In this document: positions 1-64,000 of the stretch, in pieces | Position numbering within the stretch: position 1 is the stretch's first letter | How the letters are laid out: every line of letters starts with the position of its first letter | NCBI GenBank assembly: GCA_965203855.1 | Contig: CBDBDN010000005.1 | Location: forward strand, 577,804 to 641,803 | DNA: 64,000 bases | Reading direction: 5' to 3' | Source: Dehalococcoidia bacterium | GTDB lineage: Bacteria > Chloroflexota > Dehalococcoidia > Lucifugimonadales > UBA3495 | Notes under the pieces: generated by a model | Database searches by the model: none | What the model was told of the DNA's origin: nothing | The model's input: only the letters and a program-made list of their open reading frames with translations | Made by a program: the position numbers and the translations under genes

Positions 1-83
1 GACGCCAGCCGGCGCGCCACATTGACGATTTTGCCGGCGTCGGCTACCGAACTGCCGCCATATTTATGCACATACAGCGCCAT
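1..83 (-). CDS. aspartate kinase, N-terminal fragment running off the window edge
   Basis: Reverse-strand ATG at 81-83. Translation MALYVHKYGGSSVADAGKIVNVARRLA matches the conserved aspartokinase N-terminus (KYGGSS). Starts 7 nt after the thrB stop. Confidence 0.6.
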   Translation of the reverse strand, partial: MALYVHKYGGSSVADAGKIVNVARRLA

Positions 84-90
84 AGCGTAG

Positions 91-1071
91 TTATTCGTCC
101 GCATCCGGCGTGAATGCGGAATCCTGCGGAGCTCGGGATACGGATACGATGTGCGCCCCTTGCGCCGTCGGCTGCGTAACCTCAACCCGCCCGGCTACCC
201 CGCAGAGCCGGGCGGCGTCAAACATTTCGTAGGCTACGGTCATCTCTTTTCCTTGCGTCAACGCCAAAATCGTACTGCCGCTGCCCGACAGAAACACTCC
301 CAGCGCGCCGGCGTCCATTGCCGCCTTGAATATAACCCGCATCGCCGGAAAAATCGCTTGGCGATAGGGCTGATGCAGGCAGTCCTGCGTTGCGATTTGC
401 AGATATTCCGGGCGGCTGCCCTCCAGCGCCGCTACCAGCAGAGCGGCCCGGCTCATATTGTACACCGCATCGGCAACGCTCACCTCGGACGGCAGCACGC
501 GCCGGGCGTCCACGGTAGCGATGCGATGCTCCGGTATCAGCAGGACGGCGCGCAGCTCCGCCGGTATGTTGACGGGCGCAGTATAGATGCGGTTGTCGGC
601 ATCGGATACGACCAGCCGGAGGCCGCCGTGCACCGCCGCCGCCACATTGTCGGGATGCCCCTCAATAGTGGCCGCCATTTCCAGCAGTTCGTTGGCATTG
701 AAAGGATTGTCCAGCAGCGCATTGGCGGCCACCAGCCCGCCGGCGATGGCGGCGGCGCTGCTGCCCATCCCCCGGCTCAGCGGGATGGCATTCTCGCAGT
801 GCAGCGACAGCGGCGGCATTGGCGCATCGGCCTCGCCGTACAGAAACTCCATTGCCCGGTAAGTCAGGTTGTCGGTATCGGCGGACAACTCGCCGGCGCC
901 CTCTCCGCTGATGGCAACCGACGGGCTGCTCCCGTCCGGCAGCGCGGCAACGGTAAGCCGGTTCCAGACCTCCAAGGCCATACCCAGGCAGTCATAGCCG
1001 GGCCCCAGGTTGGCCGTAGTCGCCGGAGCGCGTACCGTTACCGATACTAATTCTGCTGCTGCGGTGTCCAT
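91..1071 (-). CDS. thrB: homoserine kinase (GHMP kinase family)
   Basis: 326-aa ORF with PATTANLGPGYDCLGMAL and the GHMP motif GMGSSAAAIAGG. Confidence 0.9.
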   Translation of the reverse strand: MDTAAAELVSVTVRAPATTANLGPGYDCLGMALEVWNRLTVAALPDGSSPSVAISGEGAGELSADTDNLTYRAMEFLYGEADAPMPPLSLHCENAIPLSRGMGSSAAAIAGGLVAANALLDNPFNANELLEMAATIEGHPDNVAAAVHGGLRLVVSDADNRIYTAPVNIPAELRAVLLIPEHRIATVDARRVLPSEVSVADAVYNMSRAALLVAALEGSRPEYLQIATQDCLHQPYRQAIFPAMRVIFKAAMDAGALGVFLSGSGSTILALTQGKEMTVAYEMFDAARLCGVAGRVEVTQPTAQGAHIVSVSRAPQDSAFTPDADE

Positions 1072-1282
1072 TATTCGGGGGCTGATATGGGGAGGGACTG
1101 CGCCATTGACCGGGCGCGGCTATTGTACCGCAATGTTGGGGTTGATGCCAGGTTCAGGTTAGGGATGAATGCGCCGGGGCTGCGCTTGCGGGTCGGTTTG
1201 CCGGGCTGATGGGGGAGTGGTAGGATTGCGCCGCCAGGGCAATCTATGGAACTGCCCGAATCAAAACACGGTTGCATACCCA

Positions 1283-2164
1283 ATGAATGTTTGTAAGGTA
1301 GCCGCCGGCGCCGGCTTGCTGCTGGTTGCTTTCGCACTGGCGGCGGCGTGTGCGACGCCGGCGCCGGAACCGCTGCCCACTTATACGCCGGCGCCGACGG
1401 CAACGACTTATCCGACGCATACCCCTTTTCCAACTTGGACGCCGGCGCCGACGGTTACGCCCTACCCCACGCCTACCCCGTTTCCGACTTATACGCCATA
1501 TCCAACCTGGACGCCGGCGCCAACGCCGCCGCCAACCCCGGCGGTTGTCCGCCCCTGGACATTGCACACGGATTCGTACCGTTGGGATGATGGAGAGGCG
1601 GCGCCGTTTGCCAGATTGTCCAAAAGCAGTTCAGTCGGCGGAGTTGCGGGCCAGCGCGGGTATATCCCCGCTGTGCTAAACTTGGAGTGCATCATCCCCA
1701 GCCACCAGCCGGCCTACTGGTGGATAGATATCGACTGGCGCGGCGTAATCAGCGCTACTGACACTTCCGCAATGACGGTCCTGGCCCAGTTTGACGGCGG
1801 CGGTTATCGTATTGAGGATTGGGAAAAGCCTGATGCCTATTTAAATTACTTGGTCGCTCCGTACAACAGCGAGGCGGCTTATATCATTGACTTTTTGCAG
1901 TACCGGACTTTCCGTCTGGAGCTGCCAGATGGCGACACGACCACCATCTGGAACGAGTGGGATTTGCGAGGGTTGGACAAATGGATTAGCCATCCTGCGG
2001 ATTTGTGCGCCATCGCCGCGGGCAATCCGCCCCAAACCCGGGACGGAACACCGACGCCTGATGCTACTCTACCTCAGGAGGCGACGCCGACGCTGGACGC
2101 TACTATGGCGCCGGCCACAACCCCATCATCCGACGCAACGCCCACCCCGTCCCCGGTGCCATAA
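1283..2164 (+). CDS. putative lipoprotein with a Pro/Thr-rich repeat linker and a C-terminal globular domain
   Basis: Internal ATG at 1283 gives MNVCKVAAGAGLLLVAFALAAAC (signal peptide plus lipobox LAAAC), followed by TPAPTxTxYPT repeats. No recognisable catalytic motif. Confidence 0.6.
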   Translation: MNVCKVAAGAGLLLVAFALAAACATPAPEPLPTYTPAPTATTYPTHTPFPTWTPAPTVTPYPTPTPFPTYTPYPTWTPAPTPPPTPAVVRPWTLHTDSYRWDDGEAAPFARLSKSSSVGGVAGQRGYIPAVLNLECIIPSHQPAYWWIDIDWRGVISATDTSAMTVLAQFDGGGYRIEDWEKPDAYLNYLVAPYNSEAAYIIDFLQYRTFRLELPDGDTTTIWNEWDLRGLDKWISHPADLCAIAAGNPPQTRDGTPTPDATLPQEATPTLDATMAPATTPSSDATPTPSPVP

Positions 2165-2186
2165 CCGCAGGGAATGACGGATTGAA

Positions 2187-3293
2187 TCAGGATAACACCT
2201 GCTGGCTGACATACCGCCCCAGATCGCGGTTTTCCCGGAACACGAACCCTCCGAAATCGCCGCCGTATCCGATGATGGGCACCGCCTGCTCGTGGGCCGA
2301 CCCATGCGAGCGCAGATTCGGCGGCAGCGTAACTTCCGCCGGGTCGCCGAACACTACATCCGCCGCGCCCGTAACCAGCAGATCGCCGATGCGGTAGTCC
2401 ATCAGACGGTAGCGCGCGGCGGCGTCCTCCCGCGTCAACGCATCCTCAACGCCGTCGGTCGCGCGCAGTATCCCAATGGCGTCATCCTGCGCCGTCGGGT
2501 CGTCCAGATGGACATAAATGCTGCCGCCCAAGTTGGAGTGATGCACTACATAGCGGTCTTTGATGACCGGCACCGCCTGCGCCGCAATGCCGTGCTGCGC
2601 CAGGATGCCCGGCAGATGCAGCATCCGCCGCTTGTCCGACATCCCATGGTCGGCGGTAATCAGCAGCTGCAAATCGGGAATATCGGCGGCCAGGCGTCCC
2701 AGCGCAGCGTCCAGCAAAGCAATGTGCCGCGCCGATTCGGGATGCTGCGGGCCGTAAGTGTGCATCGCATAATCGGTAGTAGCGATAAATGCCAGGTCAT
2801 AATGCTCCGCCATCAGGGCGGCGCGGGCCGCCTCAATCGTCCAGCGGTTGACTTCCAGCGAATAGATGTCCGGCGGTTGGCCGGCCGCCGCCACTGCCGC
2901 CGCCGTCGGCTGCTCCGACGAAAACGCCAGGGCGGTGTCGTCGCCCAGCAGGCGGCGCAGCTTGTCTTTGGACGCCGCCAGCAGCGACCGCCCGCCGTTG
3001 CGCCGGCACTGGGCAAAAATGGTATCCGAGCAGATGAACGCGCCCGATTCCACATATTCCTCAATGCCGGCGGCCTGATCCAGCCAGTAATTGGAAACGA
3101 TGCCGTGCTGCGCCGGGTAATGCCCGGTAGCCATTGAGGTGTTGTTGACATTGGTAACGCTGGGCATCATCCCGCCGCCGGTTACCTGAAAGCCCTCCGC
3201 CGCAAACCGCCGCAGGTTGGGCGCCGGGCAGGCGTCAAGGTACTCGGGATCCAGCCCGTCAATCATTACCAGCACGGTGGTTGCAGCAGACAT
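2187..3293 (-). CDS. alkaline-phosphatase-superfamily phosphodiesterase (nucleotide pyrophosphatase / phosphonoacetate-hydrolase-like)
   Basis: VLVMIDGLDPEYL, SVTNVNNTSMATGHYPAQHGIVSN and ITADHGM motifs typical of type I phosphodiesterase/NPP enzymes. Start moved to the ATG at 3293 (MSAATTVLV). Confidence 0.65.
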   Translation of the reverse strand: MSAATTVLVMIDGLDPEYLDACPAPNLRRFAAEGFQVTGGGMMPSVTNVNNTSMATGHYPAQHGIVSNYWLDQAAGIEEYVESGAFICSDTIFAQCRRNGGRSLLAASKDKLRRLLGDDTALAFSSEQPTAAAVAAAGQPPDIYSLEVNRWTIEAARAALMAEHYDLAFIATTDYAMHTYGPQHPESARHIALLDAALGRLAADIPDLQLLITADHGMSDKRRMLHLPGILAQHGIAAQAVPVIKDRYVVHHSNLGGSIYVHLDDPTAQDDAIGILRATDGVEDALTREDAAARYRLMDYRIGDLLVTGAADVVFGDPAEVTLPPNLRSHGSAHEQAVPIIGYGGDFGGFVFRENRDLGRYVSQQVLS

Positions 3294-3381
3294 TTTATAA
3301 CCGCCGGAATGTAGCGCGCGCGGCCAAACCGCAGTCGTTACGATGCAGCCGCAAGGGCAGCGGCTGCGAAAACTGCGTTGC

Positions 3382-3409
3382 ATTATACCGCATAGCTGGC
3401 GATTGGTCA
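3382..3409 (-). promoter_or_regulatory. candidate sigma70-type promoter for the phosphodiesterase gene
   Basis: Minus strand reads TGACCA, 16 nt, TATAAT (plus-strand attata at 3382-3387, tggtca at 3404-3409). An 8-bp perfect hairpin GCAGCCGC/GCGGCTGC lies in the 5' UTR. Confidence 0.4.
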
Positions 3410-3668
3410 GTCGTGAAAAACTGCGTACCGCCCCAATTGACCGATCGTCTAAAAAGGGCTAGTATATCCGCAAGGTTGAACGCGCTTCGGCCGGCGGCAT
3501 GGTAATAACTGGATTGCCGTTAGAGATGCCAAGTATCTGGCCAGAGCTTGGCCGGCGGGCCGTCCCCGGAGTAGTACGGGGCGGTTCGCTAAGGGCCGTT
3601 GGGCGTGGACAGCCGGCGTCAGCTCGGACTACTCCGGGATGACGTCTACACAATAGCGGGTTGGCTTT

Positions 3669-3698
3669 TCGTCATTCCGGCTTGCGCCGGAATTTATG
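3669..3698. repeat. family-A hairpin repeat (single copy)
   Basis: CGTCATTCCGGCTTGCGCCGGAAT immediately after the DUF3800 stop codon. Confidence 0.8.
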
Positions 3699-3707
3699 GC
3701 ATTCGTT

Positions 3708-4454
3708 TCAGGCTTCGGATAGGTCAATCAACCCCCATCCGTGCGCTTGGCCTTGCGGGTTTTGGTACAGTTTGGCGCTTACGACGTCCCAAGCTCGGTT
3801 TTGACGCTGCGGGTTCGCTAGATGGCGGCCAATAGGAGCGGCGACCAGGTCGGCGATTTGTACCCCCGCAGTGTTATTGCCCTTGTCGTCAAATTGAATT
3901 TTAAAATTGGGCGGCGCCTGCTCGGAATCCAAGTCGTCTTGCCGTAGCGTTTGGTATTCCTGCAACAGCCCGTTGTCATCTTGTTTGCCGCGCGATTCAA
4001 TGACGATGCTTGTAGCAATCTCGTGTTGCCCCCGGCTATGCAACAGGTTGTCCAAACGTATAATGCACTGTCGGAACGCCAAACGGTCAACGGCTCTGGT
4101 ACTGGTATAGCGTTGCTGAAACCGATTCAATTCTACGACCGCAGCGATAACGGTAAAATTCGCATCAGCAATCAGCCGGGTCAAGTCGTCCAGAAAGACC
4201 GCCCTCCTCTGCGGATCGCCTGGAAAATCGAAGGGCGGTTGGCGGCGGCGTATCGAGTGCGCGTGCAAGATTACATCCTGTTCCCCGAAATGATACGCCT
4301 TTAGCGCAGCTACGGCCGGCGCAACCGTCGCATCGTAGTCCTGACGGCGGAACACGCAGCAACAAAACACGAAAACCGGGTAGTTGGGGTCAACGCTTTT
4401 GAGGTTGGGATTGCCGCTTTCATCGGCAAAGATGATGTATTCGCTCTGAGGCAT
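3708..4454 (-). CDS. DUF3800 domain protein
   Basis: Real start is the ATG at 4454 (MPQSEYIIFADESGNP). The FADESG N-terminus and IADLVA near the C-terminus are typical of DUF3800. The upstream 175 codons of the 423-aa ORF overlap uppP and are not credible. Confidence 0.7.
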   Translation of the reverse strand: MPQSEYIIFADESGNPNLKSVDPNYPVFVFCCCVFRRQDYDATVAPAVAALKAYHFGEQDVILHAHSIRRRQPPFDFPGDPQRRAVFLDDLTRLIADANFTVIAAVVELNRFQQRYTSTRAVDRLAFRQCIIRLDNLLHSRGQHEIATSIVIESRGKQDDNGLLQEYQTLRQDDLDSEQAPPNFKIQFDDKGNNTAGVQIADLVAAPIGRHLANPQRQNRAWDVVSAKLYQNPQGQAHGWGLIDLSEA

Positions 4455-4480
4455 TGCGTCGTGCGGTCTTTGATTCGCCG

Positions 4481-5299
4481 CTACCCGATTGCGGCGAACA
4501 CCAGCGCGGCAATCCCCAGCGCAGCGCTCCACGGCGCGAACCACCGTAGCCGCCCCCCCAGCGTCCAGGCTACCGTCCAGCGCAAGGCCGCCAGCGCGAT
4601 AACGAAAGTCGCCGCCAGCATCGCCGCCATAATGAGCGCCGACTGCCACGACCCGAACAGCAGCAGCGGTTCCGGCCAAACTTGCGTCGCTCGGCCAATT
4701 GCGGACGCCAGAATGACCACCGGCGCCAGCAGCATCGCAAAATGTACCGCTGCGCCCCGATCCAGGCCGGCCGTCAAGCCGGCGACAATGGCAAAGCCGG
4801 AGCGCGACAGACCCGGCGCCAAAGCAATGCCCTGCGCCGCGCCAACCATCAGCGCCGCCCGCCAGGACGGGTACGGCATACGCCCATCGTCCGGCGCGCG
4901 GCGTCCGGCAGGGGCAACGGCCAGAACGACGGCGTTGACCAGCATCATCGCCCCCACGAACCAGGCCGATACCCACCATTCGTACAGAGCAGGCTGGTTC
5001 AGCGCCAGGGCGAACAGCGATGCGATGACGCCGGTAATAACCTGCGTCAAGCCGTAGCGCAAAACCTGCCCCGGACGCCGCCGCGGCGTCCCCAAATCCT
5101 TGATGGCCTCCCAGTAGCGGCGGCGATAATAGACGATGGCGGCAATGGCGGTGGCAATATGCAGCACGGTTGCCACAAACACCCGGTCGGCGGGGGCGTT
5201 CACCAGCTGCGACAGCAGCGCCAGATGGCCGCTGCTGGAAACGGGCAGAAACTCGGTAACCGCCTGCGCCAGGGCGAACAGGAGCGCAGTCAGGAGCAT
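4481..5299 (-). CDS. uppP: undecaprenyl-diphosphate phosphatase
   Basis: MLLTALLFALAQAVTEFLPVSSSGHL N-terminus and a polytopic membrane profile typical of BacA/UppP. Confidence 0.9.
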   Translation of the reverse strand: MLLTALLFALAQAVTEFLPVSSSGHLALLSQLVNAPADRVFVATVLHIATAIAAIVYYRRRYWEAIKDLGTPRRRPGQVLRYGLTQVITGVIASLFALALNQPALYEWWVSAWFVGAMMLVNAVVLAVAPAGRRAPDDGRMPYPSWRAALMVGAAQGIALAPGLSRSGFAIVAGLTAGLDRGAAVHFAMLLAPVVILASAIGRATQVWPEPLLLFGSWQSALIMAAMLAATFVIALAALRWTVAWTLGGRLRWFAPWSAALGIAALVFAAIG

Positions 5300-5328
5300 A
5301 ACGCGGCGCGCGGCCTCTCCCGACGTAA

Positions 5329-7185
5329 TTACTCTACGGTTACGGACTTGGCGAGGTTGCGCGGCTGGTCCACATCGCAGCCCCGGCGCACTGCGATATG
5401 GTACGCCAGCAGCTGCAACGGTATCGTCGCCAGGATGGGCGTCAGATTGGCGGCGGCATCGGGAATGTACATTGCGCCGTCCACCTGGCGCGCCAGCTCG
5501 TCATCCCCCTCCGTCAGCACCGCCAGCACGGCGCCGTCCCGCGCCATCACTTCCTGCACGCTGTTAGCCATCTTGCCGTACAGCGCATCCCGGGGCGCAA
5601 TGGCCAACGTCGGCATCTTGCGGTCAATCAGCGCAATAGGGCCGTGCTTCATCTCGCCGGCCGGGTAGGCTTCGGCGTGAATATAGCTTACCTCTTTCAG
5701 CTTCAGCGCGCCCTCGGACGCAATCGGCGCATTGACGCCCCGCGCCAGGTACAGAAAATTGCGCCTTCGGTAGAACCGCCGCGCCAGCTCGTCTATGCCG
5801 TCCGACTGCTCCAGCGCAGCGGCGATTTGTCCCGGCAGCTGCGCCAGTTCCTGCACACGCCGGCTCCGTTCCGCGCCGTCCAAATGCCCCCGCGCCATTC
5901 CAATCCGCAGCGCCATCAAGTTCAGTATGGTCAGCGATGCGGTAAAAGTCTTGCTGCTGGCTACCCCTACCTCCAGGCCGGAGCGCATCAGCAGCGTCGC
6001 ATCGGCCAGCCGGGTGGCCTGGCTGCCGGCCGCGTTGCAGATGGTAACCAGCCGGGCCGGACTCCGCTTGACCTGCTCCATCGCCGCCAGGGTGTCGGCG
6101 GTTTCGCCCGACTGCCCAATGGCGACCACCAGCGTATCCGCATCCAGGTGCGGCTCCCGGTAGCGGTATTCCGACGCCGATTCCGCCTCTGCCGGGATGC
6201 CGGCCAGCCGTTCCATCAGATGCCGGCCCACTTGGGCGGCGTGTCGGCTGGTGCCGCAGCCTACCAGCGCTACCCGCCGCAGCCGCCGCAGCTCCCCGTC
6301 GCTGATTTCCCAGTCGGGCAGCGGGATGCGCCCGTTGGCAAAGTCCACCCGATCCCGCAGCGCCGACATTACCGACTGCGGCTGCTCCATAATCTCTTTC
6401 AGCATAAAGTGCCGGTAGCAGCCCCGGTCAACCAGCGCCTCGTCCAAAGACATCGGACGCAGCGGCTTGTCCACCGTCTGCCCCCGCCGGTTCAGAAAGG
6501 TTACGCCCGATTTGCTGACCAGCGCCGCCTCTCCGTCATCCAGAAAGGCTACCGGCAGGCGTCCGTTCTGCCCCAGCAGCAGCAGCGCCGGCAGGTCGCT
6601 GGACACGATGCTTTGCCCCTGATGATGCGCTACGGCAACGCCGCCGGCGTGTCCCAGCCGCAGCGCGCAGATGCGATGCCCGTCGCCTTCCTGCATCGCC
6701 ACTACCGCCTGCGGCCCCTGTATCTGCTCTCCCATCCGCAGCACGGCTTGATGCAGCGGCAGCCCGTCGTTGATGCCCTCCTCAATCAGATGCGAAATCA
6801 CTTCGGTATCCGTTTCCGACTGGAACCGATGCCCGCGCCGCTGCAAATCCGTTTTCAGCGTCAGATAGTTCTCTACGATGCCGTTATGGGCTACGGCGAT
6901 GGCGCCGGAGCAGTCCGTATGGGGATGGGCGTTAGTTTCGGAGGGGCGGCCATGAGTAGCCCAGCGGGTATGCCCCAGGCCGGTAACGCCGCGCGGCGCC
7001 GGGGCCGCGTCCGGTTCCAGCAGCCCGGCAACCCGCCCCACCGTCTTGCGTAGCGCCAGCCCGCCGCCCGGCTCCAGCACGGCCACCCCGGCGCTGTCGT
7101 AGCCACGATATTCCAGCCGATGCAGCCCGTCCACCAGAATGGGCCAGGCCGGCCGATCCCCGGCGTATCCGATAATGCCGCACAT
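5329..7185 (-). CDS. glmS: glutamine--fructose-6-phosphate aminotransferase
   Basis: 618 aa. MCGIIGY N-terminal nucleophile, two SIS domains, C-terminal KSVTVE. Confidence 0.95.
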   Translation of the reverse strand: MCGIIGYAGDRPAWPILVDGLHRLEYRGYDSAGVAVLEPGGGLALRKTVGRVAGLLEPDAAPAPRGVTGLGHTRWATHGRPSETNAHPHTDCSGAIAVAHNGIVENYLTLKTDLQRRGHRFQSETDTEVISHLIEEGINDGLPLHQAVLRMGEQIQGPQAVVAMQEGDGHRICALRLGHAGGVAVAHHQGQSIVSSDLPALLLLGQNGRLPVAFLDDGEAALVSKSGVTFLNRRGQTVDKPLRPMSLDEALVDRGCYRHFMLKEIMEQPQSVMSALRDRVDFANGRIPLPDWEISDGELRRLRRVALVGCGTSRHAAQVGRHLMERLAGIPAEAESASEYRYREPHLDADTLVVAIGQSGETADTLAAMEQVKRSPARLVTICNAAGSQATRLADATLLMRSGLEVGVASSKTFTASLTILNLMALRIGMARGHLDGAERSRRVQELAQLPGQIAAALEQSDGIDELARRFYRRRNFLYLARGVNAPIASEGALKLKEVSYIHAEAYPAGEMKHGPIALIDRKMPTLAIAPRDALYGKMANSVQEVMARDGAVLAVLTEGDDELARQVDGAMYIPDAAANLTPILATIPLQLLAYHIAVRRGCDVDQPRNLAKSVTVE

Positions 7186-7206
7186 ACCGTATGCCTACCG
7201 CGATGC

Positions 7207-8331
7207 CTACCGCGTTCCCGGCCCGGCGGCGGACGCCGGCTGTTCTGCCGGAGATGCCGTCGGAGATATTGCCGAATGTTCTGCCGGATCTACCGCCGGC
7301 GCGCTGCCGTTGGCGTCGCCGGCCGCGACCGGCAGCTGCCACCCGGCGCCCGCCTCGTTCACGATTTCCATTATCGCCGCCGCCAACGCCGCCGGGTCGT
7401 GCCGCACGAATACCCCCGGCGCCAGCAGCGGACGCTGCACAATGCGGCCCGCCGCCGCGCCGGCGTCATCGTCAATTTCTACCGGATACTGCCCGTCGGC
7501 GGCGTAGCGTTGCAGCAGACGCGGCGGGATCGGCGCATCGTTCACCAGCAGATAATCCAGCGGCTCCCGCGTCCCCAGATACTCCGAAAGCAGTACCAGA
7601 AAATTGGACGCCCGAAAGCCGTCGCTTTCTCCCGGCTTGGTCATCAGATTGCAGATATGAATCTTGACCGCCGGCGATTCGGTAATGGCGCGGGCTACAT
7701 TTTCCACCAGCAGGTTCGGCAGCACGCTCGTATAAATATCGCCCGGCCCCAGCACGATGGCATCAGCGTTGGCGATGGCCGACAGCGCCGGCGGATGCAC
7801 ATAGGCCGGCGGATCCAGATAGATATAGTCAATGCCCACATCCAGCTTGTCGCGACGCAGGTCTATCTCCGATTCGCCGCTCAACAACGTCCCGTCCTCC
7901 AGGCAGGCAAACAGGGTAGATTTGGTCAGCGTAACGGGCAGGATGCTGCCCCGTACATCCAGCATCCGGGCGGCGGCGGCGATAGCGCCGGTAGTGCTGC
8001 CGGTAACCTCGGTCATCGCCGACAGCAGCAGATTACCGAAGCTGTGGCCGTTCAGCCCCTGCCCGGCGGAGAACCGATACTCAAAAAGCCGGCGCATCAT
8101 ATTGGCCGTTTCGGATTCGCCGGCCAGCGCCAGCAGGCACCGCCGCAAGTCGCCGGGCGGCAGATGCCCCAGCTCATCCCGCAAACGCCCGCTGCTGCCG
8201 CCGCTGTCGGTCATCGCCACGATGGCCGTAAGGTTGCAGTCGTGCGCGCGCAGCCCGGTCAGCGTCGTATAATTGCCGGCGCCCCCACCGACCACAACTA
8301 TGTTCTTTTTCCGCATCAGCCAATCGATCAT
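7207..8331 (-). CDS. YvcK/CofD-family gluconeogenesis factor-like protein with an Ala/Pro-rich C-terminal tail
   Basis: VVVGGGAGNYTTLTGL and AIVAMTDSGGSSGRLRDELGHLPPGDLRRCL motifs. Confidence 0.8.
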   Translation of the reverse strand: MIDWLMRKKNIVVVGGGAGNYTTLTGLRAHDCNLTAIVAMTDSGGSSGRLRDELGHLPPGDLRRCLLALAGESETANMMRRLFEYRFSAGQGLNGHSFGNLLLSAMTEVTGSTTGAIAAAARMLDVRGSILPVTLTKSTLFACLEDGTLLSGESEIDLRRDKLDVGIDYIYLDPPAYVHPPALSAIANADAIVLGPGDIYTSVLPNLLVENVARAITESPAVKIHICNLMTKPGESDGFRASNFLVLLSEYLGTREPLDYLLVNDAPIPPRLLQRYAADGQYPVEIDDDAGAAAGRIVQRPLLAPGVFVRHDPAALAAAIMEIVNEAGAGWQLPVAAGDANGSAPAVDPAEHSAISPTASPAEQPASAAGPGTR

Positions 8332-8550
8332 TCAAACGGCCTACGCCGCAATTTTTGGCGCCGGCAGCCGGACCACCCGTCCCGTCTGGCGATAATCCAC
8401 TAGTTCAACGAAGCAGTAGTTCAACGAGACGGCCCGCTAATCCGGTTAGTCCGGCGCAAAGGCTGCGCCAGGATAACGGGTTCCCCTGCGCCGCCGCCAG
8501 TATATTGACCGCCCCCGGCAGTGTCAATCGCCGCCAGCGCACCCGAACCA

Positions 8551-8603
8551 TCCCACAGCCCAATCCAAAATCCCCATCTATCCCCTTCATCCATGCCATA
8601 AAG
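8551..8603. repeat. family-B repeat (AATCCAAAATCCCCAT..CATCCATGCCATAA)
   Basis: About 50-bp motif also present at 9603-9653 and 29637-29685, in the same orientation. Confidence 0.7.
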
Positions 8604-8629
8604 AAACCCCCTCCACTAAATGGAGAGGG
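8600..8629 (-). terminator. intrinsic terminator of the 8668-9354 gene
   Basis: Minus strand reads CCCTCTCC-ATTTAGT-GGAGGGGG followed by TTTCTTT. Confidence 0.55.
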
Positions 8630-8667
8630 TTGGGCAACGAGAACGGGAAATGGGGAACGGCCGGCCC

Positions 8668-9354
8668 CTAGCGGCACCACGCCATATGCGCCCAGCGGAT
8701 GTACTGCGCGCCGTAGCTGGAGGGCGCTCTAACCTCCTGGTATCTCCCCCTTGAGAAGTAATGTAATACGCCGGTGGTAGTTATGTCGCCGGCATCAAGT
8801 TCCCCATTGTTGTTGCGGTCAATTACAACCCGGCGCCCGCTATTGGTTACGAATCCGCTGGTGCCATCGGAGGCGGTGATGCGGCTCCCTACCGGAGCGT
8901 TAGGGTCCGCAACGCCTTGGTGGGGTGGGGTAAGATAGTTGTTGCGCGCGTCAGCCAGAGCATTCGCAAGGCTGCCCCAGCCCCCGGTGTCCAAAATGCT
9001 GTTGAAAGTGTATTCGCCCGGTACGAAGGTCGCTCCGCGTACCAGTACAATCAGCCAGCCGCTGTCGCTGTTGCCGCCGTTGTACGCCGCCTGGCCGTCG
9101 CGGACGCCGTAATAACGGGGCTGCTGGCCGTATTCCTGGCAAACCCGCTGGGTGTAAATGTAGCCGCCAAAAGCGCCTTGCGCGGCGGCGTTGGGCGGGT
9201 TGTTGGGAAAGGCCAGCCCGCCGGCAACGGACAGCATCGCCAGGACGCCGATAACGGCAACCTTGCCCAGCCGCCACGCCCGCGCTTGCTTTACATAACT
9301 ACGGGGGGGGGTAGAACGCAACAGATGATTCATAATTCGTCCAACTCTCCGCAA
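8668..9354 (-). CDS. secreted hypothetical protein, paralog A (C-terminal YIRWAHMAWCR)
   Basis: 228 aa. N-terminal signal/anchor (KVAVIGVLAMLSVAGGLA). Shares the YxYTxRVCQEYGQQPRxYxVRDGQxAYNGGNSDSGWLIVL core and the YIRWAHMAWCR tail with the 55526-56087 gene. Contains an in-frame C9 tract (G9 on the plus strand, 9303-9311). Confidence 0.6.
   Translation of the reverse strand: MRRVGRIMNHLLRSTPPRSYVKQARAWRLGKVAVIGVLAMLSVAGGLAFPNNPPNAAAQGAFGGYIYTQRVCQEYGQQPRYYGVRDGQAAYNGGNSDSGWLIVLVRGATFVPGEYTFNSILDTGGWGSLANALADARNNYLTPPHQGVADPNAPVGSRITASDGTSGFVTNSGRRVVIDRNNNGELDAGDITTTGVLHYFSRGRYQEVRAPSSYGAQYIRWAHMAWCR
9303..9311. repeat. homopolymer G9 (C9 on the coding strand) inside codons 8-11 of paralog A
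   Basis: Read directly: acc ccc ccc cgt = TPPR. Confidence 0.9.
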
Positions 9355-9473
9355 TGCGAATATATCCGGCAGCGACTAGGCAAGCGCCGCCGGCGTCGTC
9401 AAATCAATATACCCTAGATCGCCCCGACAAGCAAGCGCCGCGCGGGCGGCAGCAAGGCAATTAGCTTCAACTT

Positions 9474-9597
9474 ACCGTCATTCCATCCTGCTGCCCGTTA
9501 TCTATACCCTTGCCCGTCTTTCACCCCTCCACCTGTCATTTATATTCTTACCCGTCATTCCCTATATGCCCCGTCATTCCGGCGCAAGCCGGAATCC
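9474..9597. repeat. family-A repeat cluster (degenerate CCGTCATT half-sites ending in a full hairpin)
   Basis: CCGTCATT-like cores at about 9475, 9513, 9532 and 9551, then CCGTCATTCCGGCGCAAGCCGGAATCC at 9571-9597. Confidence 0.75.
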
Positions 9598-9602
9598 CCC
9601 CC

Positions 9603-9653
9603 AGCCCAATCGCAAAATCCCCATTCATCCCCTTTATCCATGCCATAATAAAA
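9603..9653. repeat. family-B repeat
   Basis: CCCAATCGCAAAATCCCCATTCATCCCCTTTATCCATGCCATAA. Confidence 0.7.
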
Positions 9654-9775
9654 GCCCCATCCCGTCCATCCCGTCCAGCGGCGTCAAAAACTCCGGCCTA
9701 CCCGGAACGGGACGCAGTGGTACAATTCGGAAAACGCCCGGCTGGCAAAACCCGGTTGCGGAGGATACCCCTATT

Positions 9776-11437
9776 ATGTCGTCAAGCAAGCAGGAATGGC
9801 GCGATTCTACTCTGGCCCGCGTTACCGGACGCTTTCCGGAACGCCGCGACGCCTTTGCCACCGACTCCGGCCTGCCCCTGGACACCGTGTACGCCCCCGA
9901 GGACCGGGAAGCCCGCGCCGCCCATTTCGCCGACGCCATCGGCTACCCCGGCGAATTCCCCTATACCCGCGGCGTCCAGCCCAATATGTACCGCGGCCGC
10001 ATCTGGACCATGCGCCAGTACGCCGGCTATTCCACTGCCGCCGCTACCAATGAACGCTACCGCTACCTGCTGGACAACGGGCAGACCGGCCTCTCCGTCG
10101 CCTTTGACCTGCCGACCCAGATTGGCTACGACAGCGACCATCCGCTGGCTCAGGGCGAAGTCGGCAAGGTCGGCGTCCCCATCTGCTCGCTGGCCGATAT
10201 GGAAACCCTGTTTGACGGCATCCCCCTGGATCGGGTCAGCACTTCAATGACCATCAACGCTACTGCGCCGGCTCTGCTCTGCCTCTACATCGCCGCCGGC
10301 AAGCGGCAGGGCGTCAATCCCGGCCAATTGAGCGGCACTATCCAGAACGACATTCTGAAAGAGTATATTGCGCGCGGGACTTACGCCTACCCGCCGCGCC
10401 CCTCAATGCGGCTGGTAGTGGATGTTTTCAAGTACTGCGCCGAAAATGTGCCGCGCTGGAACACCATCAGCATCAGCGGCTACCATATGCGGGAGGCCGG
10501 CGCCACTGCGGTGCAGGAGCTGGCTTTCACTTTCGCCAACGCCATCGCCTATGTGCAGGCGGCGGTGGACGCCGGCCTGAAAGTGGACGACTTTGCGCCC
10601 CGCCTCTCCTTTTTCTTTGTGGCGCAGAACAACCTGTTTGAGGAAGTCGCCAAGTTCCGCGCCGCGCGCCGCCTCTGGGCCAACATTATGCGCCGCCGTT
10701 TCGGCGCCGCCGACCCCCGCTCTCTGATGCTGCGTTTCCATACTCAAACCGCCGGCGTTACCCTTACCGCCCAGCAGCCCGACAACAATGTGGTTCGCAG
10801 CACAGTACAAGCCCTGGCCGCCATAATGGGCGGCACTCAATCCCTGCACGTCAATTCCCGCGATGAGGCGTTGAGCCTGCCTACTGAGGAATCGGCGCAG
10901 CTTTCCCTCCGCACCCAGCAAATCCTGGCCCACGAAAGCGGCGCCGCCGACGTCGTGGATCCATTGGGCGGTTCCTGGTACATTGAGGATTTGACCGACC
11001 GCCTGGAGGCCGGCGCGCGGGAATACATTGACCGGATTGACGGGATGGGCGGCGCCGTCGCGGCCATTGAGGACGGCTTTCAGGTGCGGGAAATCGGCGA
11101 CGCCGCCTTTCGCCATCAGCGCGCCGTTGACGCCGGCGGACGCATCGTCGTCGGCGTCAACGAATATGTTACCGAAACTCCCCCCATTGCCGGCTTGCTG
11201 CGCGTTGACGAAACGGCGGCGGCGGAGCAAATCGCCCGTCTGAATCAACTCCGCCAAGCGCGCGACAACGCAGCGGCGCAGGCCAGCCTGGCACGCCTCG
11301 CCGCCGCCGCCCGCACCCCCGACGCCAACACCATCCCGCCCATGATGGAATGCGTCGAGAACTACGCTACCCTGGGCGAAATCTGCGGCGTCCTCCGCCA
11401 GGTATTCGGCGAATACGAACCCGCCGCCAGCTGGTAG
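9776..11437 (+). CDS. methylmalonyl-CoA mutase family, large (substrate-binding) subunit without a B12-binding domain
   Basis: ATG at 9776 (MSSSKQEW). [41 protein letters not shown] and [12 protein letters not shown] motifs. Confidence 0.85.
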
Positions 11438-11440
11438 CCG

Positions 11441-11550
11441 CCAACCGTCGTTCCAACCCCCAACCGTCATTCCTACCCCCCAACCGTCATTCCTACCCCC
11501 CAACCGTCATTCCTACCCCCCAACCGTCATTCCGGCGCCAGCCGGAATCT
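11441..11550. repeat. family-A tandem array, 20-bp period, ending in a hairpin unit
   Basis: Four units of CAACCGTCATTCCTACCCCC (the first is degenerate), then CAACCGTCATTCCGGCGCCAGCCGGAATCT. Confidence 0.9.
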
Positions 11551-11592
11551 ATGGTTGCCGGTTCCGTTGCCGTTATGGGGGATTAAGACGCT

Positions 11593-11625
11593 GGATTCCG
11601 GCCTGCGCCGGAATGACGGTTGGGG
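11593..11625. repeat. family-A hairpin unit in inverted orientation
   Basis: GGATTCCGGCCTGCGCCGGAATGACGGTTGGGG. With 11521-11550 it forms an inverted pair about 42 bp apart. Confidence 0.85.
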
Positions 11626-11627
11626 TA

Positions 11628-13595
11628 CTACTCAAACTCAATGCGCGTTTCCCACAGCCGCCGCCCGACAGCAGGGATGTGCTGCCCGGTCAAAATGCTA
11701 ACGATGTCGTAATCCGGCAGTTCCTGTTCCACCACGCACCGACCAGCCGCGTCGATTAGCCCGTCATTCGGCCTGAAACCGAGGAAGTCATAGTTATCAA
11801 ACCCGTACTCAACGGCAGCCGGGCGCAAATCCCCCGCATCTGCCGGCACAATATGCAGGAAAAAGTCGGCGGCAATATGTACCGGCAAGCAGTTGTCCCG
11901 GGAGTACCGCAGCGCTCCGACGGCAGTGCGTTCCACCGCAAAGCCCCAATCCAGCGTAAGCCGAGCCCGCCACAGCATATCCCCCGTTTCGCCATACTGC
12001 CCGGTCAAAACGGTCGCAATGCCATAATCCGGCAGCTCGTACTCTACTACACACCGGCCGGCGGCGTCTATCGTTCCGCCATCCCGGTCAAAACCGAAGT
12101 CATAGCTGTTATAGCCGGGAGCGGCCCCGCCCGGCAGCAAATCGGCGGCATCCACCGGCGCAATCCGCACGAAAAAAGGCGCTGCGGTATCAGCCGGACG
12201 GCAGTCATCCTTGGCATAACGCAACATACCATCGTCCGTGACCAACACATCAAAATACAGCTTGTTGACCGTGCGGACAGGCGAGAGTTCCTGCGCTACC
12301 ACATCCAGTGCCGTATCAGCAGCCATATCTACCCCCGCCCGCCCCCGACTTTCATAGACGCCAAATCCGGCCCGCTTCCACAAAGCCGGCTCCAGATGCT
12401 GCACCATACTCGCGGCCAGCAGTTCGTTGCCACGCGCGTTGAGATGGCAGCAGTCGTCTTTGTAGAGCGTTTCCCGGTTGTCGGCAAAGATCCGCGTCAG
12501 GTCATAGTAGTTAATACCCCGTTGGCGCAGTTCATCGCCCAGCCGCCGCCGCAGCTGGGAAGTATCGGGGTAGGCCCGCAGCGCCCGTTTTTGGGAATTG
12601 TAACAGCAATCCAGTTCCAGGTCGCTGAGCGGTTTGGAATCCGGCACATATTGATTAGGCTGCTGAAAATGATAATACTCGGCGCCGGCAGTGCGGCTCA
12701 AGTTGTCCAGCAACACGGAACTCCGATACCAGACCCGCAGCGCCATGCTGGACAGCTCATATTCATCGGGCACAATGGGCAGAACCGGGCCGTAGCGATG
12801 CAAGGTGTACTCGCTGGACAAAGCATCGGACAGTTCGTGGTTCAGGTACAATATCTGCGTAGCGGCGCTTTCCCGGAGATAACGATTGACGATGCCGTAG
12901 AGGGCCGACCACCGCCAAGGTTCCGCCGCCGCGCTGGCGGCAAGCCGCTCCTCACGCTGGCGCAGCGTATAGATGCGGCTGAGCGTCAGTTTCTGCGCGT
13001 CGGTGGGACTCTGATGCAACAGATGCCATAAGTGGGGAAAGAATGGGGATACTCCATCATCGTAGTAGTTTCGGAGTGCGAATATCAATTCGTTGTAGCC
13101 GTCCAGGTTGACTATGATGTCATATTCGCCGCCCAGAGACAGAGTATTGGAGATCTGCATTACCTGTTGGGGCTGTTTCATCGCAGGGCCGGCCAGCCCC
13201 AGCACTACCGGCCGCAGCGGAATGCCGTTGTCTCGAAACCAAACCGCCAGCGCATTCGCGAAGGCCGCAGTAACTCTCTGCCCTACCGAACCGCCTACCA
13301 GCCCAATCAGTACGACGCCGTCCTGCCGGCGCGGCGGTGGCACCCGGTTACTCACGTGATCCGCCTCTACTCGCGTATAGCCGTAATACGGATGTTCGGC
13401 CCGCTCAAAACCCGCCGTCGGAAAGAGTTCCACATCCTCCGCCGCATCCCCGACCGTCGGCTGCGGCCGGGACGGCCCGCCCCCATTAAACTCGCCGTAA
13501 GCAATCAGGTAAGCCGCCTGCGCCATCCCCTCAATGACCAGCAGCGTCATCACTGCCATTATGCAATAAAAGCTGATTCGCTTAATTAGGCCCAT
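11628..13595 (-). CDS. membrane-anchored hypothetical protein with a possible SGNH-like core and two C-terminal repeat domains
   Basis: N-terminal TM (ISFYCIMAVMTLLVIEG) from the ATG at 13595. DDCCHLNARGNELLA resembles SGNH/GDSL block V. Two about 95-aa internal repeats each end AAGRCVVExELPDYxI. Confidence 0.5.
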   Translation of the reverse strand: MGLIKRISFYCIMAVMTLLVIEGMAQAAYLIAYGEFNGGGPSRPQPTVGDAAEDVELFPTAGFERAEHPYYGYTRVEADHVSNRVPPPRRQDGVVLIGLVGGSVGQRVTAAFANALAVWFRDNGIPLRPVVLGLAGPAMKQPQQVMQISNTLSLGGEYDIIVNLDGYNELIFALRNYYDDGVSPFFPHLWHLLHQSPTDAQKLTLSRIYTLRQREERLAASAAAEPWRWSALYGIVNRYLRESAATQILYLNHELSDALSSEYTLHRYGPVLPIVPDEYELSSMALRVWYRSSVLLDNLSRTAGAEYYHFQQPNQYVPDSKPLSDLELDCCYNSQKRALRAYPDTSQLRRRLGDELRQRGINYYDLTRIFADNRETLYKDDCCHLNARGNELLAASMVQHLEPALWKRAGFGVYESRGRAGVDMAADTALDVVAQELSPVRTVNKLYFDVLVTDDGMLRYAKDDCRPADTAAPFFVRIAPVDAADLLPGGAAPGYNSYDFGFDRDGGTIDAAGRCVVEYELPDYGIATVLTGQYGETGDMLWRARLTLDWGFAVERTAVGALRYSRDNCLPVHIAADFFLHIVPADAGDLRPAAVEYGFDNYDFLGFRPNDGLIDAAGRCVVEQELPDYDIVSILTGQHIPAVGRRLWETRIEFE

Positions 13596-13610
13596 ATTCA
13601 CACCCCAACG

Positions 13611-13674
13611 CCCCAACCGCCATTCCGAACCTATACGCCGTCATTCCGGCGCAAGCCGGAATCCACTCCCCTGC
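13611..13674. repeat. family-A repeat (half-site plus hairpin)
   Basis: CCGCCATTCCGAACC..CCGTCATTCCGGCGCAAGCCGGAATCC. Confidence 0.8.
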
Positions 13675-13691
13675 CTGCCGCCCGCTACCGT

Positions 13692-15347
13692 TTAGCGACT
13701 GGCCGGAGCGTCCGGGTGCCCCACGCGCACCGCAATAACATCCATACCGTGATACTGCTGATGCCGCACCGACATTGCGTAACTCCGCAGCAGCCGCAGC
13801 GACAGCTCCTCCTCCTCCGGCGCCTCCTCATCGTACTGCTGCAACTGCCGTATCCGATCCTCAATGTTCTCATCGTTGCCGCCGCCGATAAACTCCAGGT
13901 CGGCTACCGCGCCCTCGCTGGATGCCACTACTACCAGCTGGCGTTCCTCTTTGGCGGCGTCATCGGCGTCCGGTTCGTCATCGTCCAGAATGGACTCCAA
14001 GTCCAGCGGCGCCAGCGTCAGCAGCGTTTCCTCGGCTACCGCGCTCAGGCGGTCTTTCATCGCGGCGTCCCAGCCCCGCCGGTCGGCGAACCGCGCCATA
14101 AAAGCGTTCAGCTCCGGCAGCGCGTCAATATGCAGCGGCGACCGGAACCGCATACTGCGCGGGTTCGTCAACTCCAGATACAGGATTAGCGCAATGGCCG
14201 AAAAGCCTCCGGTGGTAACGCCGCTGCTCAGCAGCGCATTCCCCACCGCCCCCAGGTCCGGCAGCGCAAACAGGTCAAACTGAAACGCCGCCCCAATCCA
14301 AAAGCAGATGCCCGCCGCAATCACTTTCTGACGGTTCTGCTCGGTTTGGATTACAGTACGCGCGCCGTCCACAAACAGCGTCCCCGTTACTACCACCAGA
14401 TAGCCCGCCAGCACCGGCCCCGGTATGCCGCTTAACAGCCCGGATACTTTCGGCAGAAAGGCTACCAGTATCAATATGGCGCCAATGCAGTAGCCCATCC
14501 GCCGCGCCGCCACCCCCGTAATTTGCGTAAAGGCCACAATGCCCGGATGGATAATCGTCGGCACCGCCCCGGCGATGCCGGCCAGCAGGTTGCTGACGCC
14601 GGCGCCGGCCAGTCCCCGCTGCACCTGCCGAAAGTCAACGGCGCGCTGCTCCCGATGCGCTACCCGCTGCTGCGCGATGGCTTCCCCGTTGGCCTGGATG
14701 GATATAATCACCCCCAGAAACAGAAAGGCCGGCAGCAGCGTCCAGAACGATACGCCGAAGTCCACTCCCACCCCCGGCCATTCCTGCGGGATGCCCACCC
14801 ACGGCGCGCGCAGCGCCGGCCCGAAATCGTAAATGCCAAAGGCAATGGCGACGACGCAGCCGCCCACTATGCCAATCAGCGGCGCCCACAATCGCAGCGC
14901 CGGCGACGCCCGCAGCGTCAGCACTACCACAATGACCAGCGTAACCAGCGCCGTCAGCGGCGCGGCCACCGGCTCTTTTATCGCTTCCTCGTCCAGCAGG
15001 TCAAACACTACCGACGCCAGCGTAACGGAAAGTATCATCATCACCGTGCCGCCCACCGTGGGCGTTACGATGCGCCGCAGGATAAACAGCCAGCGGGATA
15101 TGACAATCTGCGTTATTGCCGAAACGATAATCAGCGTGGTCAGCGTAGCCGGCGTGCCGTCCACCAGCGCCGTAATGCAGAACGGTATCGTGAAAGCGGC
15201 GGTGAATATCGGCAGGACGGCCCCGGCCCCTACCGGCCCCAGCCGGCGCACCTGGATCAGCGTCGCTACCCCCACCACCAGCAGCGAGGCGAACACCATC
15301 CACACCAGATAAGCGTCGCCCCGGCCCGACGCCTTGGCCACCACCAC
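13692..15347 (-). CDS. NCS2-family nucleobase (xanthine/uracil) permease fused to an acidic cytoplasmic C-terminal domain; N-terminus uncertain
   Basis: Polytopic membrane profile with an FTQITGVAARRMGY segment resembling the NCS2 signature region, plus a C-terminal 150-aa acidic soluble domain. The frame stays open and protein-like upstream to about 15470 without a canonical start. Confidence 0.65.
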   Translation of the reverse strand: MVVAKASGRGDAYLVWMVFASLLVVGVATLIQVRRLGPVGAGAVLPIFTAAFTIPFCITALVDGTPATLTTLIIVSAITQIVISRWLFILRRIVTPTVGGTVMMILSVTLASVVFDLLDEEAIKEPVAAPLTALVTLVIVVVLTLRASPALRLWAPLIGIVGGCVVAIAFGIYDFGPALRAPWVGIPQEWPGVGVDFGVSFWTLLPAFLFLGVIISIQANGEAIAQQRVAHREQRAVDFRQVQRGLAGAGVSNLLAGIAGAVPTIIHPGIVAFTQITGVAARRMGYCIGAILILVAFLPKVSGLLSGIPGPVLAGYLVVVTGTLFVDGARTVIQTEQNRQKVIAAGICFWIGAAFQFDLFALPDLGAVGNALLSSGVTTGGFSAIALILYLELTNPRSMRFRSPLHIDALPELNAFMARFADRRGWDAAMKDRLSAVAEETLLTLAPLDLESILDDDEPDADDAAKEERQLVVVASSEGAVADLEFIGGGNDENIEDRIRQLQQYDEEAPEEEELSLRLLRSYAMSVRHQQYHGMDVIAVRVGHPDAPASR

Positions 15348-15670
15348 CGGCGTTACCAGCAGGGCGGCAGAGGCAATCAGGCTGAACTGCGCGGCAAGGC
15401 CCAGCGATTTCAGCGGCGGCGGCGCCTCGTCCGCTTCATAGCGGGGATTCTGCGATACGGATGCCGTAAGACTGCCTCCCGGTCAGCAAGGTTGAGCGCG
15501 TCGGACTCTCCCGGCCCGGCTGCCGCACTGCAACACAGCCGCCGCCGCAATTACAGCGGCTGCGACTATGGTACAATTGCGGTTGACTGCCGAACCGCAA
15601 ATCACGGCCGGCCGACAACGCCCGCCGCAGTCTATCAATGCCAACCCGGTATAGTCAAACCTACTCCAGC

Positions 15671-15932
15671 CAACCGTCATTCCGAACCCCTAACCGTCAT
15701 TCCGGACCCCCAAACCGTCATTCCGAACCCCTAACCGTCATTCCAACCCCTAACCGTCATTCCAACCCCTAACCGTCATTCCAACCCCTAACCGTCATTC
15801 CAACCCCTAACCGTCATTCCAACCCCTAACCGTCATTCCAACCCCTAACCGTCATTCCAACCCCTAACCGTCATTCCAACCCCTAACCGTCATTCCAACC
15901 CCTAACCGTCATTGCGGCGCAAGCCGGAATCC
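15671..15932. repeat. family-A tandem array, 13 units (last 10 with an exact 19-bp period), ending in a hairpin unit
   Basis: AACCGTCATTCCAACCCCT repeated head to tail, ending CCGTCATTGCGGCGCAAGCCGGAATCC. Confidence 0.95.
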
Positions 15933-16058
15933 AATCCCTGCATCCAAGCACCCCGGCCTGCGCCGCAATATCGGACTTATCCCTATACCGACTAAAACGG
16001 AACCCCGCCATCCGAATGAACTTGCGGCGGTACTCAACCCCATCTCCGGAGGTCTCTC

Positions 16059-17213
16059 GTGATTGACCTGATGCTTACCGAATCGGAAAAGATGCTGCAA
16101 AATATGGTGCGGGATTTCGCCGAGCGCGAAGTAATGCCCCGCAGCGCCGAACTGGACGAAAAGGCCGAATTTTCTTGGGACAACTGGCGCGGCATGGCCC
16201 GGCTCGGACTTGCCGGCGTTGGCGTTGACCCGGCCTATGGCGGCAGCGGCGGCGGATTCCGCCAGTCCTCCATCGCCATCTCCGAAATCGCCCGCGCCGA
16301 CGCCGCCGCCAGCGTTTCCCTCGCCGCCCATCTCGGCCTCGGCCTGGAAACCATCGCCCGCTTCGGCAACGAGGAGCAGAAACAGCAGTACCTGCCCTCC
16401 CTGGCGTCCGGCGACGGCATCGCCGCCTGGGCGCTCACCGAGCCGGGCAGTGGCTCCGACGCCGCCGCTATGGCCACCGTCGCCGCCCGCCGCAACGGCT
16501 CCTGGGTGCTGAACGGCTCCAAGCAGTTCATCACCAACGCCGAAGTTGCCGAAACGCTCGTCGTGTTCGCCAATCAGGACCGTTCCGCCGGCTACCGGGG
16601 CGTCTGCGCCTTTATCGTTCCCGCCGGCACTCCCGGAATGCAGATTAACCCGCAGCACAACAAAATGGGTATCCGGGCCTCCAGCACCTGCGAAATCGTC
16701 TTTGAGGACGCTGAAATCCCCGCCGACAACATCATCGGCGAGCCGGGCATGGGCTTCCGCTACGCAATGGACATCCTGGACTCCAGCCGCATCTCCATTG
16801 CCGCCCAGTGCGTTGGCATCGGCCAGGCCGCTTTGGAGGAAGCCGTGCGCTACGCCCAGCTGCGGGAAAGTTTCGGCAAGCCGCTGGCCCAGCACCAGGC
16901 AATCCAGTTCAAGCTGGCCGACATCGCCGCCGCCGTCCATTCGGCGCGCATTGCTACGATGCACGCCGCTACTCTGCGCGACGATGGCCTGCCGTTCATC
17001 AACGAAGCGTCTATGGCCAAACTGCTGGCGTCCGAAATGTGCAACAACGCCGCCTACGAAGCGATGCAGATACACGGCGGCATCGGCTATTTCAAGGAAT
17101 CCCGCATTGAACGCATTTTCCGCGACGCCCGCGTAACCACCATCTACGAAGGCACTTCCGAAGTGCAGCGCATGATTATCGCCCGCCAGGTACTGGCGCA
17201 GTACCCGGTATAA
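16059..17213 (+). CDS. acyl-CoA dehydrogenase
   Basis: 384 aa. ALTEPGSGSD, QFITNA and IYEGTSEVQR motifs. Confidence 0.9.
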   Translation: MIDLMLTESEKMLQNMVRDFAEREVMPRSAELDEKAEFSWDNWRGMARLGLAGVGVDPAYGGSGGGFRQSSIAISEIARADAAASVSLAAHLGLGLETIARFGNEEQKQQYLPSLASGDGIAAWALTEPGSGSDAAAMATVAARRNGSWVLNGSKQFITNAEVAETLVVFANQDRSAGYRGVCAFIVPAGTPGMQINPQHNKMGIRASSTCEIVFEDAEIPADNIIGEPGMGFRYAMDILDSSRISIAAQCVGIGQAALEEAVRYAQLRESFGKPLAQHQAIQFKLADIAAAVHSARIATMHAATLRDDGLPFINEASMAKLLASEMCNNAAYEAMQIHGGIGYFKESRIERIFRDARVTTIYEGTSEVQRMIIARQVLAQYPV

Positions 17214-17229
17214 ACGCCGCCGCAATCCC

Positions 17230-17447
17230 CCATCCCGTCATTCGTCTTACGCCGGAAACCCAGTGCCATCCCCCCAAATCCGTCATTCCGGCGCCAGCCG
17301 AAATCCAAAGCCGCATCTCTCCCATCCCGTCATTCGTCTTACGCCGGAAACCCAGCGCCATCGCCCCAACTTCGTCATTCCGGCGCAGGCCGGAAACCAA
17401 AGCCGCATCTCCCCCATCCCGTCATTCCGGCGCAAGCCGGAATCCAG
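17230..17447. repeat. tandem 92-bp composite repeat (2 full units plus 1 partial), each built from two family-A-like hairpins
   Basis: Units at 17230-17321 and 17322-17413, partial unit at 17414-17447. Each unit contains CCGTCATTCGTCTTACGCCGGAAAC and CGTCATTCCGGCGCxxGCCGxAAxC. Confidence 0.85.
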
Positions 17448-17474
17448 CCCCCTGCGATAGAAAGGACAACCACA

Positions 17475-17885
17475 ATGCCCGAAGTTTGCGCCGTCAACTA
17501 TGTTGACCACGTCGGCATCGCCGTCAGCGACATCCGCGCCGCCCTGCATTTCTTTGGCGCCAACTTCGGCACGCCGGACGCCGCCATCGTTGACCTGGAC
17601 GACCAGGGCGTCCGCGCCTGCCTCATCGCAGTCGGGGAAACCCGTCTGGAGCTGTTGCAGCCCCTGTCCCCCGAAAGCGCCGTCGGCCGCTTCATAGAAC
17701 GCCGCGGCGAGGGGCTGCATCATCTTGCCCTGAATGTCAACGACATCGCCGGCAAACTGCAAATCCTTTCCGACAGCGGCTTGTCGCTGATTGACGCCGC
17801 GCCCCGGCATGGACTGTCGGGAACCATCGGTTTTGTGCATCCCCGTTCCGTGTTCGGCGTGCTTACCGAACTGGTGGAAAACTAG
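17475..17885 (+). CDS. mce: methylmalonyl-CoA epimerase (VOC superfamily)
   Basis: 136 aa. VDHVGIAVSDI, LELLQP and GEGLHHLAL motifs. Confidence 0.85.
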   Translation: MPEVCAVNYVDHVGIAVSDIRAALHFFGANFGTPDAAIVDLDDQGVRACLIAVGETRLELLQPLSPESAVGRFIERRGEGLHHLALNVNDIAGKLQILSDSGLSLIDAAPRHGLSGTIGFVHPRSVFGVLTELVEN

Positions 17886-17921
17886 CCGCCGCCGGCCCCG
17901 CCGCCAGTCCAGGATACAATC

Positions 17922-18968
17922 GTGCCGGCGCACGTAGTCTATGGCGATACCTTTCTGGTCGCCCGCCAGGCGCAGCGCATCCGCCAGGAAGCCGGCGCCG
18001 CCGACTTGATGGAATCCAACCGGCAGCGCGTGGCGGCGGCCCAGTCCCAACCCGCCGCAACGCTGGCAATGTGCCAGTCGCTCCCCTTTCTGGAACCCAT
18101 CCGACTGGTCGAAATAGAGGGCGCGCTGGCTACCCAGGAAAACGCCGGCGGCGGACGCAGCAGCAGCAGTTCCGCATCCCGCAGCCGGGGCGCCGGAACC
18201 GGATCCGGCGCCGGACGGCAGCGCAACTCCGGCGCCGCTACCGGCTGGACGCAGCTGGCCGAAGCCATCCCCCAACTGCCCGACAGTACTCTGCTGATTT
18301 TCACCGACGGCGACATCGGCGCGCGCAACCCGCTGCTGCGCGCCCTGTCCGCAACGGCAACTATCCATCGCCAAACTGCCCCGTCCGGCGCGGATTTGGA
18401 CCGCTGGATTAAGCAGACGGCATCGGAACACGGCGCCGCCATCACGCCGCCGGCCGTCCGCGCTCTCAACGAAATGGTAGGCGGCGACCTGTGGACGCTG
18501 GATCGGGAACTTGCCAAGCTGTCGCTGTACGCCGCCGGCCGGGAAATCGGCGAGCCGGATGTCCGCGCCCTGGTGCCTTACGCGCCGGACACCAACATAT
18601 TCGCCGCCGTGGACGCCATCATTGACCGGCGCCCCGGCGATGCGCTGCGGCTGCTTACGCAGCTGATGCGCGAGGGCCGCGAACCCCTCTATCTGATTGC
18701 AATGATTGAACGCCAGCTGCGGCTGATGGCGCTGGCCCGCGACCTCGCCGACCGGGGCGTGCCGCAAGGCGAAATGGGCCGGCGTATGGGCACTAATTCC
18801 GATTTCGTCGTCCGCAAAACCCTGGGCCAAGCCCGCCGCGCCAACTTGCCCGCCATCGCCCGAATGTACCGCCGCGCCCTCCGCTGCGACCTGGACATCA
18901 AAACCGGGCGCATGGAGCCCGAAGTATCACTAGAACTGCTGGTTGCCGATTTGACGACGGGCGCATAA
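17922..18968 (+). CDS. holA: DNA polymerase III delta subunit with a Ser/Gly/Arg-rich insertion
   Basis: Overall delta-subunit-like pattern (YGDTFLV, LLIFTDGDIG, GGDLWTLDRELAKLSLY, ALRCDLDIKTG). GTG start. Confidence 0.7.
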   Translation: MPAHVVYGDTFLVARQAQRIRQEAGAADLMESNRQRVAAAQSQPAATLAMCQSLPFLEPIRLVEIEGALATQENAGGGRSSSSSASRSRGAGTGSGAGRQRNSGAATGWTQLAEAIPQLPDSTLLIFTDGDIGARNPLLRALSATATIHRQTAPSGADLDRWIKQTASEHGAAITPPAVRALNEMVGGDLWTLDRELAKLSLYAAGREIGEPDVRALVPYAPDTNIFAAVDAIIDRRPGDALRLLTQLMREGREPLYLIAMIERQLRLMALARDLADRGVPQGEMGRRMGTNSDFVVRKTLGQARRANLPAIARMYRRALRCDLDIKTGRMEPEVSLELLVADLTTGA

Positions 18969-18993
18969 ACTCGGCGGGCGTGTCCGGGGGTAA

Positions 18994-19335
18994 ATGGCAT
19001 GGATGGACAAGATTGGTAGATGGACGGAATTCTCACTGGTAGAGGTGCGTACAATGTTCCAGAACATCAGAAAGCAAAAGGAACACGCCCACAATGTGGG
19101 CTATGCCCAAGGCTACGAGCAAGCCCGCCATGATCTGGGGTTGCCGCCGCTGCCGGAGCCGGACGGGAATGGAGCAGCCGCACCGGCAACGCCGGCAACC
19201 CCGTCGGCCCGCCGTATGCTGGACGCTATTGAGCAGTTTGGCGTTGCCGAGGACGGAATGGTCAAGATTCCGGCGGAAACCCTGGCCGTCATCCGGTTTA
19301 TGATGAACGGAACGGACGCCGCCCCCGCCGATTGA
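18994..19335 (+). CDS. hypothetical protein
   Basis: 113-aa ORF with no recognisable motif. An alternative start is the ATG at 19054. Confidence 0.35.
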   Translation: MAWMDKIGRWTEFSLVEVRTMFQNIRKQKEHAHNVGYAQGYEQARHDLGLPPLPEPDGNGAAAPATPATPSARRMLDAIEQFGVAEDGMVKIPAETLAVIRFMMNGTDAAPAD

Positions 19336-19362
19336 TTGCTGCTTGCCGATTACTGGCTGCAA

Positions 19363-20337
19363 TTACGGATAATCCACCGGGTTATAGCACGCCGCCCACT
19401 GCCCCGGCGCCAGCTCCGACAGCGCCGGCGGCCCGTCCGTCCGGCAGCGCGTTACCGCTTTCGGGCAGCGCGGCACAAAGGGACACTGCCCCGTCGGGTT
19501 TATCAGATCCGGCGGCGTACCCCGCAGCGTTGCCAGCCGCCGGCCCGCCGCATCCAGCCGGGGCAGCGTTTGCAGCAGCGACCAGGTATAAGGATGCCGC
19601 GGCTGCCGGAACAGCGGCAGCAAGTCGGCGTACTCCACCAGATGCCCGGCGTACATCACGCCCACCCGATGCGCCATATTAGCCACCACGCCCATATCGT
19701 GCGTAATCAGCAGGATGGCCGACCTGGAATCCCGGCTCAACCCTTTCAGCCGTTCCAAAATCTCCGCTTGCAGCGTAACATCCACGCTGGAAGTTACCTC
19801 GTCCGCAATCAGCAGACGCGGACGCATCACCATCGCCATCGCCAGCATTACCCGCTGGCACTGCCCCCCGCTCAAAGTGAACGGATAGGCCCCCATAATC
19901 CGGCGCGGATCCGGCACCCCCAGCTCCCGCAGCATCTCCTGGCACACCCCGCCCGCCGCCCGCCGGCTCAACTGCGAGTGCGTAATGATTACTTCGGTCA
20001 GCTGCGCCCCGATGGTCTGCACCGGATTCAGCGCGGCCTGCGCGTCCTGGAATACCAGCGACATCGCCTTGCCGCGCCGCTGCCGCCGCTGCTCCTCCGC
20101 TGCCGCCGCCAGGTCAACCCCGTCAAACACGATGCGCCCGCCGGTGATGGCGCCGTTGTCGGGCAGCAGCCCCATCACCGCCAGCGCCAGCGCGCTCTTG
20201 CCGGCGCCGCTCTCCCCCACCACGCAGAAGATCTCCTCCTCCCGCTGCTCAAACGACACGCCGTTGACCGCCTGCACCGTCCCGTTGGGAGTGCGGTACT
20301 CTACCCGCAGGTTTTCAACTTGCAGCAAAGCGGACAT
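19363..20337 (-). CDS. oligopeptide/dipeptide-type ABC transporter ATP-binding protein (orphan: no permease or binding-protein gene adjacent)
   Basis: Walker A GESGAGKSA, signature LSGGQCQRV, Walker B LLIADEVTS, and an OppD-type C-terminal extension (HPYTWSLL, CPFVPRC). Confidence 0.85.
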   Translation of the reverse strand: MSALLQVENLRVEYRTPNGTVQAVNGVSFEQREEEIFCVVGESGAGKSALALAVMGLLPDNGAITGGRIVFDGVDLAAAAEEQRRQRRGKAMSLVFQDAQAALNPVQTIGAQLTEVIITHSQLSRRAAGGVCQEMLRELGVPDPRRIMGAYPFTLSGGQCQRVMLAMAMVMRPRLLIADEVTSSVDVTLQAEILERLKGLSRDSRSAILLITHDMGVVANMAHRVGVMYAGHLVEYADLLPLFRQPRHPYTWSLLQTLPRLDAAGRRLATLRGTPPDLINPTGQCPFVPRCPKAVTRCRTDGPPALSELAPGQWAACYNPVDYP

Positions 20338-20402
20338 ACCGACCTGATGCCCTGATGGCGTTACAACGGCGGCAATACTACCCGGCCTGAAGCGAACCGG
20401 CG

Positions 20403-21050
20403 TCAGCCGCCGGCCCGCAGGTTGACGGCTTCCATCCGCCCGGCCCGAATTTCGGCAATCAGGTCGTCCAGCGTAGCGATGCGCCGGTGAAACAGCGTCG
20501 CCGCGACGCCAATCTGATGCCGATAATGGGCGTCGCTGCCGCCGGTTCCCGGCAATTGTAGGCCCTGCCGCACATCCTCCGCAAAGCGGTTTTCGTCCGC
20601 GGCGCCGCGCCCGTTGCAGGATTCAATCGCCTCAAACAGCTGCATCCAGGGGTCGGCCAGCGTCCGGCGCAGCATTGCGGCGCGCTGCTCCGGGTCTTGC
20701 CCCGGCTCGGAGAGATAACGGCGGCGGTAGGGATGGGCGGCAATCAGCACGGCGCCCAGGCTGTCGGCCTCGGCCCGCAGAAAAGACGGCTTGTGCATCC
20801 CAAAGCGGTAGCGATGCAGCCCGAAAACCAGCACATGGCCGGCATCGGTATTGATTTCCGCGCCGGGCAGCGTCAGGATGCCGTGCCGCCGGGAAAGTTC
20901 CGCCGCGCATTCCGCCGGCCAGAAGTCGTCGTGCTCCGTAAGGCACACCCCGTCCAGCCCCGCCGCGCGGGCGGCGTCAACCAGCTCATCGGCAGAGATA
21001 AAGCTGTCGTCCGACTTGGGGTAGGTATGGTTATGCAAGTCAATCAGCAA
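20403..21050 (-). CDS. PHP-domain metal-dependent phosphoesterase
   Basis: IDLHNHTYPKSDD, CLTEHD and GGSDAH motifs. Confidence 0.8.
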   Translation of the reverse strand: MLIDLHNHTYPKSDDSFISADELVDAARAAGLDGVCLTEHDDFWPAECAAELSRRHGILTLPGAEINTDAGHVLVFGLHRYRFGMHKPSFLRAEADSLGAVLIAAHPYRRRYLSEPGQDPEQRAAMLRRTLADPWMQLFEAIESCNGRGAADENRFAEDVRQGLQLPGTGGSDAHYRHQIGVAATLFHRRIATLDDLIAEIRAGRMEAVNLRAGG

Positions 21051-21102
21051 AGCGACACCGGGCGGCTATCCTGCTGGCATCATACCATACCGCCAAAATC
21101 CC

Positions 21103-21259
21103 CTCACATCGCCAGTACCGCCATCTCCTCACATCGCCAGTACCGCCATCCCCGCCCCACATCGTCATTCCGGCGAAAGCCGGAATCCAGCGTCGTAATC
21201 ACATACTACGGTAATGGAGCCGGCAAGTCCAGATTCCGGCGCAAGTCGGAATGGCGATG
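21103..21259. repeat. 25-bp direct duplication followed by an inverted pair of family-A hairpins
   Basis: CTCACATCGCCAGTACCGCCATC occurs twice (21103, 21128). ATCGTCATTCCGGCGAAAGCCGGAATCC at 21161-21192 and AGATTCCGGCGCAAGTCGGAATGGCG at 21231-21259. Confidence 0.8.
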
Positions 21260-21293
21260 TATATGACCACACGCCCTAAAATGATACGGCGCC

Positions 21294-22778
21294 TTACAAT
21301 TCTAATATCCCCCGCCGGTGCAGCTGTTCCCGCAGGTATTCCATACTGCGGTTGCCCTTGATGGCGTTGCAGGTATGGCACATCAGCTGCAAGTTGCCCA
21401 AAGTATCTACGCCGCCCAGCGACTGCGGATGAATATGGTCAATGGTAAGCACGTGCAGCGGCAGTTCATAGCGGCAGCCGGCGCAGCGGCGATCCTGGCT
21501 GGCGTACAGCAGTTCCCGGTCGGATTGCGGATTGACGGGGGCGGACAGCGCAAGATCGGTACGCTTGGGCGGTTCCTGCATTATCAGCGGGCTCCAGTCC
21601 GCCCACTCCGGTTCATCGTCCCCGTTCATCGGTATCTGCAACTCGCGTTTGGCGCGGTCGTTGAGCACTGCCGCCGCCTGCGGCAGAATATCAATGCCAA
21701 TCCATTGGCGATGCAGTTTTTCGGCGGCGATGCAAGCGGTAGCGCAGCCGCAAAACGGATCCAGCACCAAATCGCCGGGATTAGACGATGCGCCGATGAT
21801 GCGCTCCAATAAGGCTAGCGGTTTTTGGGTGCGCCATTCCGTCCGTTCCAGAGCATGAGAACCAATCGGCCCGATGTCGGTGACTATATCCTGTATCGGA
21901 ACGCCGGCGCCTTGATCGGCATAACGCTTCTGCTGCGGGATGCGCCCGCGCGGCGGCCAGTACACTAGCCCGGCTTGATCCAGCAGGTCAAGTTTCTCCT
22001 GCGTAGTAAGCCGGTCCAAATCGCTGCGGTTGGGATAGGCTTCGGCAAGAGCCTGGCGCGGCACCGCCCAATGCCGGCCCGAATCAGTGGGATTGACGCC
22101 GCGCCATTCAGCGCCCGAATCGCCTGATGTGGTTCCGGCGCCGGTGAGCGTCACCAGTCGATACCGACCGCGTTTATCCTCGTAACGGTAGTAATTCCTG
22201 AGATAATCGTCAGAGTACGGCTGATAGACCCGATTCCAGAGATGCCGCCCCGACCCGGAATAGAACAGGAGTACATCGTGGATCGGACCCCACCGTCGGG
22301 CGCCGCCATGCGATCCGGTTCGTTTCCAGACGATCTCATTCTGGAAATTATCGGGCGCAAACAAGGCGTCCATAATGCCTTTCAGATAATGCGACGCCGT
22401 AGGGTCGCAATGCAGGTAAATGCTCCCCGCCGGTTTCAGGATGCGATGCAGCTCCAGCAAACGCACACTCATAAAAGTCAAGTAGCCGGCCATGCTTTCG
22501 CTGTGCGCCAGTTTGGCGCCGTTAATCAGGTGATACAGCGACGGACGGCGGTACTCAATTTCGTCAACCCACTCCTCTTTCATATCGCTGAGCGTCCAGA
22601 CGTCGTCGAATTCGGCGCCGCGCGCTTCACTGTCCAAAGGGGCGGCATAGCTGCGGTTGGAATTGAACGGCGGATCCAGATAAATCAGGTCAACGCACTC
22701 CGAATTGACGCCCCGGAGGATGTCCAGATTATCGCCGGTAAAGATAGTTCGGCTCGGTACATTGCAGGCGCTGGGCAT
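21294..22778 (-). CDS. DNA methyltransferase (N4/N6 beta-class, DPPF) fused to a C-terminal HNH endonuclease domain
   Basis: Start at the ATG at 22778 (MPSACNV). Motif IV IYLDPPFNS, motif I LVLDPFCGCATACIAA. C-terminal CAGCRYELPLHVLTIDHIHPQSLGGVDTLGNLQLMCHTCNAIKGNR is an HNH motif. Confidence 0.8.
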   Translation of the reverse strand: MPSACNVPSRTIFTGDNLDILRGVNSECVDLIYLDPPFNSNRSYAAPLDSEARGAEFDDVWTLSDMKEEWVDEIEYRRPSLYHLINGAKLAHSESMAGYLTFMSVRLLELHRILKPAGSIYLHCDPTASHYLKGIMDALFAPDNFQNEIVWKRTGSHGGARRWGPIHDVLLFYSGSGRHLWNRVYQPYSDDYLRNYYRYEDKRGRYRLVTLTGAGTTSGDSGAEWRGVNPTDSGRHWAVPRQALAEAYPNRSDLDRLTTQEKLDLLDQAGLVYWPPRGRIPQQKRYADQGAGVPIQDIVTDIGPIGSHALERTEWRTQKPLALLERIIGASSNPGDLVLDPFCGCATACIAAEKLHRQWIGIDILPQAAAVLNDRAKRELQIPMNGDDEPEWADWSPLIMQEPPKRTDLALSAPVNPQSDRELLYASQDRRCAGCRYELPLHVLTIDHIHPQSLGGVDTLGNLQLMCHTCNAIKGNRSMEYLREQLHRRGILEL

Positions 22779-22957
22779 AATGCTGCTCCCGCCGCCGTCA
22801 GCCCGGCGGCTTGCTTGGCGGATTCTAGCAACCGCGCTCTGCGCCGGGCAAGACGCCGGCGTCACTGATTAGAATGACAGTATAGCGCGCCCTATGACAA
22901 CGCCCCTCTCCGCAACTAACCGGAGAGGGGCGCAATCCTTGGCGTAGGCCGTCGCGG

Positions 22958-24517
22958 TTAATCCGGGGTTGTGCCTACCGCCGGCAGCGCCGCCGCCTCG
23001 TCGGCCGCCAGCATCCGGTTGACGGCGCTGAGGTACGCCTGCGCGCTGGCTACGATAATGTCGGTGTCGGCGCTGCGACCGGAAAAAGCGCGGCCCGCGT
23101 TCTCAATCCGCATCGTTACCGAACCAACGGAGTCAATGCCTTCGCTGACCGCCTGCACCTGGAAATCGGCCAGCGTGCTGCTGCATCCGATAACCCGGTC
23201 AATGGCGCGGCATACGGCGTCCACCGGCCCGTTGCCGGTAGAAGCGTCCGCCTGCACCTGGCCGTCCGGCCCAATCAGGCGCACCGTGGCCGTCGGTATT
23301 TCCTTGTCGCCGCTGCTGAACTGCACGGTATCCAGCGAATAGCTGACTGGTTCCGATGCGCTGCGGTTCTCCTCGTCCATCAGGAATTCCAGGTCGCGGT
23401 CGGTAATCTCGCTCTTTTTGTCGGCCAGCTCCAGGAACCGCTGATAAACGCCGGTTATCTCCTCCCGGGTCAGCGAATAGCCCAGCGTTTCCAGCCGGGC
23501 TTGCAAGCCGGCGCGGCCGCTGAGCTTGCCCAGCACCAGTTGCACATCCGGCGGCAGCCCGACCCGCTCCGGCTGCATCACTTCGTAAGTGGAACGGTCT
23601 TTCAGCACGCCGTCCTGATGGATGCCGGAAGCATGGCGGAAAGCGTTTTCGCCCACAATCGCCTTGTTGGACTGCACATTCATCCCGGTGATACGGCTGA
23701 CCAGGCGGCTGCTGGGGTAAATCTGCGTGGTGTCCACATTGAGCGCAACGCCGAACAGGTCTTTGCGGGTGTCCAGCGCCATAATGATTTCCTCGAGGGA
23801 AGCGTTGCCGGCCCGCTCTCCGATGCCGTTGATGCAGCCCTCAACCTGGCGCGCGCCCACTTCTATGGCGGCCAGGCTGTTGGACACCGCCAGCCCCAGA
23901 TCATTGTGGCAATGCACCGACAGCGTAACGCCGTCAATGCCGGGAACATTGGCCTTGATGTCGTTCAGCATCGTCTGGAAATCCGACGGAATGGCGTAGC
24001 CCACCGTGTCGGCAATGTTGATGGTAGTGGCGCCGACTTTGATGACTTCCTCCAGCATCCGGTACAGGTATTCCGGGTTGGTGCGGGTGGCGTCCATCGG
24101 CGAGAACTCAACATCGTCGCAGTACCCTTTGGCGCGGGACACCATATCCACGGCCATTGTCATCACATCCTCCCGGTCTTTCCGCAGCTGATGCATCTGG
24201 TGGATTTCCGAGGAGGACAGGAACACGTGGATGCGGGGTTTGGCGGCGTCTTTGATGGCGTTCCAGGCGGCGTCCACATCGCCCGGGACAGCGCGGGACA
24301 GCGAGCAGATAATCGGCCCTTCCACTTCGTTGGCGATGCGCTGCACCGCCTGAAAGTCGCCGGGCGAGCTGGCGGCAAAGCCGGCCTCAATGATGTCCAC
24401 TTTGAGCCGGGCCAGCTGGCGGGCGATCTGCATCTTTTCGTCAACGGTCATGCCGATGCCGGCCGACTGCTCCCCGTCGCGCAGGGTAGTGTCCAGAAAT
24501 TTTACTTGTGCAGCCAT
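22958..24517 (-). CDS. leuA: 2-isopropylmalate synthase
   Basis: Start at the ATG at 24517 ([18 protein letters not shown]). [10 protein letters not shown] motif and a C-terminal LeuA dimerisation/regulatory domain. Confidence 0.9.
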
Positions 24518-24775
24518 TTTGTTCGTTTCCTTCCCTTCTGCAAGGTGATAGTTGCCCCATCCGGGGGCCGTGCGTCGCTTCGCTTCGGTTACTTCCGGGA
24601 AAGGCGAAGCAGGCACACGCAGTCCACCGCAGCCAGCCGCGCCAGGACCGGACTGCGATGGTGAACTGCTCTGCACAGTACCTCCATCCTCATTTGTGCC
24701 TCCTGTGATTCGCCGTCATTTCGGTCCGGGCCGAATAAGTTATCCGACCCGGCGCCGGGGAGCCGTTTCGTGAAA

Positions 24776-25786
24776 TCATTCAATCTCGCGCGGGTTCAGC
24801 CAGGGCATCATCTCGCGCAGGCCGCGCCCCACTTCGTGGATGCGGTTGGTGCGCGCCTCTTGCCGCAGCCGCAGGAAATTGTGCCGGCCCTCGTCGCATT
24901 CCGCCATCCATTCCTGCGCGAAAGAGCCGCTCTGAATGTCGTCCAGCACCCGGTGCATATTCGCCCGCACCGATTCGTCAACGACGCGCGTACCCCGCGT
25001 CAAGTCGCCGTATTCGGCGGTGTCGCTGACCGAATAGCGCATATAGTTGAACCCGCCCTGCTGGATTAGGTCAACGATCATCTTGAGCTCGTGCAGGCAC
25101 TCAAAGTAGGCGATTTCGGGCGGATAGCCGCGCTCCACCAGCGTCTCAAAGGCCATGTTGATGAGGGCGGTAACGCCGCCGCACAGCACCGACTGCTCGC
25201 CGAACAGGTCGCTTTCGGTTTCGTCCTTGAAAGTGGTTTCCAGCACGCCGGCCTTGGCGCAGCCGATGCCGGCGGCATAAGCCAGCCCAACTTCTTTGGC
25301 GTGGCCGGTAGCGTCATGGTGGACGGCCAACAGGCACGGCACGCCGATGCCTTCCTGCACGAAATGCTCCCGCATCCGGTGGCCGGGCGCTTTGGGCGCG
25401 ATCATCATCACATCCACCGACGGCGGAGGGACGACAAACTGGTAATGGATGGTAAAGCCGTGCGCGAACATCAGCGCCTTGCCCGGCCCCAGGTTCGGCT
25501 CAATTTCCGCCCGGTACACATCCTTTTGCACATGGTCGGGTATCGCAACCATGATGACGTCGGAAGCGGCGGCCACGGCGGCCACGCTGTCCACGGCCAG
25601 GCCGGCGTCCCGGGCCGCCTGCCGACTGGCGCTGCCTTCGTAGAGGCCCACCATCACCTTGACGCCGCTGTCGTGCAGGTTCAGCGCGTGGGCGTGGCCC
25701 TGGCTGCCGTAGCCGATAATGCCCACGGTCTTGCCGTCCAGCGCCGACAAATTGGCATCCTTTTCGGTGTAGATATTAACTGCCAT
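24776..25786 (-). CDS. ilvC: ketol-acid reductoisomerase
   Basis: Start at the ATG at 25786 ([11 protein letters not shown]). [16 protein letters not shown] Rossmann motif. Confidence 0.95.
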
Positions 25787-25912
25787 TTGGTTCATCCTTT
25801 TTGCATCCCGCTCCCGGCGTTTCCGCACAGCAGGCGCGCGGGGCAGGAAAGTCATCGGTTTTAGACTGACGAATTCAGACTGACGCAACGATGGGCCGCC
25901 GACAGCGCCGGC

Positions 25913-26728
25913 TTAACCGGCGTCTCCGCGGAGCCGCGCGATTTCGCCCCGCAGCCGCTGCGCTTCGGCTTCGGCGGCCAGGCGCGCATCCCGCTCCAGG
26001 TCGGCCTGCACTTCGGCGGCAATGCGCCGGCCTTGCTCGGACAAGCGCTCATCCCGTTCCGCAATGCGGCCATCCTGCTGCTCGTCATAAGTCAACAGGT
26101 AGCTTTGCGTTGTCGGGTCATACCAGCGCAATTGCCCGTATTCCCAGCAGAGGTACAAGCCCAGCGCCGCGCTGTATCCGTAATGCTGCTCCGGCGAGTG
26201 CCGGTGAATTGTAACCGGTTCGTAGCGCCCCTCAACCAGCGTCCAACCGGACAATCCCGTCGCATACCGCTGGCCCCAATCCGGGTCAAACAGCCAGTAT
26301 TCCCCCACTCCGAATGCGGCATAGTCGGCCCACTTCACAGTTTCATCACGCCGCGCCGTAGTGTCCGATGCTATCTCCAGCACAAAGTCCGGCGCTTTGC
26401 CCTGTTCCCTGATGGAGTAGCCCTGTTGGTCCAGGATCCGCGCGTGTCGCACCCCGAAGGCTACCAGCAGATCCGGGACGCGCACGCCGGCCCGCGTTCC
26501 GGCAACATCCCAAGCAATCGGAACTTCGCCCAGGACGATGGTAGTATCCGGGTTGCCCAGATGCCGGCGCAGCGCCGGCTGGTGCCCCGGATCGTGCAGG
26601 TAGCGCGGGTTCATCATATCGTCACGCGGCGGAAAGTCGGGAAACCGGGCCACGCCGGCCGACTCCGATGCCTCTGTATGCGACGGAGATGGAAGCCGCG
26701 GCGACGGGATAACGGTGGCAGTAGTCAT
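25913..26728 (-). CDS. Uma2-family (DUF820) endonuclease-fold protein with a C-terminal coiled coil
   Basis: PDLLVAFG, PDFVLEIASDTT and YAAFGVGEYWLFDP match the PD-(D/E)xK-like Uma2 pattern. Arg/Glu/Ala-rich heptad tail. Confidence 0.8.
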   Translation of the reverse strand: MTTATVIPSPRLPSPSHTEASESAGVARFPDFPPRDDMMNPRYLHDPGHQPALRRHLGNPDTTIVLGEVPIAWDVAGTRAGVRVPDLLVAFGVRHARILDQQGYSIREQGKAPDFVLEIASDTTARRDETVKWADYAAFGVGEYWLFDPDWGQRYATGLSGWTLVEGRYEPVTIHRHSPEQHYGYSAALGLYLCWEYGQLRWYDPTTQSYLLTYDEQQDGRIAERDERLSEQGRRIAAEVQADLERDARLAAEAEAQRLRGEIARLRGDAG

Positions 26729-26760
26729 TATGATGCCTCCCTGCGGATGCGCCGGCGCCG

Positions 26761-27348
26761 CTAAACGCCCTCGTAGTGGCCGGGTTGGAAACGGGCCGCG
26801 CCGGCCGCCGAACCGTTATGCCCCAGATGCGCGAACTCCGCCCCGACATCGTCGCTGATGCGACCGCCGGATTTGCCGCGCACCATTGCCACGCGCCCGG
26901 TACGCATCAGCTCCAGTATCCCAAAGGGGCGCAGCAAGTCATACAGGGCGTCAATCTTGTCCTCCTCTCCCGTAGTCTCAATGACGAGAGAACGCGCGCC
27001 GACATCCACTATTTTAGCGCGGAACAGGTTAGCCATTTCCAGGATTTCGCTGCGGCTGGACGGCGTAGCCCGCACCTTAATCAACGCCAGCTCCCGCGCC
27101 ACCACATCCTCGGACGAAATGTTGGACACTTTCACGACATCAACCAGCTTGTCCAGCTGCCGGGTGGCCTGCTCAACCGTGTATTCGTCGCCGGTAACCA
27201 CGAAAGTGAGGCGGGACAGGCCGGGCTGCTCGCTGGCGCCAACGGCCAGGCTGGCGATATTGAACCCCCGACGCCGGAACAGGCTGGCCAGCCGGGTCAG
27301 TACGCCCGGCCGATCCTGCACCAGGGCGATGATGGTGTGCTGCTGCAT
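26761..27348 (-). CDS. ilvN: acetolactate synthase small (regulatory) subunit
   Basis: Start at the ATG at 27348 (MQQHTIIALVQDRPGVLTRLASLFRRRGFNI, ACT domain). The start is adjacent to or overlaps the ilvB stop. Confidence 0.9.
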   Translation of the reverse strand: MQQHTIIALVQDRPGVLTRLASLFRRRGFNIASLAVGASEQPGLSRLTFVVTGDEYTVEQATRQLDKLVDVVKVSNISSEDVVARELALIKVRATPSSRSEILEMANLFRAKIVDVGARSLVIETTGEEDKIDALYDLLRPFGILELMRTGRVAMVRGKSGGRISDDVGAEFAHLGHNGSAAGAARFQPGHYEGV

Positions 27349-27349
27349 A

Positions 27350-29062
27350 CTAGATGCGTTCAAGGCCCACCTCCTGCGCCGACGGCTCCGATTCCTCCAT
27401 CATTTCGTTCACCGATTCGCCGGCCGGAATCATCGGGAACACGAACTCATCCTCTTTGACCACAAAGTCCACTACTACCGGGCCGGGCGTTTCCATCGCT
27501 TCCTGTATGGCGCCGGATACTTCCTCTTGCCGCGTTACCCGAATGCCCCGAATGCCGTAAGCCTCGGCCAGTTTGACGAAATCCGGGTTCCCGCTGTAAA
27601 TCGTCGCAAAGAAATCTTTTTCATAGAAAAAGTCCTGCCACTGCCGCACCATTCCCAGCGATCCGTTGTTGAGGATGGCGTACTTGACATCAATGTTGTT
27701 CTCGGCGGCGGTAGCCAGGTCGCAGAGGGTCATCTGAAAGCCGCCGTCGCCGGCAATTGACCACACCGTCTTGTCGGGCCGCCCTACTTTGGCGCCCAAT
27801 GCGGCGGGCACCTCAAAGCCCATTGCGCCGCTGCCCCCGGAGGTAATCAGCGAGTTCGGCTCCTTGTAGCCGTAATGCTGCGCCGCCCACATCTGATGCT
27901 GCCCCACGCCGGTAACGACGATGGAATGCCCGTCGGTAGCGTCCGACAGCTCTTTAAGCACCTGCTGGGGCAGCAGCTGGTCGGATTTACGGATGAACAA
28001 GGACGGATGCTCGGCGCGCAGGCTGTCCGTTTCCCTAATCCAGTCCAGGTGAACCGTAGCATTGACCAGCGGCAGCAGCGCGCGCAGCGTCGCTTTCAGG
28101 TCGCCCAGCACCGGCGCATCGGCGATGACATTCTTGTTGAATTCCGAGGGGTCAACATCGCAGTGGACAATTTTGGCGTGGGGCGCAAAATCGGCGATGC
28201 GTCCGGTAACCCGGTCGTCAAACCGCGCGCCCAGCGCAATCACCAGGTCGGAGCGGTCAATCGCCAGGCTGGCGTAGGCCATCCCGTGCATTCCCGGCAT
28301 CCCCATATTCAGCACATGGTCGGTAGGGAGAGCGCCGATGCCCAGCAGCGTAGTGATGACCGGGATCTGCGCCTTTTCGGCCAGCTCTCGCAGTTCATCC
28401 CAGGCCCGCGCAATCAGCACGCCATGCCCGGCCAGTATCACCGGACGTTCGGCCTCGTTAATCAGGCGGGCCGCGGCTTGCGCCTGCTGCGGATCCGGAT
28501 CTCCGGGCGGATGGTAGCCGGGCAGGTTGATGTCATCCGGCCACTCAAACTCAATCATTTCGCCGGCCAGCACATCTTTGGGAATGTCAATCAGCACCGG
28601 GCCGGGCCGGCCGGTGCGGGCGATGTAAAACGCCTCTTTGATGGCCGGCGCAATGTCGCGGACGTCCATCACCAGGTAATTATGCTTGGTGACCGGCAGC
28701 GTGATGCCGGTAATATCGGTTTCCTGAAAAGCGTCGCGGCCAATGGCGGCGCGCGGCACTTGCCCGGTAATGCACACAATCGGCACCGAATCCATCTGCG
28801 CCGACGCCAGCCCGGTTACCAGGTTAGTGGCACCGGGGCCGGATGTAGCCGAGCAGACGCCCACTTTGCCCGTAGCCCGCGCGTAGCCGTCCGCGGCCAT
28901 AGCGGCGGCCTGTTCGTGGCGTACCAGGATATGCCGCAGCTGGGAATAGCCCGACAGCGCGCCGTAGAAAGGCAGCACCGCCCCGCCGGGCAGCCCGAAT
29001 ATGGTGTCCACATCCTCTTTGAGCAGGCTTTCGCAGACGATTTCCGCGCCGGTCATTTTCAT
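27350..29062 (-). CDS. ilvB: acetolactate synthase large subunit
   Basis: Start at the ATG at 29062 (MKMTGAEIVCESL). ThDP-enzyme motifs (GGSGAMGFEVPAALGA, AGDGGFQM). Confidence 0.95.
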   Translation of the reverse strand: MKMTGAEIVCESLLKEDVDTIFGLPGGAVLPFYGALSGYSQLRHILVRHEQAAAMAADGYARATGKVGVCSATSGPGATNLVTGLASAQMDSVPIVCITGQVPRAAIGRDAFQETDITGITLPVTKHNYLVMDVRDIAPAIKEAFYIARTGRPGPVLIDIPKDVLAGEMIEFEWPDDINLPGYHPPGDPDPQQAQAAARLINEAERPVILAGHGVLIARAWDELRELAEKAQIPVITTLLGIGALPTDHVLNMGMPGMHGMAYASLAIDRSDLVIALGARFDDRVTGRIADFAPHAKIVHCDVDPSEFNKNVIADAPVLGDLKATLRALLPLVNATVHLDWIRETDSLRAEHPSLFIRKSDQLLPQQVLKELSDATDGHSIVVTGVGQHQMWAAQHYGYKEPNSLITSGGSGAMGFEVPAALGAKVGRPDKTVWSIAGDGGFQMTLCDLATAAENNIDVKYAILNNGSLGMVRQWQDFFYEKDFFATIYSGNPDFVKLAEAYGIRGIRVTRQEEVSGAIQEAMETPGPVVVDFVVKEDEFVFPMIPAGESVNEMMEESEPSAQEVGLERI

Positions 29063-29109
29063 AATTCGGTTTCTCCTGCTGATTTGCGGCAGCAATCACT
29101 AGGGGCAAT

Positions 29110-29420
29110 GGGGCAAAAATAAACCCCATCCCTGTGAAGGGACGGGTTGCAGGGCCCGCGGTACCACCCTTCTTTTCCGAATGGCGGGTTGTCCGCCATG
29201 CAGAACGCTTGCTGTACACGGCCTATATCGGGGCTGAACCGCCGACCCTACGCGTCCGCCGGCCGGGATTCTGCGCTTGCGCCGCAACAAACCCGCCGGC
29301 AGCCATTTCAGGCCGGTCGCTCCGGGGCGAGTTCAAGGGCTTGCGACCGCCGGCTTGCACCAACCGCCGGCTCTCTGCTGGCCTGCCGCCCTTTACTACT
29401 CCCCATCACAGCGAACAACG
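29110..29420 (-). promoter_or_regulatory. T-box riboswitch leader, Leu (CUC) specifier, controlling the ilvB operon
   Basis: Minus strand contains, in canonical order: a GA/K-turn-like TGATGGGGAGTA; an AGAGAG box plus a GGTTGGTGCAAG distal loop; a specifier context TTGAA-CTC-G (GAG on plus at 29329-29331); the T-box sequence AGGGTGGTACCGCGGG (plus 29155-29170); and a terminator. Confidence 0.8.
29115..29146 (-). terminator. intrinsic terminator of the T-box leader
   Basis: Minus strand reads CCCGTCCCT-TCAC-AGGGATGGG (9-bp stem with one G-U pair) followed by GTTTATTTTT. Confidence 0.75.
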
Positions 29421-29426
29421 GGCAAC

Positions 29427-29455
29427 AGGTTAGCACCGCAACGCGCCGGTGTCAA
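29427..29455 (-). promoter_or_regulatory. candidate promoter of the ilv-leu leader
   Basis: Minus strand reads TTGACA (plus 29450-29455), 17 nt, TAACCT (plus 29427-29432), placed just upstream of the T-box stem I. Confidence 0.45.
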
Positions 29456-29636
29456 TAACGGGCGAGTAGCGGTATTCTTAACACACATGGACAATGGATT
29501 TTGCGCCCATCTGCTGGCAAGCCAGCACCACGGGGAATGGACCCGTGACTGCTTGGCGGCAGCTAACTTCCGTCGTCTAGATTCACAAAATCCCCTCCAT
29601 CCTGCCCATCGGTGGCAGCAACTCCCCTTCTCCGGC

Positions 29637-29685
29637 CAAATCCAAAATCCTCACCCATTCCGTTCATCCATGCCATCATTCTCCC
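29637..29685. repeat. family-B repeat (diverged copy)
   Basis: AAATCCAAAATCCTCACCCATTCCGTTCATCCATGCCATCA. Confidence 0.6.
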
Positions 29686-29697
29686 GCCCTCAAATCG

Positions 29698-30372
29698 TCA
29701 TTCCGGCTGCGTGATGCTGTCCAGCATTGCGGCGGCGAATTCCGGCAAGCCGCCCTGCTGCCCACAGCCGAAGCAACGCCACCGGACGCCGTCCAGGAAT
29801 ACGCTCAATGTCCCCTCCCCAGCGCAGAGCGGGCAGTCGCCGCTAACCCGGCGCCGCTGCAACGGAGATGCGCCGGGCCGGGACAGCGTAGTGAAACTGC
29901 CAATCAGTTGCAGCAGCCGGCCGCGTCGCACGGCGCCGGTCGGGTCGCGGCCCATCGTGCGGCAGTCGCGCCAGCCCAGCTCCCGCCGCACCTCGCCAAT
30001 CAGGTTGGCGTAAGTCAATTCGGCATCAGTCAACCCGGACCCGGCGCGTCCATCCGGCCCGCCGCTGTCGCCATTGCGGGTTACATTATTGCGGACTACA
30101 CTGAAAAGCGCCGCCGCGAGTGCGTACAGGCCGGGTTCACTGGCCGCCGCCAGGCTGATTTCCGGCTGGTCCGAAATCGTCAGCATTGCGTGCCGCAGGT
30201 ATTCCCGCAGCTGCGCCGCCGTGTAAGGCGGATAGGATACAACGGGCAGATTAGCCGGCGCATCCGGTTCATCCGCAGCGTCATAAACGACGCCGTCGTC
30301 CGGAGCCGGCCGCATCATTACGGTTACATCCTTCGGCAATTGGGCGATGGGTTCGACAGCGGCAGATTCCAT
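29698..30372 (-). CDS. hypothetical protein with a C-terminal primase-like zinc finger
   Basis: 224 aa. The C-terminus CPLCAGEGTLSVFLDGVRWRCFGCGQQGGLPEF resembles a CHC2-type finger (CFGCG). The rest is unrecognised. Confidence 0.45.
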   Translation of the reverse strand: MESAAVEPIAQLPKDVTVMMRPAPDDGVVYDAADEPDAPANLPVVSYPPYTAAQLREYLRHAMLTISDQPEISLAAASEPGLYALAAALFSVVRNNVTRNGDSGGPDGRAGSGLTDAELTYANLIGEVRRELGWRDCRTMGRDPTGAVRRGRLLQLIGSFTTLSRPGASPLQRRRVSGDCPLCAGEGTLSVFLDGVRWRCFGCGQQGGLPEFAAAMLDSITQPE

Positions 30373-30537
30373 AACGCACTTTCCCGGCGCCGGGCAATGA
30401 TTTACGCCGCAAGACTAGACAGGGCAAGACAGCGCAGCGCCCCGGCGCACTAGTATCTATCCTGCATCTCAACCCGGCGCCGGCGCAACCGCCAAGTGTC
30501 AGCAGCCGACAGCATTTCCATTCAGGCGATTTGAACT

Positions 30538-30750
30538 GCCGTCATTTCAGCGCCTTCAACCGTCATTCCGGGGCGCCCCCAGCTGTCATTCCGGGGGCGC
30601 CCTCAACCGTCATTCCGGCGCCCTCAACCGTCATTCTGGCGCTCTCAACCGTCATTCCGGCGAAAGCCGGAATCCACCGTCCTAATCTGCCGTTACGGTG
30701 GATGGAACCGGCAGTCATTGATTCCGGCGGAAGTCGGAATGACGGTTTTG
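30538..30750. repeat. family-A array (about 21-24-bp units), a hairpin, and an inverted hairpin
   Basis: Six CCGTCATTCCGG-type units between 30538 and 30676, ending CCGTCATTCCGGCGAAAGCCGGAATCC. An inverted copy GATTCCGGCGGAAGTCGGAATGACGG lies at about 30719-30746. Confidence 0.85.
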
Positions 30751-30775
30751 GGGCGCCAAATTACCGGCCCAGCGG

Positions 30776-31843
30776 TTATGCCCAATGCAGCAAGCGGCGG
30801 TGAATCTCCTCCAGACTGGTTATCTCGCCTAACAGGATAGCGCGGGCCAGGCTGCGGACGCGCGCTTTGTCGGCCTCGGCGGTGATGTACTCCACCGGCG
30901 ATTTGCCGTCCACCCGCGCCAGCAGCAAAGCCCCCATTTGCCGCACTGTATCCGGCTCCATCCTGTCGGCCTGCGTTGATGGCGTATCGGCGGCGGCATA
31001 TTCCGACCGAAATGCGGCGGTGGCGCGGTTGTACTGCGCGGCCAGCTCCGGGCGGTGCAGCGCCTTGAGCGTCAGATGGTTCAGCATAAATGCCAGGTCA
31101 AAAACCGGATTACCCAGATGCGCTACCTCAAAATCCAACAGCAGCACCGCTGCCGCAGACCCGGCGCCGGACACGATTACATTTTTCGGGCTGTAATCGC
31201 CATGCACCAGCGCCAGCGGACGCCCCAGCATCCGGTCGGCGGCGGCGTTTATGGCATCCGCCAAATCGGGATGCGCCGCTGCCGTTGCCCGATGATAAGG
31301 AGCAATGCGGAGCTGTACGAAACTGCGCTGGTCGGCAAACGGCAGCAGCGCCTCGGGAATATCGCCCTTCGCACCGTCTCTATCCTTATCCTTGATGGCC
31401 GTAGCCCGGTGCATCTCGCCCAGCAGACGCCCGACTTTGCCGGCGACTGCCGTATCAATATGGCCGGCCAGCAGCGCCTCTTTCCAGTTGACGCCGCCCG
31501 CTGGAGCCGCGGTCATCACATAGCAGAAATTGCCATCATCCTGGTCAACAACCTGCGGAACGGATCCCGGCGGCAGTATCCCGGACAGATAGCGGATACT
31601 GGCCCATTCCCGGTGGATGCGGCTGCGGTCGGCCCGCCATTCCTGGGCCACCCGCAGCTGCGGCAGCGACTGCTTGACCACCAAAGCGCCGCCGGGAACG
31701 CCGTCCCCGGTTACGCAAATCACGATGTTGGAAACGCCGCCGCCCAGAGTTGACGCCGTGGCCGACGCGGCGGCGGCGGGCGTTATCACCCCGCGCCCGG
31801 CAAGATAGGCGGCGGCATTGGCGGCATCCAGATGGAACGGCAT
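30776..31843 (-). CDS. aminoglycoside-phosphotransferase-fold kinase (methylthioribose-kinase-like)
   Basis: Start at the ATG at 31843 (MPFHLDAANAAAYL). GGGVSN glycine loop, LVHGDYSPKNVIV catalytic loop, LDFEVAHLG. Confidence 0.7.
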   Translation of the reverse strand: MPFHLDAANAAAYLAGRGVITPAAAASATASTLGGGVSNIVICVTGDGVPGGALVVKQSLPQLRVAQEWRADRSRIHREWASIRYLSGILPPGSVPQVVDQDDGNFCYVMTAAPAGGVNWKEALLAGHIDTAVAGKVGRLLGEMHRATAIKDKDRDGAKGDIPEALLPFADQRSFVQLRIAPYHRATAAAHPDLADAINAAADRMLGRPLALVHGDYSPKNVIVSGAGSAAAVLLLDFEVAHLGNPVFDLAFMLNHLTLKALHRPELAAQYNRATAAFRSEYAAADTPSTQADRMEPDTVRQMGALLLARVDGKSPVEYITAEADKARVRSLARAILLGEITSLEEIHRRLLHWA

Positions 31844-31871
31844 CAGGCCGGAATGACGGGGGTGGTGCCGG

Positions 31872-32300
31872 CTATTGGCGGTGTTCGGGCGCCGCGCCGT
31901 TTTCAAGCTGAGCCAGGCGCGCGGTAAGGCGGGCAACCTCGGCTTCGGCTTGCGCGGCGCGTTCCCGCTCATCCATGGCGCGTTTCCGCTCCTGTTCGGC
32001 GAAATCGTAGGCTTCCTGAGCTTTTTTGGCGTAAATGTAGCTGGAAATCACGATGGGGGCTCCTGCGGTTACGGTGATGGTCGGGCTCACGATTTGGAAC
32101 ACTTTCACCCATTCGGCGAAACCGGGCTGTACGCTGGCGTCCAGCACTGGCGCCATTAAATATACAACGGTGGTCAAGCCGATGGCTATCGCTTGCAGCA
32201 GGCTGAACTCGGCCGCCGTCAGCAGCGTAGCGGCAATGTGCGACCAGAGCAGGCCACGGCCGGGCGGCGTCAGGCGGCGGGGTTTTTCGGATGTTGTCAT
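31872..32300 (-). CDS. small membrane protein with a C-terminal coiled coil
   Basis: 142 aa. Hydrophobic segments followed by an ERKRAMDERERAAQAEAEVARLTARLAQLE tail. Confidence 0.4.
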   Translation of the reverse strand: MTTSEKPRRLTPPGRGLLWSHIAATLLTAAEFSLLQAIAIGLTTVVYLMAPVLDASVQPGFAEWVKVFQIVSPTITVTAGAPIVISSYIYAKKAQEAYDFAEQERKRAMDERERAAQAEAEVARLTARLAQLENGAAPEHRQ

Positions 32301-32377
32301 ACTTGTTACCTACGCTTGCGGCGCTATGCAAATTGCGAAATTATCCGGTAGCGCCGTCGCGATAAGGGCTGCATCGG

Positions 32378-32592
32378 CTACCGAAATATCCTGCCCGGCG
32401 GGCCGGACTGCCCATATTCATCATCGCCCCAGCAGTCCACGCTGCCATCGGCGCGGAGCCCGCAAGTATGTTTCCAACCAGTGCTAACCGACTGGAACTT
32501 TCCACCACCGCAAGCACTGACAGACCGGCAACTACTATTGCTGCCAACAGCATCAGCCGGTGCAATGTCAATCCAATCCCTGTGCCGTACAT
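32378..32592 (-). pseudogene. frameshifted mini-gene: signal peptide plus a single RCC1-like repeat
   Basis: An ATG at 32592 with a GGAGG RBS encodes MYGTGIGLTLHRLMLLAAIVVAGLSVLA. The adjacent frame encodes the lipobox VSAC plus GGGKFQSVSTGWKHTCGLRADGSVDCWGDDEYGQSGPP (RCC1 repeat signature). Confidence 0.3.
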
Positions 32593-32930
32593 TCTTTTGT
32601 CCTCCCAGTCTGTACGGAGCGCATTGGCAACGCAAATCCGTACCGCATAGTTCTCCCGACACATGGTGAGGTGGATGAGGACACTGCCAGCGGATGGACG
32701 CCGCACTCTGCCCGCCTTTACCGCAAAAGCGGGCAAGTCGGCGCCATCAGCAAAACAGCATTCCTCCGCCCACATTGTACGCCGTCCCCCGGTAATCAGC
32801 GCTGCATTGCCTAGCAAGGGCATTGGTATCACCTCGTTTTGCTGGCCGCCGGGCATTGTACGGGCGGCGTTGATGGATGGGTTGGTAGATAGATAGATTG
32901 CGGCCAAGGCTGGGTTGCCGCTGTGGCAGG

Positions 32931-33542
32931 CTAGTCGCCGTCGCCCCGCCCGGCCAGCGCAAAGGGTTCCCGCGCGAATATCCGCCGCACCATCGGCTCA
33001 AAGAACTCCAGTGGCAGCGACTGATACTCCGGGTCAAACGACGGCTGATCCCAGCGATGGCAGAAATCTACGGCGTCCTGATACCAGGGATGGTTCCGGT
33101 AGCGGTCGCGCGCATTGCGGTCATTGCCAAAGTGATGCGCGTAATAGTAGCTCTGAAACAGCCCATGCTGCCGGACAATCCAGTAAGTGCGCTTGGTTAC
33201 ATAGGGGCGTAGCACGGCGGCGGCCAGCTCGCTGTGGTTGTGCGGCGACAGCAAATCGCCAATGTCGTGCAGCAGGACGGCGACGATCATTTCATCGTCG
33301 GCATCGTCCCGGTAAGCCCGCGTCGCCGCTTGCAGCGAATGCTCCAGGCGGTCAACCCGATAGCCGGCCAGCGAACCGGACAAGCCGGCCAGCTGCGCCA
33401 GCACCCGGTCGGCGGTGCCGGCGGCGAATTCGGCCTCCAGGCGTTCCAGCAGCTCGTAGTCAGCGCGGGTGCCGGCGGCCATACTGGTAAAGGATACAGT
33501 GGCGGCGTCCCGCGCGCCGGGGATAGCGTTTTCGGTCATCAT
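32931..33542 (-). CDS. HD-domain protein (PhnZ/MIOX-like HD family)
   Basis: DRLEHSLQAATRA and VAVLLHDIGDLLSPHNHSELAAAVLRPYV motifs. Confidence 0.7.
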   Translation of the reverse strand: MMTENAIPGARDAATVSFTSMAAGTRADYELLERLEAEFAAGTADRVLAQLAGLSGSLAGYRVDRLEHSLQAATRAYRDDADDEMIVAVLLHDIGDLLSPHNHSELAAAVLRPYVTKRTYWIVRQHGLFQSYYYAHHFGNDRNARDRYRNHPWYQDAVDFCHRWDQPSFDPEYQSLPLEFFEPMVRRIFAREPFALAGRGDGD

Positions 33543-33695
33543 AAAACTTGCTCCGAGAAAAGGTTAGGGTAAAAGCCGCCGGCAAATTGACCGCCGGGGC
33601 GCTAGATTGTAGGATATTACCCCAATATCGTCATCAGTACCGCGTACTCCAGCGCTCCGGCGCTCCAATCCCCGAACCCCAACGTCGAATGCCTT

Positions 33696-34826
33696 ATGCC
33701 TGAAACTAACGGACAACACCCCGAACTGCGCCCCGAACCCCGTTTTGACTGGTTTGTCCCCATTGACGGGGACGGCAACCGGGCCGGCACACTGCGCCCG
33801 CAACGCCCGCCTACCTTTGACTACCTGCGCCAGGTGGCCGAAACCGCCGAGGACTGCGGTTTCTATTCCATGCTGATTCCGACCCGGTTCGCCAATGGGC
33901 TGTTCGCCGAGGATGCGCCGCTGGCAGAAACCTGGACTACGGCCACGGCATTGGCCGCCGTTACCTCCCGCATCCGCTTTCTGGTGGCCGTGCGTCCCGG
34001 TTTCATCGCTTTGGGCCTGTTTGCCCAGATGGCGGCGGCGCTGCACCAGATTTCCGGCGGACGGCTGGACCTCAACATCGTTCCCGGCGGCATTCAGAAC
34101 GATTTTGAGCGCGTCGGCGAAGTCAGCGACCACGCTACCCGCTACGAGCGCGCCGCGGAGTTTATCGCCGCCTGCCGCGCCCTCTGGCAGCAGCCGCAGC
34201 CGGTAGATTACGACGGCCAGTTTTACCGGTTGGCCGGCGCCTATTGTTCGCCGGCTCCCGGCGTTGATGCGCCCCGGTTTTACCTGGGCGGCGCATCCCC
34301 GCGCGCCGTGGCTCTCTCCGCGCGCCAGGCCGACGTGCATCTGGGCTGGATTGAGCCGCCGGACGACACCGCCCGCCGCATCGCCGACCTGCGCCGTCAA
34401 TATGATGACGCCAAACGCCCGCTAACTCTGGGCTTGCGTTCCCATCTGGTGATCCGAGACGACGAAGCAGCGGCCTGGCGCGCTGCCGGTGAGCTCATCG
34501 CTGATGCCGACCCGGCAGTCAAAGCGCAGCGGCAGGCGGCCATCGTCGGTACGCCAATGGTCGGGCAGCAGGCGCAGGCGCGGGCCGCCGCCGGGCATCG
34601 GCTGGGCGGCCCGCTCTGGAACGGCCTTTCGGAAGTGCGCGTCAATTGCGGCAGCGCGCTGGTTGGCACGCCCGAACAGGTTGCCGACGCCTTGCTGGAC
34701 TACTGGCGGCTCGGCATTGACGAGTTCATCCTCAGCGGCTTTCCGCATATTGAGGAATGCCGGCGCGCCGCCGGCCAGCTGCTGCCGCTGCTGCGGGAAC
34801 GCATCGCTGCGGAACGGGCGCAATGA
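33696..34826 (+). CDS. SsuD-like FMNH2-dependent alkanesulfonate monooxygenase family (luciferase-like) protein
   Basis: FDWFVPIDGDG N-terminus, IRFLVAVRPG, and the C-terminal ALVGTPEQVADALLDYWRLGIDEFILSGFPHIEE align by eye with E. coli SsuD as recalled from memory. Confidence 0.75.
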   Translation: MPETNGQHPELRPEPRFDWFVPIDGDGNRAGTLRPQRPPTFDYLRQVAETAEDCGFYSMLIPTRFANGLFAEDAPLAETWTTATALAAVTSRIRFLVAVRPGFIALGLFAQMAAALHQISGGRLDLNIVPGGIQNDFERVGEVSDHATRYERAAEFIAACRALWQQPQPVDYDGQFYRLAGAYCSPAPGVDAPRFYLGGASPRAVALSARQADVHLGWIEPPDDTARRIADLRRQYDDAKRPLTLGLRSHLVIRDDEAAAWRAAGELIADADPAVKAQRQAAIVGTPMVGQQAQARAAAGHRLGGPLWNGLSEVRVNCGSALVGTPEQVADALLDYWRLGIDEFILSGFPHIEECRRAAGQLLPLLRERIAAERAQ

Positions 34827-34863
34827 TTTTACGCTGTCGGCAAACGGACGGCGGGCGGCGCTG

Positions 34864-37800
34864 ATGGGCAGTTTCAGCCTGCTGCTTTGGCTGCTGCCCC
34901 GCCGGCTGCGTTCCGCCTGGGGTTTGTTGGCCGTTACCGCTTTTGGCGTCCTGGCCGCCGTAACTATTATGGCGCTGGGCGCAATGTATTCCCACGCCCT
35001 GGCCGAGGCCGGCCTGCGCCATTCCCTGGCGGTAGCCTCGCCCAATGTGATTAATGCGCGCATCATTGTCCGCAACCGGCCGTTGAGCCCGCAGGACTAT
35101 GCCGCGCTGCGTGCCGGCATTGAGGGCATTATTGACCGCAGCATCGGCTATCTGCAACGCGACCGGAACCGCTACGCCCGGATGCTGCCAACGCTGCCGT
35201 TCACCCGTGAGGATCTGCCCTACGGCATCCGGGATGTTCCGCTGGGACGCCCCTTTTTCGTTACCCGGTTTCAGGAACACGCGCAGCTGGCCTCCGGGCG
35301 GTGGCCGACGGACGCCGTAGGACAGGACGCCAACGGCCAGCCCTTGATCGAGGGCGTGCTGGGCGTCGATGCCGCCCGCAGCCTGGGCTGGACGGACGGG
35401 CAGCGCGCCTGGCTGGTGCTGTTTCCCGGTTCGGATGACCTGCCACGGCAGTATATCGCCGTGAACATCGTCGGCATTGCCGAGGCCGCCAATCCGCGCG
35501 CCGAGTACTGGATGGGCGCATCCGATTATTTCCACATCGGCGACTGGGAGGGCCGCCCGGTGGCGCCGATCTATGTAACCGAAAACGCCTATTTCAACGG
35601 CATTGGCGCCAACTACCCGTCTCTGGTTGGCGATTTCGGCTGGCTCAGTTACCTCAACCCGGATGCCATCACTTCCCGCACCGTAGCGGCGGCGCGCGAC
35701 AACCTGAAGGCTCTGGAAACCGACGTCAACGCCCAATTCCCCCGCTCTTATGTGCTGACCGGCCTGGAAAACAGCCGCGGCACCGGGCTGCTGGCAACTT
35801 ACCAGCGCGGCCTTACGCTGGCCCGCGCGCCCCTTTATCTGTTCATATCGCTGGTGGTAGTGGTCATCCTGTACTTTCTGGCATTGGCGGTTACGCTGCT
35901 GGCCGGCGCCCGCGCCGCCGAATCCTCGCTGCTGCGGAGCCGGGGGGCCAGCGCTTTACAAGTAGGCGGCCTCCTGGCGCTGGGCGAGGGCGCAATCGTG
36001 CTGGCCGCTACGCTGGTCGGCCCTCTGCTGGCCTGGGGCATCGGCAGCGCATTCCTGCTGGACACCATCAACCCGGTCAGCCGCCCCGGCGCCGGCGAAA
36101 CTCCGCTGGGCGTGGGCCTCTCCTGGCAGATGTATGCCATTGGCGCAGTGGGCGGCCTGCTCTGCCTGGCCGTGCTGACGGCGGCCGGCGGGTCGCTGGC
36201 GCGGCTGGGGATACTGGATTTCTTGCGCGCCCGTTCCCGTCCGCCGGCGGCGCCCTGGCTGCAACGCTATTACATTGACCTCCTGGCGGTAGCGGCGTTG
36301 GGCGTGCTGGTTTGGCAAATCCGGCAGCGGGGCGGCTTTGTAGAGGGAACATTGGCCGGCGGCGGCCCCGCGCTGGATCCGCTGCTGCTGCTGGCGCCGG
36401 CGGCCGCGCTGATTGCCCTTGCTTTTCTGCTGTTGCGCGCCCTGCCCTGGGCGATGGCGGCGGCGGCATGGGCCGCCCGGCATTCCGCGCCGGCCTGGAT
36501 TTCGCTGACGCTGCGGCAGATGGCCCGCCGCCCGCTGCCTTACGCCTCGCTGACGGTCGTCGTAACCCTGGCGGCGGCGTTGGGCGTGTTCGCCGGCTCT
36601 TTCCAGTCGACGCTGTCCCGCAGCGAAGCCGACCAGTCCCGGCACAGCATCGGCGGCGATATGACGCTGAACAATGCGCGTTTCAGCGGGCGCACGGCCG
36701 ACGCGCGGATAGCCGAGCTGAACGCCATTGACGGAGTAACGGCAGTGTCGGCGGTCATCCGCGAGCCGGTAGGGTTCCTGGACGGCCCAATGCAGCGCGG
36801 CACGGCGCTGGGCGTTGACCCGTTGACTTTTGCGTCGGCGTCGTGGTGGCGGGATTCCTTTGCCGGCGGCGAACCGTCCGATTTGGATACGCTGCTGGCG
36901 CCGCTGCGCCGCACTTTGAATTCGCAGTCGGCCGGCGTGGCGCTGCCGGCGGGCGCCAACCGCATTGCCGTACAGGCCCGCCGGGCGGACCGCAGTATCG
37001 GCGGCGCTGTTCCGCTGCCCAGCTACCGACTCTGGGCGCGCCTTGCCAACGCCAGCGGGGCGTACCGCAATCTGGAGCTGGGTACGCTGACGGCGGAGTT
37101 CGGCGCCGGCGAGCAATGGCGGCAGCTGGACGCCGAGCTGCCCGACCCGGCGGCGCAGTGGCGGCTGGTATCGGTGCATATCTCTGGTGAATCCTTTGCC
37201 CGCACGCCGCCCGGCGCGCTGTTGCTGGACGATATTACGGCGCACGGGCCGGGACTGCCGCCGGATGGCGCATTGGTAGAAGGGTTTGAGGAAATCGGGC
37301 CGTGGACGGCGCTGCCTCAAGCGGGCGGCGTCGCCGACCGCGCCGAGCGCACTGCCGACGCCGCCCGCTCCGGCGCCGCCGGGATGCGGATTACCTGGGA
37401 GGAGCCGCTGGGCCGGTCGCCGCGCGGCATTATCGTTCCGCCGGGGCCGCTGCCTCTGCCGGCTATCGCCGGGCCGGGTTTTGCCCCCGGCCAGCCGGTT
37501 CGCATCACCGTGGACGGCTACATTGTGCCGGCGCGCGTTACCGCCACCGTAAGCCATTTCCCGACGCTGGACGAAAGGCGTTCTTTTCTGGTGATGTCCG
37601 TCCACGAACTGCAAGCCTGGCTGGCGCAGGCCCCCGGCGCGCAGCCGATTACGCCCGACGAATGGTGGTTTGCCATTGCCGACGGCGCCGACCGCCAGCA
37701 GACGGCCAACGAAATTCGCGCCGTCGGTTACCGGCTGTCGTTCCTGCGCGACCGGGCGCACACCGTATCCGTAGCCACGCGCAACCCCTTGGCCGGCGGC

Positions 37801-38223
37801 GCCTGGAACGCCCTTACCGGCATCGGATTGGCCGCGCTGTCGCTGGCCGTGGGGTTGGCATTGTGCGCCCACGCCGCCGTTGCCGTGCGCGGCCAGCGCA
37901 TTGACCTGTCGGTAGGGGCCGCCTTGGGAACGCCGCGCTGGCAGCGTTACGCCGGGCTGGCCTTGGAACGCGGCATCATCGCCCTGTTGGGCAGCGTTGC
38001 CGGCGGACTGGCCGGCTGGGGACTGGCCTGGTGGACGCTGGGCGAATTGACCAGCGTCGGCGCCGGCGGTTCGGTTACGCCGCCCGTGATTTTCGTCGCC
38101 GAGGGCGCCTGGCTGGCGGCCACCTACGGCTGCCTGGGTCTGGCCGCCGCCGCCGCCGTTGCGCTGGCCGCCGCCGCCGCATCCCGCCTGTGTCCCGCCG
38201 AGACGCTGCGTGAAGCCGAGTAG
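34864..38223 (+). CDS. large double-FtsX-domain ABC transporter permease (MacB/FtsX type), permease 1
   Basis: Start moved to the ATG at 34864 (MGSFSLLLWLLPRRLRSAWGLLAVTAFGVLAAV). Two FtsX-type TM bundles (about residues 330-480 and the C-terminal 130 aa) are separated by large extracytoplasmic regions. Confidence 0.8.
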   Translation: MGSFSLLLWLLPRRLRSAWGLLAVTAFGVLAAVTIMALGAMYSHALAEAGLRHSLAVASPNVINARIIVRNRPLSPQDYAALRAGIEGIIDRSIGYLQRDRNRYARMLPTLPFTREDLPYGIRDVPLGRPFFVTRFQEHAQLASGRWPTDAVGQDANGQPLIEGVLGVDAARSLGWTDGQRAWLVLFPGSDDLPRQYIAVNIVGIAEAANPRAEYWMGASDYFHIGDWEGRPVAPIYVTENAYFNGIGANYPSLVGDFGWLSYLNPDAITSRTVAAARDNLKALETDVNAQFPRSYVLTGLENSRGTGLLATYQRGLTLARAPLYLFISLVVVVILYFLALAVTLLAGARAAESSLLRSRGASALQVGGLLALGEGAIVLAATLVGPLLAWGIGSAFLLDTINPVSRPGAGETPLGVGLSWQMYAIGAVGGLLCLAVLTAAGGSLARLGILDFLRARSRPPAAPWLQRYYIDLLAVAALGVLVWQIRQRGGFVEGTLAGGGPALDPLLLLAPAAALIALAFLLLRALPWAMAAAAWAARHSAPAWISLTLRQMARRPLPYASLTVVVTLAAALGVFAGSFQSTLSRSEADQSRHSIGGDMTLNNARFSGRTADARIAELNAIDGVTAVSAVIREPVGFLDGPMQRGTALGVDPLTFASASWWRDSFAGGEPSDLDTLLAPLRRTLNSQSAGVALPAGANRIAVQARRADRSIGGAVPLPSYRLWARLANASGAYRNLELGTLTAEFGAGEQWRQLDAELPDPAAQWRLVSVHISGESFARTPPGALLLDDITAHGPGLPPDGALVEGFEEIGPWTALPQAGGVADRAERTADAARSGAAGMRITWEEPLGRSPRGIIVPPGPLPLPAIAGPGFAPGQPVRITVDGYIVPARVTATVSHFPTLDERRSFLVMSVHELQAWLAQAPGAQPITPDEWWFAIADGADRQQTANEIRAVGYRLSFLRDRAHTVSVATRNPLAGGAWNALTGIGLAALSLAVGLALCAHAAVAVRGQRIDLSVGAALGTPRWQRYAGLALERGIIALLGSVAGGLAGWGLAWWTLGELTSVGAGGSVTPPVIFVAEGAWLAATYGCLGLAAAAAVALAAAAASRLCPAETLREAE

Positions 38224-38233
38224 ATAGACCGCT

Positions 38234-41200
38234 ATGACTGCCATCCTGCAACTGGGCTATGTGCTGGCGCGGCGGCGTCTGATGGCGTCGTTCCGCATTG
38301 AGCTAACGGTGCTGCTGGGGGTTACGCTGGCGGTGCTGCTGCTGGCCAGCGCGGCGGTTTTCAACGACCTGCTGGCAGAAACCGCACTGCGCCGCACCCT
38401 GTCCGAAGCAGCGCCGGGGGATGTCAACGCCTGGGTGCGCGTTTTCAACAGCCTGGACGACCCGCGCACGGCCACCGCCAACAGCGACCGCTATCTCACT
38501 TCCCGGCGGTTTGTCCGGGAACGCGTGCTGGATCCGCTGGATTACGCCTTTGCCGAAACCTCTTTCCAGATTGAAACCTCTACTTTCTACTTTGCCGGCC
38601 GCCCCAACTTGGACTTGCCCAACGACCGGCGTCCGCGGGGCCGGCTGCAATATCTTTCCGGCCTGCAAGCCAGCCCGGATGGTACAGAGGGCAAGGCGAC
38701 GCTGGCCGCCGGCCGCTGGCCCGCCCTGCCGGAAAACCCCGGCTACGATGACGCCTCCGGCGACACCGACGGCATCGTTATTGAGGTAGCGGTTGACGCC
38801 GCCGGACTAGAGTTCCTGGGCCTCCCGCTGGGCGAAACCTTTCAGATTTTCCCGGCCACCGGCGGCGCCGGGCAGCACTCTACCCCCGTGCGAGTGGTCG
38901 GCATCGTTGAGCCGGTGAACCCCGATGCTGAATACTGGTTCCGCCGCGACAAACTGCTAACTTACCACGATGAGAACTGGACGCTGGTGCCGCTCTTTAC
39001 AGCAGAATCCGCGCTGCGGCAGCAGGTAGGACGCCGCTACCCCGGCATCTACACCAGTTCAGCCTGGTTCCTGCAAACCGACCGGCTGGGCGTGCGCGCC
39101 GGCCGGGTGGACGACCTGCAAGACGATCTCCGCCGGATGCGCCGCGCCGTCAACAACGACCTGCCCAACGGCAGCGCATCCACCGGCCTGCCCCGCATCC
39201 TGGAGGATTACGAGGAACAGCTGCTGCTGGCCCGCATCCCGCTGTTTCTGATGGTTTTCCTGGTAGCCGGCATACTAGCGTACTATCTGACGATTACCGC
39301 CGGAATGGTCATCCGCGCCCGTTCTGCCGAAATCGCAATGCTGAAAAGCCGGGGCGCCACAACTCTGCAAATCGGCATCCTTACTCTAGTGGAGGGGCTG
39401 CTGCTGGCCGGCCCGGCATTGGCGGCCGGCACGCTGTTATCGCCGCTGCTGGCCCGCGCCCTGGGCGGGCTGGTATTCGACGCCGCTTGGACGGGCGCGC
39501 CGGTGTCGCTGTCCTGGACGGCTGTCGGGTTGGGCGCCGCCGGCGCGCTGCTGGCCGTCGTCGTGCTGTCGCTGGCCACGCTGGCGGCAGCCCGCAAAGG
39601 CATTGTTGAATTCCGCCAGGCCGGCGCGCGCCCGGCGCGGACGCCCTTTGTCCATCGCTACTATCTGGATCTGCTGGCGTTGGCGGTCATCGCCCTGCTG
39701 TGGTGGCAGATTTCCAGCCGCGGCACGGCGTTGACCCGCAGCCTGGGCAGCCGGGAGCTGGAAGTGGATTTCACGCTGCTGCTCGGCCCGGCATTGGGAT
39801 TGATTGCGCTGGGGCTGCTGGTGATGCGGCTGTTCCCGTTGGCCGCCGGCCTGTCTTCGCGGATTGTCGGCCCCGTTGGCCCCGGCTGGCTGGTGCAAGG
39901 GCTGCGCCGCATCGCGCGCGACCCCATCGCGCCCGGCAGCCTGGTTGCCTTGCTGATGCTGGCCACCGCGCTGGGCGTAGTCGGCAGCGCATTCTCCGCA
40001 ACGCTTACCCGCAGCCAGGACGACCGCATCCGCTACGCAGTAGGCGCCGACGTCCGCATAATGCACGACGGCGCCCGCCGCAACCGGGCCAGCGCTGGCG
40101 CATCGCAGCAAATCCCCCAATCCGCCGAAGTGATGCGAACCGAGGGCAGCCTGCTCACCGAAGCATTCGGCTCGCAGCGCATATCGGTGCTGGCGGTAGA
40201 ATCGGATCGTTTCGCTTCCGCAGCGTGGTGGCGTCCCGATTTCAGCGACGGCAGTACGCTGCCGGAGCTGATGACCCGGATTACGCCCGCATCCGGCGCA
40301 GCATCGCCCGGGTTGGCCCTGCCGCCGGGCACTGAGTCGCTGGCGTTGTGGGCGCGGACGGGCGGCTTTCAAGAGCGGCTCATCAGCGTCGCCGCGCGTA
40401 TCCGGGACGGCTCCGGGCGTCATTATGATGTCCCCATTGGCGATGTCAGCGGCTACGGATGGCAGCAGATTGAGGAAAGCATCGCCCTGCGGCCGGGACG
40501 TCCCGGACGGGAAAGCGAAGCCGCCGTCCGCCCCCGGCTGGACGAACCCCCGCATACGCTGATTAACTTACAGGTTATTGGACGCACCGCCAGCGACCGC
40601 CCCGGCGTCCTGTACCTGAACGGTTTGGAAGCCCGTACCGATGCGGATGCCAATGCCGACGCAGTTCCGGTAGCCCCCCTGGAATCGGCGGCCGGCTGGA
40701 ATGCGATTGAGGACTATGTGCGTCCCGGCCTCTATTCGCTGGAAACCAGTTCCGGCGTAGCCCGGCCGGGCGGCGGCGGCTCGGCGGTATTCAGCTGGTC
40801 GCCGGGCGGCATTGGCGCGCCGGGCTTGTATCCCGGCGCGGTTGCGCCGCCGCTGCCCGCCATCGTCAGCCCCGGCATCCTGGAAGCCACCGGCGCATCC
40901 ATTGGCGACCGCATCAGCCTTGGAATGTCCACTTTTGCGCTGCCCATCGAAATTGTCGGCGTCGCCGCATTTTTCCCGACCGTCGACCCCAGAGAGCAGC
41001 CTTTTGTGATTGCCGATCTGGACGGCTTTGTGGATTACGCCAACCGGCACAGCCGGCGCGTTTTCGGCGGCGCCGGCGAATTGTGGGTCAACGCCGGCAT
41101 CGCCCCCGGCGACCGCGCCGCCGCCCAGGACGCGGCGCAGCGCGCGGCGGCGGCAGTGTCCGGCCTCGGACTGAACATCAGCCGCACTATAGTTGCCGAA

Positions 41201-41671
41201 AGCGAGGCCGAACTGCGCGCCCGCCAGCCCCTGGCCAACGCCGGCTGGGGCGGCTTGCTGGTGATTATGTTCCTGGCGCTGGTGCTGGCCAGCGCATCCG
41301 GCATCGCCCTGTTCTGCTGGCTGGACACGCGGGAACGCCAGACCGAGTTCGCCCTGCTGCGGACGCTGGGCAGCAGCCGAGGCCAGCTCAACGCCGTCGT
41401 CTGGTTCAACCTGGCCGTAGTGGTAATCGCCGGCGTCGCCGTCGGCACCTGGGCCGGCGCGCAAATCGGAGCCGCGTTGCTGCCGGTGCTGGAAGTATCC
41501 GAGGGCGGCGTCCGGGCCACGCCGCCGCTGACGCTGGAAACCGACTGGCGGATGCTGGCCCTGGCCTACGCCGTGCTGGGCGGCGTCAGCATCGTAACGG
41601 TAATCTGGCTGGCAGTTGTAACCGGCCGGCTGGAAGTGCAGCGGGTGCTGCGCGCCGGCGAAGGCGGCTAG
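38234..41671 (+). CDS. large double-FtsX-domain ABC transporter permease, permease 2
   Basis: 1145 aa with the same architecture as permease 1 (IAMLKSRGATTLQIGILTLVEGLLLAG; C-terminal EFALLRTLGSSRGQLNAVVWFNLAVV). Confidence 0.8.
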   Translation: MTAILQLGYVLARRRLMASFRIELTVLLGVTLAVLLLASAAVFNDLLAETALRRTLSEAAPGDVNAWVRVFNSLDDPRTATANSDRYLTSRRFVRERVLDPLDYAFAETSFQIETSTFYFAGRPNLDLPNDRRPRGRLQYLSGLQASPDGTEGKATLAAGRWPALPENPGYDDASGDTDGIVIEVAVDAAGLEFLGLPLGETFQIFPATGGAGQHSTPVRVVGIVEPVNPDAEYWFRRDKLLTYHDENWTLVPLFTAESALRQQVGRRYPGIYTSSAWFLQTDRLGVRAGRVDDLQDDLRRMRRAVNNDLPNGSASTGLPRILEDYEEQLLLARIPLFLMVFLVAGILAYYLTITAGMVIRARSAEIAMLKSRGATTLQIGILTLVEGLLLAGPALAAGTLLSPLLARALGGLVFDAAWTGAPVSLSWTAVGLGAAGALLAVVVLSLATLAAARKGIVEFRQAGARPARTPFVHRYYLDLLALAVIALLWWQISSRGTALTRSLGSRELEVDFTLLLGPALGLIALGLLVMRLFPLAAGLSSRIVGPVGPGWLVQGLRRIARDPIAPGSLVALLMLATALGVVGSAFSATLTRSQDDRIRYAVGADVRIMHDGARRNRASAGASQQIPQSAEVMRTEGSLLTEAFGSQRISVLAVESDRFASAAWWRPDFSDGSTLPELMTRITPASGAASPGLALPPGTESLALWARTGGFQERLISVAARIRDGSGRHYDVPIGDVSGYGWQQIEESIALRPGRPGRESEAAVRPRLDEPPHTLINLQVIGRTASDRPGVLYLNGLEARTDADANADAVPVAPLESAAGWNAIEDYVRPGLYSLETSSGVARPGGGGSAVFSWSPGGIGAPGLYPGAVAPPLPAIVSPGILEATGASIGDRISLGMSTFALPIEIVGVAAFFPTVDPREQPFVIADLDGFVDYANRHSRRVFGGAGELWVNAGIAPGDRAAAQDAAQRAAAAVSGLGLNISRTIVAESEAELRARQPLANAGWGGLLVIMFLALVLASASGIALFCWLDTRERQTEFALLRTLGSSRGQLNAVVWFNLAVVVIAGVAVGTWAGAQIGAALLPVLEVSEGGVRATPPLTLETDWRMLALAYAVLGGVSIVTVIWLAVVTGRLEVQRVLRAGEGG

Positions 41672-41838
41672 ACGGCGCAAAAACGCAATACTATAATGTC
41701 CGGCGGTGCGGAGTTCCGATTCAGTCCGGTTCAGCTAGACAGAATATTTCCAGAGGGATTATGCAAATGCCCAATGTTATTGCCAGCCGGCGGCCCATCC
41801 GCGGCTGCTTCCGTATCGCTTCCACAGCCCTGAAAGTC

Positions 41839-41874
41839 GGGGGGGGGGGGGGGGGGGGGGGGGGGAGAGAGAGA
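41839..41874. repeat. G27 homopolymer followed by (GA)5
   Basis: Counted directly: 27 G (41839-41865), then GAGAGAGAGA overlapping the last G. It occupies the position of GTGGGGGTGGGGAGATG in the paralogous copy. Confidence 0.95.
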
Positions 41875-41897
41875 AACGCTTCCCCCTGCTGGCGGCG

Positions 41898-43697
41898 TTG
41901 GCAGTATTAGTCTGCGCTTCATCCCTGTTCTCCGCCGGGTCGGGGCCGGCATTAGCGCAAGACCGTTGGCTGGATTTGCCGGCGCCGACCGGCGTGGCGG
42001 CAGTTAACGGCGCAAATCCGGGCGAAGTGATAATTTCCTGGAACCCGGTTGCCGGCGCCGCTTACTACCGCATCGCCTGGATTGCCGCCGCCGATGCGGA
42101 CGCGATAGCCGAAAGCGGCGGCGACTGGCTGGCAGCAATCGCTTATACCAACATATCCGCCGTTACTGATACCGGTACTGATACGGATTCCGATATACGG
42201 CATACCTTGGCCCGCCTCAACCCGGGCGTGCGCTATACTTTTCTGGTGGGCAGCTTGCGCGTCAAATCGGGAACGCCGTCCTGGTCGTCGCCGGCCGAAC
42301 TTAACCTGACTATGGGCGCTCTAATCCCAGACAAGTTTCGCGAAATTACCGTGCCGGTAGGCTTAACGGTCAATGAACCGGGAGCATTTGGCGGCTATAC
42401 TTTGGTCACTGCCCTTTATAAAGGAATCAGTTTTTTGATTGACGCAGGCGGACAGTTGATACGCCGCTGGGATCATACGATTATCCATACGCGGCTGCTT
42501 GAGAATGGCAATCTGCTGGGAACAAGCAGAGAAGGCGTGATTTATGAAATTGACCCGGCAGGCAATCTGCTGTGGGAATACCAGCATCCTAAGAGGCAAC
42601 ATCACGACTTTCTGAAACTGCCTAATGGCAATGTGCTGCTGATAGTGCGGGAGCTCAAAACGCAAGCGGAAGCCGTCGCTGCCGGTGCCAACCCCGCATT
42701 CGCGAGTCCTGACGGGCTGTATAACGAAAGGATTATTGAAATTCGTCCCATCTATCCGGATCACGCCGAAGTCGTCTGGGAATGGTCGCTATGGGACCAT
42801 CTGGTGCAGGATTACGATCCCTCCAAAGTCAACTTCGGGATCGTCGCCGAACATCCGGAACTAGTTGACATCAACTATAACCTGCGTCAAATGGCGCGTA
42901 CGGGACGAACTAGCCCCACCGACTGGACGCACGCCAACGGCCTGGACTACAACCCGGCACTGGACCAGATTCTGTTTTCGCCGCGCAATATGAGCGAAAT
43001 CTGGATTATTGACCACAGTACTACTACCGAGGAAGCCGCCGGACATACCGGGGGCAACGGCGGCAGAGGCGGCGATTTGCTGTATCGCTGGGGCAATCCG
43101 CAAGCGTATCGGGCCGGCGCATTCGCCGACCAGCAGCTGTTCTGGCAGCATAATCCCTACTGGATACCGGAAGGATTGCCTGGCGCCGGCAACATCCTGA
43201 TTTTCAACAACGGCGACGGGTATGAGGGGCGTTATCTGGATCATTCGTCGGTGGTGGAGATAACGCCGCCGGTATCCGGCTACGGCTACGCCAGAAATGA
43301 GGCCGGCGGCATCCGCTACGGCCCGTCCCTGCCGGCGTGGACTTATACGGCGGAACATCCCCCCGACTTTTTATCGCGGCGGTTTTCCAACGCACAGCGG
43401 CTGCCCAACGGCAACACAATGATCGTCAGCGGGCAGGACGGCGTGATTTTTGAGGTAACGCCGGATGGCGCCATGGTGTGGCGGTATGTGAATCCGGTAG
43501 TCGGCTGGGGGGCGATTTATCAAGGCGACCCGATCCGAGTAGCACTAGCCCCGCAAGGGCGCGCTGGCGGCGCGGGCCCGTTCTGGCGGAATTTCATCTA
43601 CCGCGCTTATCGCTACGCGCCGAACTATCCGGGACTGCAACATTATGACTTGACGCCCAAAGGCACCGTGGAACGCTATCGCAATGACGGGCAATAG
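41898..43697 (+). CDS. secreted FN3 + arylsulfotransferase (ASST)-like beta-propeller protein, copy 1 (start codon uncertain or lost)
   Basis: 599-aa ORF from a TTG. The signal-peptide remnant KRFPLLAALAVLVCASS..ALA-QD continues upstream with no ATG. FN3-like N-terminal domain. Propeller motifs ENGNLL, HHDFLKLPNGNVL, WEWSLWDH, THANGLDYNPALDQILFSPRNMSEIWIIDHS, LPNGNTMI. Confidence 0.6.
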   Translation: MAVLVCASSLFSAGSGPALAQDRWLDLPAPTGVAAVNGANPGEVIISWNPVAGAAYYRIAWIAAADADAIAESGGDWLAAIAYTNISAVTDTGTDTDSDIRHTLARLNPGVRYTFLVGSLRVKSGTPSWSSPAELNLTMGALIPDKFREITVPVGLTVNEPGAFGGYTLVTALYKGISFLIDAGGQLIRRWDHTIIHTRLLENGNLLGTSREGVIYEIDPAGNLLWEYQHPKRQHHDFLKLPNGNVLLIVRELKTQAEAVAAGANPAFASPDGLYNERIIEIRPIYPDHAEVVWEWSLWDHLVQDYDPSKVNFGIVAEHPELVDINYNLRQMARTGRTSPTDWTHANGLDYNPALDQILFSPRNMSEIWIIDHSTTTEEAAGHTGGNGGRGGDLLYRWGNPQAYRAGAFADQQLFWQHNPYWIPEGLPGAGNILIFNNGDGYEGRYLDHSSVVEITPPVSGYGYARNEAGGIRYGPSLPAWTYTAEHPPDFLSRRFSNAQRLPNGNTMIVSGQDGVIFEVTPDGAMVWRYVNPVVGWGAIYQGDPIRVALAPQGRAGGAGPFWRNFIYRAYRYAPNYPGLQHYDLTPKGTVERYRNDGQ

Positions 43698-43736
43698 GCC
43701 GGCGATTTCCGCTTTTGGCTGGCCGCCGGCTTTATG

Positions 43737-43816
43737 GGGCGGATTCCGGCCTGCGCCCAAATGACGGTTAGGGGGCCGGAATAACGGTATTGGTAGGTAG
43801 CCGGAATGATGGCGTT
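43737..43816. repeat. family-A repeats (reverse orientation) inside duplication unit 1
   Basis: GGATTCCGGCCTGCGCCCAAATGACGG, CCGGAATAACGG, CCGGAATGATGG. Confidence 0.7.
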
Positions 43817-44153
43817 GCAAAAAGTATGACGGCGCAGAGCGGCGGAACGATAGCGTGATGCGGTATAATAGCCCCCGCTTTGCGTTGCCCGCGCCCGACT
43901 GCGGCAATCCCCGGCGCAGCGCAAGCCCGTCCGCAATGGCATCAGCAAACTACAACGACGCCAACAACGCCCGTTCCGGCAGCGACGACTACCGTCGGCA
44001 GTTTATGCCCCCGGAACGCCGCAGCCGCGCCGGCCGGCCCGACGCCCCACGACTAGAGATTATGCAAATGCCCGATGTTACCGCTAATCGGCGGCCCGGC
44101 CGCAGCCGTTTCCCGATTAGATCCACTGCCCTGAAAGTCGTGGGGGTGGGGAG

Positions 44154-46094
44154 ATGAAACGCTTCCTCTTGCCGGCGGCATTAGCGGTAGCGGCGTTAGC
44201 GGTATTAGTTTGCGCCCTGCTCCTGCTCGCCGCCGGGCCAAAGCCGGCAGCAGTGCTGGACCGCTGGCTGGATTTGCCGGCGCCGACCGGCATTGCGGTC
44301 GTCAACGGCGAAAATCCGGGCGAAGTGATTATCTCTTGGAACCCGGTTGACGGCGCCGCTTTCTACCGCATCGCCTGGATTGCCGCCGCCGATGCGGATG
44401 CGATAACCGAAAACGGCGGCGACTGGCTGGATGCCATCGCCTATACCAACATATCCGCTGCTGCCGATACGGATACTGCTGCCGATACGGATGCCGATGC
44501 CGATACCGATACGGATGCCGATACCGATACCGATACGAATGCCGATACCGATACGGATGTCTATGCCGATACGGATGCCAATACCGATGACGATACTGGC
44601 ACACAGCATACCTTGACCCGCCTCAACCCGGGCGCCCGCTATACTTTTCTGGTCGGCAGCCTGCGCGTCAAAAACGGAACGCCGTACTGGTCGGCGCCGG
44701 CCGAACTTAACCTGACTACGGGCGTGCTGCCCTATGACCCGTTCCGCCGCAGCACCGTGCCGGTGGGCCTGACTGCCAATGAACCGGGCGCATTTGGCGG
44801 ATATACTCTGTTTGCGGCGCGGAACGAGACACCCTATCTAGTTGACGCGGACGGCCATCTGGTACACCACTGGGATGCTGCGGAGATCATTCATGCTCGT
44901 CTGCTTGAAAACGGCAATCTGTTGGGATCTGATTACGATGGGACGATCTATGAAATTGACCCGGCGGGCAATTTGCTGTGGGAATACCGGTATCCTATCT
45001 GGCAGCATCACGACTTTCTGAAACTGCCTAATGGCAATGTGCTGATGATAGTGCGGGAGCTCAAAACGCAGGCGGAAGCCGTCGCCGCCGGCGCCAACCC
45101 CGCATTCGTGAGTCCTGAGGGGCTGAACAACGAAAGGATTATTGAAGTTCGTCCCATCTACCCGGACCGCGCCGAAGTCGTCTGGGAATGGTCGCTATGG
45201 GACCATCTGGTGCAGGATTACGATCCCTCCAAAGCTAACTACGGAAACGTATCCGAACACCCGGAACTGGTTGACATTAACTATACCCTGCGGCAGCTGT
45301 CTCTGACGCAGCGAGCAACCAAAGATGACCTGCTGCACGCCAACGGATTGGATTACCACCCGGAGCTGGACCAGATTATGTTTTCGGCGCGCAATATGAG
45401 CGAAATCTGGATCATTGACCACAGTACTACTATCGCGGAAGCCGCCGGGCATAGCGGCGGCAACGGCGGCAAGGGCGGCGATTTGCTGTATCGCTGGGGC
45501 AATCCCCAAACTTATCGCGCCGGCTCTTTCGCCGACCAGCAGCTGTTCTGGCAGCATAATCCTTACTGGATACCGGAAGGGTGGCCCGGCGCCGGCAACG
45601 TTCTGATTTTCAACAATGGCGACGAGTACGAAGGGCGTTATCTGGACTACTCGTCGGTGATAGAAATCACACTGCCGGCATCCGGCTACGGCTATGCAAT
45701 GGACGCGGGCGACGGCGTCCGCTACGGCCCAACCCAACCGGTCTGGACTTATACGGCGGAAAATCCCCCCGACTTTTTATCGCGGCGGCTTTCCAGCGCG
45801 CAACGCTTGCCCAACGGCAACACATTGGTCATCGACGGCTTGCAAGGCGTGATTTTTGAGGTTACGCCGGACGGCGCTACGGTGTGGCGGTATGTGAACC
45901 CGGTAGTAGGGAAAGGGCCGATTTACCAGGGCGGTACTATTGCAGTGGCGCAAACCGCGCGGGAGCAGCCGGGGCCGTTCTGGCGCAATGCCCTCTTTCG
46001 CGCCTACCGCTACGCGCCGGACTATCCGGGCCTGCAACACTACGATTTGACGCCCAAAGGCACCGTGGAACTCTATCCCGATGACGGGCAATAG
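44154..46094 (+). CDS. secreted FN3 + ASST-like beta-propeller protein, copy 2
   Basis: ATG with GGGGAG upstream. Signal peptide MKRFLLPAALAVAALAVLVCALLLLAAG. About 85 percent identical by eye to copy 1. Contains a D/T/A acidic repeat insertion. Confidence 0.65.
   Translation: MKRFLLPAALAVAALAVLVCALLLLAAGPKPAAVLDRWLDLPAPTGIAVVNGENPGEVIISWNPVDGAAFYRIAWIAAADADAITENGGDWLDAIAYTNISAAADTDTAADTDADADTDTDADTDTDTNADTDTDVYADTDANTDDDTGTQHTLTRLNPGARYTFLVGSLRVKNGTPYWSAPAELNLTTGVLPYDPFRRSTVPVGLTANEPGAFGGYTLFAARNETPYLVDADGHLVHHWDAAEIIHARLLENGNLLGSDYDGTIYEIDPAGNLLWEYRYPIWQHHDFLKLPNGNVLMIVRELKTQAEAVAAGANPAFVSPEGLNNERIIEVRPIYPDRAEVVWEWSLWDHLVQDYDPSKANYGNVSEHPELVDINYTLRQLSLTQRATKDDLLHANGLDYHPELDQIMFSARNMSEIWIIDHSTTIAEAAGHSGGNGGKGGDLLYRWGNPQTYRAGSFADQQLFWQHNPYWIPEGWPGAGNVLIFNNGDEYEGRYLDYSSVIEITLPASGYGYAMDAGDGVRYGPTQPVWTYTAENPPDFLSRRLSSAQRLPNGNTLVIDGLQGVIFEVTPDGATVWRYVNPVVGKGPIYQGGTIAVAQTAREQPGPFWRNALFRAYRYAPDYPGLQHYDLTPKGTVELYPDDGQ
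44464..44597 (+). repeat. in-frame hexanucleotide-type (GAT ACN / GAT GCC) microsatellite encoding (DT/DA)n
   Basis: Encodes ADTDTAADTDADADTDTDADTDTDTNADTDTDVYADTDANTDDDT, where copy 1 has only a short TDTGTDTDSD. Confidence 0.9.
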
Positions 46095-46137
46095 GCCGAC
46101 GGTTGCCCCTTTTTGCCTGGCCGTTTGCTTCCTTTAT

Positions 46138-46246
46138 GGGGCGGATTCCGGCTTGCGCCGGAATGACGGTATTGGTGGATAGCCGGAATGACGGTTAGGA
46201 TGCCGGAATGACGGTATTGGTGAATAGCCGAAACGATGGCGTTGCA
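46138..46246. repeat. family-A repeats (reverse orientation; 20-25-bp units) inside duplication unit 2
   Basis: GGATTCCGGCTTGCGCCGGAATGACGG, then three CCGGAATGACGGT-type units. Confidence 0.8.
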
Positions 46247-46434
46247 AAAAGTATGGCGGCGCAGCGGAGAGGCGAGATGATGGCGTGATGCGGTATAATA
46301 ATCCCCGCTTTGCGTTGCCCGCGCCCGACTGCGGCAATCTCCGGCGCAGCGCAAGCCCGTCCGCAATGGCATCAGCAAACTACAACGACGCCAACAACGC
46401 CCGTTCCCGCAGTGACGACTACCGCCGGCAGTTT

Positions 46435-47568
46435 ATGCCGCCGGAACGCCGCGGCAGCGCCCCCGCAGCGCCGGCCGACCCGCCCGATACTTCAATATCA
46501 GCGGCGGCGACGCCCGCGCCGTCGCAAATTGAACCGGAATCGGAACCCGCCCTTGCCGAACCTATCCCGCCGTCAGCATCGGAGAACGGCCGGCCGCCGC
46601 CCGACCTGGCGTTGGAAACGTCCCTGGCCGAATCCAACCTTGACGATGCGGCAGCCCCGGCCTATGTCGAGGCCAGCGACCTGTTCAAGATTTACAAGCC
46701 GGCCGACCTGGAAGTGGTGGCATTGCGCGGCGTTGATTTACAGGTTGCCGCCGGCGAACTGGTGGGCATCGTCGGCGCCAGCGGTTCGGGCAAGACGACG
46801 CTGCTGAACATCCTGGCCGGACTGGAACGCCCCTCCGCCGGCGGCATCCGCGTCGGCGCGCGCGACCTGCTGGACATCAGCGACCGCGACCTGGTGGAGT
46901 ACCGCCGGCGCGAAGTGGGTTTCGTCTGGCAGGCTACCGGGCGCAACCTGGTGCCGTATCTGAATGTGCGGGACAACATTGAGCTGCCCCAGGCCATCGC
47001 CGGCGTCGGCAAGCGGCAACGCCGGGAACGGGCCGCCGAACTGCTGGACGCCCTGCAAATGTCCGACAAGGCCCGCCGCTATCCCGCTGAGCTCTCCGGC
47101 GGCGAGCAGCAGCGCGTCGCCATCGCAGTGGCCTTGGCCAATCGCCCGCCGCTGCTGCTCGCCGACGAACCTACCGGAGAACTGGACACCAACATGGCCG
47201 AGGATGTGCTGCAAATGCTGCGGCGCATCAACCGCCGTTTCGGAGTTACCGTCATCATCGTTACGCATTACGCCGGCATCGCCCGTTGGGTAGATCGCGT
47301 AGTACGCATTCGCGACGGCCGCATCGGCTCCGAATCCTATCTGACGGCATCTTACCGGGGCGATGACGGGCAAGAGCAGGAGTATCTGGTAGTGGATCGG
47401 GCGGGCCGGCTGCAACTGCCCCGGGAGTATGTGGAACAGGTGTCAATGGACGGACTGGCCAGCGCCGGCATTGCCGCCGACGGCAGCGCCATCACCATCC
47501 GGCCCGCCGTTGCCCCGCAGCGCAGCCGCAGCCACCGCGAAACCGCCGACCGGGCGCCGGACTCCTAA
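46435..47568 (+). CDS. ABC transporter ATP-binding protein 1 (MacB/LolD-like) with a disordered Pro/Ala/Glu-rich N-terminal extension
   Basis: Walker [10 protein letters not shown], signature LSGGEQQRV, Walker B LLLADEPT. Start is uncertain: the ATG at 46435 is preferred because codons upstream of it lie in the duplicated leader. Confidence 0.8.
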
Positions 47569-47614
47569 GGCGCAGGGCATTCCCCAACCCGGACTTAACT
47601 AACTGCCGGACTTG

Positions 47615-48370
47615 ATGGACTACCGGACTTGTATGGACGATATGACACAAGCGCAAGCGCACGCCATTACTGATACCACCGCCAATGCCGCAGAGCCGGC
47701 CATGGCCGCCGCCGCGGTAGTCCGCGAATTCGGGCAGGGCGACAGCGCCGTGCGCGCCGTGAATGGCGTAACCCTCACCGTCGGGCGCGGCGAATTTGTC
47801 GCGCTGGTAGGCCGTTCCGGCTCCGGCAAAACCACGCTGCTCAACCTGCTTGCCGGCCTGGACCGCCCCACGCACGGCAAGATCTGGTTTGAGGGGCGGG
47901 ATCTGGCGGCGTTTTCCGAGCGCAATCTGGTAGAACTGCGGCGGAATAAAATCGGTTTCGTATTCCAGTCCTTTGGGCTGATACCGCTGCTGTCGGCCTT
48001 TGAGAATGTGGAGCTGCCGCTGCACATCGGCGGCGTGTCCTGGCGGGAACGCCGCCGCCGGGCCAACGACGCCTTGGCGATGGTGGGGCTAACCGGCCGC
48101 GCCGGACATCGCCCCTACGAACTTTCCGGCGGCGAGCAGCAGCGGGTTGCCATCGCCCGGTCCCTGGTCGCCGGCCCTGCGGCGCTGTTCGCCGACGAAC
48201 CCACCGGCGAGCTGGACAGCGTTACCGCCCTCAGCATCGGCGGCATAATGCGCGAAATCGTCGCCGAGCGCGGCGTTACCATCGTTGCCGCCACCCACGA
48301 CCTGATGCTCGCCGCTATGGCCGACCGTCGCCTCCAAATGGCCGATGGCGAAGTCATAGCGGAGGATTAA
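47615..48370 (+). CDS. ABC transporter ATP-binding protein 2 (MacB/LolD-like)
   Basis: Walker A GRSGSGKTT, signature LSGGEQQRV, Walker B ALFADEPT. Confidence 0.85.
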   Translation: MDYRTCMDDMTQAQAHAITDTTANAAEPAMAAAAVVREFGQGDSAVRAVNGVTLTVGRGEFVALVGRSGSGKTTLLNLLAGLDRPTHGKIWFEGRDLAAFSERNLVELRRNKIGFVFQSFGLIPLLSAFENVELPLHIGGVSWRERRRRANDALAMVGLTGRAGHRPYELSGGEQQRVAIARSLVAGPAALFADEPTGELDSVTALSIGGIMREIVAERGVTIVAATHDLMLAAMADRRLQMADGEVIAED

Positions 48371-48397
48371 CGCCATTCCCGGCCCTTACCCCGACTC

Positions 48398-48423
48398 TCT
48401 CCCATAATGATAGGGGGATTTTT
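48398..48423 (+). terminator. candidate intrinsic terminator after the ABC cluster
   Basis: CTCTCCC-ATAATGATA-GGGGGA (6 bp including one G-U pair) followed by TTTTT. Confidence 0.45.
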
Positions 48424-48536
48424 AGCGCTATTGCAATTGCGGCAAGTTGCCCGTACCCGGCCTGGTATGGTATGGTATATTTCGCAGTACGACAATTCAG
48501 CAATTCAACGCAATGTTTTGACATCAGGAGATTTGA

Positions 48537-48722
48537 ATGGCTTATGTAACGCCTCGCGAGGGCGAAACCCCGGAAAGCCTGGTGAACCGATTTCGCGCTT
48601 CAGTACAGCACGCCGGCGTCCTGCGCGAGCTGAAAGACCGGCGCTTTTTCCGCTCCAAGGCGCAGAAAGAACGGCTGGCCGCCCAGCGCGCTGCCCGCCG
48701 CCGCCGCCGCCAGCGCCGTTAG
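48537..48722 (+). CDS. rpsU: 30S ribosomal protein S21
   Basis: 61 aa. ESLVNRFRASVQHAGVLRELKDRRFFRSKAQKER with a basic tail. GGAG RBS. Confidence 0.9.
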   Translation: MAYVTPREGETPESLVNRFRASVQHAGVLRELKDRRFFRSKAQKERLAAQRAARRRRRQRR

Positions 48723-48764
48723 CCTACACGGGCCGCGTATTTTTTGGAGCGATTTGTCCATAAG

Positions 48765-48843
48765 TTCGTCATTCCGGCGAAAGCCGGAATCTAGGCGCGG
48801 TTTCTGGGCTTCGGGTTTCTCTGGAATGACGCCGGAATAATCG
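48765..48843. repeat. inverted pair of family-A units
   Basis: TTCGTCATTCCGGCGAAAGCCGGAATCT at 48765-48795 and CTGGAATGACGCCGGAATAATCG at 48821-48843. Confidence 0.75.
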
Positions 48844-49007
48844 CATCACGGCGTCGGCGCAGCGATAAATTGACCCGCTGTCGGGGCAGTGCTAAACTGC
48901 CTCTGCAATGTTTTGCGGCGCCGCGCAGCTACCCGTCAATGTGTCCGGCTAATGCGCCCGGCGCATCTTGCCGCATCCATCCATTCAGCAAGCCAGGAGG
49001 GACGGTT

Positions 49008-49358
49008 TTGCCTCGCTATGATTATCGGTGCACCGCGTGCGCCAACGAATTTGAGCTGGTGCAGACATTCAGCGAGGCCGGCAGCGGCGACTGCCCATTG
49101 TGCGGCGGAGCGGGACAGCGCGTTTTTCACGCCGTCCCGGTAATTTACAAGGGCAGCGGCTTTTACACTACCGACTACGGACGCCCCAAGCGTCCCGCCG
49201 AAAGCTCCGAAGGCGCCGAGACTGCCGCCCCATCGTCCAACGGCAGCAGCGAATCCGCAGCGGACGGATCCGGTTCCGCACCCGGCGGTTCCTCATCCGA
49301 TGGCGGAAGTTCCGAATCGCCGGCGCCGGCCGTCGCCGCAACGGCCAATTCGGACTAA
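49008..49358 (+). CDS. FmdB-family zinc-ribbon protein with a Ser/Gly-rich tail
   Basis: TTG start. PRYDYRCTACANEFELVQTFSEAGSGDCPLCGG (CxxC..CxxC) and YKGSGFYTTDY. Confidence 0.75.
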   Translation: MPRYDYRCTACANEFELVQTFSEAGSGDCPLCGGAGQRVFHAVPVIYKGSGFYTTDYGRPKRPAESSEGAETAAPSSNGSSESAADGSGSAPGGSSSDGGSSESPAPAVAATANSD

Positions 49359-49407
49359 TCCCCACCGCCCGCGCTAGTCAGCGTCAACGCCCGCGCTAAC
49401 CCGACCA

Positions 49408-49872
49408 ATGCGCGCCCTGCTGCAAAGGGTAACCTCCGCATCGGTCAGCATTGACGGGCAAACAGTCGGCAGCATCGGCCCCGGCTTGGCCGTCCTGCTG
49501 GGCATTGCCGCCGGCGACGATGCCGACGCCGCCCGCTACCTAGTGGACAAGACCGTCAATCTGCGGATCTTCGCCGACGCAGCCGGCCGGTTCAACCATT
49601 CCTTGGCCGACGTCGGCGGCGCGTTGCTGGTCGTATCCCAGTTCACGCTGTACGGGGATACCGGCCGGGGACGCCGCCCCGATTTCACGCAAGCCGCCGC
49701 CCCCGATGACGCCCGCCGCCTCTACGAGCTGGCCGTGTCAATGTTCCGAGAGACCGGGCTGAATGTAGCCACCGGAGAGTTCCAGGCATATATGCAGCTA
49801 CGGCTGGAAAACGACGGCCCGGTTACGCTGCTGCTGGACAGCGCCGACCGCAGCCGACCCCGGCGCAGCTGA
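49408..49872 (+). CDS. dtd: D-aminoacyl-tRNA deacylase
   Basis: MRALLQRV, GPGLAVLLGI and SQFTLYGD motifs. Confidence 0.9.
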   Translation: MRALLQRVTSASVSIDGQTVGSIGPGLAVLLGIAAGDDADAARYLVDKTVNLRIFADAAGRFNHSLADVGGALLVVSQFTLYGDTGRGRRPDFTQAAAPDDARRLYELAVSMFRETGLNVATGEFQAYMQLRLENDGPVTLLLDSADRSRPRRS

Positions 49873-49929
49873 ACCGTCTCCGCCGCTTATGGCGCCGGCG
49901 TCCGGCAGCGTAGCCGGATGCGCCGGAAA

Positions 49930-50865
49930 TTAGAACTCCTCTCCCGTAGCCCACGCCCGTATCAAGTGGTGGGCGATGGCGATAGGGCCGGGCACGGTCA
50001 GCTCCGAGCTGCGACCCTCTAACGCCAGCAGCACTTCCGCGCGGTCAAACCACCGCACATCGGTCATCTCCTCCTTGTCCATAGCGATGTCGGTGCTGTC
50101 GGCCTCAGCGATGCAGCCAATCATCAGCGATGACGGAAACGGCCAGGGCTGCGACGAATGGTAGCGCACATTCTTGACCCGTATGCCGGCTTCCTCCATC
50201 ACTTCACGCGCCACCGCTTCCTCAATGCATTCGCCCTGATCCATAAATCCGGCCAGGGCGGAATAGGCGCGCATCCGCTGCAACCGCCCCCGTGATTGCC
50301 CCAGCAGGCAGCGGTCGGCGGCCGTATCCACTACTACGGTGATGATTACCGGGTCGGTGCGCGGGAAGTGCTGCGCGCCGCAAGCGGGACACTGCCGCGA
50401 CTGCCCGCCGCGCTTTTTATCGGTAGGATGGCCGCACACGGAGCAAAAGCTGTGCCGCAGATTCCAATCCAGCTGCGCGCGCGCTTGCGACAGTATCCCG
50501 GCATTCGGCCCGGACATCCTTTCGCCGGCGGAACGGCAGTCTGTGAACTGCCATCCGGCGCCGTTCTGAACCCGCGCGGCGGCGGCCTCGTCTTTGGACA
50601 GGTCAACCGCAAAGTGGCAGACGCCGTCCAGAATGCCCAGAAAAATCCATTCCGCGCCGTCCGGCAGGGGATGCATTTCCGGGGCGCGGATCCAGCCCGG
50701 CTCCGGCGGGTCGGCGTCGGTCAGCAATACATTCAGATTGTGAAAAGGCAGGAACTTGCTGGCCGGGTCGGCGGCGGCGCGGGCAATCCATTCCGCATCG
50801 CGGCGTTCTACTTCGCCCCGATTCAACGGGTTGTCGGCAAAGATATGTGGCTTTCGCATCGGCAA
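49930..50865 (-). CDS. nudC: NAD+ diphosphatase (NudC-type Nudix hydrolase with a zinc ribbon)
   Basis: CSVCGHPTDKKRGGQSRQCPACG zinc ribbon plus the Nudix box GFMDQGECIEEAVAREVMEEAGI. Confidence 0.85.
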   Translation of the reverse strand: MPMRKPHIFADNPLNRGEVERRDAEWIARAAADPASKFLPFHNLNVLLTDADPPEPGWIRAPEMHPLPDGAEWIFLGILDGVCHFAVDLSKDEAAAARVQNGAGWQFTDCRSAGERMSGPNAGILSQARAQLDWNLRHSFCSVCGHPTDKKRGGQSRQCPACGAQHFPRTDPVIITVVVDTAADRCLLGQSRGRLQRMRAYSALAGFMDQGECIEEAVAREVMEEAGIRVKNVRYHSSQPWPFPSSLMIGCIAEADSTDIAMDKEEMTDVRWFDRAEVLLALEGRSSELTVPGPIAIAHHLIRAWATGEEF

Positions 50866-50870
50866 TTCAC

Positions 50871-51080
50871 CTACTGCGGGTTGGCATCACGGGTTGGCAT
50901 CGTTAAGCGGGCGGCATTCTGCCGTTGGACCAGCTGCGCGACGGTTTCAAGCATCTCCCGCTGAGCAGCCATAAATTGACGATGTTCGTCGTGGCGTTCC
51001 TGTTCCATTCGGAGGCGATCCTGGCCCTTGATGGCGCGTTCCTCCGCAGCATCGGCCTGTTGGCGTTCCCGGCTCAGCAT
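50871..51080 (-). CDS. small coiled-coil protein
   Basis: 69 aa. Strong AGGAGG RBS upstream of the ATG at 51080. The stop lies 5 nt before the nudC start. Confidence 0.45.
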   Translation of the reverse strand: MLSRERQQADAAEERAIKGQDRLRMEQERHDEHRQFMAAQREMLETVAQLVQRQNAARLTMPTRDANPQ

Positions 51081-51327
51081 AACGATGTTGTAACCTCCTA
51101 CTAAAGGTAGCGCAACCGGCGCCGATGCCCAGGCAGCGGGTCAAGACCGACAGGGTAATATAACTGGCGAAAACGCCGAGGTTGCCAGCCCGGTCAGGGC
51201 CGCCGCCATAGTGCAAGGCACACTGGAATAGTACCACACCGTCCAGGAACCGACGCTGTCGGCATTCTTTACATAATCTGCCGCAATGCGGTTATAGTCG
51301 GATTATCCCCATCACAGAGGCTCCGCT

Positions 51328-51720
51328 ATGGCGCGCGCTTACAGCCCCGGCATCCCCTGCCCGGAATGCGGCCCCAACTGGATGCCTAAAAAACGGCGCC
51401 TCCAAAGGCCGCCAAGTCTATCACGGCGGCAAACTGCAAACGCTATTACACCCAAAGGCGCCGCCGGCACCCGCCCCAGCGCCGCCGACCGAGAACAGTC
51501 CCTGGCGTTGCACGGGGAGCAGCGGCAGGATTTGCGGATTTGGACGGCGGTAGTTGAGGAAACCGACGGCTGCCGCGGGGCGGATACCGGAATACTCAGG
51601 CACCAGCTTTGAGGTAGGCGACCGCAGCGAAAATACCCTTCAGCGGCGGTACGCCCGCTTGCCGGAGGCGGAGCTGTACCGCAGCGACGCTTATGACACC
51701 AACCCCCTTGCCAAGCCGCT
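51328..51720 (+). mobile_element. possible decayed IS1-family transposase (InsA-like zinc-finger) remnant
   Basis: CPECG followed, across frameshifts, by KNGASKGRQVYH..CKRYYTPK, resembling the CxxC..NGK..Y.C..C finger of IS1-type InsA. No intact ORF and no terminal repeats identified. Confidence 0.3.
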
Positions 51721-52220
51721 TTAATGTGCTATTATAGCATTGTCAGGCAGCCAATCTCCGAGCCCACCAGTTTCCAGGTCGTTACGGTCATTCAGCATCC
51801 AAGTCGCACCGGCGTTCCCTACTCGCCCACGGTCCAACTAACCGAAGGAGTCGGGTCCTGCCAAGGCGCCAGACGTAGCGCCCCGTCCTCGGACGAAAAT
51901 CCAGCCGCGTGAAAAGCAACGCGCAAAACCTCCGGCCGTAGGGCTGAAACCGACCTGGAAACCACTAAACTCGGAAACCCGAACCCCGCTAGCAAGTTCA
52001 ATCAACCGCCTGACAACCTGCCTGACACCAGCCTGACAACCCCCATCCTGTACCAACGGAGGCACCGCCACCCCAGCAAAATCAACCCAGCGCCGCTGGC
52101 GCAGCCGGACGGACGGGAACCAATCCCGTCCCTCCCTGCCCATCGGCGTCAATACTCCCACGCTTACAACCGGCATCGCCAGGTTCGCCAGCAAGCCGCA
52201 CGATGCGCCCGCGCCGGATA

Positions 52221-52229
52221 TGCTAGAAT
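52221..52229 (+). promoter_or_regulatory. candidate extended -10 element upstream of metG
   Basis: TGCTAGAAT lies 63 nt before the metG TTG start. No convincing -35. Confidence 0.3.
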
Positions 52230-52291
52230 TAGCGGCATCTCGGCGGATTAGTCGATTTTAGCAAGAGCGCACCAGTGCAGAGAGGGCTGCT

Positions 52292-53983
52292 TTGTCGGAA
52301 CGAATTCTAATCGGCGTCGCCTGGCCTTACGCCAACGGCCCGCTCCATATGGGCCACATCGCCGGCTGCTACCTGGCCGCCGATATTTTCGCGCGCTACC
52401 ACCGCATGAAAGGCAACGCCGTCCTGATGGTGTCCGGCTCGGACGCCCACGGCACCCCCATCACCATCCGCGCCGACCAAGAAGGCGTATCCCCCGCCGT
52501 AATCCTGGAACGCTACCATCAGCAGTTCCTGGACACCTGGCAGCGACTGGGCATCACCTTTGACCTGTTCACCACCACGCATACCGCCAACCACCAGCAG
52601 GTTGTGCAGGACTTTTTCCTCCGCCTCCTGGATGCCGGCTACATCTACCCGGATATGATGCTGCTGGCCCACTGCGCCCGCTGCGTCCGTTTCCTGCCCG
52701 ACCGCTATGTTGAGGGAACCTGCCCCCACTGCCGCAGCGCCGGCGCCCGCGGCGACCAGTGCGACGCCTGCGGACGCACCCTTGACCCCATTGAACTGCT
52801 CAATCCCTACTGCAACATCTGCCAGGCCGAACCCGATTTCCGCGAATCGGAGCATTTTTTCCTGCGCCTCTCCGCATTTCAGGAACCATTGCTGGAATGG
52901 ATTGAAAGCAAAGCGCACTGGCGCCCCAATGTCGCCAACCAGACCGCCAGTTTCCTGCGCGGCGGCCTCAAAGACCGCGCCATCACCCGCGACCTTGCTT
53001 GGGGGGTGCCGGTGCCACTGGACGGGTACGACGCCAAGCGCATCTATGTCTGGTTTGAGGCCGTTATCGGCTACCTCTCCGCCGCCGTAGAATGGGCCGC
53101 CAATTCCGGCAGCGCCGACACTGACACCGACGGCAGCGGCTGGCAAGCCTACTGGAAAGATGACGCCGCCCGCTCCTACTATTTCATCGGCAAGGACAAC
53201 ATCCCCTTCCACAGCATCATCTGGCCGGCGATGCTGATGGGCTACGGCGGCCTCAACCTGCCTTACGACGTCCCCGCCAACGAATTCCTCAGCCTGGAAA
53301 GCCGCAAGTTCTCTACCAGCCAGAATTGGGCGCTGTGGGTGCCCGACTACCTGGACAACTACGACCCCGACCCGCTGCGCTATATGCTGTCCATCAATAT
53401 GCCGGAAAGCGGCGATACCGATTTCAGCTGGGCCGAATTCGTCCGCCGCAACAATGACGAACTCGTAGCCACCTGGGGCAATCTGGTCAACCGCGTGCTG
53501 CGGTTCACTTATCGCAATTTCGACGGCCAGGTTCCCGCCGTCGCCGCACCGCCGGGCGATGCCGAGGCCGAACTGCTGGCCGCCGCGCACCGGGCGATGG
53601 CGGCAGTGGACGACTGCATTTATCATACCCGCTTCCGGGCCGGCATCAGCGCCGCTTTCGGATTCGCCCAGGAAGTGAACCGCTACCTGGACGCCCGCGC
53701 GCCCTGGCTTTCCATCAAAACCGACCGCGCGGACGCCGCCGCCGCCCTTACCGCCGCAATCCAGGCTGTCAACTGCCTCAAAGTTATGCTGCAACCCTAC
53801 CTCCCGTTCACCGGCCAGCAAGTGCACGAGTTCTTGGGATTTGACGGCGACGCAATGGCCGAACCCTGGGACTGCGCCGCCCTGGCCGACGCTGTCAAAC
53901 CCGGCGCGCCGCTCCGCAATCCCGCCGCCCTGTACGCCAAGCTGGACCCGCCGGCCGCCGAACCCCCTGGCGACGACGCCTGA
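52292..53983 (+). CDS. metG: methionine--tRNA ligase
   Basis: AWPYANGPLHMGHIAG (HIGH), zinc knuckles CPHC..CDAC, and KFSTS (KMSKS variant). Confidence 0.95.
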   Translation: MSERILIGVAWPYANGPLHMGHIAGCYLAADIFARYHRMKGNAVLMVSGSDAHGTPITIRADQEGVSPAVILERYHQQFLDTWQRLGITFDLFTTTHTANHQQVVQDFFLRLLDAGYIYPDMMLLAHCARCVRFLPDRYVEGTCPHCRSAGARGDQCDACGRTLDPIELLNPYCNICQAEPDFRESEHFFLRLSAFQEPLLEWIESKAHWRPNVANQTASFLRGGLKDRAITRDLAWGVPVPLDGYDAKRIYVWFEAVIGYLSAAVEWAANSGSADTDTDGSGWQAYWKDDAARSYYFIGKDNIPFHSIIWPAMLMGYGGLNLPYDVPANEFLSLESRKFSTSQNWALWVPDYLDNYDPDPLRYMLSINMPESGDTDFSWAEFVRRNNDELVATWGNLVNRVLRFTYRNFDGQVPAVAAPPGDAEAELLAAAHRAMAAVDDCIYHTRFRAGISAAFGFAQEVNRYLDARAPWLSIKTDRADAAAALTAAIQAVNCLKVMLQPYLPFTGQQVHEFLGFDGDAMAEPWDCAALADAVKPGAPLRNPAALYAKLDPPAAEPPGDDA

Positions 53984-54058
53984 CCCGCGCGCCCGGCCCA
54001 TCGCCCCTGTCCATCGCCCCGGCTTTAGCCCCCCGTTTTTAGCAGAGGATATTGCACC

Positions 54059-55057
54059 GTGCCGCCCGGTTCCGACCTGGAAACCGTCTCTATCTACGCC
54101 CCGGTGGTTGACCAGCTGGCCGCGGTTGAGGAGCAGCTGCGGTCGGTTTGCCATACCGACATCGCCGACCTGAACCCGCTGCTGGACTATGCCCTCAGCT
54201 CCGCCGGCAAACGCGTGCGGCCGGCCCTGACGCTGCTCGCCGGCGGTTTTCACCAGCACGACGGCCAGCGCACCCGGATTATGGCCGCGGCGGTAGAACT
54301 CCTGCATCTCGCCACCCTGATCCACGATGACACCGTGGACAACGCCGGTATGCGGCGCGGCAAGCCCACCATCAACAAACTCTACGGCAGCCATGTGGCC
54401 GTCCTGCTCGGCGATTACCTGTTCGCTGCCTCTGCTACCTTTGTCTGCGACACCGGCGTAGTGCGCGTCATTCGCCGCTTTTCCGAAACCATTATGGAAC
54501 TGGCCAGCGGCCAGCTGATTGAGTTTTTCACCACTTTTGACCCCGCCAAAGCCCGGCGGCTCTACGATGAACGCATCTACCGCAAAACCGCCTCTCTGTT
54601 CTGCACCGCAGCCGAATCCGGCGCCGTCCTCAGCGGCGCGCCGGAACGCCAGGTTGCCGCCCTCCGCAACTACGGCTATCGCATCGGGATGGCCTTTCAG
54701 ATTGTGGACGACCTGCTGGACGTGCAGGGCAACGCCTCCGAACTGGGCAAGCCGGTGGGCAATGACCTGATGCAGGGCGTCCTTACGCTGCCGTCCATTA
54801 TGCTGCTGGAACGCTGCCCGGACGAACATCCCATTGACGCCCTGTTCGCCGCCATCAAGTCGGACGATGCCGCCGCCGCCGACCTGCTGAACCGCACCCT
54901 GGATATGATTGACGCTGCCGACATTATCCCGGACTGTTTCGCCGTAATCCGGGAGCATTGCGCCGCCGCCGCCGCCGCCCTGGACGCCCTCCCCGACTGC
55001 CCGCCCCGCCGTTCCCTATCCCAAATGGTGGACTACATCCGGGAACGCACGCGCTAA
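54059..55057 (+). CDS. polyprenyl diphosphate synthase (long-chain trans-IPPS)
   Basis: First DDxxD (LIHDDTVDN) and second (VDDLLD) aspartate-rich motifs. GTG start. Confidence 0.85.
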   Translation: MPPGSDLETVSIYAPVVDQLAAVEEQLRSVCHTDIADLNPLLDYALSSAGKRVRPALTLLAGGFHQHDGQRTRIMAAAVELLHLATLIHDDTVDNAGMRRGKPTINKLYGSHVAVLLGDYLFAASATFVCDTGVVRVIRRFSETIMELASGQLIEFFTTFDPAKARRLYDERIYRKTASLFCTAAESGAVLSGAPERQVAALRNYGYRIGMAFQIVDDLLDVQGNASELGKPVGNDLMQGVLTLPSIMLLERCPDEHPIDALFAAIKSDDAAAADLLNRTLDMIDAADIIPDCFAVIREHCAAAAAALDALPDCPPRRSLSQMVDYIRERTR

Positions 55058-55098
55058 AGCGTGCCGTCAAACGCGCTGCCGTTCCCGCGCCCAACGCC

Positions 55099-55387
55099 GC
55101 CATTCCGAACCCTTACAACCGCCATTCCGAACCCTTACAACCGTCATTCCGAACCCTTACAACCGTCATTCCGAACCCTTACAACCGTCATTCCGAACTC
55201 TTACAACCGTCATTCCGAACTCTTACAACCGCCATTCCGAACTCTTACAACCGCCATTCTGAACTCTTACAACCGCCATTCCGAACTCTTACAACCGTCA
55301 TTCCGAACTCTTACAACCGCCATTCCGAACCCTTACAACCGCCATTCCGAACCCTTACAACCGTCATTCCGGCGCAAGCCGAAATCC
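55099..55387. repeat. family-A tandem array, 12 units of 22 bp plus a terminal hairpin unit
   Basis: G(C/T)CATTCCGAAC(C/T)CTTACAACC repeated head to tail, ending GTCATTCCGGCGCAAGCCGAAATCC. Confidence 0.95.
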
Positions 55388-55525
55388 TGCCTATCCGTAT
55401 ATCCCCCGAAAGCCCAAAATCCCCGTCCACTCTGCCAGCAACGCCCGGCCAGCCTTATGGTACAATAGGAGCCGTCTAAAACTCGCAAGCGTTAGTACAG
55501 ACACTGCGCCAAAGGAGGCAGCATT

Positions 55526-56087
55526 ATGCTGAAAAAGATTGCCCTGGCAACCGCGGCCGCCAGCGGCCTTTTCGCCGTCATCGCCATCGGAATTCTGCCC
55601 CCCCCCCTCCGCTAAAGCTACCAGCTTGGGCGGTTACACTTATACCCTGCGGGTTTGCCAGGAGTACGGCCAGCAGCCCCGTTGGTACAATGTCCGCGAC
55701 GGCCAGTCCGCCTACAACGGCGGCAACAGCGACAGCGGCTGGCTCATTGTCCTGGAACACGGCAGCCATGTCGCAGCCGTAGCCGGCACGCCGGACCGCT
55801 ATGTAAGAAACGACGCCAGCGGCGATTATGTTTGGAACGGTTTCGGTAGCCGCTACATCCGGTTAACCGGCAATCGCTTCACCAGACACGGACCTGATGA
55901 TTACCGCTTGGATCCCGCCGGTAATCGCGTCAGAACCGCTACTACGCCTTGGAGCCCCGGCGACCCCACTCCTGCCGCGGATTTTTCCGCCTTTCTCTAC
56001 CGCTACGACCGCATCCCGGGCACCCCGGACACCCCCGCAAGAGGCGGCCAATACATCCGCTGGGCCCATATGGCCTGGTGCCGATAA
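55526..56087 (+). pseudogene. secreted hypothetical protein, paralog B, split by a C10 tract (frameshifted or phase-variable)
   Basis: The ATG at 55526 encodes the signal peptide MLKKIALATAAASGLFAVIAIGILPPP, then hits a stop. The mature domain (SAKATSLGGYTYTLRVCQEYGQQPRWY..YIRWAHMAWCR) continues in the next frame. A C9 tract would join the two frames. Confidence 0.6.
55598..55607. repeat. C10 homopolymer at the signal-peptide/mature-domain junction of paralog B
   Basis: Counted directly (ctg + 10 C + tcc). Confidence 0.95.
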
Positions 56088-56126
56088 CCCGACAATCGAG
56101 CGGGCCGCGTTTCCTTTCAAGGCGCG

Positions 56127-56223
56127 TCGTCATTCCGAACCCTTATAACCGTTCAAGGCGCGTCGTCAAATGCGCCGTCATTCCGAACCTTTATAACCGT
56201 CATTCCGGCTTGCGCCGGAATCC
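56127..56223. repeat. family-A units (two CGTCATTCCGAACC(C/T)TTATAACC half-sites plus a hairpin)
   Basis: Ends GTCATTCCGGCTTGCGCCGGAATCC. Confidence 0.8.
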
Positions 56224-57746
56224 ATTGCCGCATCCTGCCACGCCAAACGGCCATTTACGATGGTCAACGCCGCCCGCGCTGCCGCCAATTCCTCAACCGC
56301 CGGCAGCGCTGCCACCGCCAGATCCGCCGGCTCCCCTACCCTGATGCGCCGCCCCACAGCGTGAAGCCGCAGCGCATCTACTACGGACGGGATGGCAACG
56401 CCGCCCAAAGCGATGCCGTCCGCCGACTGCCGGGTTACTGCGGCGGCAATGCCGGCCCACGGATTCGGCTCAACCACCGGCGCATCGGAACCGAAAGCCA
56501 TCGGAACGCCCATCGCATACAGCGCCCCTACCGGGTACAAATGCGGCAGCAGCTCCGGCGCAACCGTCCGGGCATAGCGTTCCCCATCATAATGTAAAAA
56601 GGCCGGATTGCCGACGACCTGCGCCCCCGACTGCCACACCAGCTTGGCCACATCCGGCGGGCATTCGGCGCAATGCTCAATCCGATGACGACTCCCCGCC
56701 GGCGGGGGTATGCCGGACAGCGACAGGGCGGCGGCCACTACTGCATCCTGCTCAACGGCGTGAATCGCCGCCGGATAGCCGGCATGACGGGCCTGCCGCA
56801 CCATTTCGGTAAGCCGTTCCGGGTCGGGATGCAGCGCGCCGCCGGATGCCGTAAGCATTATCTTGGCGTGTCCCAAAGTCAGCATACCGCCGGCGGTAGT
56901 GTCGCCGTAGGCCAGGCCGGCGGCTTGCAGTTCCGGCAATTTGCCCCATCCGGCCATCATCGTAATCCGCAGCGGCAAGGCCCCGTCGCGCGCGGCGGCG
57001 GCCAGGGCGCGCCATTTGGCGATGCCGTTGCCCGCGCCGGCGTCGGTAACGGCGGTAATCCCGTAGCGCAGCAGACGCCGGCCCCAGTCAAACAGGCCGT
57101 CCGGGTAATCCGGCCCGGCGCCCGCAGCAGCCGGCCGCGCCGGCCAAGCCCACGCCGCCGGTTCCAGCAGCAGCCCGGTTGGATGGCCGGCGGCATCCCG
57201 GACAATAACCCCGCCCGGCGGATCGGCAGAGCCGGCGCCAATGCCCATTGCGTCCAGGCCGGCCGAGTTCACAACGGCGGCGTGGCCGGAACGATGGTCA
57301 ACCCGCACCGGCAGGGTCAGCGACACGGCGTCCAGATCCCGGCGTTCTAGATGCCGGCCCAATCCCGCCGGTGAATCGTCATACCCGTAGCCGCGCACCC
57401 AGCCGGCGCCGGACATCGGCAGAGCAGCGCGCAAAGCGGCAATCACCCCAGCCACATCCGGCGCAATTGAGTGACGGCAATCCACTTGCGTATCACGCGC
57501 CGCCGCTGCGAAAATATGGACATGGTCATCCACCAGCCCCGGAATGACGATGCGCCCGTCGCAGTCAACTACCGCAGTATCCGGGCCAACGCCGCCGGCG
57601 ATTTCCCGATACCGGCCCACCGCCGCAATGCCGCCGGCGCGCACCGCCACCGCATCGGCATCCGGCAGAACTGCCAAACCGCCATCGGCACCAGGCAAGA
57701 TTGGCGAACCGCCGGCGGCGGCAAAGATCCGGGCGTTACGCAGCAT
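56178..57746 (-). CDS. amidohydrolase-family metallohydrolase (YtcJ-like)
   Basis: Start at the ATG at 57746 (MLRNARIF). VIPGLVDDHVHIF metal-binding HxH motif and AIHAVEQDAV. The upstream 136 codons of the 658-aa ORF are antisense to the R-M genes and are rejected. Confidence 0.8.
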   Translation of the reverse strand: MLRNARIFAAAGGSPILPGADGGLAVLPDADAVAVRAGGIAAVGRYREIAGGVGPDTAVVDCDGRIVIPGLVDDHVHIFAAAARDTQVDCRHSIAPDVAGVIAALRAALPMSGAGWVRGYGYDDSPAGLGRHLERRDLDAVSLTLPVRVDHRSGHAAVVNSAGLDAMGIGAGSADPPGGVIVRDAAGHPTGLLLEPAAWAWPARPAAAGAGPDYPDGLFDWGRRLLRYGITAVTDAGAGNGIAKWRALAAAARDGALPLRITMMAGWGKLPELQAAGLAYGDTTAGGMLTLGHAKIMLTASGGALHPDPERLTEMVRQARHAGYPAAIHAVEQDAVVAAALSLSGIPPPAGSRHRIEHCAECPPDVAKLVWQSGAQVVGNPAFLHYDGERYARTVAPELLPHLYPVGALYAMGVPMAFGSDAPVVEPNPWAGIAAAVTRQSADGIALGGVAIPSVVDALRLHAVGRRIRVGEPADLAVAALPAVEELAAARAALTIVNGRLAWQDAAMDSGASRNDGYKGSE

Positions 57747-57887
57747 CAGGCTAAAAGCGGGCAAGGTGTCAACCTCCGCATAGGCTATGGATGCCGGCTT
57801 TGCGCGGTAACCGGTAAGCGGGAGGAAGGGGCCGGAACCGGCGGCATCCTCCCGCTTAATTATAGCTATGGCAAGTGCGCGGGCGGC

Positions 57888-57916
57888 TTGACAAACCGCC
57901 GCCGGGTTGCTATCGA
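57888..57916 (+). promoter_or_regulatory. candidate promoter of the R-M operon
   Basis: TTGACA (57888-57893), 17 nt, TATCGA (57911-57916). An AGGAGG RBS sits at 57941-57946. Confidence 0.3.
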
Positions 57917-57956
57917 GGATCGAAATCGAAAACTCATCACAGGAGGCAGAGCAGGA

Positions 57957-58626
57957 ATGAACGAGGATCTGATTCGGCTGATTAAGGACTATGCGATGGG
58001 GCGGCACAAAGAAATCCATGACTATCTGCTCTCCAAATCCAAAGATAACCTCATCGCTATGCTGGTCGATTTGCTTACCGTTTATTTCAATGACGTCAAT
58101 TCGTCCGCAATGCGTGAGATGGCGGTAGCACTGCTGGCCGGCTACCAGCCGCAACCGGAGAAACTGGGGTTACAACGGATTTCGTCACGACGCTCTCACC
58201 GGCAACACTGAGTACTGCGAAATCAAGCCGGCCAATATCAGGACGGATTCAAATGCGAAAACTTTACGTAAGCTCAATGGCAGCGGCAATTTCACTGACT
58301 ACACTTGGGCCAGGCTTGAGGACCATCAAACTGACAATCCGACATTGCTGGTAGCTGGCTTCGTTGATGCCCGCTTGGTGTACATTTTCAAGTTTGAGTT
58401 TGACGAACCAGAATTCGTTGAGCATCTGAATCGCCAGCTTGCCCGCAAATTCCCTGATGGCGACGTCAGCGGGATCTTTCTGCGGAGCGCTTCCTTTTCG
58501 TTCCGAAACTTCAAAGACTGCGCTAGTCTGGAAACGTTTTGTTTCGTAAATAAGAACGAGTTGGATAACCTACGCGGCCACATCGTGCGCGACCTTTACG
58601 CCCACTTGCGGAGATTCGCACAATGA
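57957..58626 (+). pseudogene. type II restriction endonuclease (PD-(D/E)xK), interrupted by a +1 frameshift in a G4 run
   Basis: Frame 0 (MNEDLIRLIKDY..QPQPEKL) stops at 58209-58211. The next frame continues GYNGFRHDALTGNTEYCEIKPANI.. (a D..ExK motif) to a TGA overlapping the methyltransferase ATG (ATGA). Removing one G at 58166-58169 fuses the frames. Confidence 0.55.
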
Positions 58627-59516
58627 TGCACATTGACCAACTTATTTGCGGCGATGCGCTCACCGTGTTGCAATCTTTGCCCGATGATGCCGTTGATGTC
58701 GGCATAACTTCGCCGCCCTACAACAAGCAGGAAAAGCATAAGGGATGGCTGGTCAAGAACGTCGTCTATAACGCCGTTACCGACGCCGTTCCTGAGCCGG
58801 AATACCAAGACCGGCAGGCGGAGACGCTCAATGAGATTTACCGGGTTACAAAGCCCGGCGGTTCGTTTTTCTACAACCATAAAATCCGTTGGGAACGGGG
58901 CCGGATGTACCATCCTATGGACTGGCTGCGTCAAACCGGCTGGACGGTAAAGCAGGAAATCGTCTGGGATCGGGTTATCGCCGCCAACATCCGGGGCTGG
59001 CGATTCTGGCAGGTTGAGGAACGCATTTACTGGCTTTACAAGCCGATTGGCAGCAAGCTGATCGGCCGGGAACTGCAATCAGGGGATGCCAAATTAACCT
59101 CAATCTGGCGCGGTGTACCGGAAGGCAAAAATCCGCACCCGGCTCCATTCCCTTTATGGCTGCCGGCGCGAGTGATCATCTCAATTCTAGGCACGGACGA
59201 ACCCGGCGTAGTGCTTGACCCATATATCGGCAGCGGCACTACGGCGGTTGCCGCCAACCTGCTGGGGCATCGCTATATCGGCATTGACATCAGTCAGGCA
59301 TACTTGGACTTTGCCCAAGAGCGGTTAGAAAGCGCTCAAATTGAGATGCCCAAAATTCAGGCCGAGCTGGAATTGCACGGCGTGGAAATGACTTTCAAAG
59401 AGCGCAAGCAACAAGGGCTGAACGTAGGACGGCATCGCAACTCTCCCAAAGAACCGCAAACAGCAGCACGGCTTTTCGAGCGTACGGACGCGGGGTATCA
59501 GACACCCCAGGGCTAA
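58623..59516 (+). CDS. DNA methyltransferase, beta-class N4-cytosine/N6-adenine (SPPY)
   Basis: Motif IV GITSPPYN near the N-terminus and motif I VVLDPYIGSGTTAVAA near the C-terminus. Confidence 0.85.
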   Translation: MMHIDQLICGDALTVLQSLPDDAVDVGITSPPYNKQEKHKGWLVKNVVYNAVTDAVPEPEYQDRQAETLNEIYRVTKPGGSFFYNHKIRWERGRMYHPMDWLRQTGWTVKQEIVWDRVIAANIRGWRFWQVEERIYWLYKPIGSKLIGRELQSGDAKLTSIWRGVPEGKNPHPAPFPLWLPARVIISILGTDEPGVVLDPYIGSGTTAVAANLLGHRYIGIDISQAYLDFAQERLESAQIEMPKIQAELELHGVEMTFKERKQQGLNVGRHRNSPKEPQTAARLFERTDAGYQTPQG

Positions 59517-59527
59517 TTGCGGTAGCC

Positions 59528-60022
59528 TTATTTCCCGATTGCTTTTACTGCATCTACGCCCAAATGCCGCTCAAAGTCGGCAAAAGCCTTGCCGATGGGA
59601 TCGAAAGCCACATCAATAGTATGGATCTGGCAAAATGCGCCATTGCCCTCGCTGTTGCGAGCATAAAAGCGCCAAACTTGCCCGTCCGTAATCACGGCGA
59701 GGCGAGCTGCAGGGTGCGGGCAGTAATCGTTAGGGCTTGGCGCAACAGAACCTTTGAGCACGTGTTTGGCCTCGATCAACGCCAAAACGTCGCTATCATA
59801 CCCGTCCTTGAGCGTGAGATATGGCACCTGATAGCTGTACCCGGGGTAGGGCGTGCGAATCGCAATTTCGGGGAAAACCTGCGAAATGTCGAGTACAGGC
59901 CAGCCCAATGAATGCAGGGTGGGCAGCACCGCGCTATGCATTATCGCCTTTGCGTTATGGTAATAATGTTTCTCGTGAAGTGTCCGGTATTTGATCCTGT
60001 AGAATTCGGTAGGTATGTACAT
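59528..60022 (-). CDS. HsdR_N-like (PD-(D/E)xK fold) hypothetical protein
   Basis: VLPTLHSLGWPVLD, LIEAKHV and LAVITDGQVWRFY follow the pattern of type I restriction enzyme R N-terminal-like domains. Confidence 0.5.
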   Translation of the reverse strand: MYIPTEFYRIKYRTLHEKHYYHNAKAIMHSAVLPTLHSLGWPVLDISQVFPEIAIRTPYPGYSYQVPYLTLKDGYDSDVLALIEAKHVLKGSVAPSPNDYCPHPAARLAVITDGQVWRFYARNSEGNGAFCQIHTIDVAFDPIGKAFADFERHLGVDAVKAIGK

Positions 60023-60055
60023 TTGGCACCTCGATTGCCGCTGATTTCATTTCGT

Positions 60056-60083
60056 ATTATACTCGACAGACTTGGATTGTCAA
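60056..60083 (-). promoter_or_regulatory. consensus sigma70 promoter for the 59528-60022 gene
   Basis: Minus strand reads TTGACA (plus 60078-60083), 16 nt, TATAAT (plus 60056-60061). GAGGTG RBS before the ATG. Confidence 0.6.
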
Positions 60084-60143
60084 TATATTCCAGCGGCTCA
60101 AAATCGCGTACCGCTGCACGGCTTTGGCGGCCGGCCGCTGCGA

Positions 60144-60172
60144 TTGACGCCTTGCCAGGCCGATAGTACAAT
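60144..60172 (+). promoter_or_regulatory. candidate promoter for the protease-DUF2442 gene
   Basis: TTGACG (60144-60149), 17 nt, TACAAT (60167-60172). Confidence 0.5.
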
Positions 60173-60202
60173 CACTCAACCGCACCGCGCGGAGCGTTGA
60201 CC

Positions 60203-60862
60203 ATGCCAACTTTCAGCGTACCCATCAAAGTCGGCAACCCGGCCGGCGGCGCTTTGGCGCCGGCAACAGCCGTGGTGGATACCGGCGCCGACCATTCTAT
60301 GTTGCCGGCGTCTCTCCTGGAACGGCTGGATATAGCCCCGCTGGAACGGATGCAGTTTATGCGGGATGATGGCAGCCGGGACGAATACGGCATCGGCATC
60401 GCCAGCATTGCGATTGACGGGCGGGAACGCCCCTGCCCGGTAATATTCGGCCCCGATGACGCCTATATGCTGGGCGCGTCAACGCTGGAGATTTTCAATT
60501 TGAGGGCCAATTGGACTAATGGCCGTCTGGAGCCGGAGGCATGGCTGTCGCTGGGGCGCGGCGGCGACAGCGCCGTTGCGAGTTGGGCCGGCGGAGCATC
60601 GCCAGCGCCGCTGTCGGTAAGCGCAGGCGATGGATACAGCGTCCTGTTGAGCTATGACGACGGCGCATCCGGCGCGGTTGACTTGTCCTACCTGGCCGGC
60701 CAGGGCGTATTCACGGCTTGGAACGACCGGGCCTTTTTTGAGTCAGTGCGACTATCCGAAGGCGGCGGCATCACTTGGGGAAACGAGATTGACCTTTGCC
60801 CGGACGATCTCTATATGCGGCTTACGGGCCAGGTAGCCGACGCAACGGGTATGCAACGGTGA
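60203..60862 (+). CDS. retropepsin-like aspartyl protease domain fused to a DUF2442 domain
   Basis: The N-terminal AVVDTGADHSMLP is the D(T/S)G aspartic-protease signature. The C-terminal YSVLLSYDDGASGAVDLSYL..GGITWGNEIDLCPDDLY follows the DUF2442 pattern. Confidence 0.6.
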   Translation: MPTFSVPIKVGNPAGGALAPATAVVDTGADHSMLPASLLERLDIAPLERMQFMRDDGSRDEYGIGIASIAIDGRERPCPVIFGPDDAYMLGASTLEIFNLRANWTNGRLEPEAWLSLGRGGDSAVASWAGGASPAPLSVSAGDGYSVLLSYDDGASGAVDLSYLAGQGVFTAWNDRAFFESVRLSEGGGITWGNEIDLCPDDLYMRLTGQVADATGMQR

Positions 60863-60868
60863 TTGAAA

Positions 60869-61132
60869 ATGCCAGCAATCTGCCGTTTTGCACCCAACAG
60901 AATCAGCATACATATTTACTACAATGACCATATGCCGCCGCATTTTCATGTGCACTACGCTAATGGCAACGCCGCGATCGATATTGAAACATTGCTGATA
61001 ATGCGCGGCGAATTGTCCGGCCGAGTACGCAAGCAGGTCGTTTCCTGGGCCCAATACCACCAATCCGAACTGCGGGAAGCTTGGAATCGGGCTCAGCAAG
61101 GCCGGCCTCCCGGCAGCATTGCTCCACCCTAG
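60869..61132 (+). CDS. DUF4160 domain protein
   Basis: MPAICRFAPNRISIHIYYNDHMPPHFHVHY is the characteristic DUF4160 N-terminus. Confidence 0.7.
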   Translation: MPAICRFAPNRISIHIYYNDHMPPHFHVHYANGNAAIDIETLLIMRGELSGRVRKQVVSWAQYHQSELREAWNRAQQGRPPGSIAPP

Positions 61133-61170
61133 CTTCCGCACAGGGTCATTAACGGAGGCCAAGCCTAAAT

Positions 61171-61647
61171 ATGACTACCGCACGCACCTATCCCCTGGAT
61201 CACGAGCCGCCCGCGCAGGTAGTTCCCCAGAGCCTGAACGACTATTTGGAAGTGATGACCAAGGCCGTTTTTCAGAGCGGCTTGTCCTGGAAAGTCGTAG
61301 CCAACAAATGGCCCGGCTTTCAGGCCGGGTTTCACGGCTTTGACGCCGCCGCCGTCGCCGCAATGGACGATTCCGCCATTGATACGCTGGCCGCCGACCC
61401 GGCTATCGTCCGCAACCGCCGCAAAATCGCCGCCACCGTCCGTAACGCCCAAAGACTGATCGAGCTGGAGGAGGAATACGGCGGGGACATACGCAACTAT
61501 CTGCGCGCCCACGCCGATTTCTACGCCCTGCTCAAAGATGTCCGCAAGCAGTTCAAGTATATGGGCGACACCGGAACCTACTACTGGCTCTATGTGCTGG
61601 GCGAAGCCGTCCCCGACTACGCCGAGTTCTGCAACCGTGGCCAATGA
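61171..61647 (+). CDS. tag: DNA-3-methyladenine glycosylase I-like protein
   Basis: AVFQSGLSWKVVANKW, FDAAAVAAM and IVRNRRKIAATVRNA motifs. Lacks the N-terminal zinc motif. Confidence 0.7.
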   Translation: MTTARTYPLDHEPPAQVVPQSLNDYLEVMTKAVFQSGLSWKVVANKWPGFQAGFHGFDAAAVAAMDDSAIDTLAADPAIVRNRRKIAATVRNAQRLIELEEEYGGDIRNYLRAHADFYALLKDVRKQFKYMGDTGTYYWLYVLGEAVPDYAEFCNRGQ

Positions 61648-61789
61648 CAACCGATTTGTGGTAACATTCAGCGCAGCAAAATATCCGCCGCAATCCATCT
61701 CCTACAAGAGAGTTAATATCAGGGTAAATCTATGACTAATCATGATACCAGCCGGCCGGCACTCAAAGAGTGGGCTGTCATTATCCATT

Positions 61790-63370
61790 ATGATTGACCT
61801 GCTGATTACCAACGGAACCGTAGTTGACGGCTCCGGCAGCCCCGGTTTCCGCGCTGCCGTTGCCGTATCCGGCGATGTTATCGCCATTCATCGGGGCGAT
61901 GACGCCGACCGGCGCGCCAACGCCGTCCGCATCATTGACGCCGCCGGACTGGTGGTCTGTCCCGGCTTTATTGACCTGCATTCCCACGCCGGATTGACTA
62001 TCCTGGGCGCGCCGCATCACGACCCCAAAGTGCGGCAGGGCGTAACTACCGAGCTGGTAGGCATTGACGGCATTTCCCACGCCCCATTCCGGTCGCAGGA
62101 CGAGCTGCATCGCTATATCTGGCTGGACGCCGGGCTGAACGGCTACCCGCCAATGCCCGCCGACTGGCTCTCCGTAGCCGACCTGCTGGGCAAGTATGAC
62201 GATGCGGTGGCCGTCAACATCGCCTACATCCTGGGCAATTCGCCCGTCCGCATTTGGAGTATGGGCTGGCAGCAGCGTCCGGCCACGCCCGCCGCAATCG
62301 CCGATATGCAGGCGGTAGTGCGCGAGGCGATGGAGGAAGGCGCCTGGGGCTTGTCCACCGGGCTGGACTATCCGCCCGGCGCCTACGCCGACACCGACGA
62401 GCTGGTTGCCCTGTCGGAAACGGCGGCGTCTCTGGGCGGCATCTACCACACGCATACCCGCGCCAGCCTGCTCAGCCAGGGATATCTGGCGCCTTGGCAA
62501 GAGGCGGTGGAGATTGGACGGCGCAGCGGCATCCCGGTGCATCTTACGCATTACCGGCAGAGCGTTTCCGGCGTCGGCAGCCATATCGGGCATCTGGAGC
62601 TGGTAGAGGACGCCCGCGCGGCGGGCATTGACTGCACTTTTGACTGCTACACCTATCCTTATTCCGGCACGACGCCTACCATCGGGCTGCCGCACTGGGC
62701 GAAAGACGGCGGCCCGGAACGGCTGATTGCCGCCTTGCAGGATGCCGATGACCGCGCGCGGATGAAACGCGAAATGTCCCCATCACGGCTGGAAAACAAC
62801 TGGCTGACCAATTTCACACGCCCCGAAAACCGCATCTACGACGGCCGGCTGATTACCGACATTGCCGAAATGCGCGGGCAGGAGCCGGCCGACGCCCTCT
62901 TTGACCTGCTGCTCTCCGAGAACCTGGGCATCAGCACGGTGGGGTTAGGCACCAACGCGCAGACGCTGTATGCCTTTGTATCGCATCCCTACGGGATGAT
63001 CGCCTCCGATGCCATCCTGTTCGGAGAGTATCCCAACCCGCGCACTTACGGCTGTTTCCCCATCGTGCTGGCGGAATTCGTGCGCGCCGAGAAGCATTTG
63101 CGCCTGCCGGAAGCCATTCGCAAGATGACCTCTTTTCCGGCGCAGCGGCTGGGCCTCCCCGACCGGGGCCTGCTGCGGGACGGGTTCAAGGCCGACATCG
63201 TAGCGTTCAACCCTGACACTGTAAAAACCTATGCCACGCGCGAAAACCCCAAGCAGTACCCCATCGGCATTGAGTATGTAATCGTCAACGGCCAAGTAGT
63301 GATTGAGCAGGGCGAAAACACCGGCGCGCTGCCAGGCCGTGCGCTGCGGCGGGGGCGGGCGGCTGGATGA
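61790..63370 (+). CDS. N-acyl-D-amino-acid deacylase (D-aminoacylase) family amidohydrolase
   Basis: Start at the ATG at 61790 (MIDLLITNGTVVDGSG). PGFIDLHSHA metal motif. Confidence 0.8.
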   Translation: MIDLLITNGTVVDGSGSPGFRAAVAVSGDVIAIHRGDDADRRANAVRIIDAAGLVVCPGFIDLHSHAGLTILGAPHHDPKVRQGVTTELVGIDGISHAPFRSQDELHRYIWLDAGLNGYPPMPADWLSVADLLGKYDDAVAVNIAYILGNSPVRIWSMGWQQRPATPAAIADMQAVVREAMEEGAWGLSTGLDYPPGAYADTDELVALSETAASLGGIYHTHTRASLLSQGYLAPWQEAVEIGRRSGIPVHLTHYRQSVSGVGSHIGHLELVEDARAAGIDCTFDCYTYPYSGTTPTIGLPHWAKDGGPERLIAALQDADDRARMKREMSPSRLENNWLTNFTRPENRIYDGRLITDIAEMRGQEPADALFDLLLSENLGISTVGLGTNAQTLYAFVSHPYGMIASDAILFGEYPNPRTYGCFPIVLAEFVRAEKHLRLPEAIRKMTSFPAQRLGLPDRGLLRDGFKADIVAFNPDTVKTYATRENPKQYPIGIEYVIVNGQVVIEQGENTGALPGRALRRGRAAG

Positions 63371-63547
63371 TTGACGAAAAACCGGAACGCTGCGTTGCGG
63401 CAGTTCCGGTTCCGGAGCGTCAGGTGTCATACCTACAAGGTATTCCGTCCAACGCTGGCCTCATCATAGCCCGTCCATAGGTTGCTGTCAATAGGGTTGA
63501 CAGCGATAAATTTTTGGCGCAGTATCTGTCTAAAACGGAGGATCCAA

Positions 63548-64000
63548 ATGCTGGCATTCATTGACGAGAGCGGACATCCGCACCCCAAAGACCCCAGCAA
63601 ACGGCCTGTTGTAGTGGCAGTATGCTTCGACGAGCGTGATGCTCGTATGACTAGCCGGCGAGTCTATGCTATAAAGCAAGCAACTTTGGGTGCGGAACGC
63701 GCTCAAAGTGAACTCAAAGGCCGGACTTTGCTCAATCGGCCAACCCACCGGCGCAAACCCGAGGTGCGGGCTTTGGCTGACGAATTTTTCACCGCCTTTC
63801 GAACCTTGCCCGTAACGGTGTTCGCAACGGTCATGGAAGGCCCGTTTGATCACCGGCAGCAAGATGACGGTCGGCTGGAAAATCGTTTTCGGTTCCTGTT
63901 GCAGAGGATTGAACTTTTAGCGGCGGAAAGCAACGTTATGGCCAATGTAATGTTTGACGGGCATAGCGGGCAGCTCAGCGGATTGAGCGATCGATTCGCA
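63548..64000 (+). CDS. DUF3800 domain protein, 5' part (runs off the window; absent from the ORF track)
   Basis: The ATG at 63548 gives MLAFIDESGHPHPKDPSKRPVVVAVCF.., a DUF3800-type N-terminus (FIDESG). The frame is open to the window end. Confidence 0.6.
   Translation, partial: MLAFIDESGHPHPKDPSKRPVVVAVCFDERDARMTSRRVYAIKQATLGAERAQSELKGRTLLNRPTHRRKPEVRALADEFFTAFRTLPVTVFATVMEGPFDHRQQDDGRLENRFRFLLQRIELLAAESNVMANVMFDGHSGQLSGLSDRFA

Follow-up and report, generated by a model that had tools for sequence, protein, structure and literature searches.

The tandem array that precedes an acyl-CoA dehydrogenase gene in this Dehalococcoidia bacterium is made of truncated copies of a dispersed hairpin repeat. 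Judged by its sequence, this repeat is not an unknown element but belongs to a described family, the NTS (consensus CGTCATTCCCGCGMAVGCGGGAATCYRG) and the wider class of Ssn-related motifs (SRM) reported by Chenal et al. (Nat Commun 2025; PMC11893778). We favor, with moderate confidence, the reading that the array is a minisatellite of truncated SRM copies, which would have arisen by hairpin-provoked copy-back slippage followed by homogenisation, and that arrays of this kind most likely have no regulatory role and are selfish or neutral by-products. An earlier note on this DNA is confirmed in its observation and partly supported in its interpretation. In what follows, the window is the whole stretch of DNA that was analyzed (64,000 nucleotides), and coordinates without a contig name refer to it.

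Between 15672 and 15903, direct reading of the sequence gives 12 head-to-tail units, each made of AAC-CGTCATTCC and a C-rich spacer, with 12 exact CGTCATTCC half-sites from 15675 to 15888. The first three units are 20-21 nt long and have the spacers GAACCCCT, GGACCCCCA, and GAACCCCT; the next nine are identical 19-mers (AACCGTCATTCCAACCCCT). For the interval 15672-15913, Tandem Repeats Finder, run on the window, reported a period of 19, 12.5 copies, and 96% matches. The terminal unit (AACCGTCATTGCGGCGCAAGCCGGAATCC, 15904-15932) is a complete hairpin that lies in phase with the array, and the earlier count of 13 units, the last 10 at an exact 19-bp period, is right if this hairpin is included. 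Its stem has one G.G mismatch (ATTGCGGC/GCCGGAAT), and the predicted DNA fold has a free energy of -6.6 kcal/mol, against -9.0 kcal/mol for the consensus. The array lies between a match to a sigma-70-like promoter and the start of the acyl-CoA dehydrogenase gene (Table 1). If this promoter match is used, the array would be part of the 5' leader of the gene. No such array was found upstream of the orthologous gene in the eight relatives inspected. A permissive Rfam scan of positions 15500-16100 returned only a chance miRNA match, and a scan of the window at the gathering threshold gave no match to the repeat. The sole Rfam match in the window is a T-box leader at 29135-29418 on the minus strand (99.8 bits, above the Rfam gathering score). 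A CRISPR was considered for the array and rejected, given the lack of unique spacers and the period of 19-23 nt.

Table 1. Coordinates of the SRM features of the window, of the neighboring elements, and of two GIY-YIG matches elsewhere in the genome.
Feature	Position	Strand	Description
SRM locus	9474..9597	+	3 half-sites and 1 hairpin
20-nt array	11441..11625	+	4.7 copies, spacer TACCCCC, runs into an inverted SRM pair
Sigma-70-like promoter match	15550..15577	+	upstream of the array; consensus match only
Truncated SRM array	15672..15903	+	12 units, each AAC + CGTCATTCC (5' flank and first 5 nt of the left stem arm) + C-rich spacer
Terminal complete SRM/NTS-type hairpin	15904..15932	+	AACCGTC-ATTGCGGC-GCAA-GCCGGAAT-CC; left arm 15911-15918, loop 15919-22, right arm 15923-30
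Acyl-CoA dehydrogenase gene	16059-17213		array 15672-15932 lies between the promoter-like site and its start
Higher-order SRM array	17219..17447	+	45-47 and 92-nt periods, complete and degenerate hairpin units
21-nt array	30538..30750	+	5.7 copies, spacer GGCGCCCT (whole left arm kept), ends in an inverted SRM pair (30649 +, 30736 -)
Array with hairpin	46138..46246	-	3 half-sites at 20-25-nt spacing, and a hairpin
22-nt array	55097..55387	+	12.5 copies, mostly of the mutated core CCGCCATTCC, and a terminal hairpin
SRM locus	56127..56223	+	3 half-sites and 1 hairpin
HRDC+GIY-YIG protein gene, 301 aa	C8:181437-182342		not adjoining SRMs, not Ssn-like
Weak GIY-YIG ORF, ~110 aa	C5:130311-130430		not adjoining SRMs, not Ssn-like

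The repeat is frequent in the window, where CCGTCATTCC occurs 40 times while shuffled sequences give an expectation of 0.14. The earlier note had listed 13 loci for the hairpin or its half-site. The motif is present at all 13 and the hairpin at 12 of them; at 43737-43816 there are only degenerate half-sites. In the locus at 11441-11625, 86 nt separate the half-site at 11524 (+) from that at 11610 (-), which is the spacing of the MITE-like composite described below. The array at 55097-55371 is homogenised for the core CCGCCATTCC, which is without the GTC triplet. It is one example that bears out the earlier view that these arrays were amplified and made uniform in place. The window also holds repeats of other kinds. 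An unbroken run of 27 G at 41839-41865, followed by (AG)4, could be a slippage-prone tract or an artefact of assembly or basecalling. At 44458-44596, a higher-order tandem repeat that has no relation to SRM shows periods of 12 nt (CCGATGCCGATA) and 42 nt and about 11 copies.

We took a census of the repeat in the whole genome assembly (3.38 Mb, 62% G+C, 9 contigs), using our own crude gene calls, which cover 82% of it. The genome contains 1635 half-sites CGTCATTCC and 655 hairpins of the form ATTCCGGC-N4-GCCGGAAT, distributed over 597 loci. A genome-wide test of intergenic enrichment, as the earlier note had proposed, gave a clear answer: 1452 of the 1635 half-sites (89%) and 606 of the 655 hairpins fall outside these crude calls, i.e., in 18% of the genome. 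The density per kb of gap is 1.34 between convergent genes, 0.94 between tandem genes, and 0.73 between divergent genes. The motif CGTC flanks 614 of the 655 hairpins on one side only; hence, the hairpin is an oriented element. The loops are GCAA or GAAA in 501 copies and the complementary TTGC or TTTC in 53, which indicates that the hairpin of one strand is the relevant form. The consensus GGAATC includes a C after the palindrome. The full SRM of this genome comprises a C-tract, AAC, CGTC, an 8-bp stem (ATTCCGGC/GCCGGAAT), a GNRA-type loop, and this C, and the upstream consensus of C-tract and AAC is present at solitary hairpins too. The consensus DNA hairpin is predicted to be stable (-9.0 kcal/mol, z = -4.7). 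Translation of the hairpin yields the pseudo-peptides VIPAQAGI, SFRRKPES, RHSGASRNP, and IPACAGMT, so that the open reading frames of the VIPAQAGI and SFRRKPES types are spurious, as the earlier note had supposed.

Inverted pairs of SRM also occur as a MITE-like composite of about 113 bp, with 122 copies genome-wide, in which the two SRM are 83-88 nt apart with their CGTC flanks outward and enclose a core of 45 bp. The window has two copies of it (11524-11619 and 30649-30745). The core has a small palindrome of its own (CCATTAC/GTAATGG) and is found in either orientation; compared by eye with the ends of ssnA genes, it revealed no homology. Arrays of half-sites run outward from both sides of the composite. 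Next to an SRM pair, the ends of two contigs carry an identical sequence of 200 bp (C5 1473789-1473988 and C4 129299-129503), and repeats may be what breaks this assembly there.

The assignment to NTS/SRM rests on several comparisons. The hairpin reads CGTCATTCC-GGC-GNAA-GCC-GGAATC in this genome, and the sole difference between its consensus CGTCATTCCGGCGMAAGCCGGAATCC and the NTS consensus CGTCATTCCCGCGMAVGCGGGAATCYRG is a compensatory change of a stem pair from C:G to G:C. The published degenerate SRM pattern has 542 matches in the genome, against 14, 24, and 26 in three genomes simulated with a first-order Markov model, and 469 of 626 oriented hairpins satisfy it. Exact copies of the 27-mer are found in MAGs from many phyla, and the variants CCCGC, CCGGC, and CCTGC occur side by side in species of the same genus. 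NTS/SRM in turn extends the dRS3 repeat known from Neisseria (PMC11893778; PMC1797815). The element, which the earlier note did not recognise as a described one, is therefore already known. The classification as a REP/BIME-like family holds in that the repeat is pervasive, oriented, intergenic, and hairpin-forming, and fails on the partner, since the known one is SsnA and not a RAYT. The comparison with REP is an analogy, and one that the authors of the Ssn study made too.

The arrays of the genome have a common and polar architecture. Their dominant periods are 19-23 nt, with a peak at 20-21 nt, i.e., about two helical turns. Among the 202 arrays with at least four units, 185 have a complete hairpin as their 3'-most unit, 169 have it at that place only, and one has it as the first unit. 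This upholds genome-wide the earlier claim that arrays end in one complete hairpin. Left halves occur as orphans 1131 times, and right halves 226 times. Non-terminal units diverge from the hairpin after ATTCC (237), after ATTCCG (135), or after the full left arm (101), and only 23 are complete. The break is followed by a C-run ending in (A/T)AC and then by the next CGTC. As solitary hairpins carry the C-tract and AAC too, the part of the unit that varies between loci is the 5' extension of the element itself joined to a truncated left arm. What had been described as a variable 3' part is thus not a module of its own but the place where a truncated left arm meets the C-rich 5' extension of the following unit. 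We also considered that the spacer could be the 3' flank of the hairpin, as expected from simple deletions of the hairpin. This fits the array at 15672 (TCC-AACCCCT and TCC-AATCCCT) and fails where the MITE-like core follows the hairpin, and we rejected it. In the arrays with at least four units, we found no gradient of unit identity toward the hairpin; hence, growth need not take place at the hairpin-proximal end. At loci with two units, the DNA upstream of the first unit shares with the spacer a short and often diverged tail, which does not demonstrate microhomology.

The polarity of the arrays, the positions at which the left arm breaks off, and the C-run after the break together lead us to a copy-back model. 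Synthesis of the hairpin-bearing (forward) strand would stall at the stem, or this strand would be nicked just 5' of the stem. The 3' end, lying within the left arm (...ATTCC or ...ATTCCGGC), could then slip back to the C-rich tract about 20 nt upstream and copy again the C-tract, AAC, CGTC, and the left arm. A unit without loop and right arm would thereby be added 5' of an intact hairpin. From two units on, slipped-strand mispairing or unequal exchange would expand, contract, and homogenise the array locally. We infer both the step of stalling and copy-back and the lack of a function of the arrays.

A partner enzyme of SRM is known. SsnA, a GIY-YIG nuclease of 94 aa, binds the forward strand as single-stranded DNA only and cuts it, and no other strand, a few nucleotides 5' of the CGTC motif, for which the GTC triplet is needed; it also cuts a site built from two separate half-molecules and does not bind RNA (PMC11893778). 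The layout NTS-ssnA-NTS resembles that of an insertion sequence (IS), and the authors speculate on an IS-like past; of the genomes that have more than 200 SRM, 19% are without a homolog (PMC11893778). We did not find ssnA in our genome, either by tblastn or by whole-genome search of the assembly, which is 98% complete and in nine contigs. SRM flank none of its GIY-YIG matches, which were UvrC, an HRDC+GIY-YIG protein of 301 aa, and a small ORF with a weak match. Translation of the four closest-spaced of the ten inverted SRM pairs that are 150-3000 bp apart gave no remnant of the gene, and the two sites syntenic to the ssnA cassettes of relatives contain only an SRM array or a 113-bp SRM pair. 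A RAYT elsewhere in the genome, for which the earlier note had suggested a search, was not found either: Y1_Tnp (PF01797) has zero matches in the genome, and the same search was positive in six of 14 control genomes. Recombinases of the IS110/Piv type (PF01548), a family with target repeats as in the case of dRS3 and the filamentous phages of Neisseria, also had zero matches in the genome.

The situation in the other species of the genus is different. A gene encoding a single-domain GIY-YIG protein of 95 aa is present in 19 of the 53 other species. At the three loci that we inspected (in the congeners G020, G022, and G023) it lies between inverted copies of exactly this hairpin, the upstream one overlapping the start region of the gene. 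Runs of half-sites adjoin such SRM-ssnA-SRM cassettes in congeners. Congeners with ssnA have more SRM than those without it (medians of 87 and 30.5, p = 4e-4). Our genome has nonetheless the highest SRM load of the 54 species, with 640 matches to a relaxed pattern against at most 330 elsewhere. For the nuclease of the congeners, Pfam gives GIY-YIG only, and solved structures and NCBIfam gave nothing informative. It has more than 5300 single-domain relatives of about 95 aa and, among the best 120 matches, the named ones are about 70-77% identical and come from several other phyla, which suggests that ssnA has often been transferred horizontally.

The orientation of SRM is strongly biased relative to the composition of the DNA strands. 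We measured GC skew on coding sequence only, with the SRM loci masked, and found the forward strand of SRM on the locally C-rich strand in 74% of the loci (p = 2.5e-29). Where the absolute skew exceeds 0.12, 88 of 96 loci are concordant, and this applies to single copies and arrays alike. The skew is a regional property of the chromosome and not of gene direction: its correlation with gene strand is 0.16 and its lag-1 autocorrelation 0.63. With respect to the genes on either side, SRM orientation is close to random (57% antisense). A complete relative, OY762063.1, shows the same bias, since 136 of 138 half-sites are concordant in the 11 windows of strongest skew (absolute values of about 0.15 or more) among twenty samples of 20 kb. 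In this chromosome of 2.7 Mb, the GC skew of 20-kb samples reaches ±0.25 and its sign flips in large blocks, values far above the usual replication skew. In most bacteria the G-rich strand is the leading strand. If this applies here, the forward strand of the hairpin avoids the lagging-strand template. The bias fits selection against self-cleavage, the loss of hairpins on an exposed template, or a purely compositional preference for C-rich flanks, with C-rich 5' extensions or targets being commoner on the C-rich strand.

Polar arrays are not restricted to this genome. A pattern of three successive half-sites has 235 matches here. It is present in 29 of the 53 congeners, with at most 47 matches in any one of them, and when normalised to the number of SRM its frequency here is six times that in congeners. 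Outside the genus, we found it in another Dehalococcoidia chromosome (159 matches), in one genome of Binatia, in one of Phycisphaeraceae, and in one of Obscuribacterium, and did not find it in ten hairpin-bearing genomes of Pseudomonadota. In the Phycisphaeraceae and Obscuribacterium genomes the unit is CGTCATTCCGGCGAAAGC joined to CGTCATTCC, cut where the right arm (GCCG) and the 5' flank (ACCG) have CCG in common. The junction is another one but follows the same logic. A sampled piece of another Dehalococcoidia MAG (OX638353.1, 3723-4820) carries an array of a different, higher-order type, with 14 SRM-bearing units and a period of 79 bp. Going one step further, we propose, tentatively and with more doubt than conviction, that the polar arrays of left halves are fossils of how SRM multiplies, namely by strand-specific copy-back coupled to replication, which would neither need SsnA nor involve transposition. 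This would explain why the largest load is found in a genome without ssnA, why orientation follows strand composition almost perfectly where the skew is strong, why the 5' part alone of the element is amplified, and why such arrays occur independently in Chloroflexota, Binatia, Planctomycetota, and Melainabacteria.

Other processes could have produced the arrays. One might expect them to be the footprints of serial, SsnA-dependent insertions just 5' of an existing SRM, with loop and right arm being lost later from the older copies. Cleavage by SsnA is confined to the forward strand and falls a few nucleotides upstream of NTS, and the layout NTS-ssnA-NTS is IS-like (PMC11893778); moreover, half-site runs lie beside SRM-ssnA-SRM in congeners, and some arrays have several complete hairpins with periods of 37-43 nt. 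Yet the genome with the most arrays, the one studied here, has no ssnA, and the ssnA-less congener G045 has 47 matches to the triple pattern. Random losses would leave complete hairpins scattered along the arrays, whereas a hairpin at the 3' end is found in 185 of 202, and the truncation points nearly coincide in 86% of the non-terminal units. Stretches of 9-17 identical units also fit slippage better than repeated insertions followed by identical deletions, and we consider serial insertion unlikely. The mobility of a REP/BIME family, spread by the Y1 transposase RAYT, would account for hundreds of short, oriented, intergenic palindromes and for the 122 BIME-like inverted pairs with their spacing of 83-88 nt. 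This reading is already largely refuted, and we give it almost no credence: the genome has no PF01797 match although six of 14 controls were positive, the sequence fits the SRM consensus and not the GTAG-type head of REP, and the gene associated with the repeat in relatives encodes a GIY-YIG nuclease. As for the length of the arrays, repeats of short period are easily mis-assembled, but the same architecture recurs at 151-202 loci of this genome and the same kinds of array are found in many independent single-contig relatives, including exact arrays of 17 units, which makes an assembly artefact extremely improbable.

The remaining alternatives concern function. Arrays could serve a protein recognising ACCGTCATTCC, either as iteron-like binding platforms or as split half-substrates, and be under selection, for example for a role in DNA organisation or in the regulation of flanking genes. 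The half-site is conserved while the spacers vary, the peak of the periods at 20-21 nt is close to two helical turns, SsnA cuts a site assembled from two half-molecules (PMC11893778), and the array at 15672-15932 lies between a promoter-like site and the start of the acyl-CoA dehydrogenase. Against this, arrays are found in gaps of all three kinds (tandem, convergent, and divergent) and are not at orthologous loci in eight relatives, they have between 2 and 15 copies without preference for any number, some are homogenised for cores lacking the GTC triplet that cleavage needs, and no candidate binding protein was found. A selected platform therefore seems to us quite unlikely. It would be still less probable that the hairpin acts at the RNA level, as a terminator or stabiliser of transcripts to which the arrays are incidental, even if about 80% of the copies have GNRA loops on one strand and the density is slightly higher in convergent gaps (1.34 per kb). 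The orientation is near random relative to genes and tracks the composition of the DNA strands instead, the repeat has no Rfam match, and SsnA does not bind RNA (PMC11893778). An intrinsic terminator in particular was rejected, as the stem is not followed by a T-run and a search for terminator-like sites gave none. Hence, we retain the copy-back minisatellite as the preferred reading of the arrays.

These observations have consequences beyond the locus. The genome is a natural experiment, in which a record load of SRM coexists with the absence of the nuclease. The arrays record the direction and the break-points of copying events, and the strand bias ties SRM to a process involving single strands. 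If the copy-back model holds, it provides a testable, enzyme-independent route from structured repeats to the seeds of minisatellites. If it fails, a repeat that seemed new will still have been placed cleanly in a known family. Annotators should also be warned that hundreds of ORFs of the 'VIPAQAGI / SFRRKPES' type are artefacts.

The closest known system is the NTS/SRM family of Chenal et al., with which our repeat shares CGTC and a stem of the form ATTCC-N-GC, a GNRA-like loop, the C past the palindrome, a 5' flank that sets the orientation, intergenic copies by the hundreds, the distribution across phyla and, in congeners, the SRM-ssnA-SRM cassette. It differs from NTS in its sixth stem pair, G:C here and C:G there, and in a conserved C-rich 5' extension. 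In addition, no ssnA is detectable in our genome despite the highest load of the genus, the orientation follows GC skew, which the paper does not report, and the left half is amplified into polar arrays of 19-23 nt, which the paper leaves undescribed. Its text uses 'tandem' zero times and 'array' once (PMC11893778). The palindromic core of the NTS/SRM motif corresponds to dRS3 (ATTCCC-N8-GGGAAT), whose exact pattern has only two occurrences in our genome. In Neisseria, dRS3 builds the NIMEs, dynamic intergenic arrays whose repeat number varies between strains, in which complete 20-bp dRS3 palindromes alternate with RS elements of 50-150 bp (PMC1797815). A minority of our arrays have complete hairpins and periods of 37-48 nt or longer. 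The typical units here measure 19-23 nt, lack the loop and the right arm, and leave the hairpin to the 3'-most unit. Arrays of truncated, polar units are apparently undescribed, and the array-forming behavior, called unusual in the earlier note, is unmentioned in the Ssn paper and distinct from that of NIMEs. With REP/BIME and RAYT the repeat has in common that oriented extragenic palindromes are recognised as single-stranded hairpins, that inverted pairs occur, and that the gene of the enzyme is flanked by its own repeats. It has no Y1 transposase here and another head sequence, and its arrays are direct repeats of half-elements instead of alternating inverted REPs. Finally, the arrays share with minisatellites and VNTRs, which evolve by slipped-strand mispairing at repeats that form structures, the short period, the local homogenisation, a copy number that varies from locus to locus, and the degenerate outer units. 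Unlike these, all arrays here derive from the same dispersed element, and each is anchored at a fixed end to one complete hairpin.

Follow-up and report, generated by a model that had tools for sequence, protein, structure and literature searches.

Gene Content and Order

The window (the whole stretch of DNA analysed, 64,000 nucleotides) carries between positions 33696 and 48370 a series of genes that all lie on the + strand. The gene of an LLM-class flavin monooxygenase (33696..34826) comes first, followed after 37 nt by permease 1 (34864..38223) and, after a further 10 nt, by permease 2 (38234..41671). Two copies of a gene for a propeller protein of the arylsulfate sulfotransferase (ASST) family come next (copy 1, ORF 41898..43697; copy 2, 44154..46094), and two ATPase genes close the series (ATPase 1, 46366..47568, in an ORF that opens at 46285; ATPase 2, 47612..48370). 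The ORF coordinates bear out the gene order, reading frames and gaps of a first-pass annotation of this DNA. Among Pfam domains, Bac_luciferase, FtsX, PF05935 (Arylsulfotrans) and ABC_tran were all matched, fn3 was matched below threshold only, and MacB_PCD was not detected. The literature searched gave no description of this gene combination, in agreement with the first-pass remark that the combination was not recognised as a described system.

A candidate terminator had also been marked after ATPase 2. It comes down to a weak hairpin of 6 bp with a 9-nt loop and U5 (48398..48423, + strand), whose fold energy is no better than that of shuffled sequence (z = 0.48) and which a terminator scan of the region did not find. 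The hairpin precedes rpsU, whose start is at 48538.

The ABC Core

Permease 1 (1119 aa, a start backed by homologues of 1118-1125 aa) and permease 2 (1145 aa) are 28% identical over their full length. Pfam FtsX matches two stretches in each (26 and 50 bits, the latter for permease 2), and hydropathy gives each 10 TM helices in a YbbP-like topology, with TM5, which falls below the threshold of the hydropathy script, called by eye. The extracytoplasmic domains are large: the one in the TM1-TM2 interval has about 290 aa, the one in the TM7-TM8 interval about 400 aa. Two FtsX-type TM bundles with very large extracytoplasmic regions, as first read from the sequence, are thus confirmed for each permease. 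The AF2 model of permease 2, which has a mean pLDDT of 60.9 and low confidence in its membrane part, finds E. coli YbbP (9GE6/9GE7) as its top Foldseek match over the full length (E = 1e-11); LolCDE, MacB and BceAB appear as secondary Foldseek and profile matches to the permease. The second extracytoplasmic domain (ECD2) of permease 2 is enlarged and beta-rich, and has a weak FlaA-like profile match. Permease 2 has 347 homologous clusters, every named one of them from Dehalococcoidia or Chloroflexota.

Both ATPases have nucleotide-binding domains of the MacB/LolD type (ABC_tran E = 1e-33 for ATPase 1 and 6e-35 for ATPase 2) and are 48% identical to each other. Their top NCBIfam models are LolD, MacB, YbbA and FtsE, with the LolD, MacB and FtsE scores all below the equivalog cutoffs. 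For ATPase 1 the most likely start is ATG 46366 (400 aa), which homologues support, and the Pro/Ala/Glu-rich N-terminal extension of about 100 aa that had been noted remains even with this start. Its 'DYxRQFMPPxRR' motif is also kept in a relative (L008). Homologues of 243-245 aa suggest that ATPase 2 starts at ATG 47633.

The earlier assignment to the MacB/FtsX-type (type VII) transporters therefore holds, and hydropathy and Foldseek make it more specific: the permeases are YbbP-like, with 10 TM helices. E. coli YbbAP-TesA is a type VII ABC transporter-lipid hydrolase complex (PDB 9GE6-9GE8), in which YbbAP has two ATPases to one permease and works by mechanotransmission (PMC12646458). The present locus resembles it in having permeases with two FtsX bundles plus two linker helices (hence 10 TM helices), extracytoplasmic domains in the TM1-TM2 and TM7-TM8 intervals, MacB-type ATPases, and the gene of an extracytoplasmic enzyme next to the transporter genes. 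It differs in having two paralogous permeases and two paralogous ATPases instead of one each; in permeases of about 1,120-1,145 aa, compared with 804 aa for YbbP; in a much larger, beta-rich ECD2; in permeases where Pfam MacB_PCD is undetected; and in the disordered extension of about 100 aa on ATPase 1. As its neighbouring enzyme the locus has an ASST-like propeller where YbbAP has a TesA-type hydrolase; the linkage of the propeller is strain-variable and limited to a narrow subclade, whereas similar tesA-ybbAP arrangements are reported from other Gram-negative bacteria (PMC12646458). With LolCDE, MacB and BceAB the module shares the FtsX fold, the family of the nucleotide-binding domains and an extracytoplasmic domain after TM1; however, its host belongs to a Chloroflexota lineage and the usual partner genes are not seen, since neither the ORF list nor the annotated loci of relatives contain LolA/B, MacA/TolC or BceRS-like genes.

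By analogy with YbbAP, MacB and LolCDE, mechanotransmission would be the mode of action of the module. Cytoplasmic ATP binding and hydrolysis would set the extracytoplasmic domains in motion, and the target of these domains would be something within the membrane or on its outer face; no solute would be imported. What may be said of its substrate and stoichiometry comes from analogy only.

The genomes surveyed indicate that the permease pair is conserved SAR202/Dehalococcoidia-wide: the two genes adjoin each other in 77 of the 80 species representatives. In the 45-53% clade, 34 of 37 loci have the ATPase pair immediately after the permeases; in the 73-78% clade, 7 of 43 loci have it within 10 kb of them.

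The Propeller Proteins

Both propellers match PF05935 well above its cutoff of 24 bits (78 bits for copy 1, 80 bits for copy 2). Copy 2 combines a Sec-type signal peptide with an FN3-like beta-sandwich and a 6-bladed propeller, and its AF2 model (mean pLDDT 76.9) has Streptomyces Cpz4 (9KF6) and E. coli ASST (3ELQ) as top Foldseek matches. Of the active-site residues, ASST His252, His356, Asn358 and Arg374 have conserved equivalents; in the alignment the catalytic His436 is offset by one residue from the invariant His468, and Thr501 is not conserved. A phmmer search of PDB sequences with the propeller found no ASST, and the structure-based identity to known ASSTs is only about 14-15%. The reading of these proteins as ASST-like thus stands on Pfam, on fold and on most active-site residues. 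An FN3-like domain had likewise been proposed, and is seen as a beta-sandwich in the model of copy 2, while the Pfam fn3 match in the propellers stays sub-threshold. A signal peptide had been assigned to each propeller; that of copy 2 stands, but neither the start nor the signal peptide of copy 1 is intact as read.

The proteins share with E. coli CFT073 ASST (3ELQ) and Cpz4 (9KF4/9KF6) a PF05935 match above the gathering threshold, an N-terminal beta-sandwich followed by a 6-bladed propeller, and secretion. They differ in that no DsbL/DsbI genes adjoin them and that the genes contain hypermutable poly-G and Asp-Thr tracts. Most likely, they are secreted PAPS-independent aryl-sulfate sulfotransferase-like enzymes that would act independently of the ABC machine.

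Probable Insertion at the Permease 2-ATPase 1 Junction

At 45% identity or more, the propeller was found in 0 of 80 SAR202 species representatives. It occurs between permease 2 and ATPase 1 in the narrow subclade of the window only (permease 2 87-100% identical), where four of the five distinct lineages examined keep it (the window, L088, L089 and L002). L088 shares the tandem duplication of the propeller; in L089 this junction holds just one propeller, 88-90 nt after permease 2. A conspecific contig (L085) has both flanks at about 96% DNA identity to the window and intact ABC genes, but no propeller: the slot, 4.6 kb in the window, is filled by an unrelated 1.3-kb segment of 50.6% GC with a decayed gene. 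Propeller paralogues (55-88% identity) occur at three unrelated loci (L084, L001 and L091) with no FtsX genes nearby. The operon junctions of relatives contain N6/N4 and C5 DNA methylases, Mrr, HNH and EcoRII nucleases, a DDE transposase, a PMT-like glycosyltransferase and an LRR lipoprotein. The GC content of the propellers is 58-59%, against 66-70% in the permeases. Between the stop codon of permease 2 and the propeller cassette lies a promoter-like site, TAGACG-17-TATAAT (41669..41697, + strand), the best promoter consensus match of the region (10 of 12 positions) and a consensus match only.

We prefer the view, which we consider fairly probable as a whole, that the locus combines a SAR202-lineage type VII system, made of two paralogous YbbP-like permeases and two paralogous MacB/LolD-type ATPases, with accessory secreted ASST-like genes at a junction that is a permissive insertion hot spot. 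An ASST-family propeller gene would recently have been inserted at this junction, in the ancestor of the narrow subclade, and appears to have carried its own promoter-like site.

The first-pass annotation had instead proposed the propellers as clients or partners of the ABC engine. This is not supported, because it rests only on adjacency, which is confined to a narrow subclade. Against it stand the 80 representatives, the conspecific contig, the paralogues elsewhere, and the unrelated mobile and defence genes found at these junctions in other lineages. A version limited to the subclade would have the propeller dock on the giant extracytoplasmic domains, with the ABC engine extracting or presenting a membrane-associated phenolic or lipidic substrate for it to sulfate or desulfate. 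The same-strand embedding with gaps of 88-136 nt, retention in L002, L088, L089 and the window, purifying selection on both copies, and the fact that the closest structural relative of the permease, YbbP, binds an enzyme (TesA) all speak for such recruitment. We nevertheless regard it as unlikely, since the propeller is missing from all 80 other species representatives examined for the ABC module and from a conspecific strain with intact ABC genes, paralogues 73-88% identical reside at loci without FtsX genes, and the slot takes unrelated cargo. The in-operon alleles, moreover, diverge by about 20% in nucleotides in strains with flanks about 96% identical; for a co-adapted interface one would expect the reverse.

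Some observations count against the insertion account preferred here. Retention in four of five lineages, co-directional genes with short gaps, and purifying selection fit recruitment into the operon equally well as they fit a tolerated passenger. And E. coli YbbAP-TesA provides a case of a YbbP-type machine with a dedicated extracytoplasmic enzyme partner encoded adjacent to it.

Duplication and Variable Tracts

Together with their flanks, the two copies represent a tandem duplication that has since diverged (41754-44031 and 44055-46461) and that takes in the 5' end of ATPase 1. A fragment of that gene (43858..44031, + strand), comprising the promoter region and about 32 codons, marks the duplication junction; it is 92% identical to 46288-46461, matches ATPase 1 residues 1-63 at 88% in tblastn, and aligns to the ATPase 1 start of L085. 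In the spacer at the 3' side of the propeller cassette lies an array of REP-like GCCGGAATGACGGT repeats (46157..46230, + strand), which is matched by an array at 43755-43813. The ATG of copy 2 overlaps the TGA of a preceding ORF (43855-44157).

In copy 1, a conserved upstream start at ATG 41761 opens a leader (41761..41865, + strand) of 26 codons that runs into a 27-nt poly-G tract (41839-41865). The tract, followed by GAGAGAGA, puts this ATG out of frame, and the sole in-frame start, TTG 41898, leaves a truncated signal peptide. In homologues this stretch is in frame and encodes MQMP..ALKV-Gly(n)-(M)KRF, the G tract being 12-24 nt long. The 5' end of copy 1 is thus compromised as read, while its body is intact, with no internal stops and a dN/dS of 0.28-0.31 against paralogues. 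A dN/dS of about 0.3 for both copies indicates that both are under purifying selection. Copy 2 contains an Asp-Thr/Ala microsatellite (44458..44596, + strand; periods of 6, 12 and 18 nt) in a loop of the FN3-like domain, residues 105-147 of the model with pLDDT below 50, whose length differs among homologues. Copy 1 is 88% (aa) and 90% (nt) identical to the L084 paralogue at another locus. In the insertion account, the propeller and the first part of ATPase 1 would have been tandemly duplicated later, in the lineage of the window, and the propellers would have diverged since then, with sequence exchange between them and paralogues at other places in the genome.

Contingency loci controlled by homopolymer tracts are known in Neisseria, Haemophilus and Campylobacter. 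The likeness here is a long G homopolymer at the 5' end of a secreted-protein gene, whose length sets the frame and differs among close homologues. The propellers could then be secreted or surface proteins that vary both in phase and in sequence, with poly-G slippage as the switch and with gene conversion between paralogues and the acidic microsatellite as sources of diversity; their main role would lie in interaction with a host or the environment, not in metabolism, and their place in the operon would be incidental. Consistent with this, the G tract that follows CTGAAA[GC]TC has lengths of 5+4 to 27 nt in different homologues and shifts the frame relative to the conserved, SD-preceded upstream ATG, the D-T/A microsatellite sits in a loop of the FN3-like domain, the two copies show a mosaic of identity along their length (80-92%), and copy 1 has a closer relative in the L084 paralogue than in copy 2. 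On the other hand, no part of an assembly is less reliable than homopolymer length, gene callers may have extended the gene into an upstream segment that is 5' UTR, and the conserved active-site residues speak for a retained enzymatic role. The length variation, unlike that of the known loci, is among homologues, the start codon in use is uncertain, and the organism is an uncultured high-GC member of the Chloroflexota, symbiont or free-living. We give this reading a small chance; it is compatible with the insertion account and does not exclude it.

The Upstream Monooxygenase

The monooxygenase matches Bac_luciferase (E = 2e-62), and the SsuD models are its best NCBIfam matches, at 268-270 bits against cutoffs of 510-518. 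It had been called SsuD-like: a relative of SsuD in the LLM (TIM-barrel) superfamily it is, but, at about half the cutoff, not an SsuD equivalog. It differs further in that no ssuE or ssuABC genes are nearby and that it belongs to a very large SAR202 expansion; genomes of this group may have more than 100 LLM paralogues (PMC6946804).

The pairing of SsuD-like and ASST-like genes had been taken to hint at an organosulfur function, in which the monooxygenase (as a sulfonate monooxygenase), the ASST-like enzymes and the ABC transporter would jointly metabolise sulfonates or sulfate esters. That alkanesulfonate monooxygenase models head the NCBIfam matches, and that the ASST family transfers sulfuryl groups (PMC13426309), would favour it. 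We find it very improbable, however, given the sub-cutoff score, the extreme number of SAR202 LLM paralogues, and a flanking ORF list with no SsuE, SsuABC or other sulfur genes, the flanks being housekeeping genes. Type VII ABC systems, besides, are not importers (PMC12646458). The LLM gene and the propeller were never seen together outside the subclade of the window, and the link between LLM gene and permease is older than the propeller insertion and independent of it. The LLM gene would be an upstream neighbour that is lineage-specific: it lies directly 5' of permease 1 in 31 of 41 loci of the 73-78% clade, propeller-free, and in 2 of 32 loci of the 45-53% clade.

An ABC module with two giant permeases and two ATPases

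The lasting result of the analysis is a type VII ABC architecture that extends across the clade, two 10-TM permeases of about 1,100 aa with two distinct ATPases, rather than the pairing of that machine with propeller genes. An ORF listing reproduces the gene order and gaps first read from the sequence, all on the + strand: a Bac_luciferase-type flavin monooxygenase (LLM; 33696-34826), a 37-nt gap, permease 1 (34864-38223; 1119 aa), a 10-nt gap, permease 2 (38234-41671; 1145 aa), two ASST-like propeller genes (copy 1, ORF 41898-43697; copy 2, 44154-46094), ATPase 1 (ORF 46285-47568) and ATPase 2 (47612-48370), downstream of which rpsU starts at 48538. ATPase 1 probably starts at ATG 46366, because 'DYxRQFMPPxRR' just downstream is kept in L008, one of the loci compared, and the sequence upstream of this Met is not. 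With that start, the Pro/Ala/Glu-rich N-terminal extension of about 100 aa noticed in the first-pass annotation remains. The terminator proposed after ATPase 2 finds no support: its 6-bp hairpin with U5 folds no better than shuffled sequence and is absent from the terminator-scan output. The flanks are housekeeping genes. Read by eye, the upstream side has an HD-domain protein, an APH-like kinase, ilvBNC and leuA, and the downstream side has rpsU, dtd, metG, a Zn-ribbon protein and a NUDIX protein; Pfam annotation of the syntenic L085 (a conspecific strain contig) and L088 is concordant.

The permeases were first read as FtsX-type, and Pfam agrees, finding FtsX in two stretches per permease (26.2 and 50.5 bits, where the cutoff is 25.5); MacB_PCD, which bears on a Porter/Sabre architecture of the extracytoplasmic domain, has no match in them at E <= 0.01. 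By hydropathy each permease consists of TM1, an extracytoplasmic domain (ECD) of ~290 aa, TM2-4, two linker helices, TM7, an ECD of ~400 aa and TM8-10, where TM5, below the threshold of the hydropathy script, was assigned by eye. The large extracytoplasmic regions that had been claimed are thus present in both permeases, between TM1 and TM2 and between TM7 and TM8, and AF2 secondary structure is concordant. In Foldseek, YbbP comes first for the permease 2 AF2 model, followed by LolC/E, MacB, BceB, YtrF and HrtB. The best match, E. coli YbbP (9GE6/9GE7), covers the full length at E = 1e-11 with a low TM-score (0.30-0.39); the model (mean pLDDT 60.9) is weak in the membrane and good in ECD2, where there is a FlaA-like beta-sandwich signal. 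The permeases thus have the FtsX-type 4-helix TM bundle of type VII systems and, from hydropathy and Foldseek together, the 10-TM pseudo-dimeric form of the YbbAP-TesA-type complex. The ATPases are nucleotide-binding subunits of the MacB/LolD/FtsE type: both contain ABC_tran (Pfam), the top NCBIfam models for both are LolD, MacB, YbbA and FtsE (181-219 bits, all below the equivalog cutoffs), and each sequence shows the Walker A, signature and Walker B-Glu motifs.

The closest solved relative of the module, YbbAP, was reportedly characterized only in 2025. The YbbAP complex consists of two YbbA, one YbbP and one TesA, and it pulls hydrophobic compounds out of the membrane and passes them to the periplasmic hydrolase TesA (PMC12646458). 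The module is a YbbP-like type VII ABC system with two permeases and two distinct ATPases, not one of each. From its family membership it would work by mechanotransmission and not by transmembrane transport (PMC12646458). Each 10-TM permease would be complete in itself, a pseudo-dimer with two coupling helices, and should therefore bind two nucleotide-binding domains. The two ATPases, always paired and canonical in their motifs, might form a heterodimer serving each permease, or else each might form a homodimer for one of the permeases. ATP-driven movement of the giant ECDs would then act on a substrate of the envelope or the membrane surface.

Conservation of the ABC core

Permease 2 has 347 homologous clusters, and all the named ones are Dehalococcoidia or Chloroflexota. 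A genome scan with a 13-sequence profile gave 80 species representatives; one bears the title uncultured bacterium, and the others are entered as Dehalococcoidia bacterium, Chloroflexi/Chloroflexota bacterium or SAR202 cluster bacterium. Several isolate names (RHO, IRC, SB06xx) look like those of sponge-metagenome bins. Synteny was counted by tblastn of the window proteins against the 80 loci, which fall into a clade at 45-53% identity (n=37) and one at 73-78% (n=43). Permease 1 is upstream of permease 2 in 77 of the 80, directly adjoining it in 66. The two clades differ in what surrounds the pair: at 45-53% identity the two ATPase genes are directly downstream in 34/37 loci and the LLM gene is adjacent in 2/32, and at 73-78% the LLM gene is adjacent in 31/41 and the ATPase pair lies within 10 kb in only 7/43. 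In 35 of these 43 loci (among L004-L045 and L077) neither ATPase gene occurs within 10 kb of the permeases, and in 28 of the 35 a conserved convergent ORF of ~300 aa, by eye CitE/HpcH-like, follows permease 2. By this measure the four-gene operon is split in most species of the 73-78% clade, the one nearest to the window. The permease pair with the ATPase pair, linked or elsewhere in the genome, is therefore taken as the stable core.

The LLM gene is a lineage-specific neighbor, and so are YtkA-like and Caa3_CtaG genes, which stand directly upstream of LLM/permease 1 on the same strand in 21/43 loci of the 73-78% clade and 11/37 of the 45-53% clade. The YtkA-like/Caa3_CtaG block is also found, besides these 32 loci, at L093 (4605-6312), and it is absent from the window's subclade, the contigs with permease 2 87-100% identical. 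YtkA-like and Caa3_CtaG proteins are cytochrome oxidase assembly and copper-delivery factors, and as neighbors they may hint at the function of the ABC module.

The gene combination had not been recognized as a described system, and literature searches indeed returned no account of this ABC architecture or of ASST-like genes in SAR202; searches on SAR202 with sulfotransferase, and on FtsX or MacB in Chloroflexi, found nothing relevant. The architecture is thus apparently undescribed. SAR202, a marine lineage abundant worldwide, has barely been brought into culture, and little is known of its envelope biology. If the substrate of the module were found, it would extend the mechanotransmission family to a new phylum and a new stoichiometry.

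The propellers as ASST-family enzymes

That the propellers resemble arylsulfate sulfotransferase is upheld by PF05935 (Arylsulfotrans; 78.3 and 80.0 bits, where the gathering threshold is 24.2) and by hhalign against E. coli ASST (probability 96.5%). The AF2 model of copy 2 (mean pLDDT 76.9) has the ASST fold, an N-terminal beta-sandwich followed by a 6-bladed beta-propeller, and in a Foldseek search of the PDB it comes closest to Cpz4 (9KF6/9KF4, E = 4e-13), followed by E. coli ASST (3ELQ/3ETT, E = 5e-11). For the FN3-like domain that had been claimed, the Pfam fn3 match is sub-threshold. A phmmer search of PDB sequences with the propeller returned no ASST, just designer-propeller repeats, so that the similarity needed profile and fold methods to be seen.

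The active site was aligned by hhalign and MAFFT to the E. coli CFT073 ASST (L087:38857-40653), with active-site residues as listed in PMC13426309. His252, His356, Asn358 and Arg374 correspond to the conserved H286 (invariant), H395, N397 (invariant) and R413 of copy 2, and Thr501 to L546, which is variable and stands next to the nearly invariant S547; four of the five sulfuryl-coordinating residues are therefore kept. In both methods His436, the residue sulfurylated in E. coli, falls on Asn469 of copy 2, whose direct neighbor His468 is invariant. The motif around this position is 'WQHNPYW' here and 'YTQHTAW' in E. coli, and a one-residue loop shift would align them. We conclude that the propellers belong to the ASST family as new members, probably active and distant from the characterized ones (~14-15% structure-based identity). 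The predicted activity would be that of exported sulfotransferases acting outside the cell on phenolic or sulfated compounds. With these genes comes a family of secreted sulfotransferase-like enzymes that is large and evolves fast, with possible phase variation, and that is relevant to the turnover of sulfated and phenolic metabolites.

In four relatives (L007, L015, L033, L038) a distant ASST-like gene (30% identity) lies ~4 kb upstream on the opposite strand. As the family is so large (at least 7,992 matches), we judge this linkage coincidental.

Probable origin and exchange of the propeller genes

Each propeller gene lies with its flanks in one unit of a tandem duplication that has since diverged (41754-44031 and 44055-46461), with identity from 78% to 92% by segment. 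The duplicated unit takes in ~60 codons from the start of the ATPase 1 ORF (43855-44049, 88% aa), which implies permease 2 - propeller - ATPase 1 as the ancestral order. Collapse or chimerism in assembly does not explain the duplication: the copies are just 77% identical in amino acids, L088 has the same arrangement, and L089 is single-copy at that junction. The gene order in L089 is LLM-permease 1-permease 2-propeller-ATPase 1-ATPase 2, and in L002 LLM-permease 1-permease 2-propeller-YbeY; L088 keeps the order of the window through copy 1 and on into a second copy, at which its contig ends. The window, L088 and L089 all have 88-90 nt between the permease 2 stop and a conserved ATG upstream of the propeller, a spacing that speaks for one insertion event.

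The conspecific strain lacks the propellers here. L085 and L086 are ~96% identical to the window over 32929-41675 and 46288-51005, and between these blocks they have an unrelated 1.3-kb segment (50.6% GC) that encodes a lipoprotein-like gene disrupted by a stop codon and a frameshift. Paralogues also occur outside the operon: P0241 (88% aa to copy 1) at L084, between a Ni-SOD gene and genes for an Asp-protease, DsbH and AspRS; P0008 (73%) at L001, beside ALGX-like and peptidase S9 genes; and P0036 (55%) at L091, between DUF499 and metG. None of these three loci has FtsX genes nearby. L084 comes from the same sample as L088, and L001 from the same as L089, so in-operon and out-of-operon propellers coexist in one community. 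In nucleotides copy 1 is 90% identical to the L084 paralogue, against 82% to copy 2 and 80% to its positional counterpart in L088, and in-operon alleles differ by ~20% between strains whose flanking genes are ~96% identical. Copy 1 being nearer to the paralogue than to either of the others suggests gene conversion or cassette exchange among propeller paralogues.

In relatives the permease 1|permease 2 junction (L004, L006, L009, L010, L013, L016, L019, L044) or the permease 2|ATPase 1 junction (L006, L009, L043, L055 and L085, whose cargo includes the decayed low-GC lipoprotein-like gene) is occupied by restriction-modification genes (an N6/N4 methylase-Mrr fusion, a further N6/N4 methylase, and a C5 methylase together with HNH and EcoRII-C nucleases), by DDE transposases, by a PMT-like membrane glycosyltransferase or by an LRR lipoprotein. 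By these insertions the junctions are hot spots inside a conserved operon, and embedding in an operon is weak functional evidence when the junction is such a hot spot.

Relation of the propellers and the monooxygenase to the ABC module

The first-pass annotation had proposed that the propellers are clients or partners of the ABC machine. The idea is reasonable, since in YbbAP the extracytoplasmic enzyme TesA takes compounds from the transporter (PMC12646458). By the refuting test named with it, the neighborhoods of propeller homologues largely speak against it: the homologues are not syntenic with FtsX permeases except in one narrow subclade, no propeller at >=45% identity is found by tblastn in any of the 80 representative loci, the conspecific strain does without the gene, and the paralogue loci are free of FtsX genes. 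An enzyme partner gene co-located with its transporter across taxa, as in YbbAP-TesA, is not what is seen; the linkage is confined to the window's subclade. There is no sign that the propellers require the ABC machine. The combination is best explained, on this synteny, as insertion, and a real partnership seems to us unlikely. A more elaborate version holds that the permease pair of the subclade captured the propellers as exchangeable TesA-like enzyme modules, made phase-variable by poly-G and diversified by gene conversion among paralogues, with the permease 2|ATPase 1 junction as a cargo slot for extracytoplasmic partners. It draws on the lipoprotein-like, LRR-lipoprotein and PMT-like genes that other lineages put in that junction, and we regard it as quite improbable.

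Weaker still is the proposed organosulfur function of an SsuD-like enzyme with an ASST-like one. The LLM protein is a Bac_luciferase match (Pfam, E = 2e-62) whose nearest NCBIfam models are SsuD, at about half the equivalog cutoff (TIGR03565, 267.8 vs 518.2; NF001939, 269.9 vs 510), so that it does not pass as SsuD. The linkage of LLM to the permeases is older than the propeller, and LLM paralogues can exceed 100 per SAR202 genome (PMC6946804). No ssuE or ssuABC was seen by eye in the flanking ORFs of the window, in agreement with Pfam annotation of the syntenic L085 and L088.

The 5' ends of the propeller genes

In homologous propeller proteins an upstream ATG behind a GGAG/GAGG motif opens the sequence MQMP..RRP..STALKV-Gly(n)-(M)KRF-signal peptide. 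The Gly run reflects a G or G-rich tract at the same 5' site of the genes: 27 nt in copy 1 (41839-41865, a homopolymer whose exact count is not to be trusted), 24 nt in the L084 paralogue (10079-10102), 13 nt in L002 (about 13676-13688), and 6+6, 5+6 and 5+4 nt in others. In copy 1 the tract is followed by GAGAGAGA, whereas copy 2 and most homologues have G(n)-ATG there. The length of the tract sets the reading frame relative to the conserved upstream ATG behind the SD-like motif, and neither copy in the window is in frame with it. The signal peptide claimed for each propeller fares differently in the two: copy 2 has its own ATG, but copy 1 has only a TTG and a truncated signal peptide. Because homopolymer lengths in assemblies are unreliable, copy 1 is not called a pseudogene; its body is without stops, and its dN/dS against paralogues is 0.28-0.31. 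The tract is a candidate site of slipped-strand phase variation or, alternatively, of homopolymer sequencing error. A poly-G or assembly artefact as the sole explanation of the copy 1 start was rejected, since the tract stands at the same site in independent assemblies, at different lengths.

The leader matches no known RNA family, as an Rfam scan of 33000-49500 (E <= 1) gave only a sub-threshold miRNA match. A Tat signal ('SRRPIRG') in it was considered and dropped, the RR not being kept in L001 or L002. At 43855-44157 the duplicated 5' fragment of ATPase 1 runs on into the propeller leader as a chimeric ORF of 100 codons, and the overlap of its TGA with the copy 2 ATG (ATGA) could give translational coupling.

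Repeats and a methylase-like ORF

Only copy 2 has a loop of its FN3-like domain enlarged by an Asp-Thr/Ala-coding microsatellite (44458-44596; 6/12/18/42-nt periods), and propeller homologues carry shorter versions of the same acidic repeat, variable in length. A genome-wide REP-like repeat, GCCGGAATGACGGT, occurs 51 times in the window, where 0.85 matches are expected. The matches are intergenic, often in arrays with a ~20-nt period (11463-11620, 15673-15918, 30559-30746, 55140-55373 and elsewhere, including the 3' spacers of the propeller cassette at 43755-43813 and 46157-46230), and the arrays yield spurious repetitive ORFs such as 54958-55479. On the - strand, the ORF at 21294-22865 (523 aa) has, as read from the sequence, the N6/N4 DNA-methylase motif DPPFNSN and, toward its C terminus, an HNH-like motif, and it is similar to the methylases placed between permease 1 and permease 2 in relatives.

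What the first reader, a model, noticed from the sequence alone, without database searches (positions are those of the whole stretch)
41839..41874. G27 + (GA)5 tract sits exactly where the start codon and RBS of propeller copy 1 should be
Seen: copy 2 has GTCGTGGGGGTGGGGAGATGAAACGCTTCC (RBS-like GGGGAG, then ATG). Copy 1 has GTCG, then G27, then AGAGAGAGAAACGCTTCC, with no ATG, although the signal-peptide codons KRFPLLAALAVLVCASS continue in frame. The only start the ORF track finds is a TTG at 41898, inside the signal peptide. An upstream ATG (41761, MQMPNVIASRRP..) is in the +1 frame relative to the gene. A tract of 25 or 28 G would fuse that ORF, through a poly-Gly linker, to the propeller protein, whereas 27 G does not. 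Established knowledge: long homopolymers slip during replication and drive phase variation, and G-runs this long can form G-quadruplexes. Inference: this is a length-dependent on/off switch, a silenced copy, or an assembly problem at a homopolymer.
Basis: partly seen in the sequence, partly recalled or inferred. Interest (0 to 1): 0.7.

Follow-up and report, generated by a model that had tools for sequence, protein, structure and literature searches.

The report
Frame-setting poly-G tract in secreted-protein gene
A run of 27 G's lies inside the start of a secreted-enzyme gene of an uncultured Chloroflexota bacterium, and comparison with relatives shows its length decides whether the gene is in frame, which looks like the slippage-based on/off switches known from pathogens but is so far unproven here because no reads were available.

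Summary
In detail: G27 at 41839-41865 is followed by AGAGAGAG, there is no ATG after the tract, and the upstream ATG 41761 is out of frame.

The tract does not replace the start codon. Most close relatives start at the upstream MQMP...ASTALKV leader and read in frame through a poly-Gly stretch into the signal peptide. ATG 41761 is therefore the likely start, and the G run is coding sequence.

The tract is real. Independent assemblies carry G13, G18, G22, G24 and at least G26 at the same site. Some alleles are in frame (G22+(GA)4, G24+ATG) and some are not (G13, G18, G27). All out-of-frame alleles keep an intact body of about 600 codons (dN/dS about 0.3).

In the window, only G22, G25 or G28 give the full 643-645 aa protein. 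G27 gives a 49 aa peptide.

All three homopolymers of at least 8 nt in the window sit in the first ~30 codons of predicted secreted-protein genes. One more (C10 at 55598) is off by one base.

Best reading: a slippage-prone translational frame switch like Neisseria pilC or opa, here in a Chloroflexota, probably a sponge symbiont. Not shown: length variation within a population. A one-base homopolymer miscall cannot be excluded.

The parts
41669..41697 (+). Promoter-like site TAGACG-17-TATAAT upstream of copy 1
   Evidence: Consensus scan, 10 of 12 matches. The TATAAT box is also present in the syntenic ortholog L007. It is a consensus match only.
41752..41758 (+). Shine-Dalgarno-like AGAGGGA ahead of ATG 41761 and ATG 41767
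   Evidence: Read directly from the sequence. Purine-rich GGAGAGA, AGAGAGA or TAGAGA occupies the same place in L005, L007, L008 and L006.
41761..41838 (+). Leader / N-terminal extension: 26 codons, MQMPNVIASRRPIRGCFRIASTALKV; the likely true start of copy 1
   Evidence: Homologs P0001, P0002, P0004, P0121, P0009, P0012, P0014, P0017 and others begin here and read in frame into the body. The last 18 nt are almost invariant. Variable columns are spread 8/10/9 over the three codon positions.
41839..41865 (+). G27 homopolymer; codes for poly-Gly and sets the reading frame
   Evidence: The homologous site carries G22 (L005), G24 (L008), at least G26 (L006 contig end), G18 (L013) and G13 (L012).
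41866..41873 (+). AGAGAGAG, which with the last G and next A makes (GA)5; codes E-R-E in the ON frame and replaces the ATG found after the tract in copy 2
   Evidence: The identical AGAGAGAG follows the G run in L005 and L013.
41874..41957 (+). Signal-peptide-like segment KRFPLLAALAVLVCASSLFSAGSGPALA, in the -1 frame relative to ATG 41761
   Evidence: Maximum Kyte-Doolittle window is LLAALAVLVCA at 3.03. An ALA|QDRW junction is conserved across the family. No dedicated signal-peptide predictor was available.
41958..43697 (+). Mature body of copy 1: Fn3-like N-domain plus ASST-type beta-propeller, with stop at 43695-43697
   Evidence: Pfam PF05935, E 7.5e-22. PDB sequence hits are to designed propellers. 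The ORF is intact, with dN/dS 0.26-0.30 against relatives.
41908..41910 (+). TAG that ends the 49-aa product of the leader frame in the G27 state
   Evidence: Translation from ATG 41761.
44062..44157 (+). Copy 2 leader ORF (31 codons); its TGA overlaps the main ATG as ATGA
   Evidence: The identical arrangement is found in an independent assembly, L007 8230 onward.
44154..46094 (+). Copy 2 ASST-like propeller gene, with its own ATG after a short interrupted G-rich stretch (GTGGGGGTGGGGAG)
55526..56087 (+). Second tract-bearing gene. The signal-peptide-like MLKKIALATAAASGLFAVIAIGILPPP is followed by C10 (55598-55607). C10 stops the ORF after 29 aa; C9 or C12 gives 186-187 aa
   Evidence: Homologs show PPP, PPPP and PPPPPP, plus one call in the shifted frame (P0270).
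8668..9333 (-). Paralog of the previous gene, with C9 on its coding strand (9303-9311) at codons 8-10 before the hydrophobic segment; in frame
   Evidence: 39% identity, E 3e-33. Homologs vary in poly-Pro length.

Best explanation
**What it is.** The G27 run is a real, slippage-prone homopolymer. It lies inside the 5' coding region of a secreted Fn3 + ASST-like beta-propeller gene, not in place of its start codon.

**How it would work.**
- Translation starts at ATG 41761 (or 41767), behind an AGAGGGA Shine-Dalgarno-like site.
- It then reads a 26-codon leader, the G run as poly-Gly, GAG-AGA-GAG as E-R-E, and then the signal-peptide core KRFPLLAALAVLVCASS.
- This copy has no ATG after the tract, so the whole protein depends on the tract length. 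Lengths of 3n+1 (22, 25, 28) give the 643-645 aa pre-protein. G27, as assembled, ends in a 49-aa peptide.
- Replication slippage should change the length often, so the gene would behave as a translational on/off (contingency) locus.

**Shown:**
- the tract and its frame arithmetic;
- the family-wide upstream start;
- length polymorphism at the homologous site;
- in-frame and out-of-frame alleles, all with intact bodies.

**Inferred:**
- that length changes occur at high frequency within a population;
- that the protein is secreted;
- that the count of 27 is exact.
For: 1. **Upstream start.** Relatives start at the upstream leader and read in frame through Gly3-Gly8 into the signal region: P0001, P0002, P0004, P0121, P0009, P0012, P0014, P0017, P0020.
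2. **Same tract, different lengths (DNA).**
   - L005: G22+AGAGAGAG, in frame.
   - L008: G24+ATG, in frame.
   - L006: the contig begins inside a run of at least 26 G at the syntenic copy-1 position.
   - L013: G18+AGAGAGAG, out of frame.
   - L012: G13, out of frame.
   - Full table.
3. **Frame arithmetic.** Only G22, G25 or G28 open the ORF.
4. **Intact bodies.** Every out-of-frame allele keeps a 592-607 codon body without stops. dN/dS is 0.26-0.30.
5. **Leader-only products.** Two leader-only ORF calls (P0245, P0246) in other assemblies look like OFF products.
6. **Pattern across the window.** All three homopolymers of at least 8 nt lie in the first ~30 codons of predicted secreted-protein genes, and C10 at 55598 is also off by one base. 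Homologs of that second family vary in poly-Pro length.
7. **Mosaic gene family.** The sequence upstream of the tract matches the syntenic ortholog L007 (94.7%). The sequence downstream matches a paralog, L005 (97.3% against 85.1% for L007).
8. **Known precedent.** pilC has a homo-G tract in its signal-peptide region and opa has CTCTT repeats in its leader peptide (PMC5354566). PhasomeIt treats poly-G of 9 or more as phase-variable (PMC5953494).
Against: - No reads were available, so no length variation within a sample has been seen.
- The differences observed are between paralogs or between different organisms. They show evolutionary instability, not reversible switching.
- The count of 27 could be off by one, as in any technology at such a run, in which case the gene is simply ON.
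- Secretion is inferred from hydropathy and an AxA motif only.
- Some family members keep an ATG after the tract (copy 2, L008, L007 copy 1). In those, expression may not depend on the tract frame.
- G9 and C10 runs are not rarer than dinucleotide shuffles predict. Only their positions are telling.
Confidence: 0.6

Rival explanations
1. The homopolymer length is miscalled. The true tract is in frame (for example G28 or G25), the gene is constitutively ON, and the run only encodes a Gly8-9 linker.
For: - In-frame long tracts exist in relatives: G22 and G24.
- Assemblers clearly struggle at this site. The L006 contig breaks inside the run, and L011 has an odd C22-AAACC-G25 junction.
- The body is under purifying selection.
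Against: - Out-of-frame tracts also occur at much shorter, easier lengths in other assemblies: G13 in L012 and G18 in L013.
- Copy 2's out-of-frame leader is reproduced exactly in a second assembly.
- The C10 gene in the same window is also off by one base.
- Even if this rival is true, a 25-28 nt G run would still be hypermutable.
Confidence: 0.2
2. The gene is expressed whatever the DNA length. RNA polymerase slippage or ribosomal -1 frameshifting on the long G/GGG run restores the frame in a fraction of products, so the tract acts as an attenuator rather than a switch.
For: - All out-of-frame arrangements examined place the body in the same (-1) phase relative to the leader. These are window copy 1, L012, L013 and the copy 2 type (mod 3 = 2). 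P0245 also reads in that phase.
- Every GGG codon allows perfect re-pairing after a slip.
- Folding with G-quadruplexes allowed predicts a very stable six-layer quadruplex, taking the MFE from -93.6 to -150.6 kcal/mol.
- Slippage rescue of frameshifted genes at homopolymers is documented (PMC5009743, PMC4256274).
Against: - In-frame alleles exist, so the shifted arrangement is not conserved as programmed recoding sites usually are.
- The same-phase coincidence rests on 4-5 cases (about p = 0.06) and is not significant.
- Documented bacterial transcriptional slippage mostly involves A/T runs.
- Nothing was measured here.
Confidence: 0.12
3. Copy 1 is a recently silenced paralog, a plain pseudogene in the making. 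The tract expansion and ATG loss are decay, not regulation.
For: - The gene is out of frame as assembled and has no ATG after the tract.
- A second, apparently functional copy lies next door.
- The public annotation calls only a truncated 567 aa product from GTG 41994 (P0005).
Against: - The body of 607 codons has no stop, and dN/dS is about 0.3 against every relative.
- The same ATG-less G-run+(GA)4 design is in frame in L005 and recurs in the distant L013. It is therefore a maintained architecture, not a one-off lesion.
Confidence: 0.06
4. The run is a sequencing or assembly artefact with no biological tract behind it, such as two-colour-chemistry poly-G read tails or a chimeric join.
For: Poly-G runs are a known artefact class (my own knowledge). 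L011 shows a suspicious polyC-polyG junction.
Against: - Both flanks are colinear with copy 2 and with the orthologs.
- Long G runs occur at exactly this site in at least five other assemblies from different samples.
- In L006 the orientation is 5'-polyG-gene, the opposite of a read-tail artefact.
- Proteins with 5-8 Gly at this position are common in the family.
Confidence: 0.02

Closest known systems
Neisseria gonorrhoeae/meningitidis pilC: homo-G tract in the signal-peptide coding region
   Same: A poly-G run lies just after the start codon, in the signal-peptide region of an exported protein. Frameshifts in the run switch the gene on or off (PMC5354566). The gene is duplicated (pilC1/pilC2), as with copy 1 and copy 2 here.
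   Different: - Neisseria tracts are typically 9-15 nt, and G14 is the longest assayed in N. meningitidis (PMC5953494). Here the tracts are 13-27 nt.
- The tract here lies in an N-terminal extension ahead of the hydrophobic core.
- The organism is an uncultured Chloroflexota, not a proteobacterial pathogen.
- Switching has not been demonstrated here.
Neisseria opa genes: CTCTT repeats in the leader-peptide coding region of a multi-copy, recombining family
   Same: A repeat in the leader-peptide region sets the frame. The family has several paralogs with mosaic, hypervariable segments (PMC5354566). This compares with the mosaicism seen.
   Different: The opa repeat is a pentamer and this one is a homopolymer. 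Opa proteins are outer-membrane adhesins, whereas these are ASST-like propeller enzymes of unknown substrate.
Frameshifts at homopolymers rescued by transcriptional slippage (endosymbiont poly-A tracts; Citrobacter tssM)
   Same: A long homopolymer inside an ORF, with an out-of-frame genomic state and an intact downstream body (PMC5009743, PMC4256274, PMC3017870).
   Different: Those cases involve A/T runs of about 9-11 nt and a conserved shifted state. Here the run is G, much longer, and both in-frame and out-of-frame alleles occur.
Arylsulfate sulfotransferase (ASST, Pfam PF05935) beta-propeller family
   Same: The body of both copies matches PF05935 above its gathering score.
   Different: These proteins have an extra Fn3-like N-domain with a variable Asp/Thr/Ala repeat, and the leader/poly-Gly extension. 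Enzyme activity and catalytic residues were not examined.

Membership tests
Simple-sequence-repeat contingency locus (translational phase variation) | Uninterrupted repeat above the mutability threshold (PhasomeIt: poly-G/C of at least 9) | tested here: met
   A pure G27. Threshold taken from PMC5953494.
Simple-sequence-repeat contingency locus (translational phase variation) | The repeat lies between the start codon and the body, so a length change shifts the frame | tested here: met
   The upstream start is shared by the family. In simulation, G22, G25 and G28 give 643-645 aa and all other lengths give 47-82 aa.
Simple-sequence-repeat contingency locus (translational phase variation) | Tract length differs at the homologous site among related genomes, with both ON and OFF alleles | tested here: met
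   G13, G18, G22, G24, at least G26, and G27. Two of the long tracts are in frame and three are out of frame, and all bodies are intact.
Simple-sequence-repeat contingency locus (translational phase variation) | High-frequency, reversible length change within one clonal population | not testable with these tools
   There is no read-level data and no culture.
Simple-sequence-repeat contingency locus (translational phase variation) | The product is surface-exposed or secreted | tested here: inconclusive
   A hydrophobic core with Kyte-Doolittle score 3.03 and an ALA|QD junction. No signal-peptide predictor was available and there is no experimental evidence.
Arylsulfotransferase (ASST) PF05935 | Profile match above Pfam's gathering score | tested here: met
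   78.3 and 80.0 bits against a cut-off of 24.2.
Arylsulfotransferase (ASST) PF05935 | Catalytic residues and sulfotransfer activity | not tested
   No active-site comparison or structure prediction was done.
Programmed recoding site (transcriptional slippage / -1 ribosomal frameshift) | The shifted arrangement is conserved across orthologs | tested here: not met
   In-frame alleles (L005, L008, L007 copy 1, L006 copy 2) coexist with shifted ones. However, all shifted ones share the same phase.
Two-colour-chemistry poly-G or chimeric assembly artefact | Poly-G at a read or contig 3' end, non-colinear flanks, and absence from independent assemblies | tested here: not met
   The flanks are colinear, the tract recurs in at least five assemblies, and the orientation in L006 is the opposite of a tail artefact.

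The most novel reading that the evidence does not exclude
This Chloroflexota lineage, probably a sponge symbiont, may run a multi-locus 'phasome'. G/C homopolymers of 9-27 nt would sit in the signal-peptide regions of several secreted-protein families, combined with cassette-like gene conversion among ASST-like paralogs whose breakpoint lies at the tract. That would be a phase- and antigenic-variation system, of the kind known from mucosal pathogens, operating in an uncultivated mutualist of an early-branching animal. Its tracts would be far longer than the poly-G tracts described for Neisseria in the one phasome survey read here.
Probability: 0.4. Interest if true: 0.75.

Novelty: new member of a known kind. 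Interest (0 to 1): 0.55.

Why it matters
Slippage-based contingency loci are textbook for host-adapted pathogens such as Neisseria, Haemophilus, Campylobacter and Helicobacter. My literature searches found no report of them in Chloroflexota or in sponge symbionts.

If the tracts switch, three things would follow:
- These uncultured bacteria vary their secreted or surface proteins stochastically. That bears on how symbionts persist in a host that feeds by phagocytosis, and on phage pressure.
- G22-G27 tracts would extend the known length range of functional coding homopolymers.
- Several public gene calls in this family appear truncated (P0005, P0029, P0031, and probably P0011, P0030, P0033). 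The three examined at the DNA level are truncated because the caller could not read through an out-of-frame tract.

The question can be tested directly with existing public reads.

Tried and rejected
- **Exact-protein look-ups.** Copy 1, copy 2, P0005, P0122 and P0011 were not on record, so the source contig and some truncated relatives could not be inspected.
- **GTDB species genomes.** Only relatives of at most 41% identity from other phyla were found, without the leader.
- **JGI metagenomes.** The gapped pattern GCCCTGAAAGTCG-N(4-34)-AAACGYTTCC gave only two unrelated chance hits.
- **Rfam.** At gathering thresholds the only hit in the window is a T-box at 29135-29418. No known RNA family covers the conserved leader.
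- **Leader on other protein families.** The profile search returned only two leader-only ORFs. It did not even list the full-length proteins used to build the profile, so I do not treat this as evidence of absence.
- **Leader as a conserved peptide.** Variable columns are spread evenly over the codon positions (8/10/9). Only the frame and the last ~6 codons are conserved.
- **Lipoprotein signal.** The Cys in LVCA is not preceded by a lipobox and is replaced by Gly in some relatives.
- **Tat signal.** The RR in the leader lies about 25 residues before the hydrophobic core and is not conserved.
- **L011 (P0025).** The C22-AAACC-G25 junction has an upstream flank that is not homologous to the leader. 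I treat it as a likely misjoin and did not use it as evidence.

Full report
**1.

G27 occupies 41839-41865 and is followed by AGAGAGAG, then AAA CGC TTC (KRF...) at 41874. Copy 2 has GTCGTGGGGGTGGGGAG-ATG-AAACGC at the aligned position. The two copies differ there by a net 18 nt.

In the body frame of copy 1, no start codon precedes TTG 41898. ATG 41761 is 113 nt upstream of the AAA codon (mod 3 = 2). Replacing the run in silico by 20-30 G shows that only 22, 25 and 28 give a long ORF (643-645 aa). G27 gives MQMP...ALKVGGGGGGGGGRERNASPCWRRWQY*, which is 49 aa with its stop at 41908-10.

A run of this length is far beyond chance. Dinucleotide shuffles give about 2.5 G9/C9 9-mer matches per window, against 22 observed, 20 of them inside this one tract.

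**2. What the genes are**

Both copies match Pfam PF05935 (ASST beta-propeller), and copy 1 gives PDB sequence hits to designed propellers. They sit downstream of two large FtsX-type permease genes and upstream of ABC ATPase genes.

The window is ordinary chromosome: glmS, leuA, ilvB behind a T-box, and methylmalonyl-CoA mutase. GlmS is closest to proteins labelled Chloroflexi (72%) and SAR202/Dehalococcoidia (61-62%).

The close relatives all come from ENA assemblies labelled PANK22-1. I take this label to mean the sponge metagenomes of Pankey et al. 2022. The paper exists, but the link between the label and the paper is my inference.

**3. The key result: where the gene starts**

Homologs at 60-91% identity mostly begin at the upstream leader and read straight through poly-Gly into the signal region. 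Examples:

| Protein | N-terminus |
|---|---|
| P0002 | MQMPDVTASRRPIRGCFHIASTALKV-GGGG-MKRF |
| P0001 | ...ALKV-GGGG-KWF (no Met after the tract) |
| P0004 | ...ALKV-GGGGGGG-ERE-KRFPLLAALAVLVCASS |
| P0121 | ...ALKV-GGGGGGGG-MKRF |

P0009, P0012, P0014, P0017 and P0020 are similar. Most have no Met after the Gly run, so the upstream ATG is the family's start and the G run is coding. A purine-rich Shine-Dalgarno-like site precedes that ATG in every locus.

The leader's amino-acid sequence is weakly constrained, with variable columns spread 8/10/9 across the codon positions. Its frame and its last ~18 nt are conserved.

**4. The same tract in other assemblies**

| Locus | Tract and following bases | Frame |
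|---|---|---|
| L005 (different genomic context) | G22+AGAGAGAG | in frame |
| L008 | G24+ATG | in frame |
| L007 (syntenic ortholog of copy 1) | GGGGGCGGGGGG+ATG | in frame |
| L006, copy-2 ortholog | GGGGGAGGGGGT, no ATG | in frame |
| L006, syntenic copy-1 position | contig starts inside a run of at least 26 G | unknown |
| L012 (syntenic, more distant) | G13+TAGG | out of frame |
| L013 | G18+AGAGAGAG | out of frame |

- Copy 2's out-of-frame leader, whose TGA overlaps the main ATG (ATGA), is reproduced exactly in L007.
- No other homopolymer of at least 10 nt occurs in L005, L007 or L008, and none in L006 apart from the run at its contig start.
- Truncated public gene calls (P0005 for this window, P0029, P0031) are explained by out-of-frame tracts. 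Two leader-only ORFs (P0245, P0246) look like OFF products elsewhere.

The tract is therefore real, specific to this site, variable in length, and found in both frames. The poly-G artefact reading fails for three reasons. The flanks are colinear. The tract recurs across samples. In L006 the orientation is the reverse of a read-tail artefact.

**5. The OFF alleles are not decayed**

The bodies of window copy 1, L012 and L013 have no stops. dN/dS of copy 1 against six relatives is 0.26-0.30.

**6. A mosaic family**

Sliding identity of copy 1 to its paralogs swings between about 63% and 100%. Upstream sequence and leader match the syntenic ortholog L007 (94.7% and 93.6%). From the tract onward, copy 1 matches the paralog L005 at 97.3%, against 85.1% for L007. 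This points to an exchange of 5' cassettes with a breakpoint at or near the tract.

A second variable element lies inside the Fn3-like domain. It is a repeat of period 12/18/42 nt at 44458-44596 encoding Asp/Thr/Ala, and it is much longer in copy 2 than in copy 1.

**7. A pattern across the window**

The three homopolymers of at least 8 nt in 64 kb all lie in the first ~30 codons of predicted secreted-protein genes:
- G27 in copy 1.
- C10 at 55598-55607. It comes right after MLKKIALATAAASGLFAVIAIGIL and stops the ORF after 29 aa. C9 or C12 would give 186-187 aa.
- C9 on the minus strand at 9303-9311, at codons 8-10 of a paralog (39% identity, E 3e-33). This one is in frame.

Homologs of that small family show PP, PPP, PPPP and PPPPPP at these positions, and one call (P0270) is in the shifted frame. 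G9 and C10 runs are not in themselves beyond chance. Their placement is what stands out.

**8. Mechanism**

The best-supported reading is a translational frame switch by slipped-strand mispairing. This is the mechanism of pilC (homo-G tract in the signal-peptide region) and opa (CTCTT repeats in the leader peptide) (PMC5354566). In the Neisseria survey I read, poly-G of 9 or more is taken as phase-variable, tracts are mostly 9-15 nt, and G14 is the longest assayed in N. meningitidis (PMC5953494). G22-G27 would be expected to be extremely unstable.

Two architectures coexist in the family:
- **ATG kept after the tract** (copy 2, L008, L007 copy 1). The G-rich stretch can serve as a Shine-Dalgarno site, and the frame of the leader may not matter.
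- **No ATG after the tract**, with G run+(GA)4 (window copy 1, L005, L013). Expression must depend on the tract frame.

Two further points remain open:
- All shifted alleles put the body in the -1 phase.
- Folding with quadruplexes allowed predicts a very stable G4 in the mRNA, taking the MFE from -93.6 to -150.6 kcal/mol.

Transcriptional slippage or ribosomal frameshifting could therefore make OFF leaky (PMC5009743).

**9. What is not shown**

- Length heterogeneity within a population has not been observed.
- The exact count of 27 is not verified. A one-base miscall would make this allele ON.
- Secretion is inferred, not demonstrated.
- The habitat of the window's own organism is not established.

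**10. Verdict**

This is a real feature, a new member of a known kind in an unexpected lineage, and it is testable with public reads. The idea that the tract replaced the start codon and RBS is not.

Noticed in passing
window 55526-56087 (+), C10 at 55598-55607: A second candidate frame-switch gene. A signal-peptide-like N-terminus is followed by C10, which stops the ORF after 29 aa. C9 or C12 would give a 186-187 aa protein of unknown family (motifs GGYTYT.RVCQEYGQQPR ... QYIRWAHMAWCR).
   Followed up: partly
window 8668-9333 (-), G9 on the + strand at 9303-9311: A paralog of the C10 gene (39% identity), carrying C9 on its coding strand at codons 8-10, in frame. About 50 cluster representatives exist. 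Their N-termini vary in poly-Pro length, and many calls start inside the hydrophobic segment.
   Followed up: partly
window 41761-43697 compared with L005, L007, L008: Strong mosaicism among the ASST-like paralogs, with identity from 63% to 100% along the gene. An apparent recombination breakpoint lies at the G tract: upstream sequence matches the syntenic ortholog and downstream sequence matches a paralog.
   Followed up: yes
window 44458-44596 (copy 2) and 42160-42184 (copy 1): An in-frame tandem repeat of period 12/18/42 nt encodes Asp/Thr/Ala runs inside the Fn3-like domain. It has about 11 units in copy 2 and about 2 in copy 1, and its length also differs among homologs.
   Followed up: partly
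window 44062-44157: Copy 2's 31-codon leader ORF ends in a TGA that overlaps the main ATG (ATGA), the classic arrangement for translational coupling. It is reproduced exactly in an independent assembly (L007).
   Followed up: partly
window about 55100-55400; also 43740-43810, 46157-46230, 56150-56250: A dispersed intergenic repeat family built on CGGAATGACGGT(TGTAAGGGTT). It includes an array of about 14 tandem 22-nt units at 55100-55400 and shorter arrays flanking both propeller genes.
   Followed up: no
L011 3030-3085: C22-AAACC-G25 lies directly before the signal peptide of homolog P0025. The upstream flank is unrelated to the family leader. It is either a misjoin through the poly-G/poly-C k-mer or a real perfect hairpin.
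   Followed up: no
L006 1-40: A short-read contig ends inside the G tract of the copy-1 ortholog (G26 A GGGGGG T ATG). These tracts break assemblies, and gene callers produce truncated products there (P0005, P0029, P0031).
   Followed up: yes
window 29135-29418 (-): A T-box leader (99.8 bits) lies upstream of an acetolactate-synthase-like TPP enzyme gene (27350-29095, minus strand).
   Followed up: no
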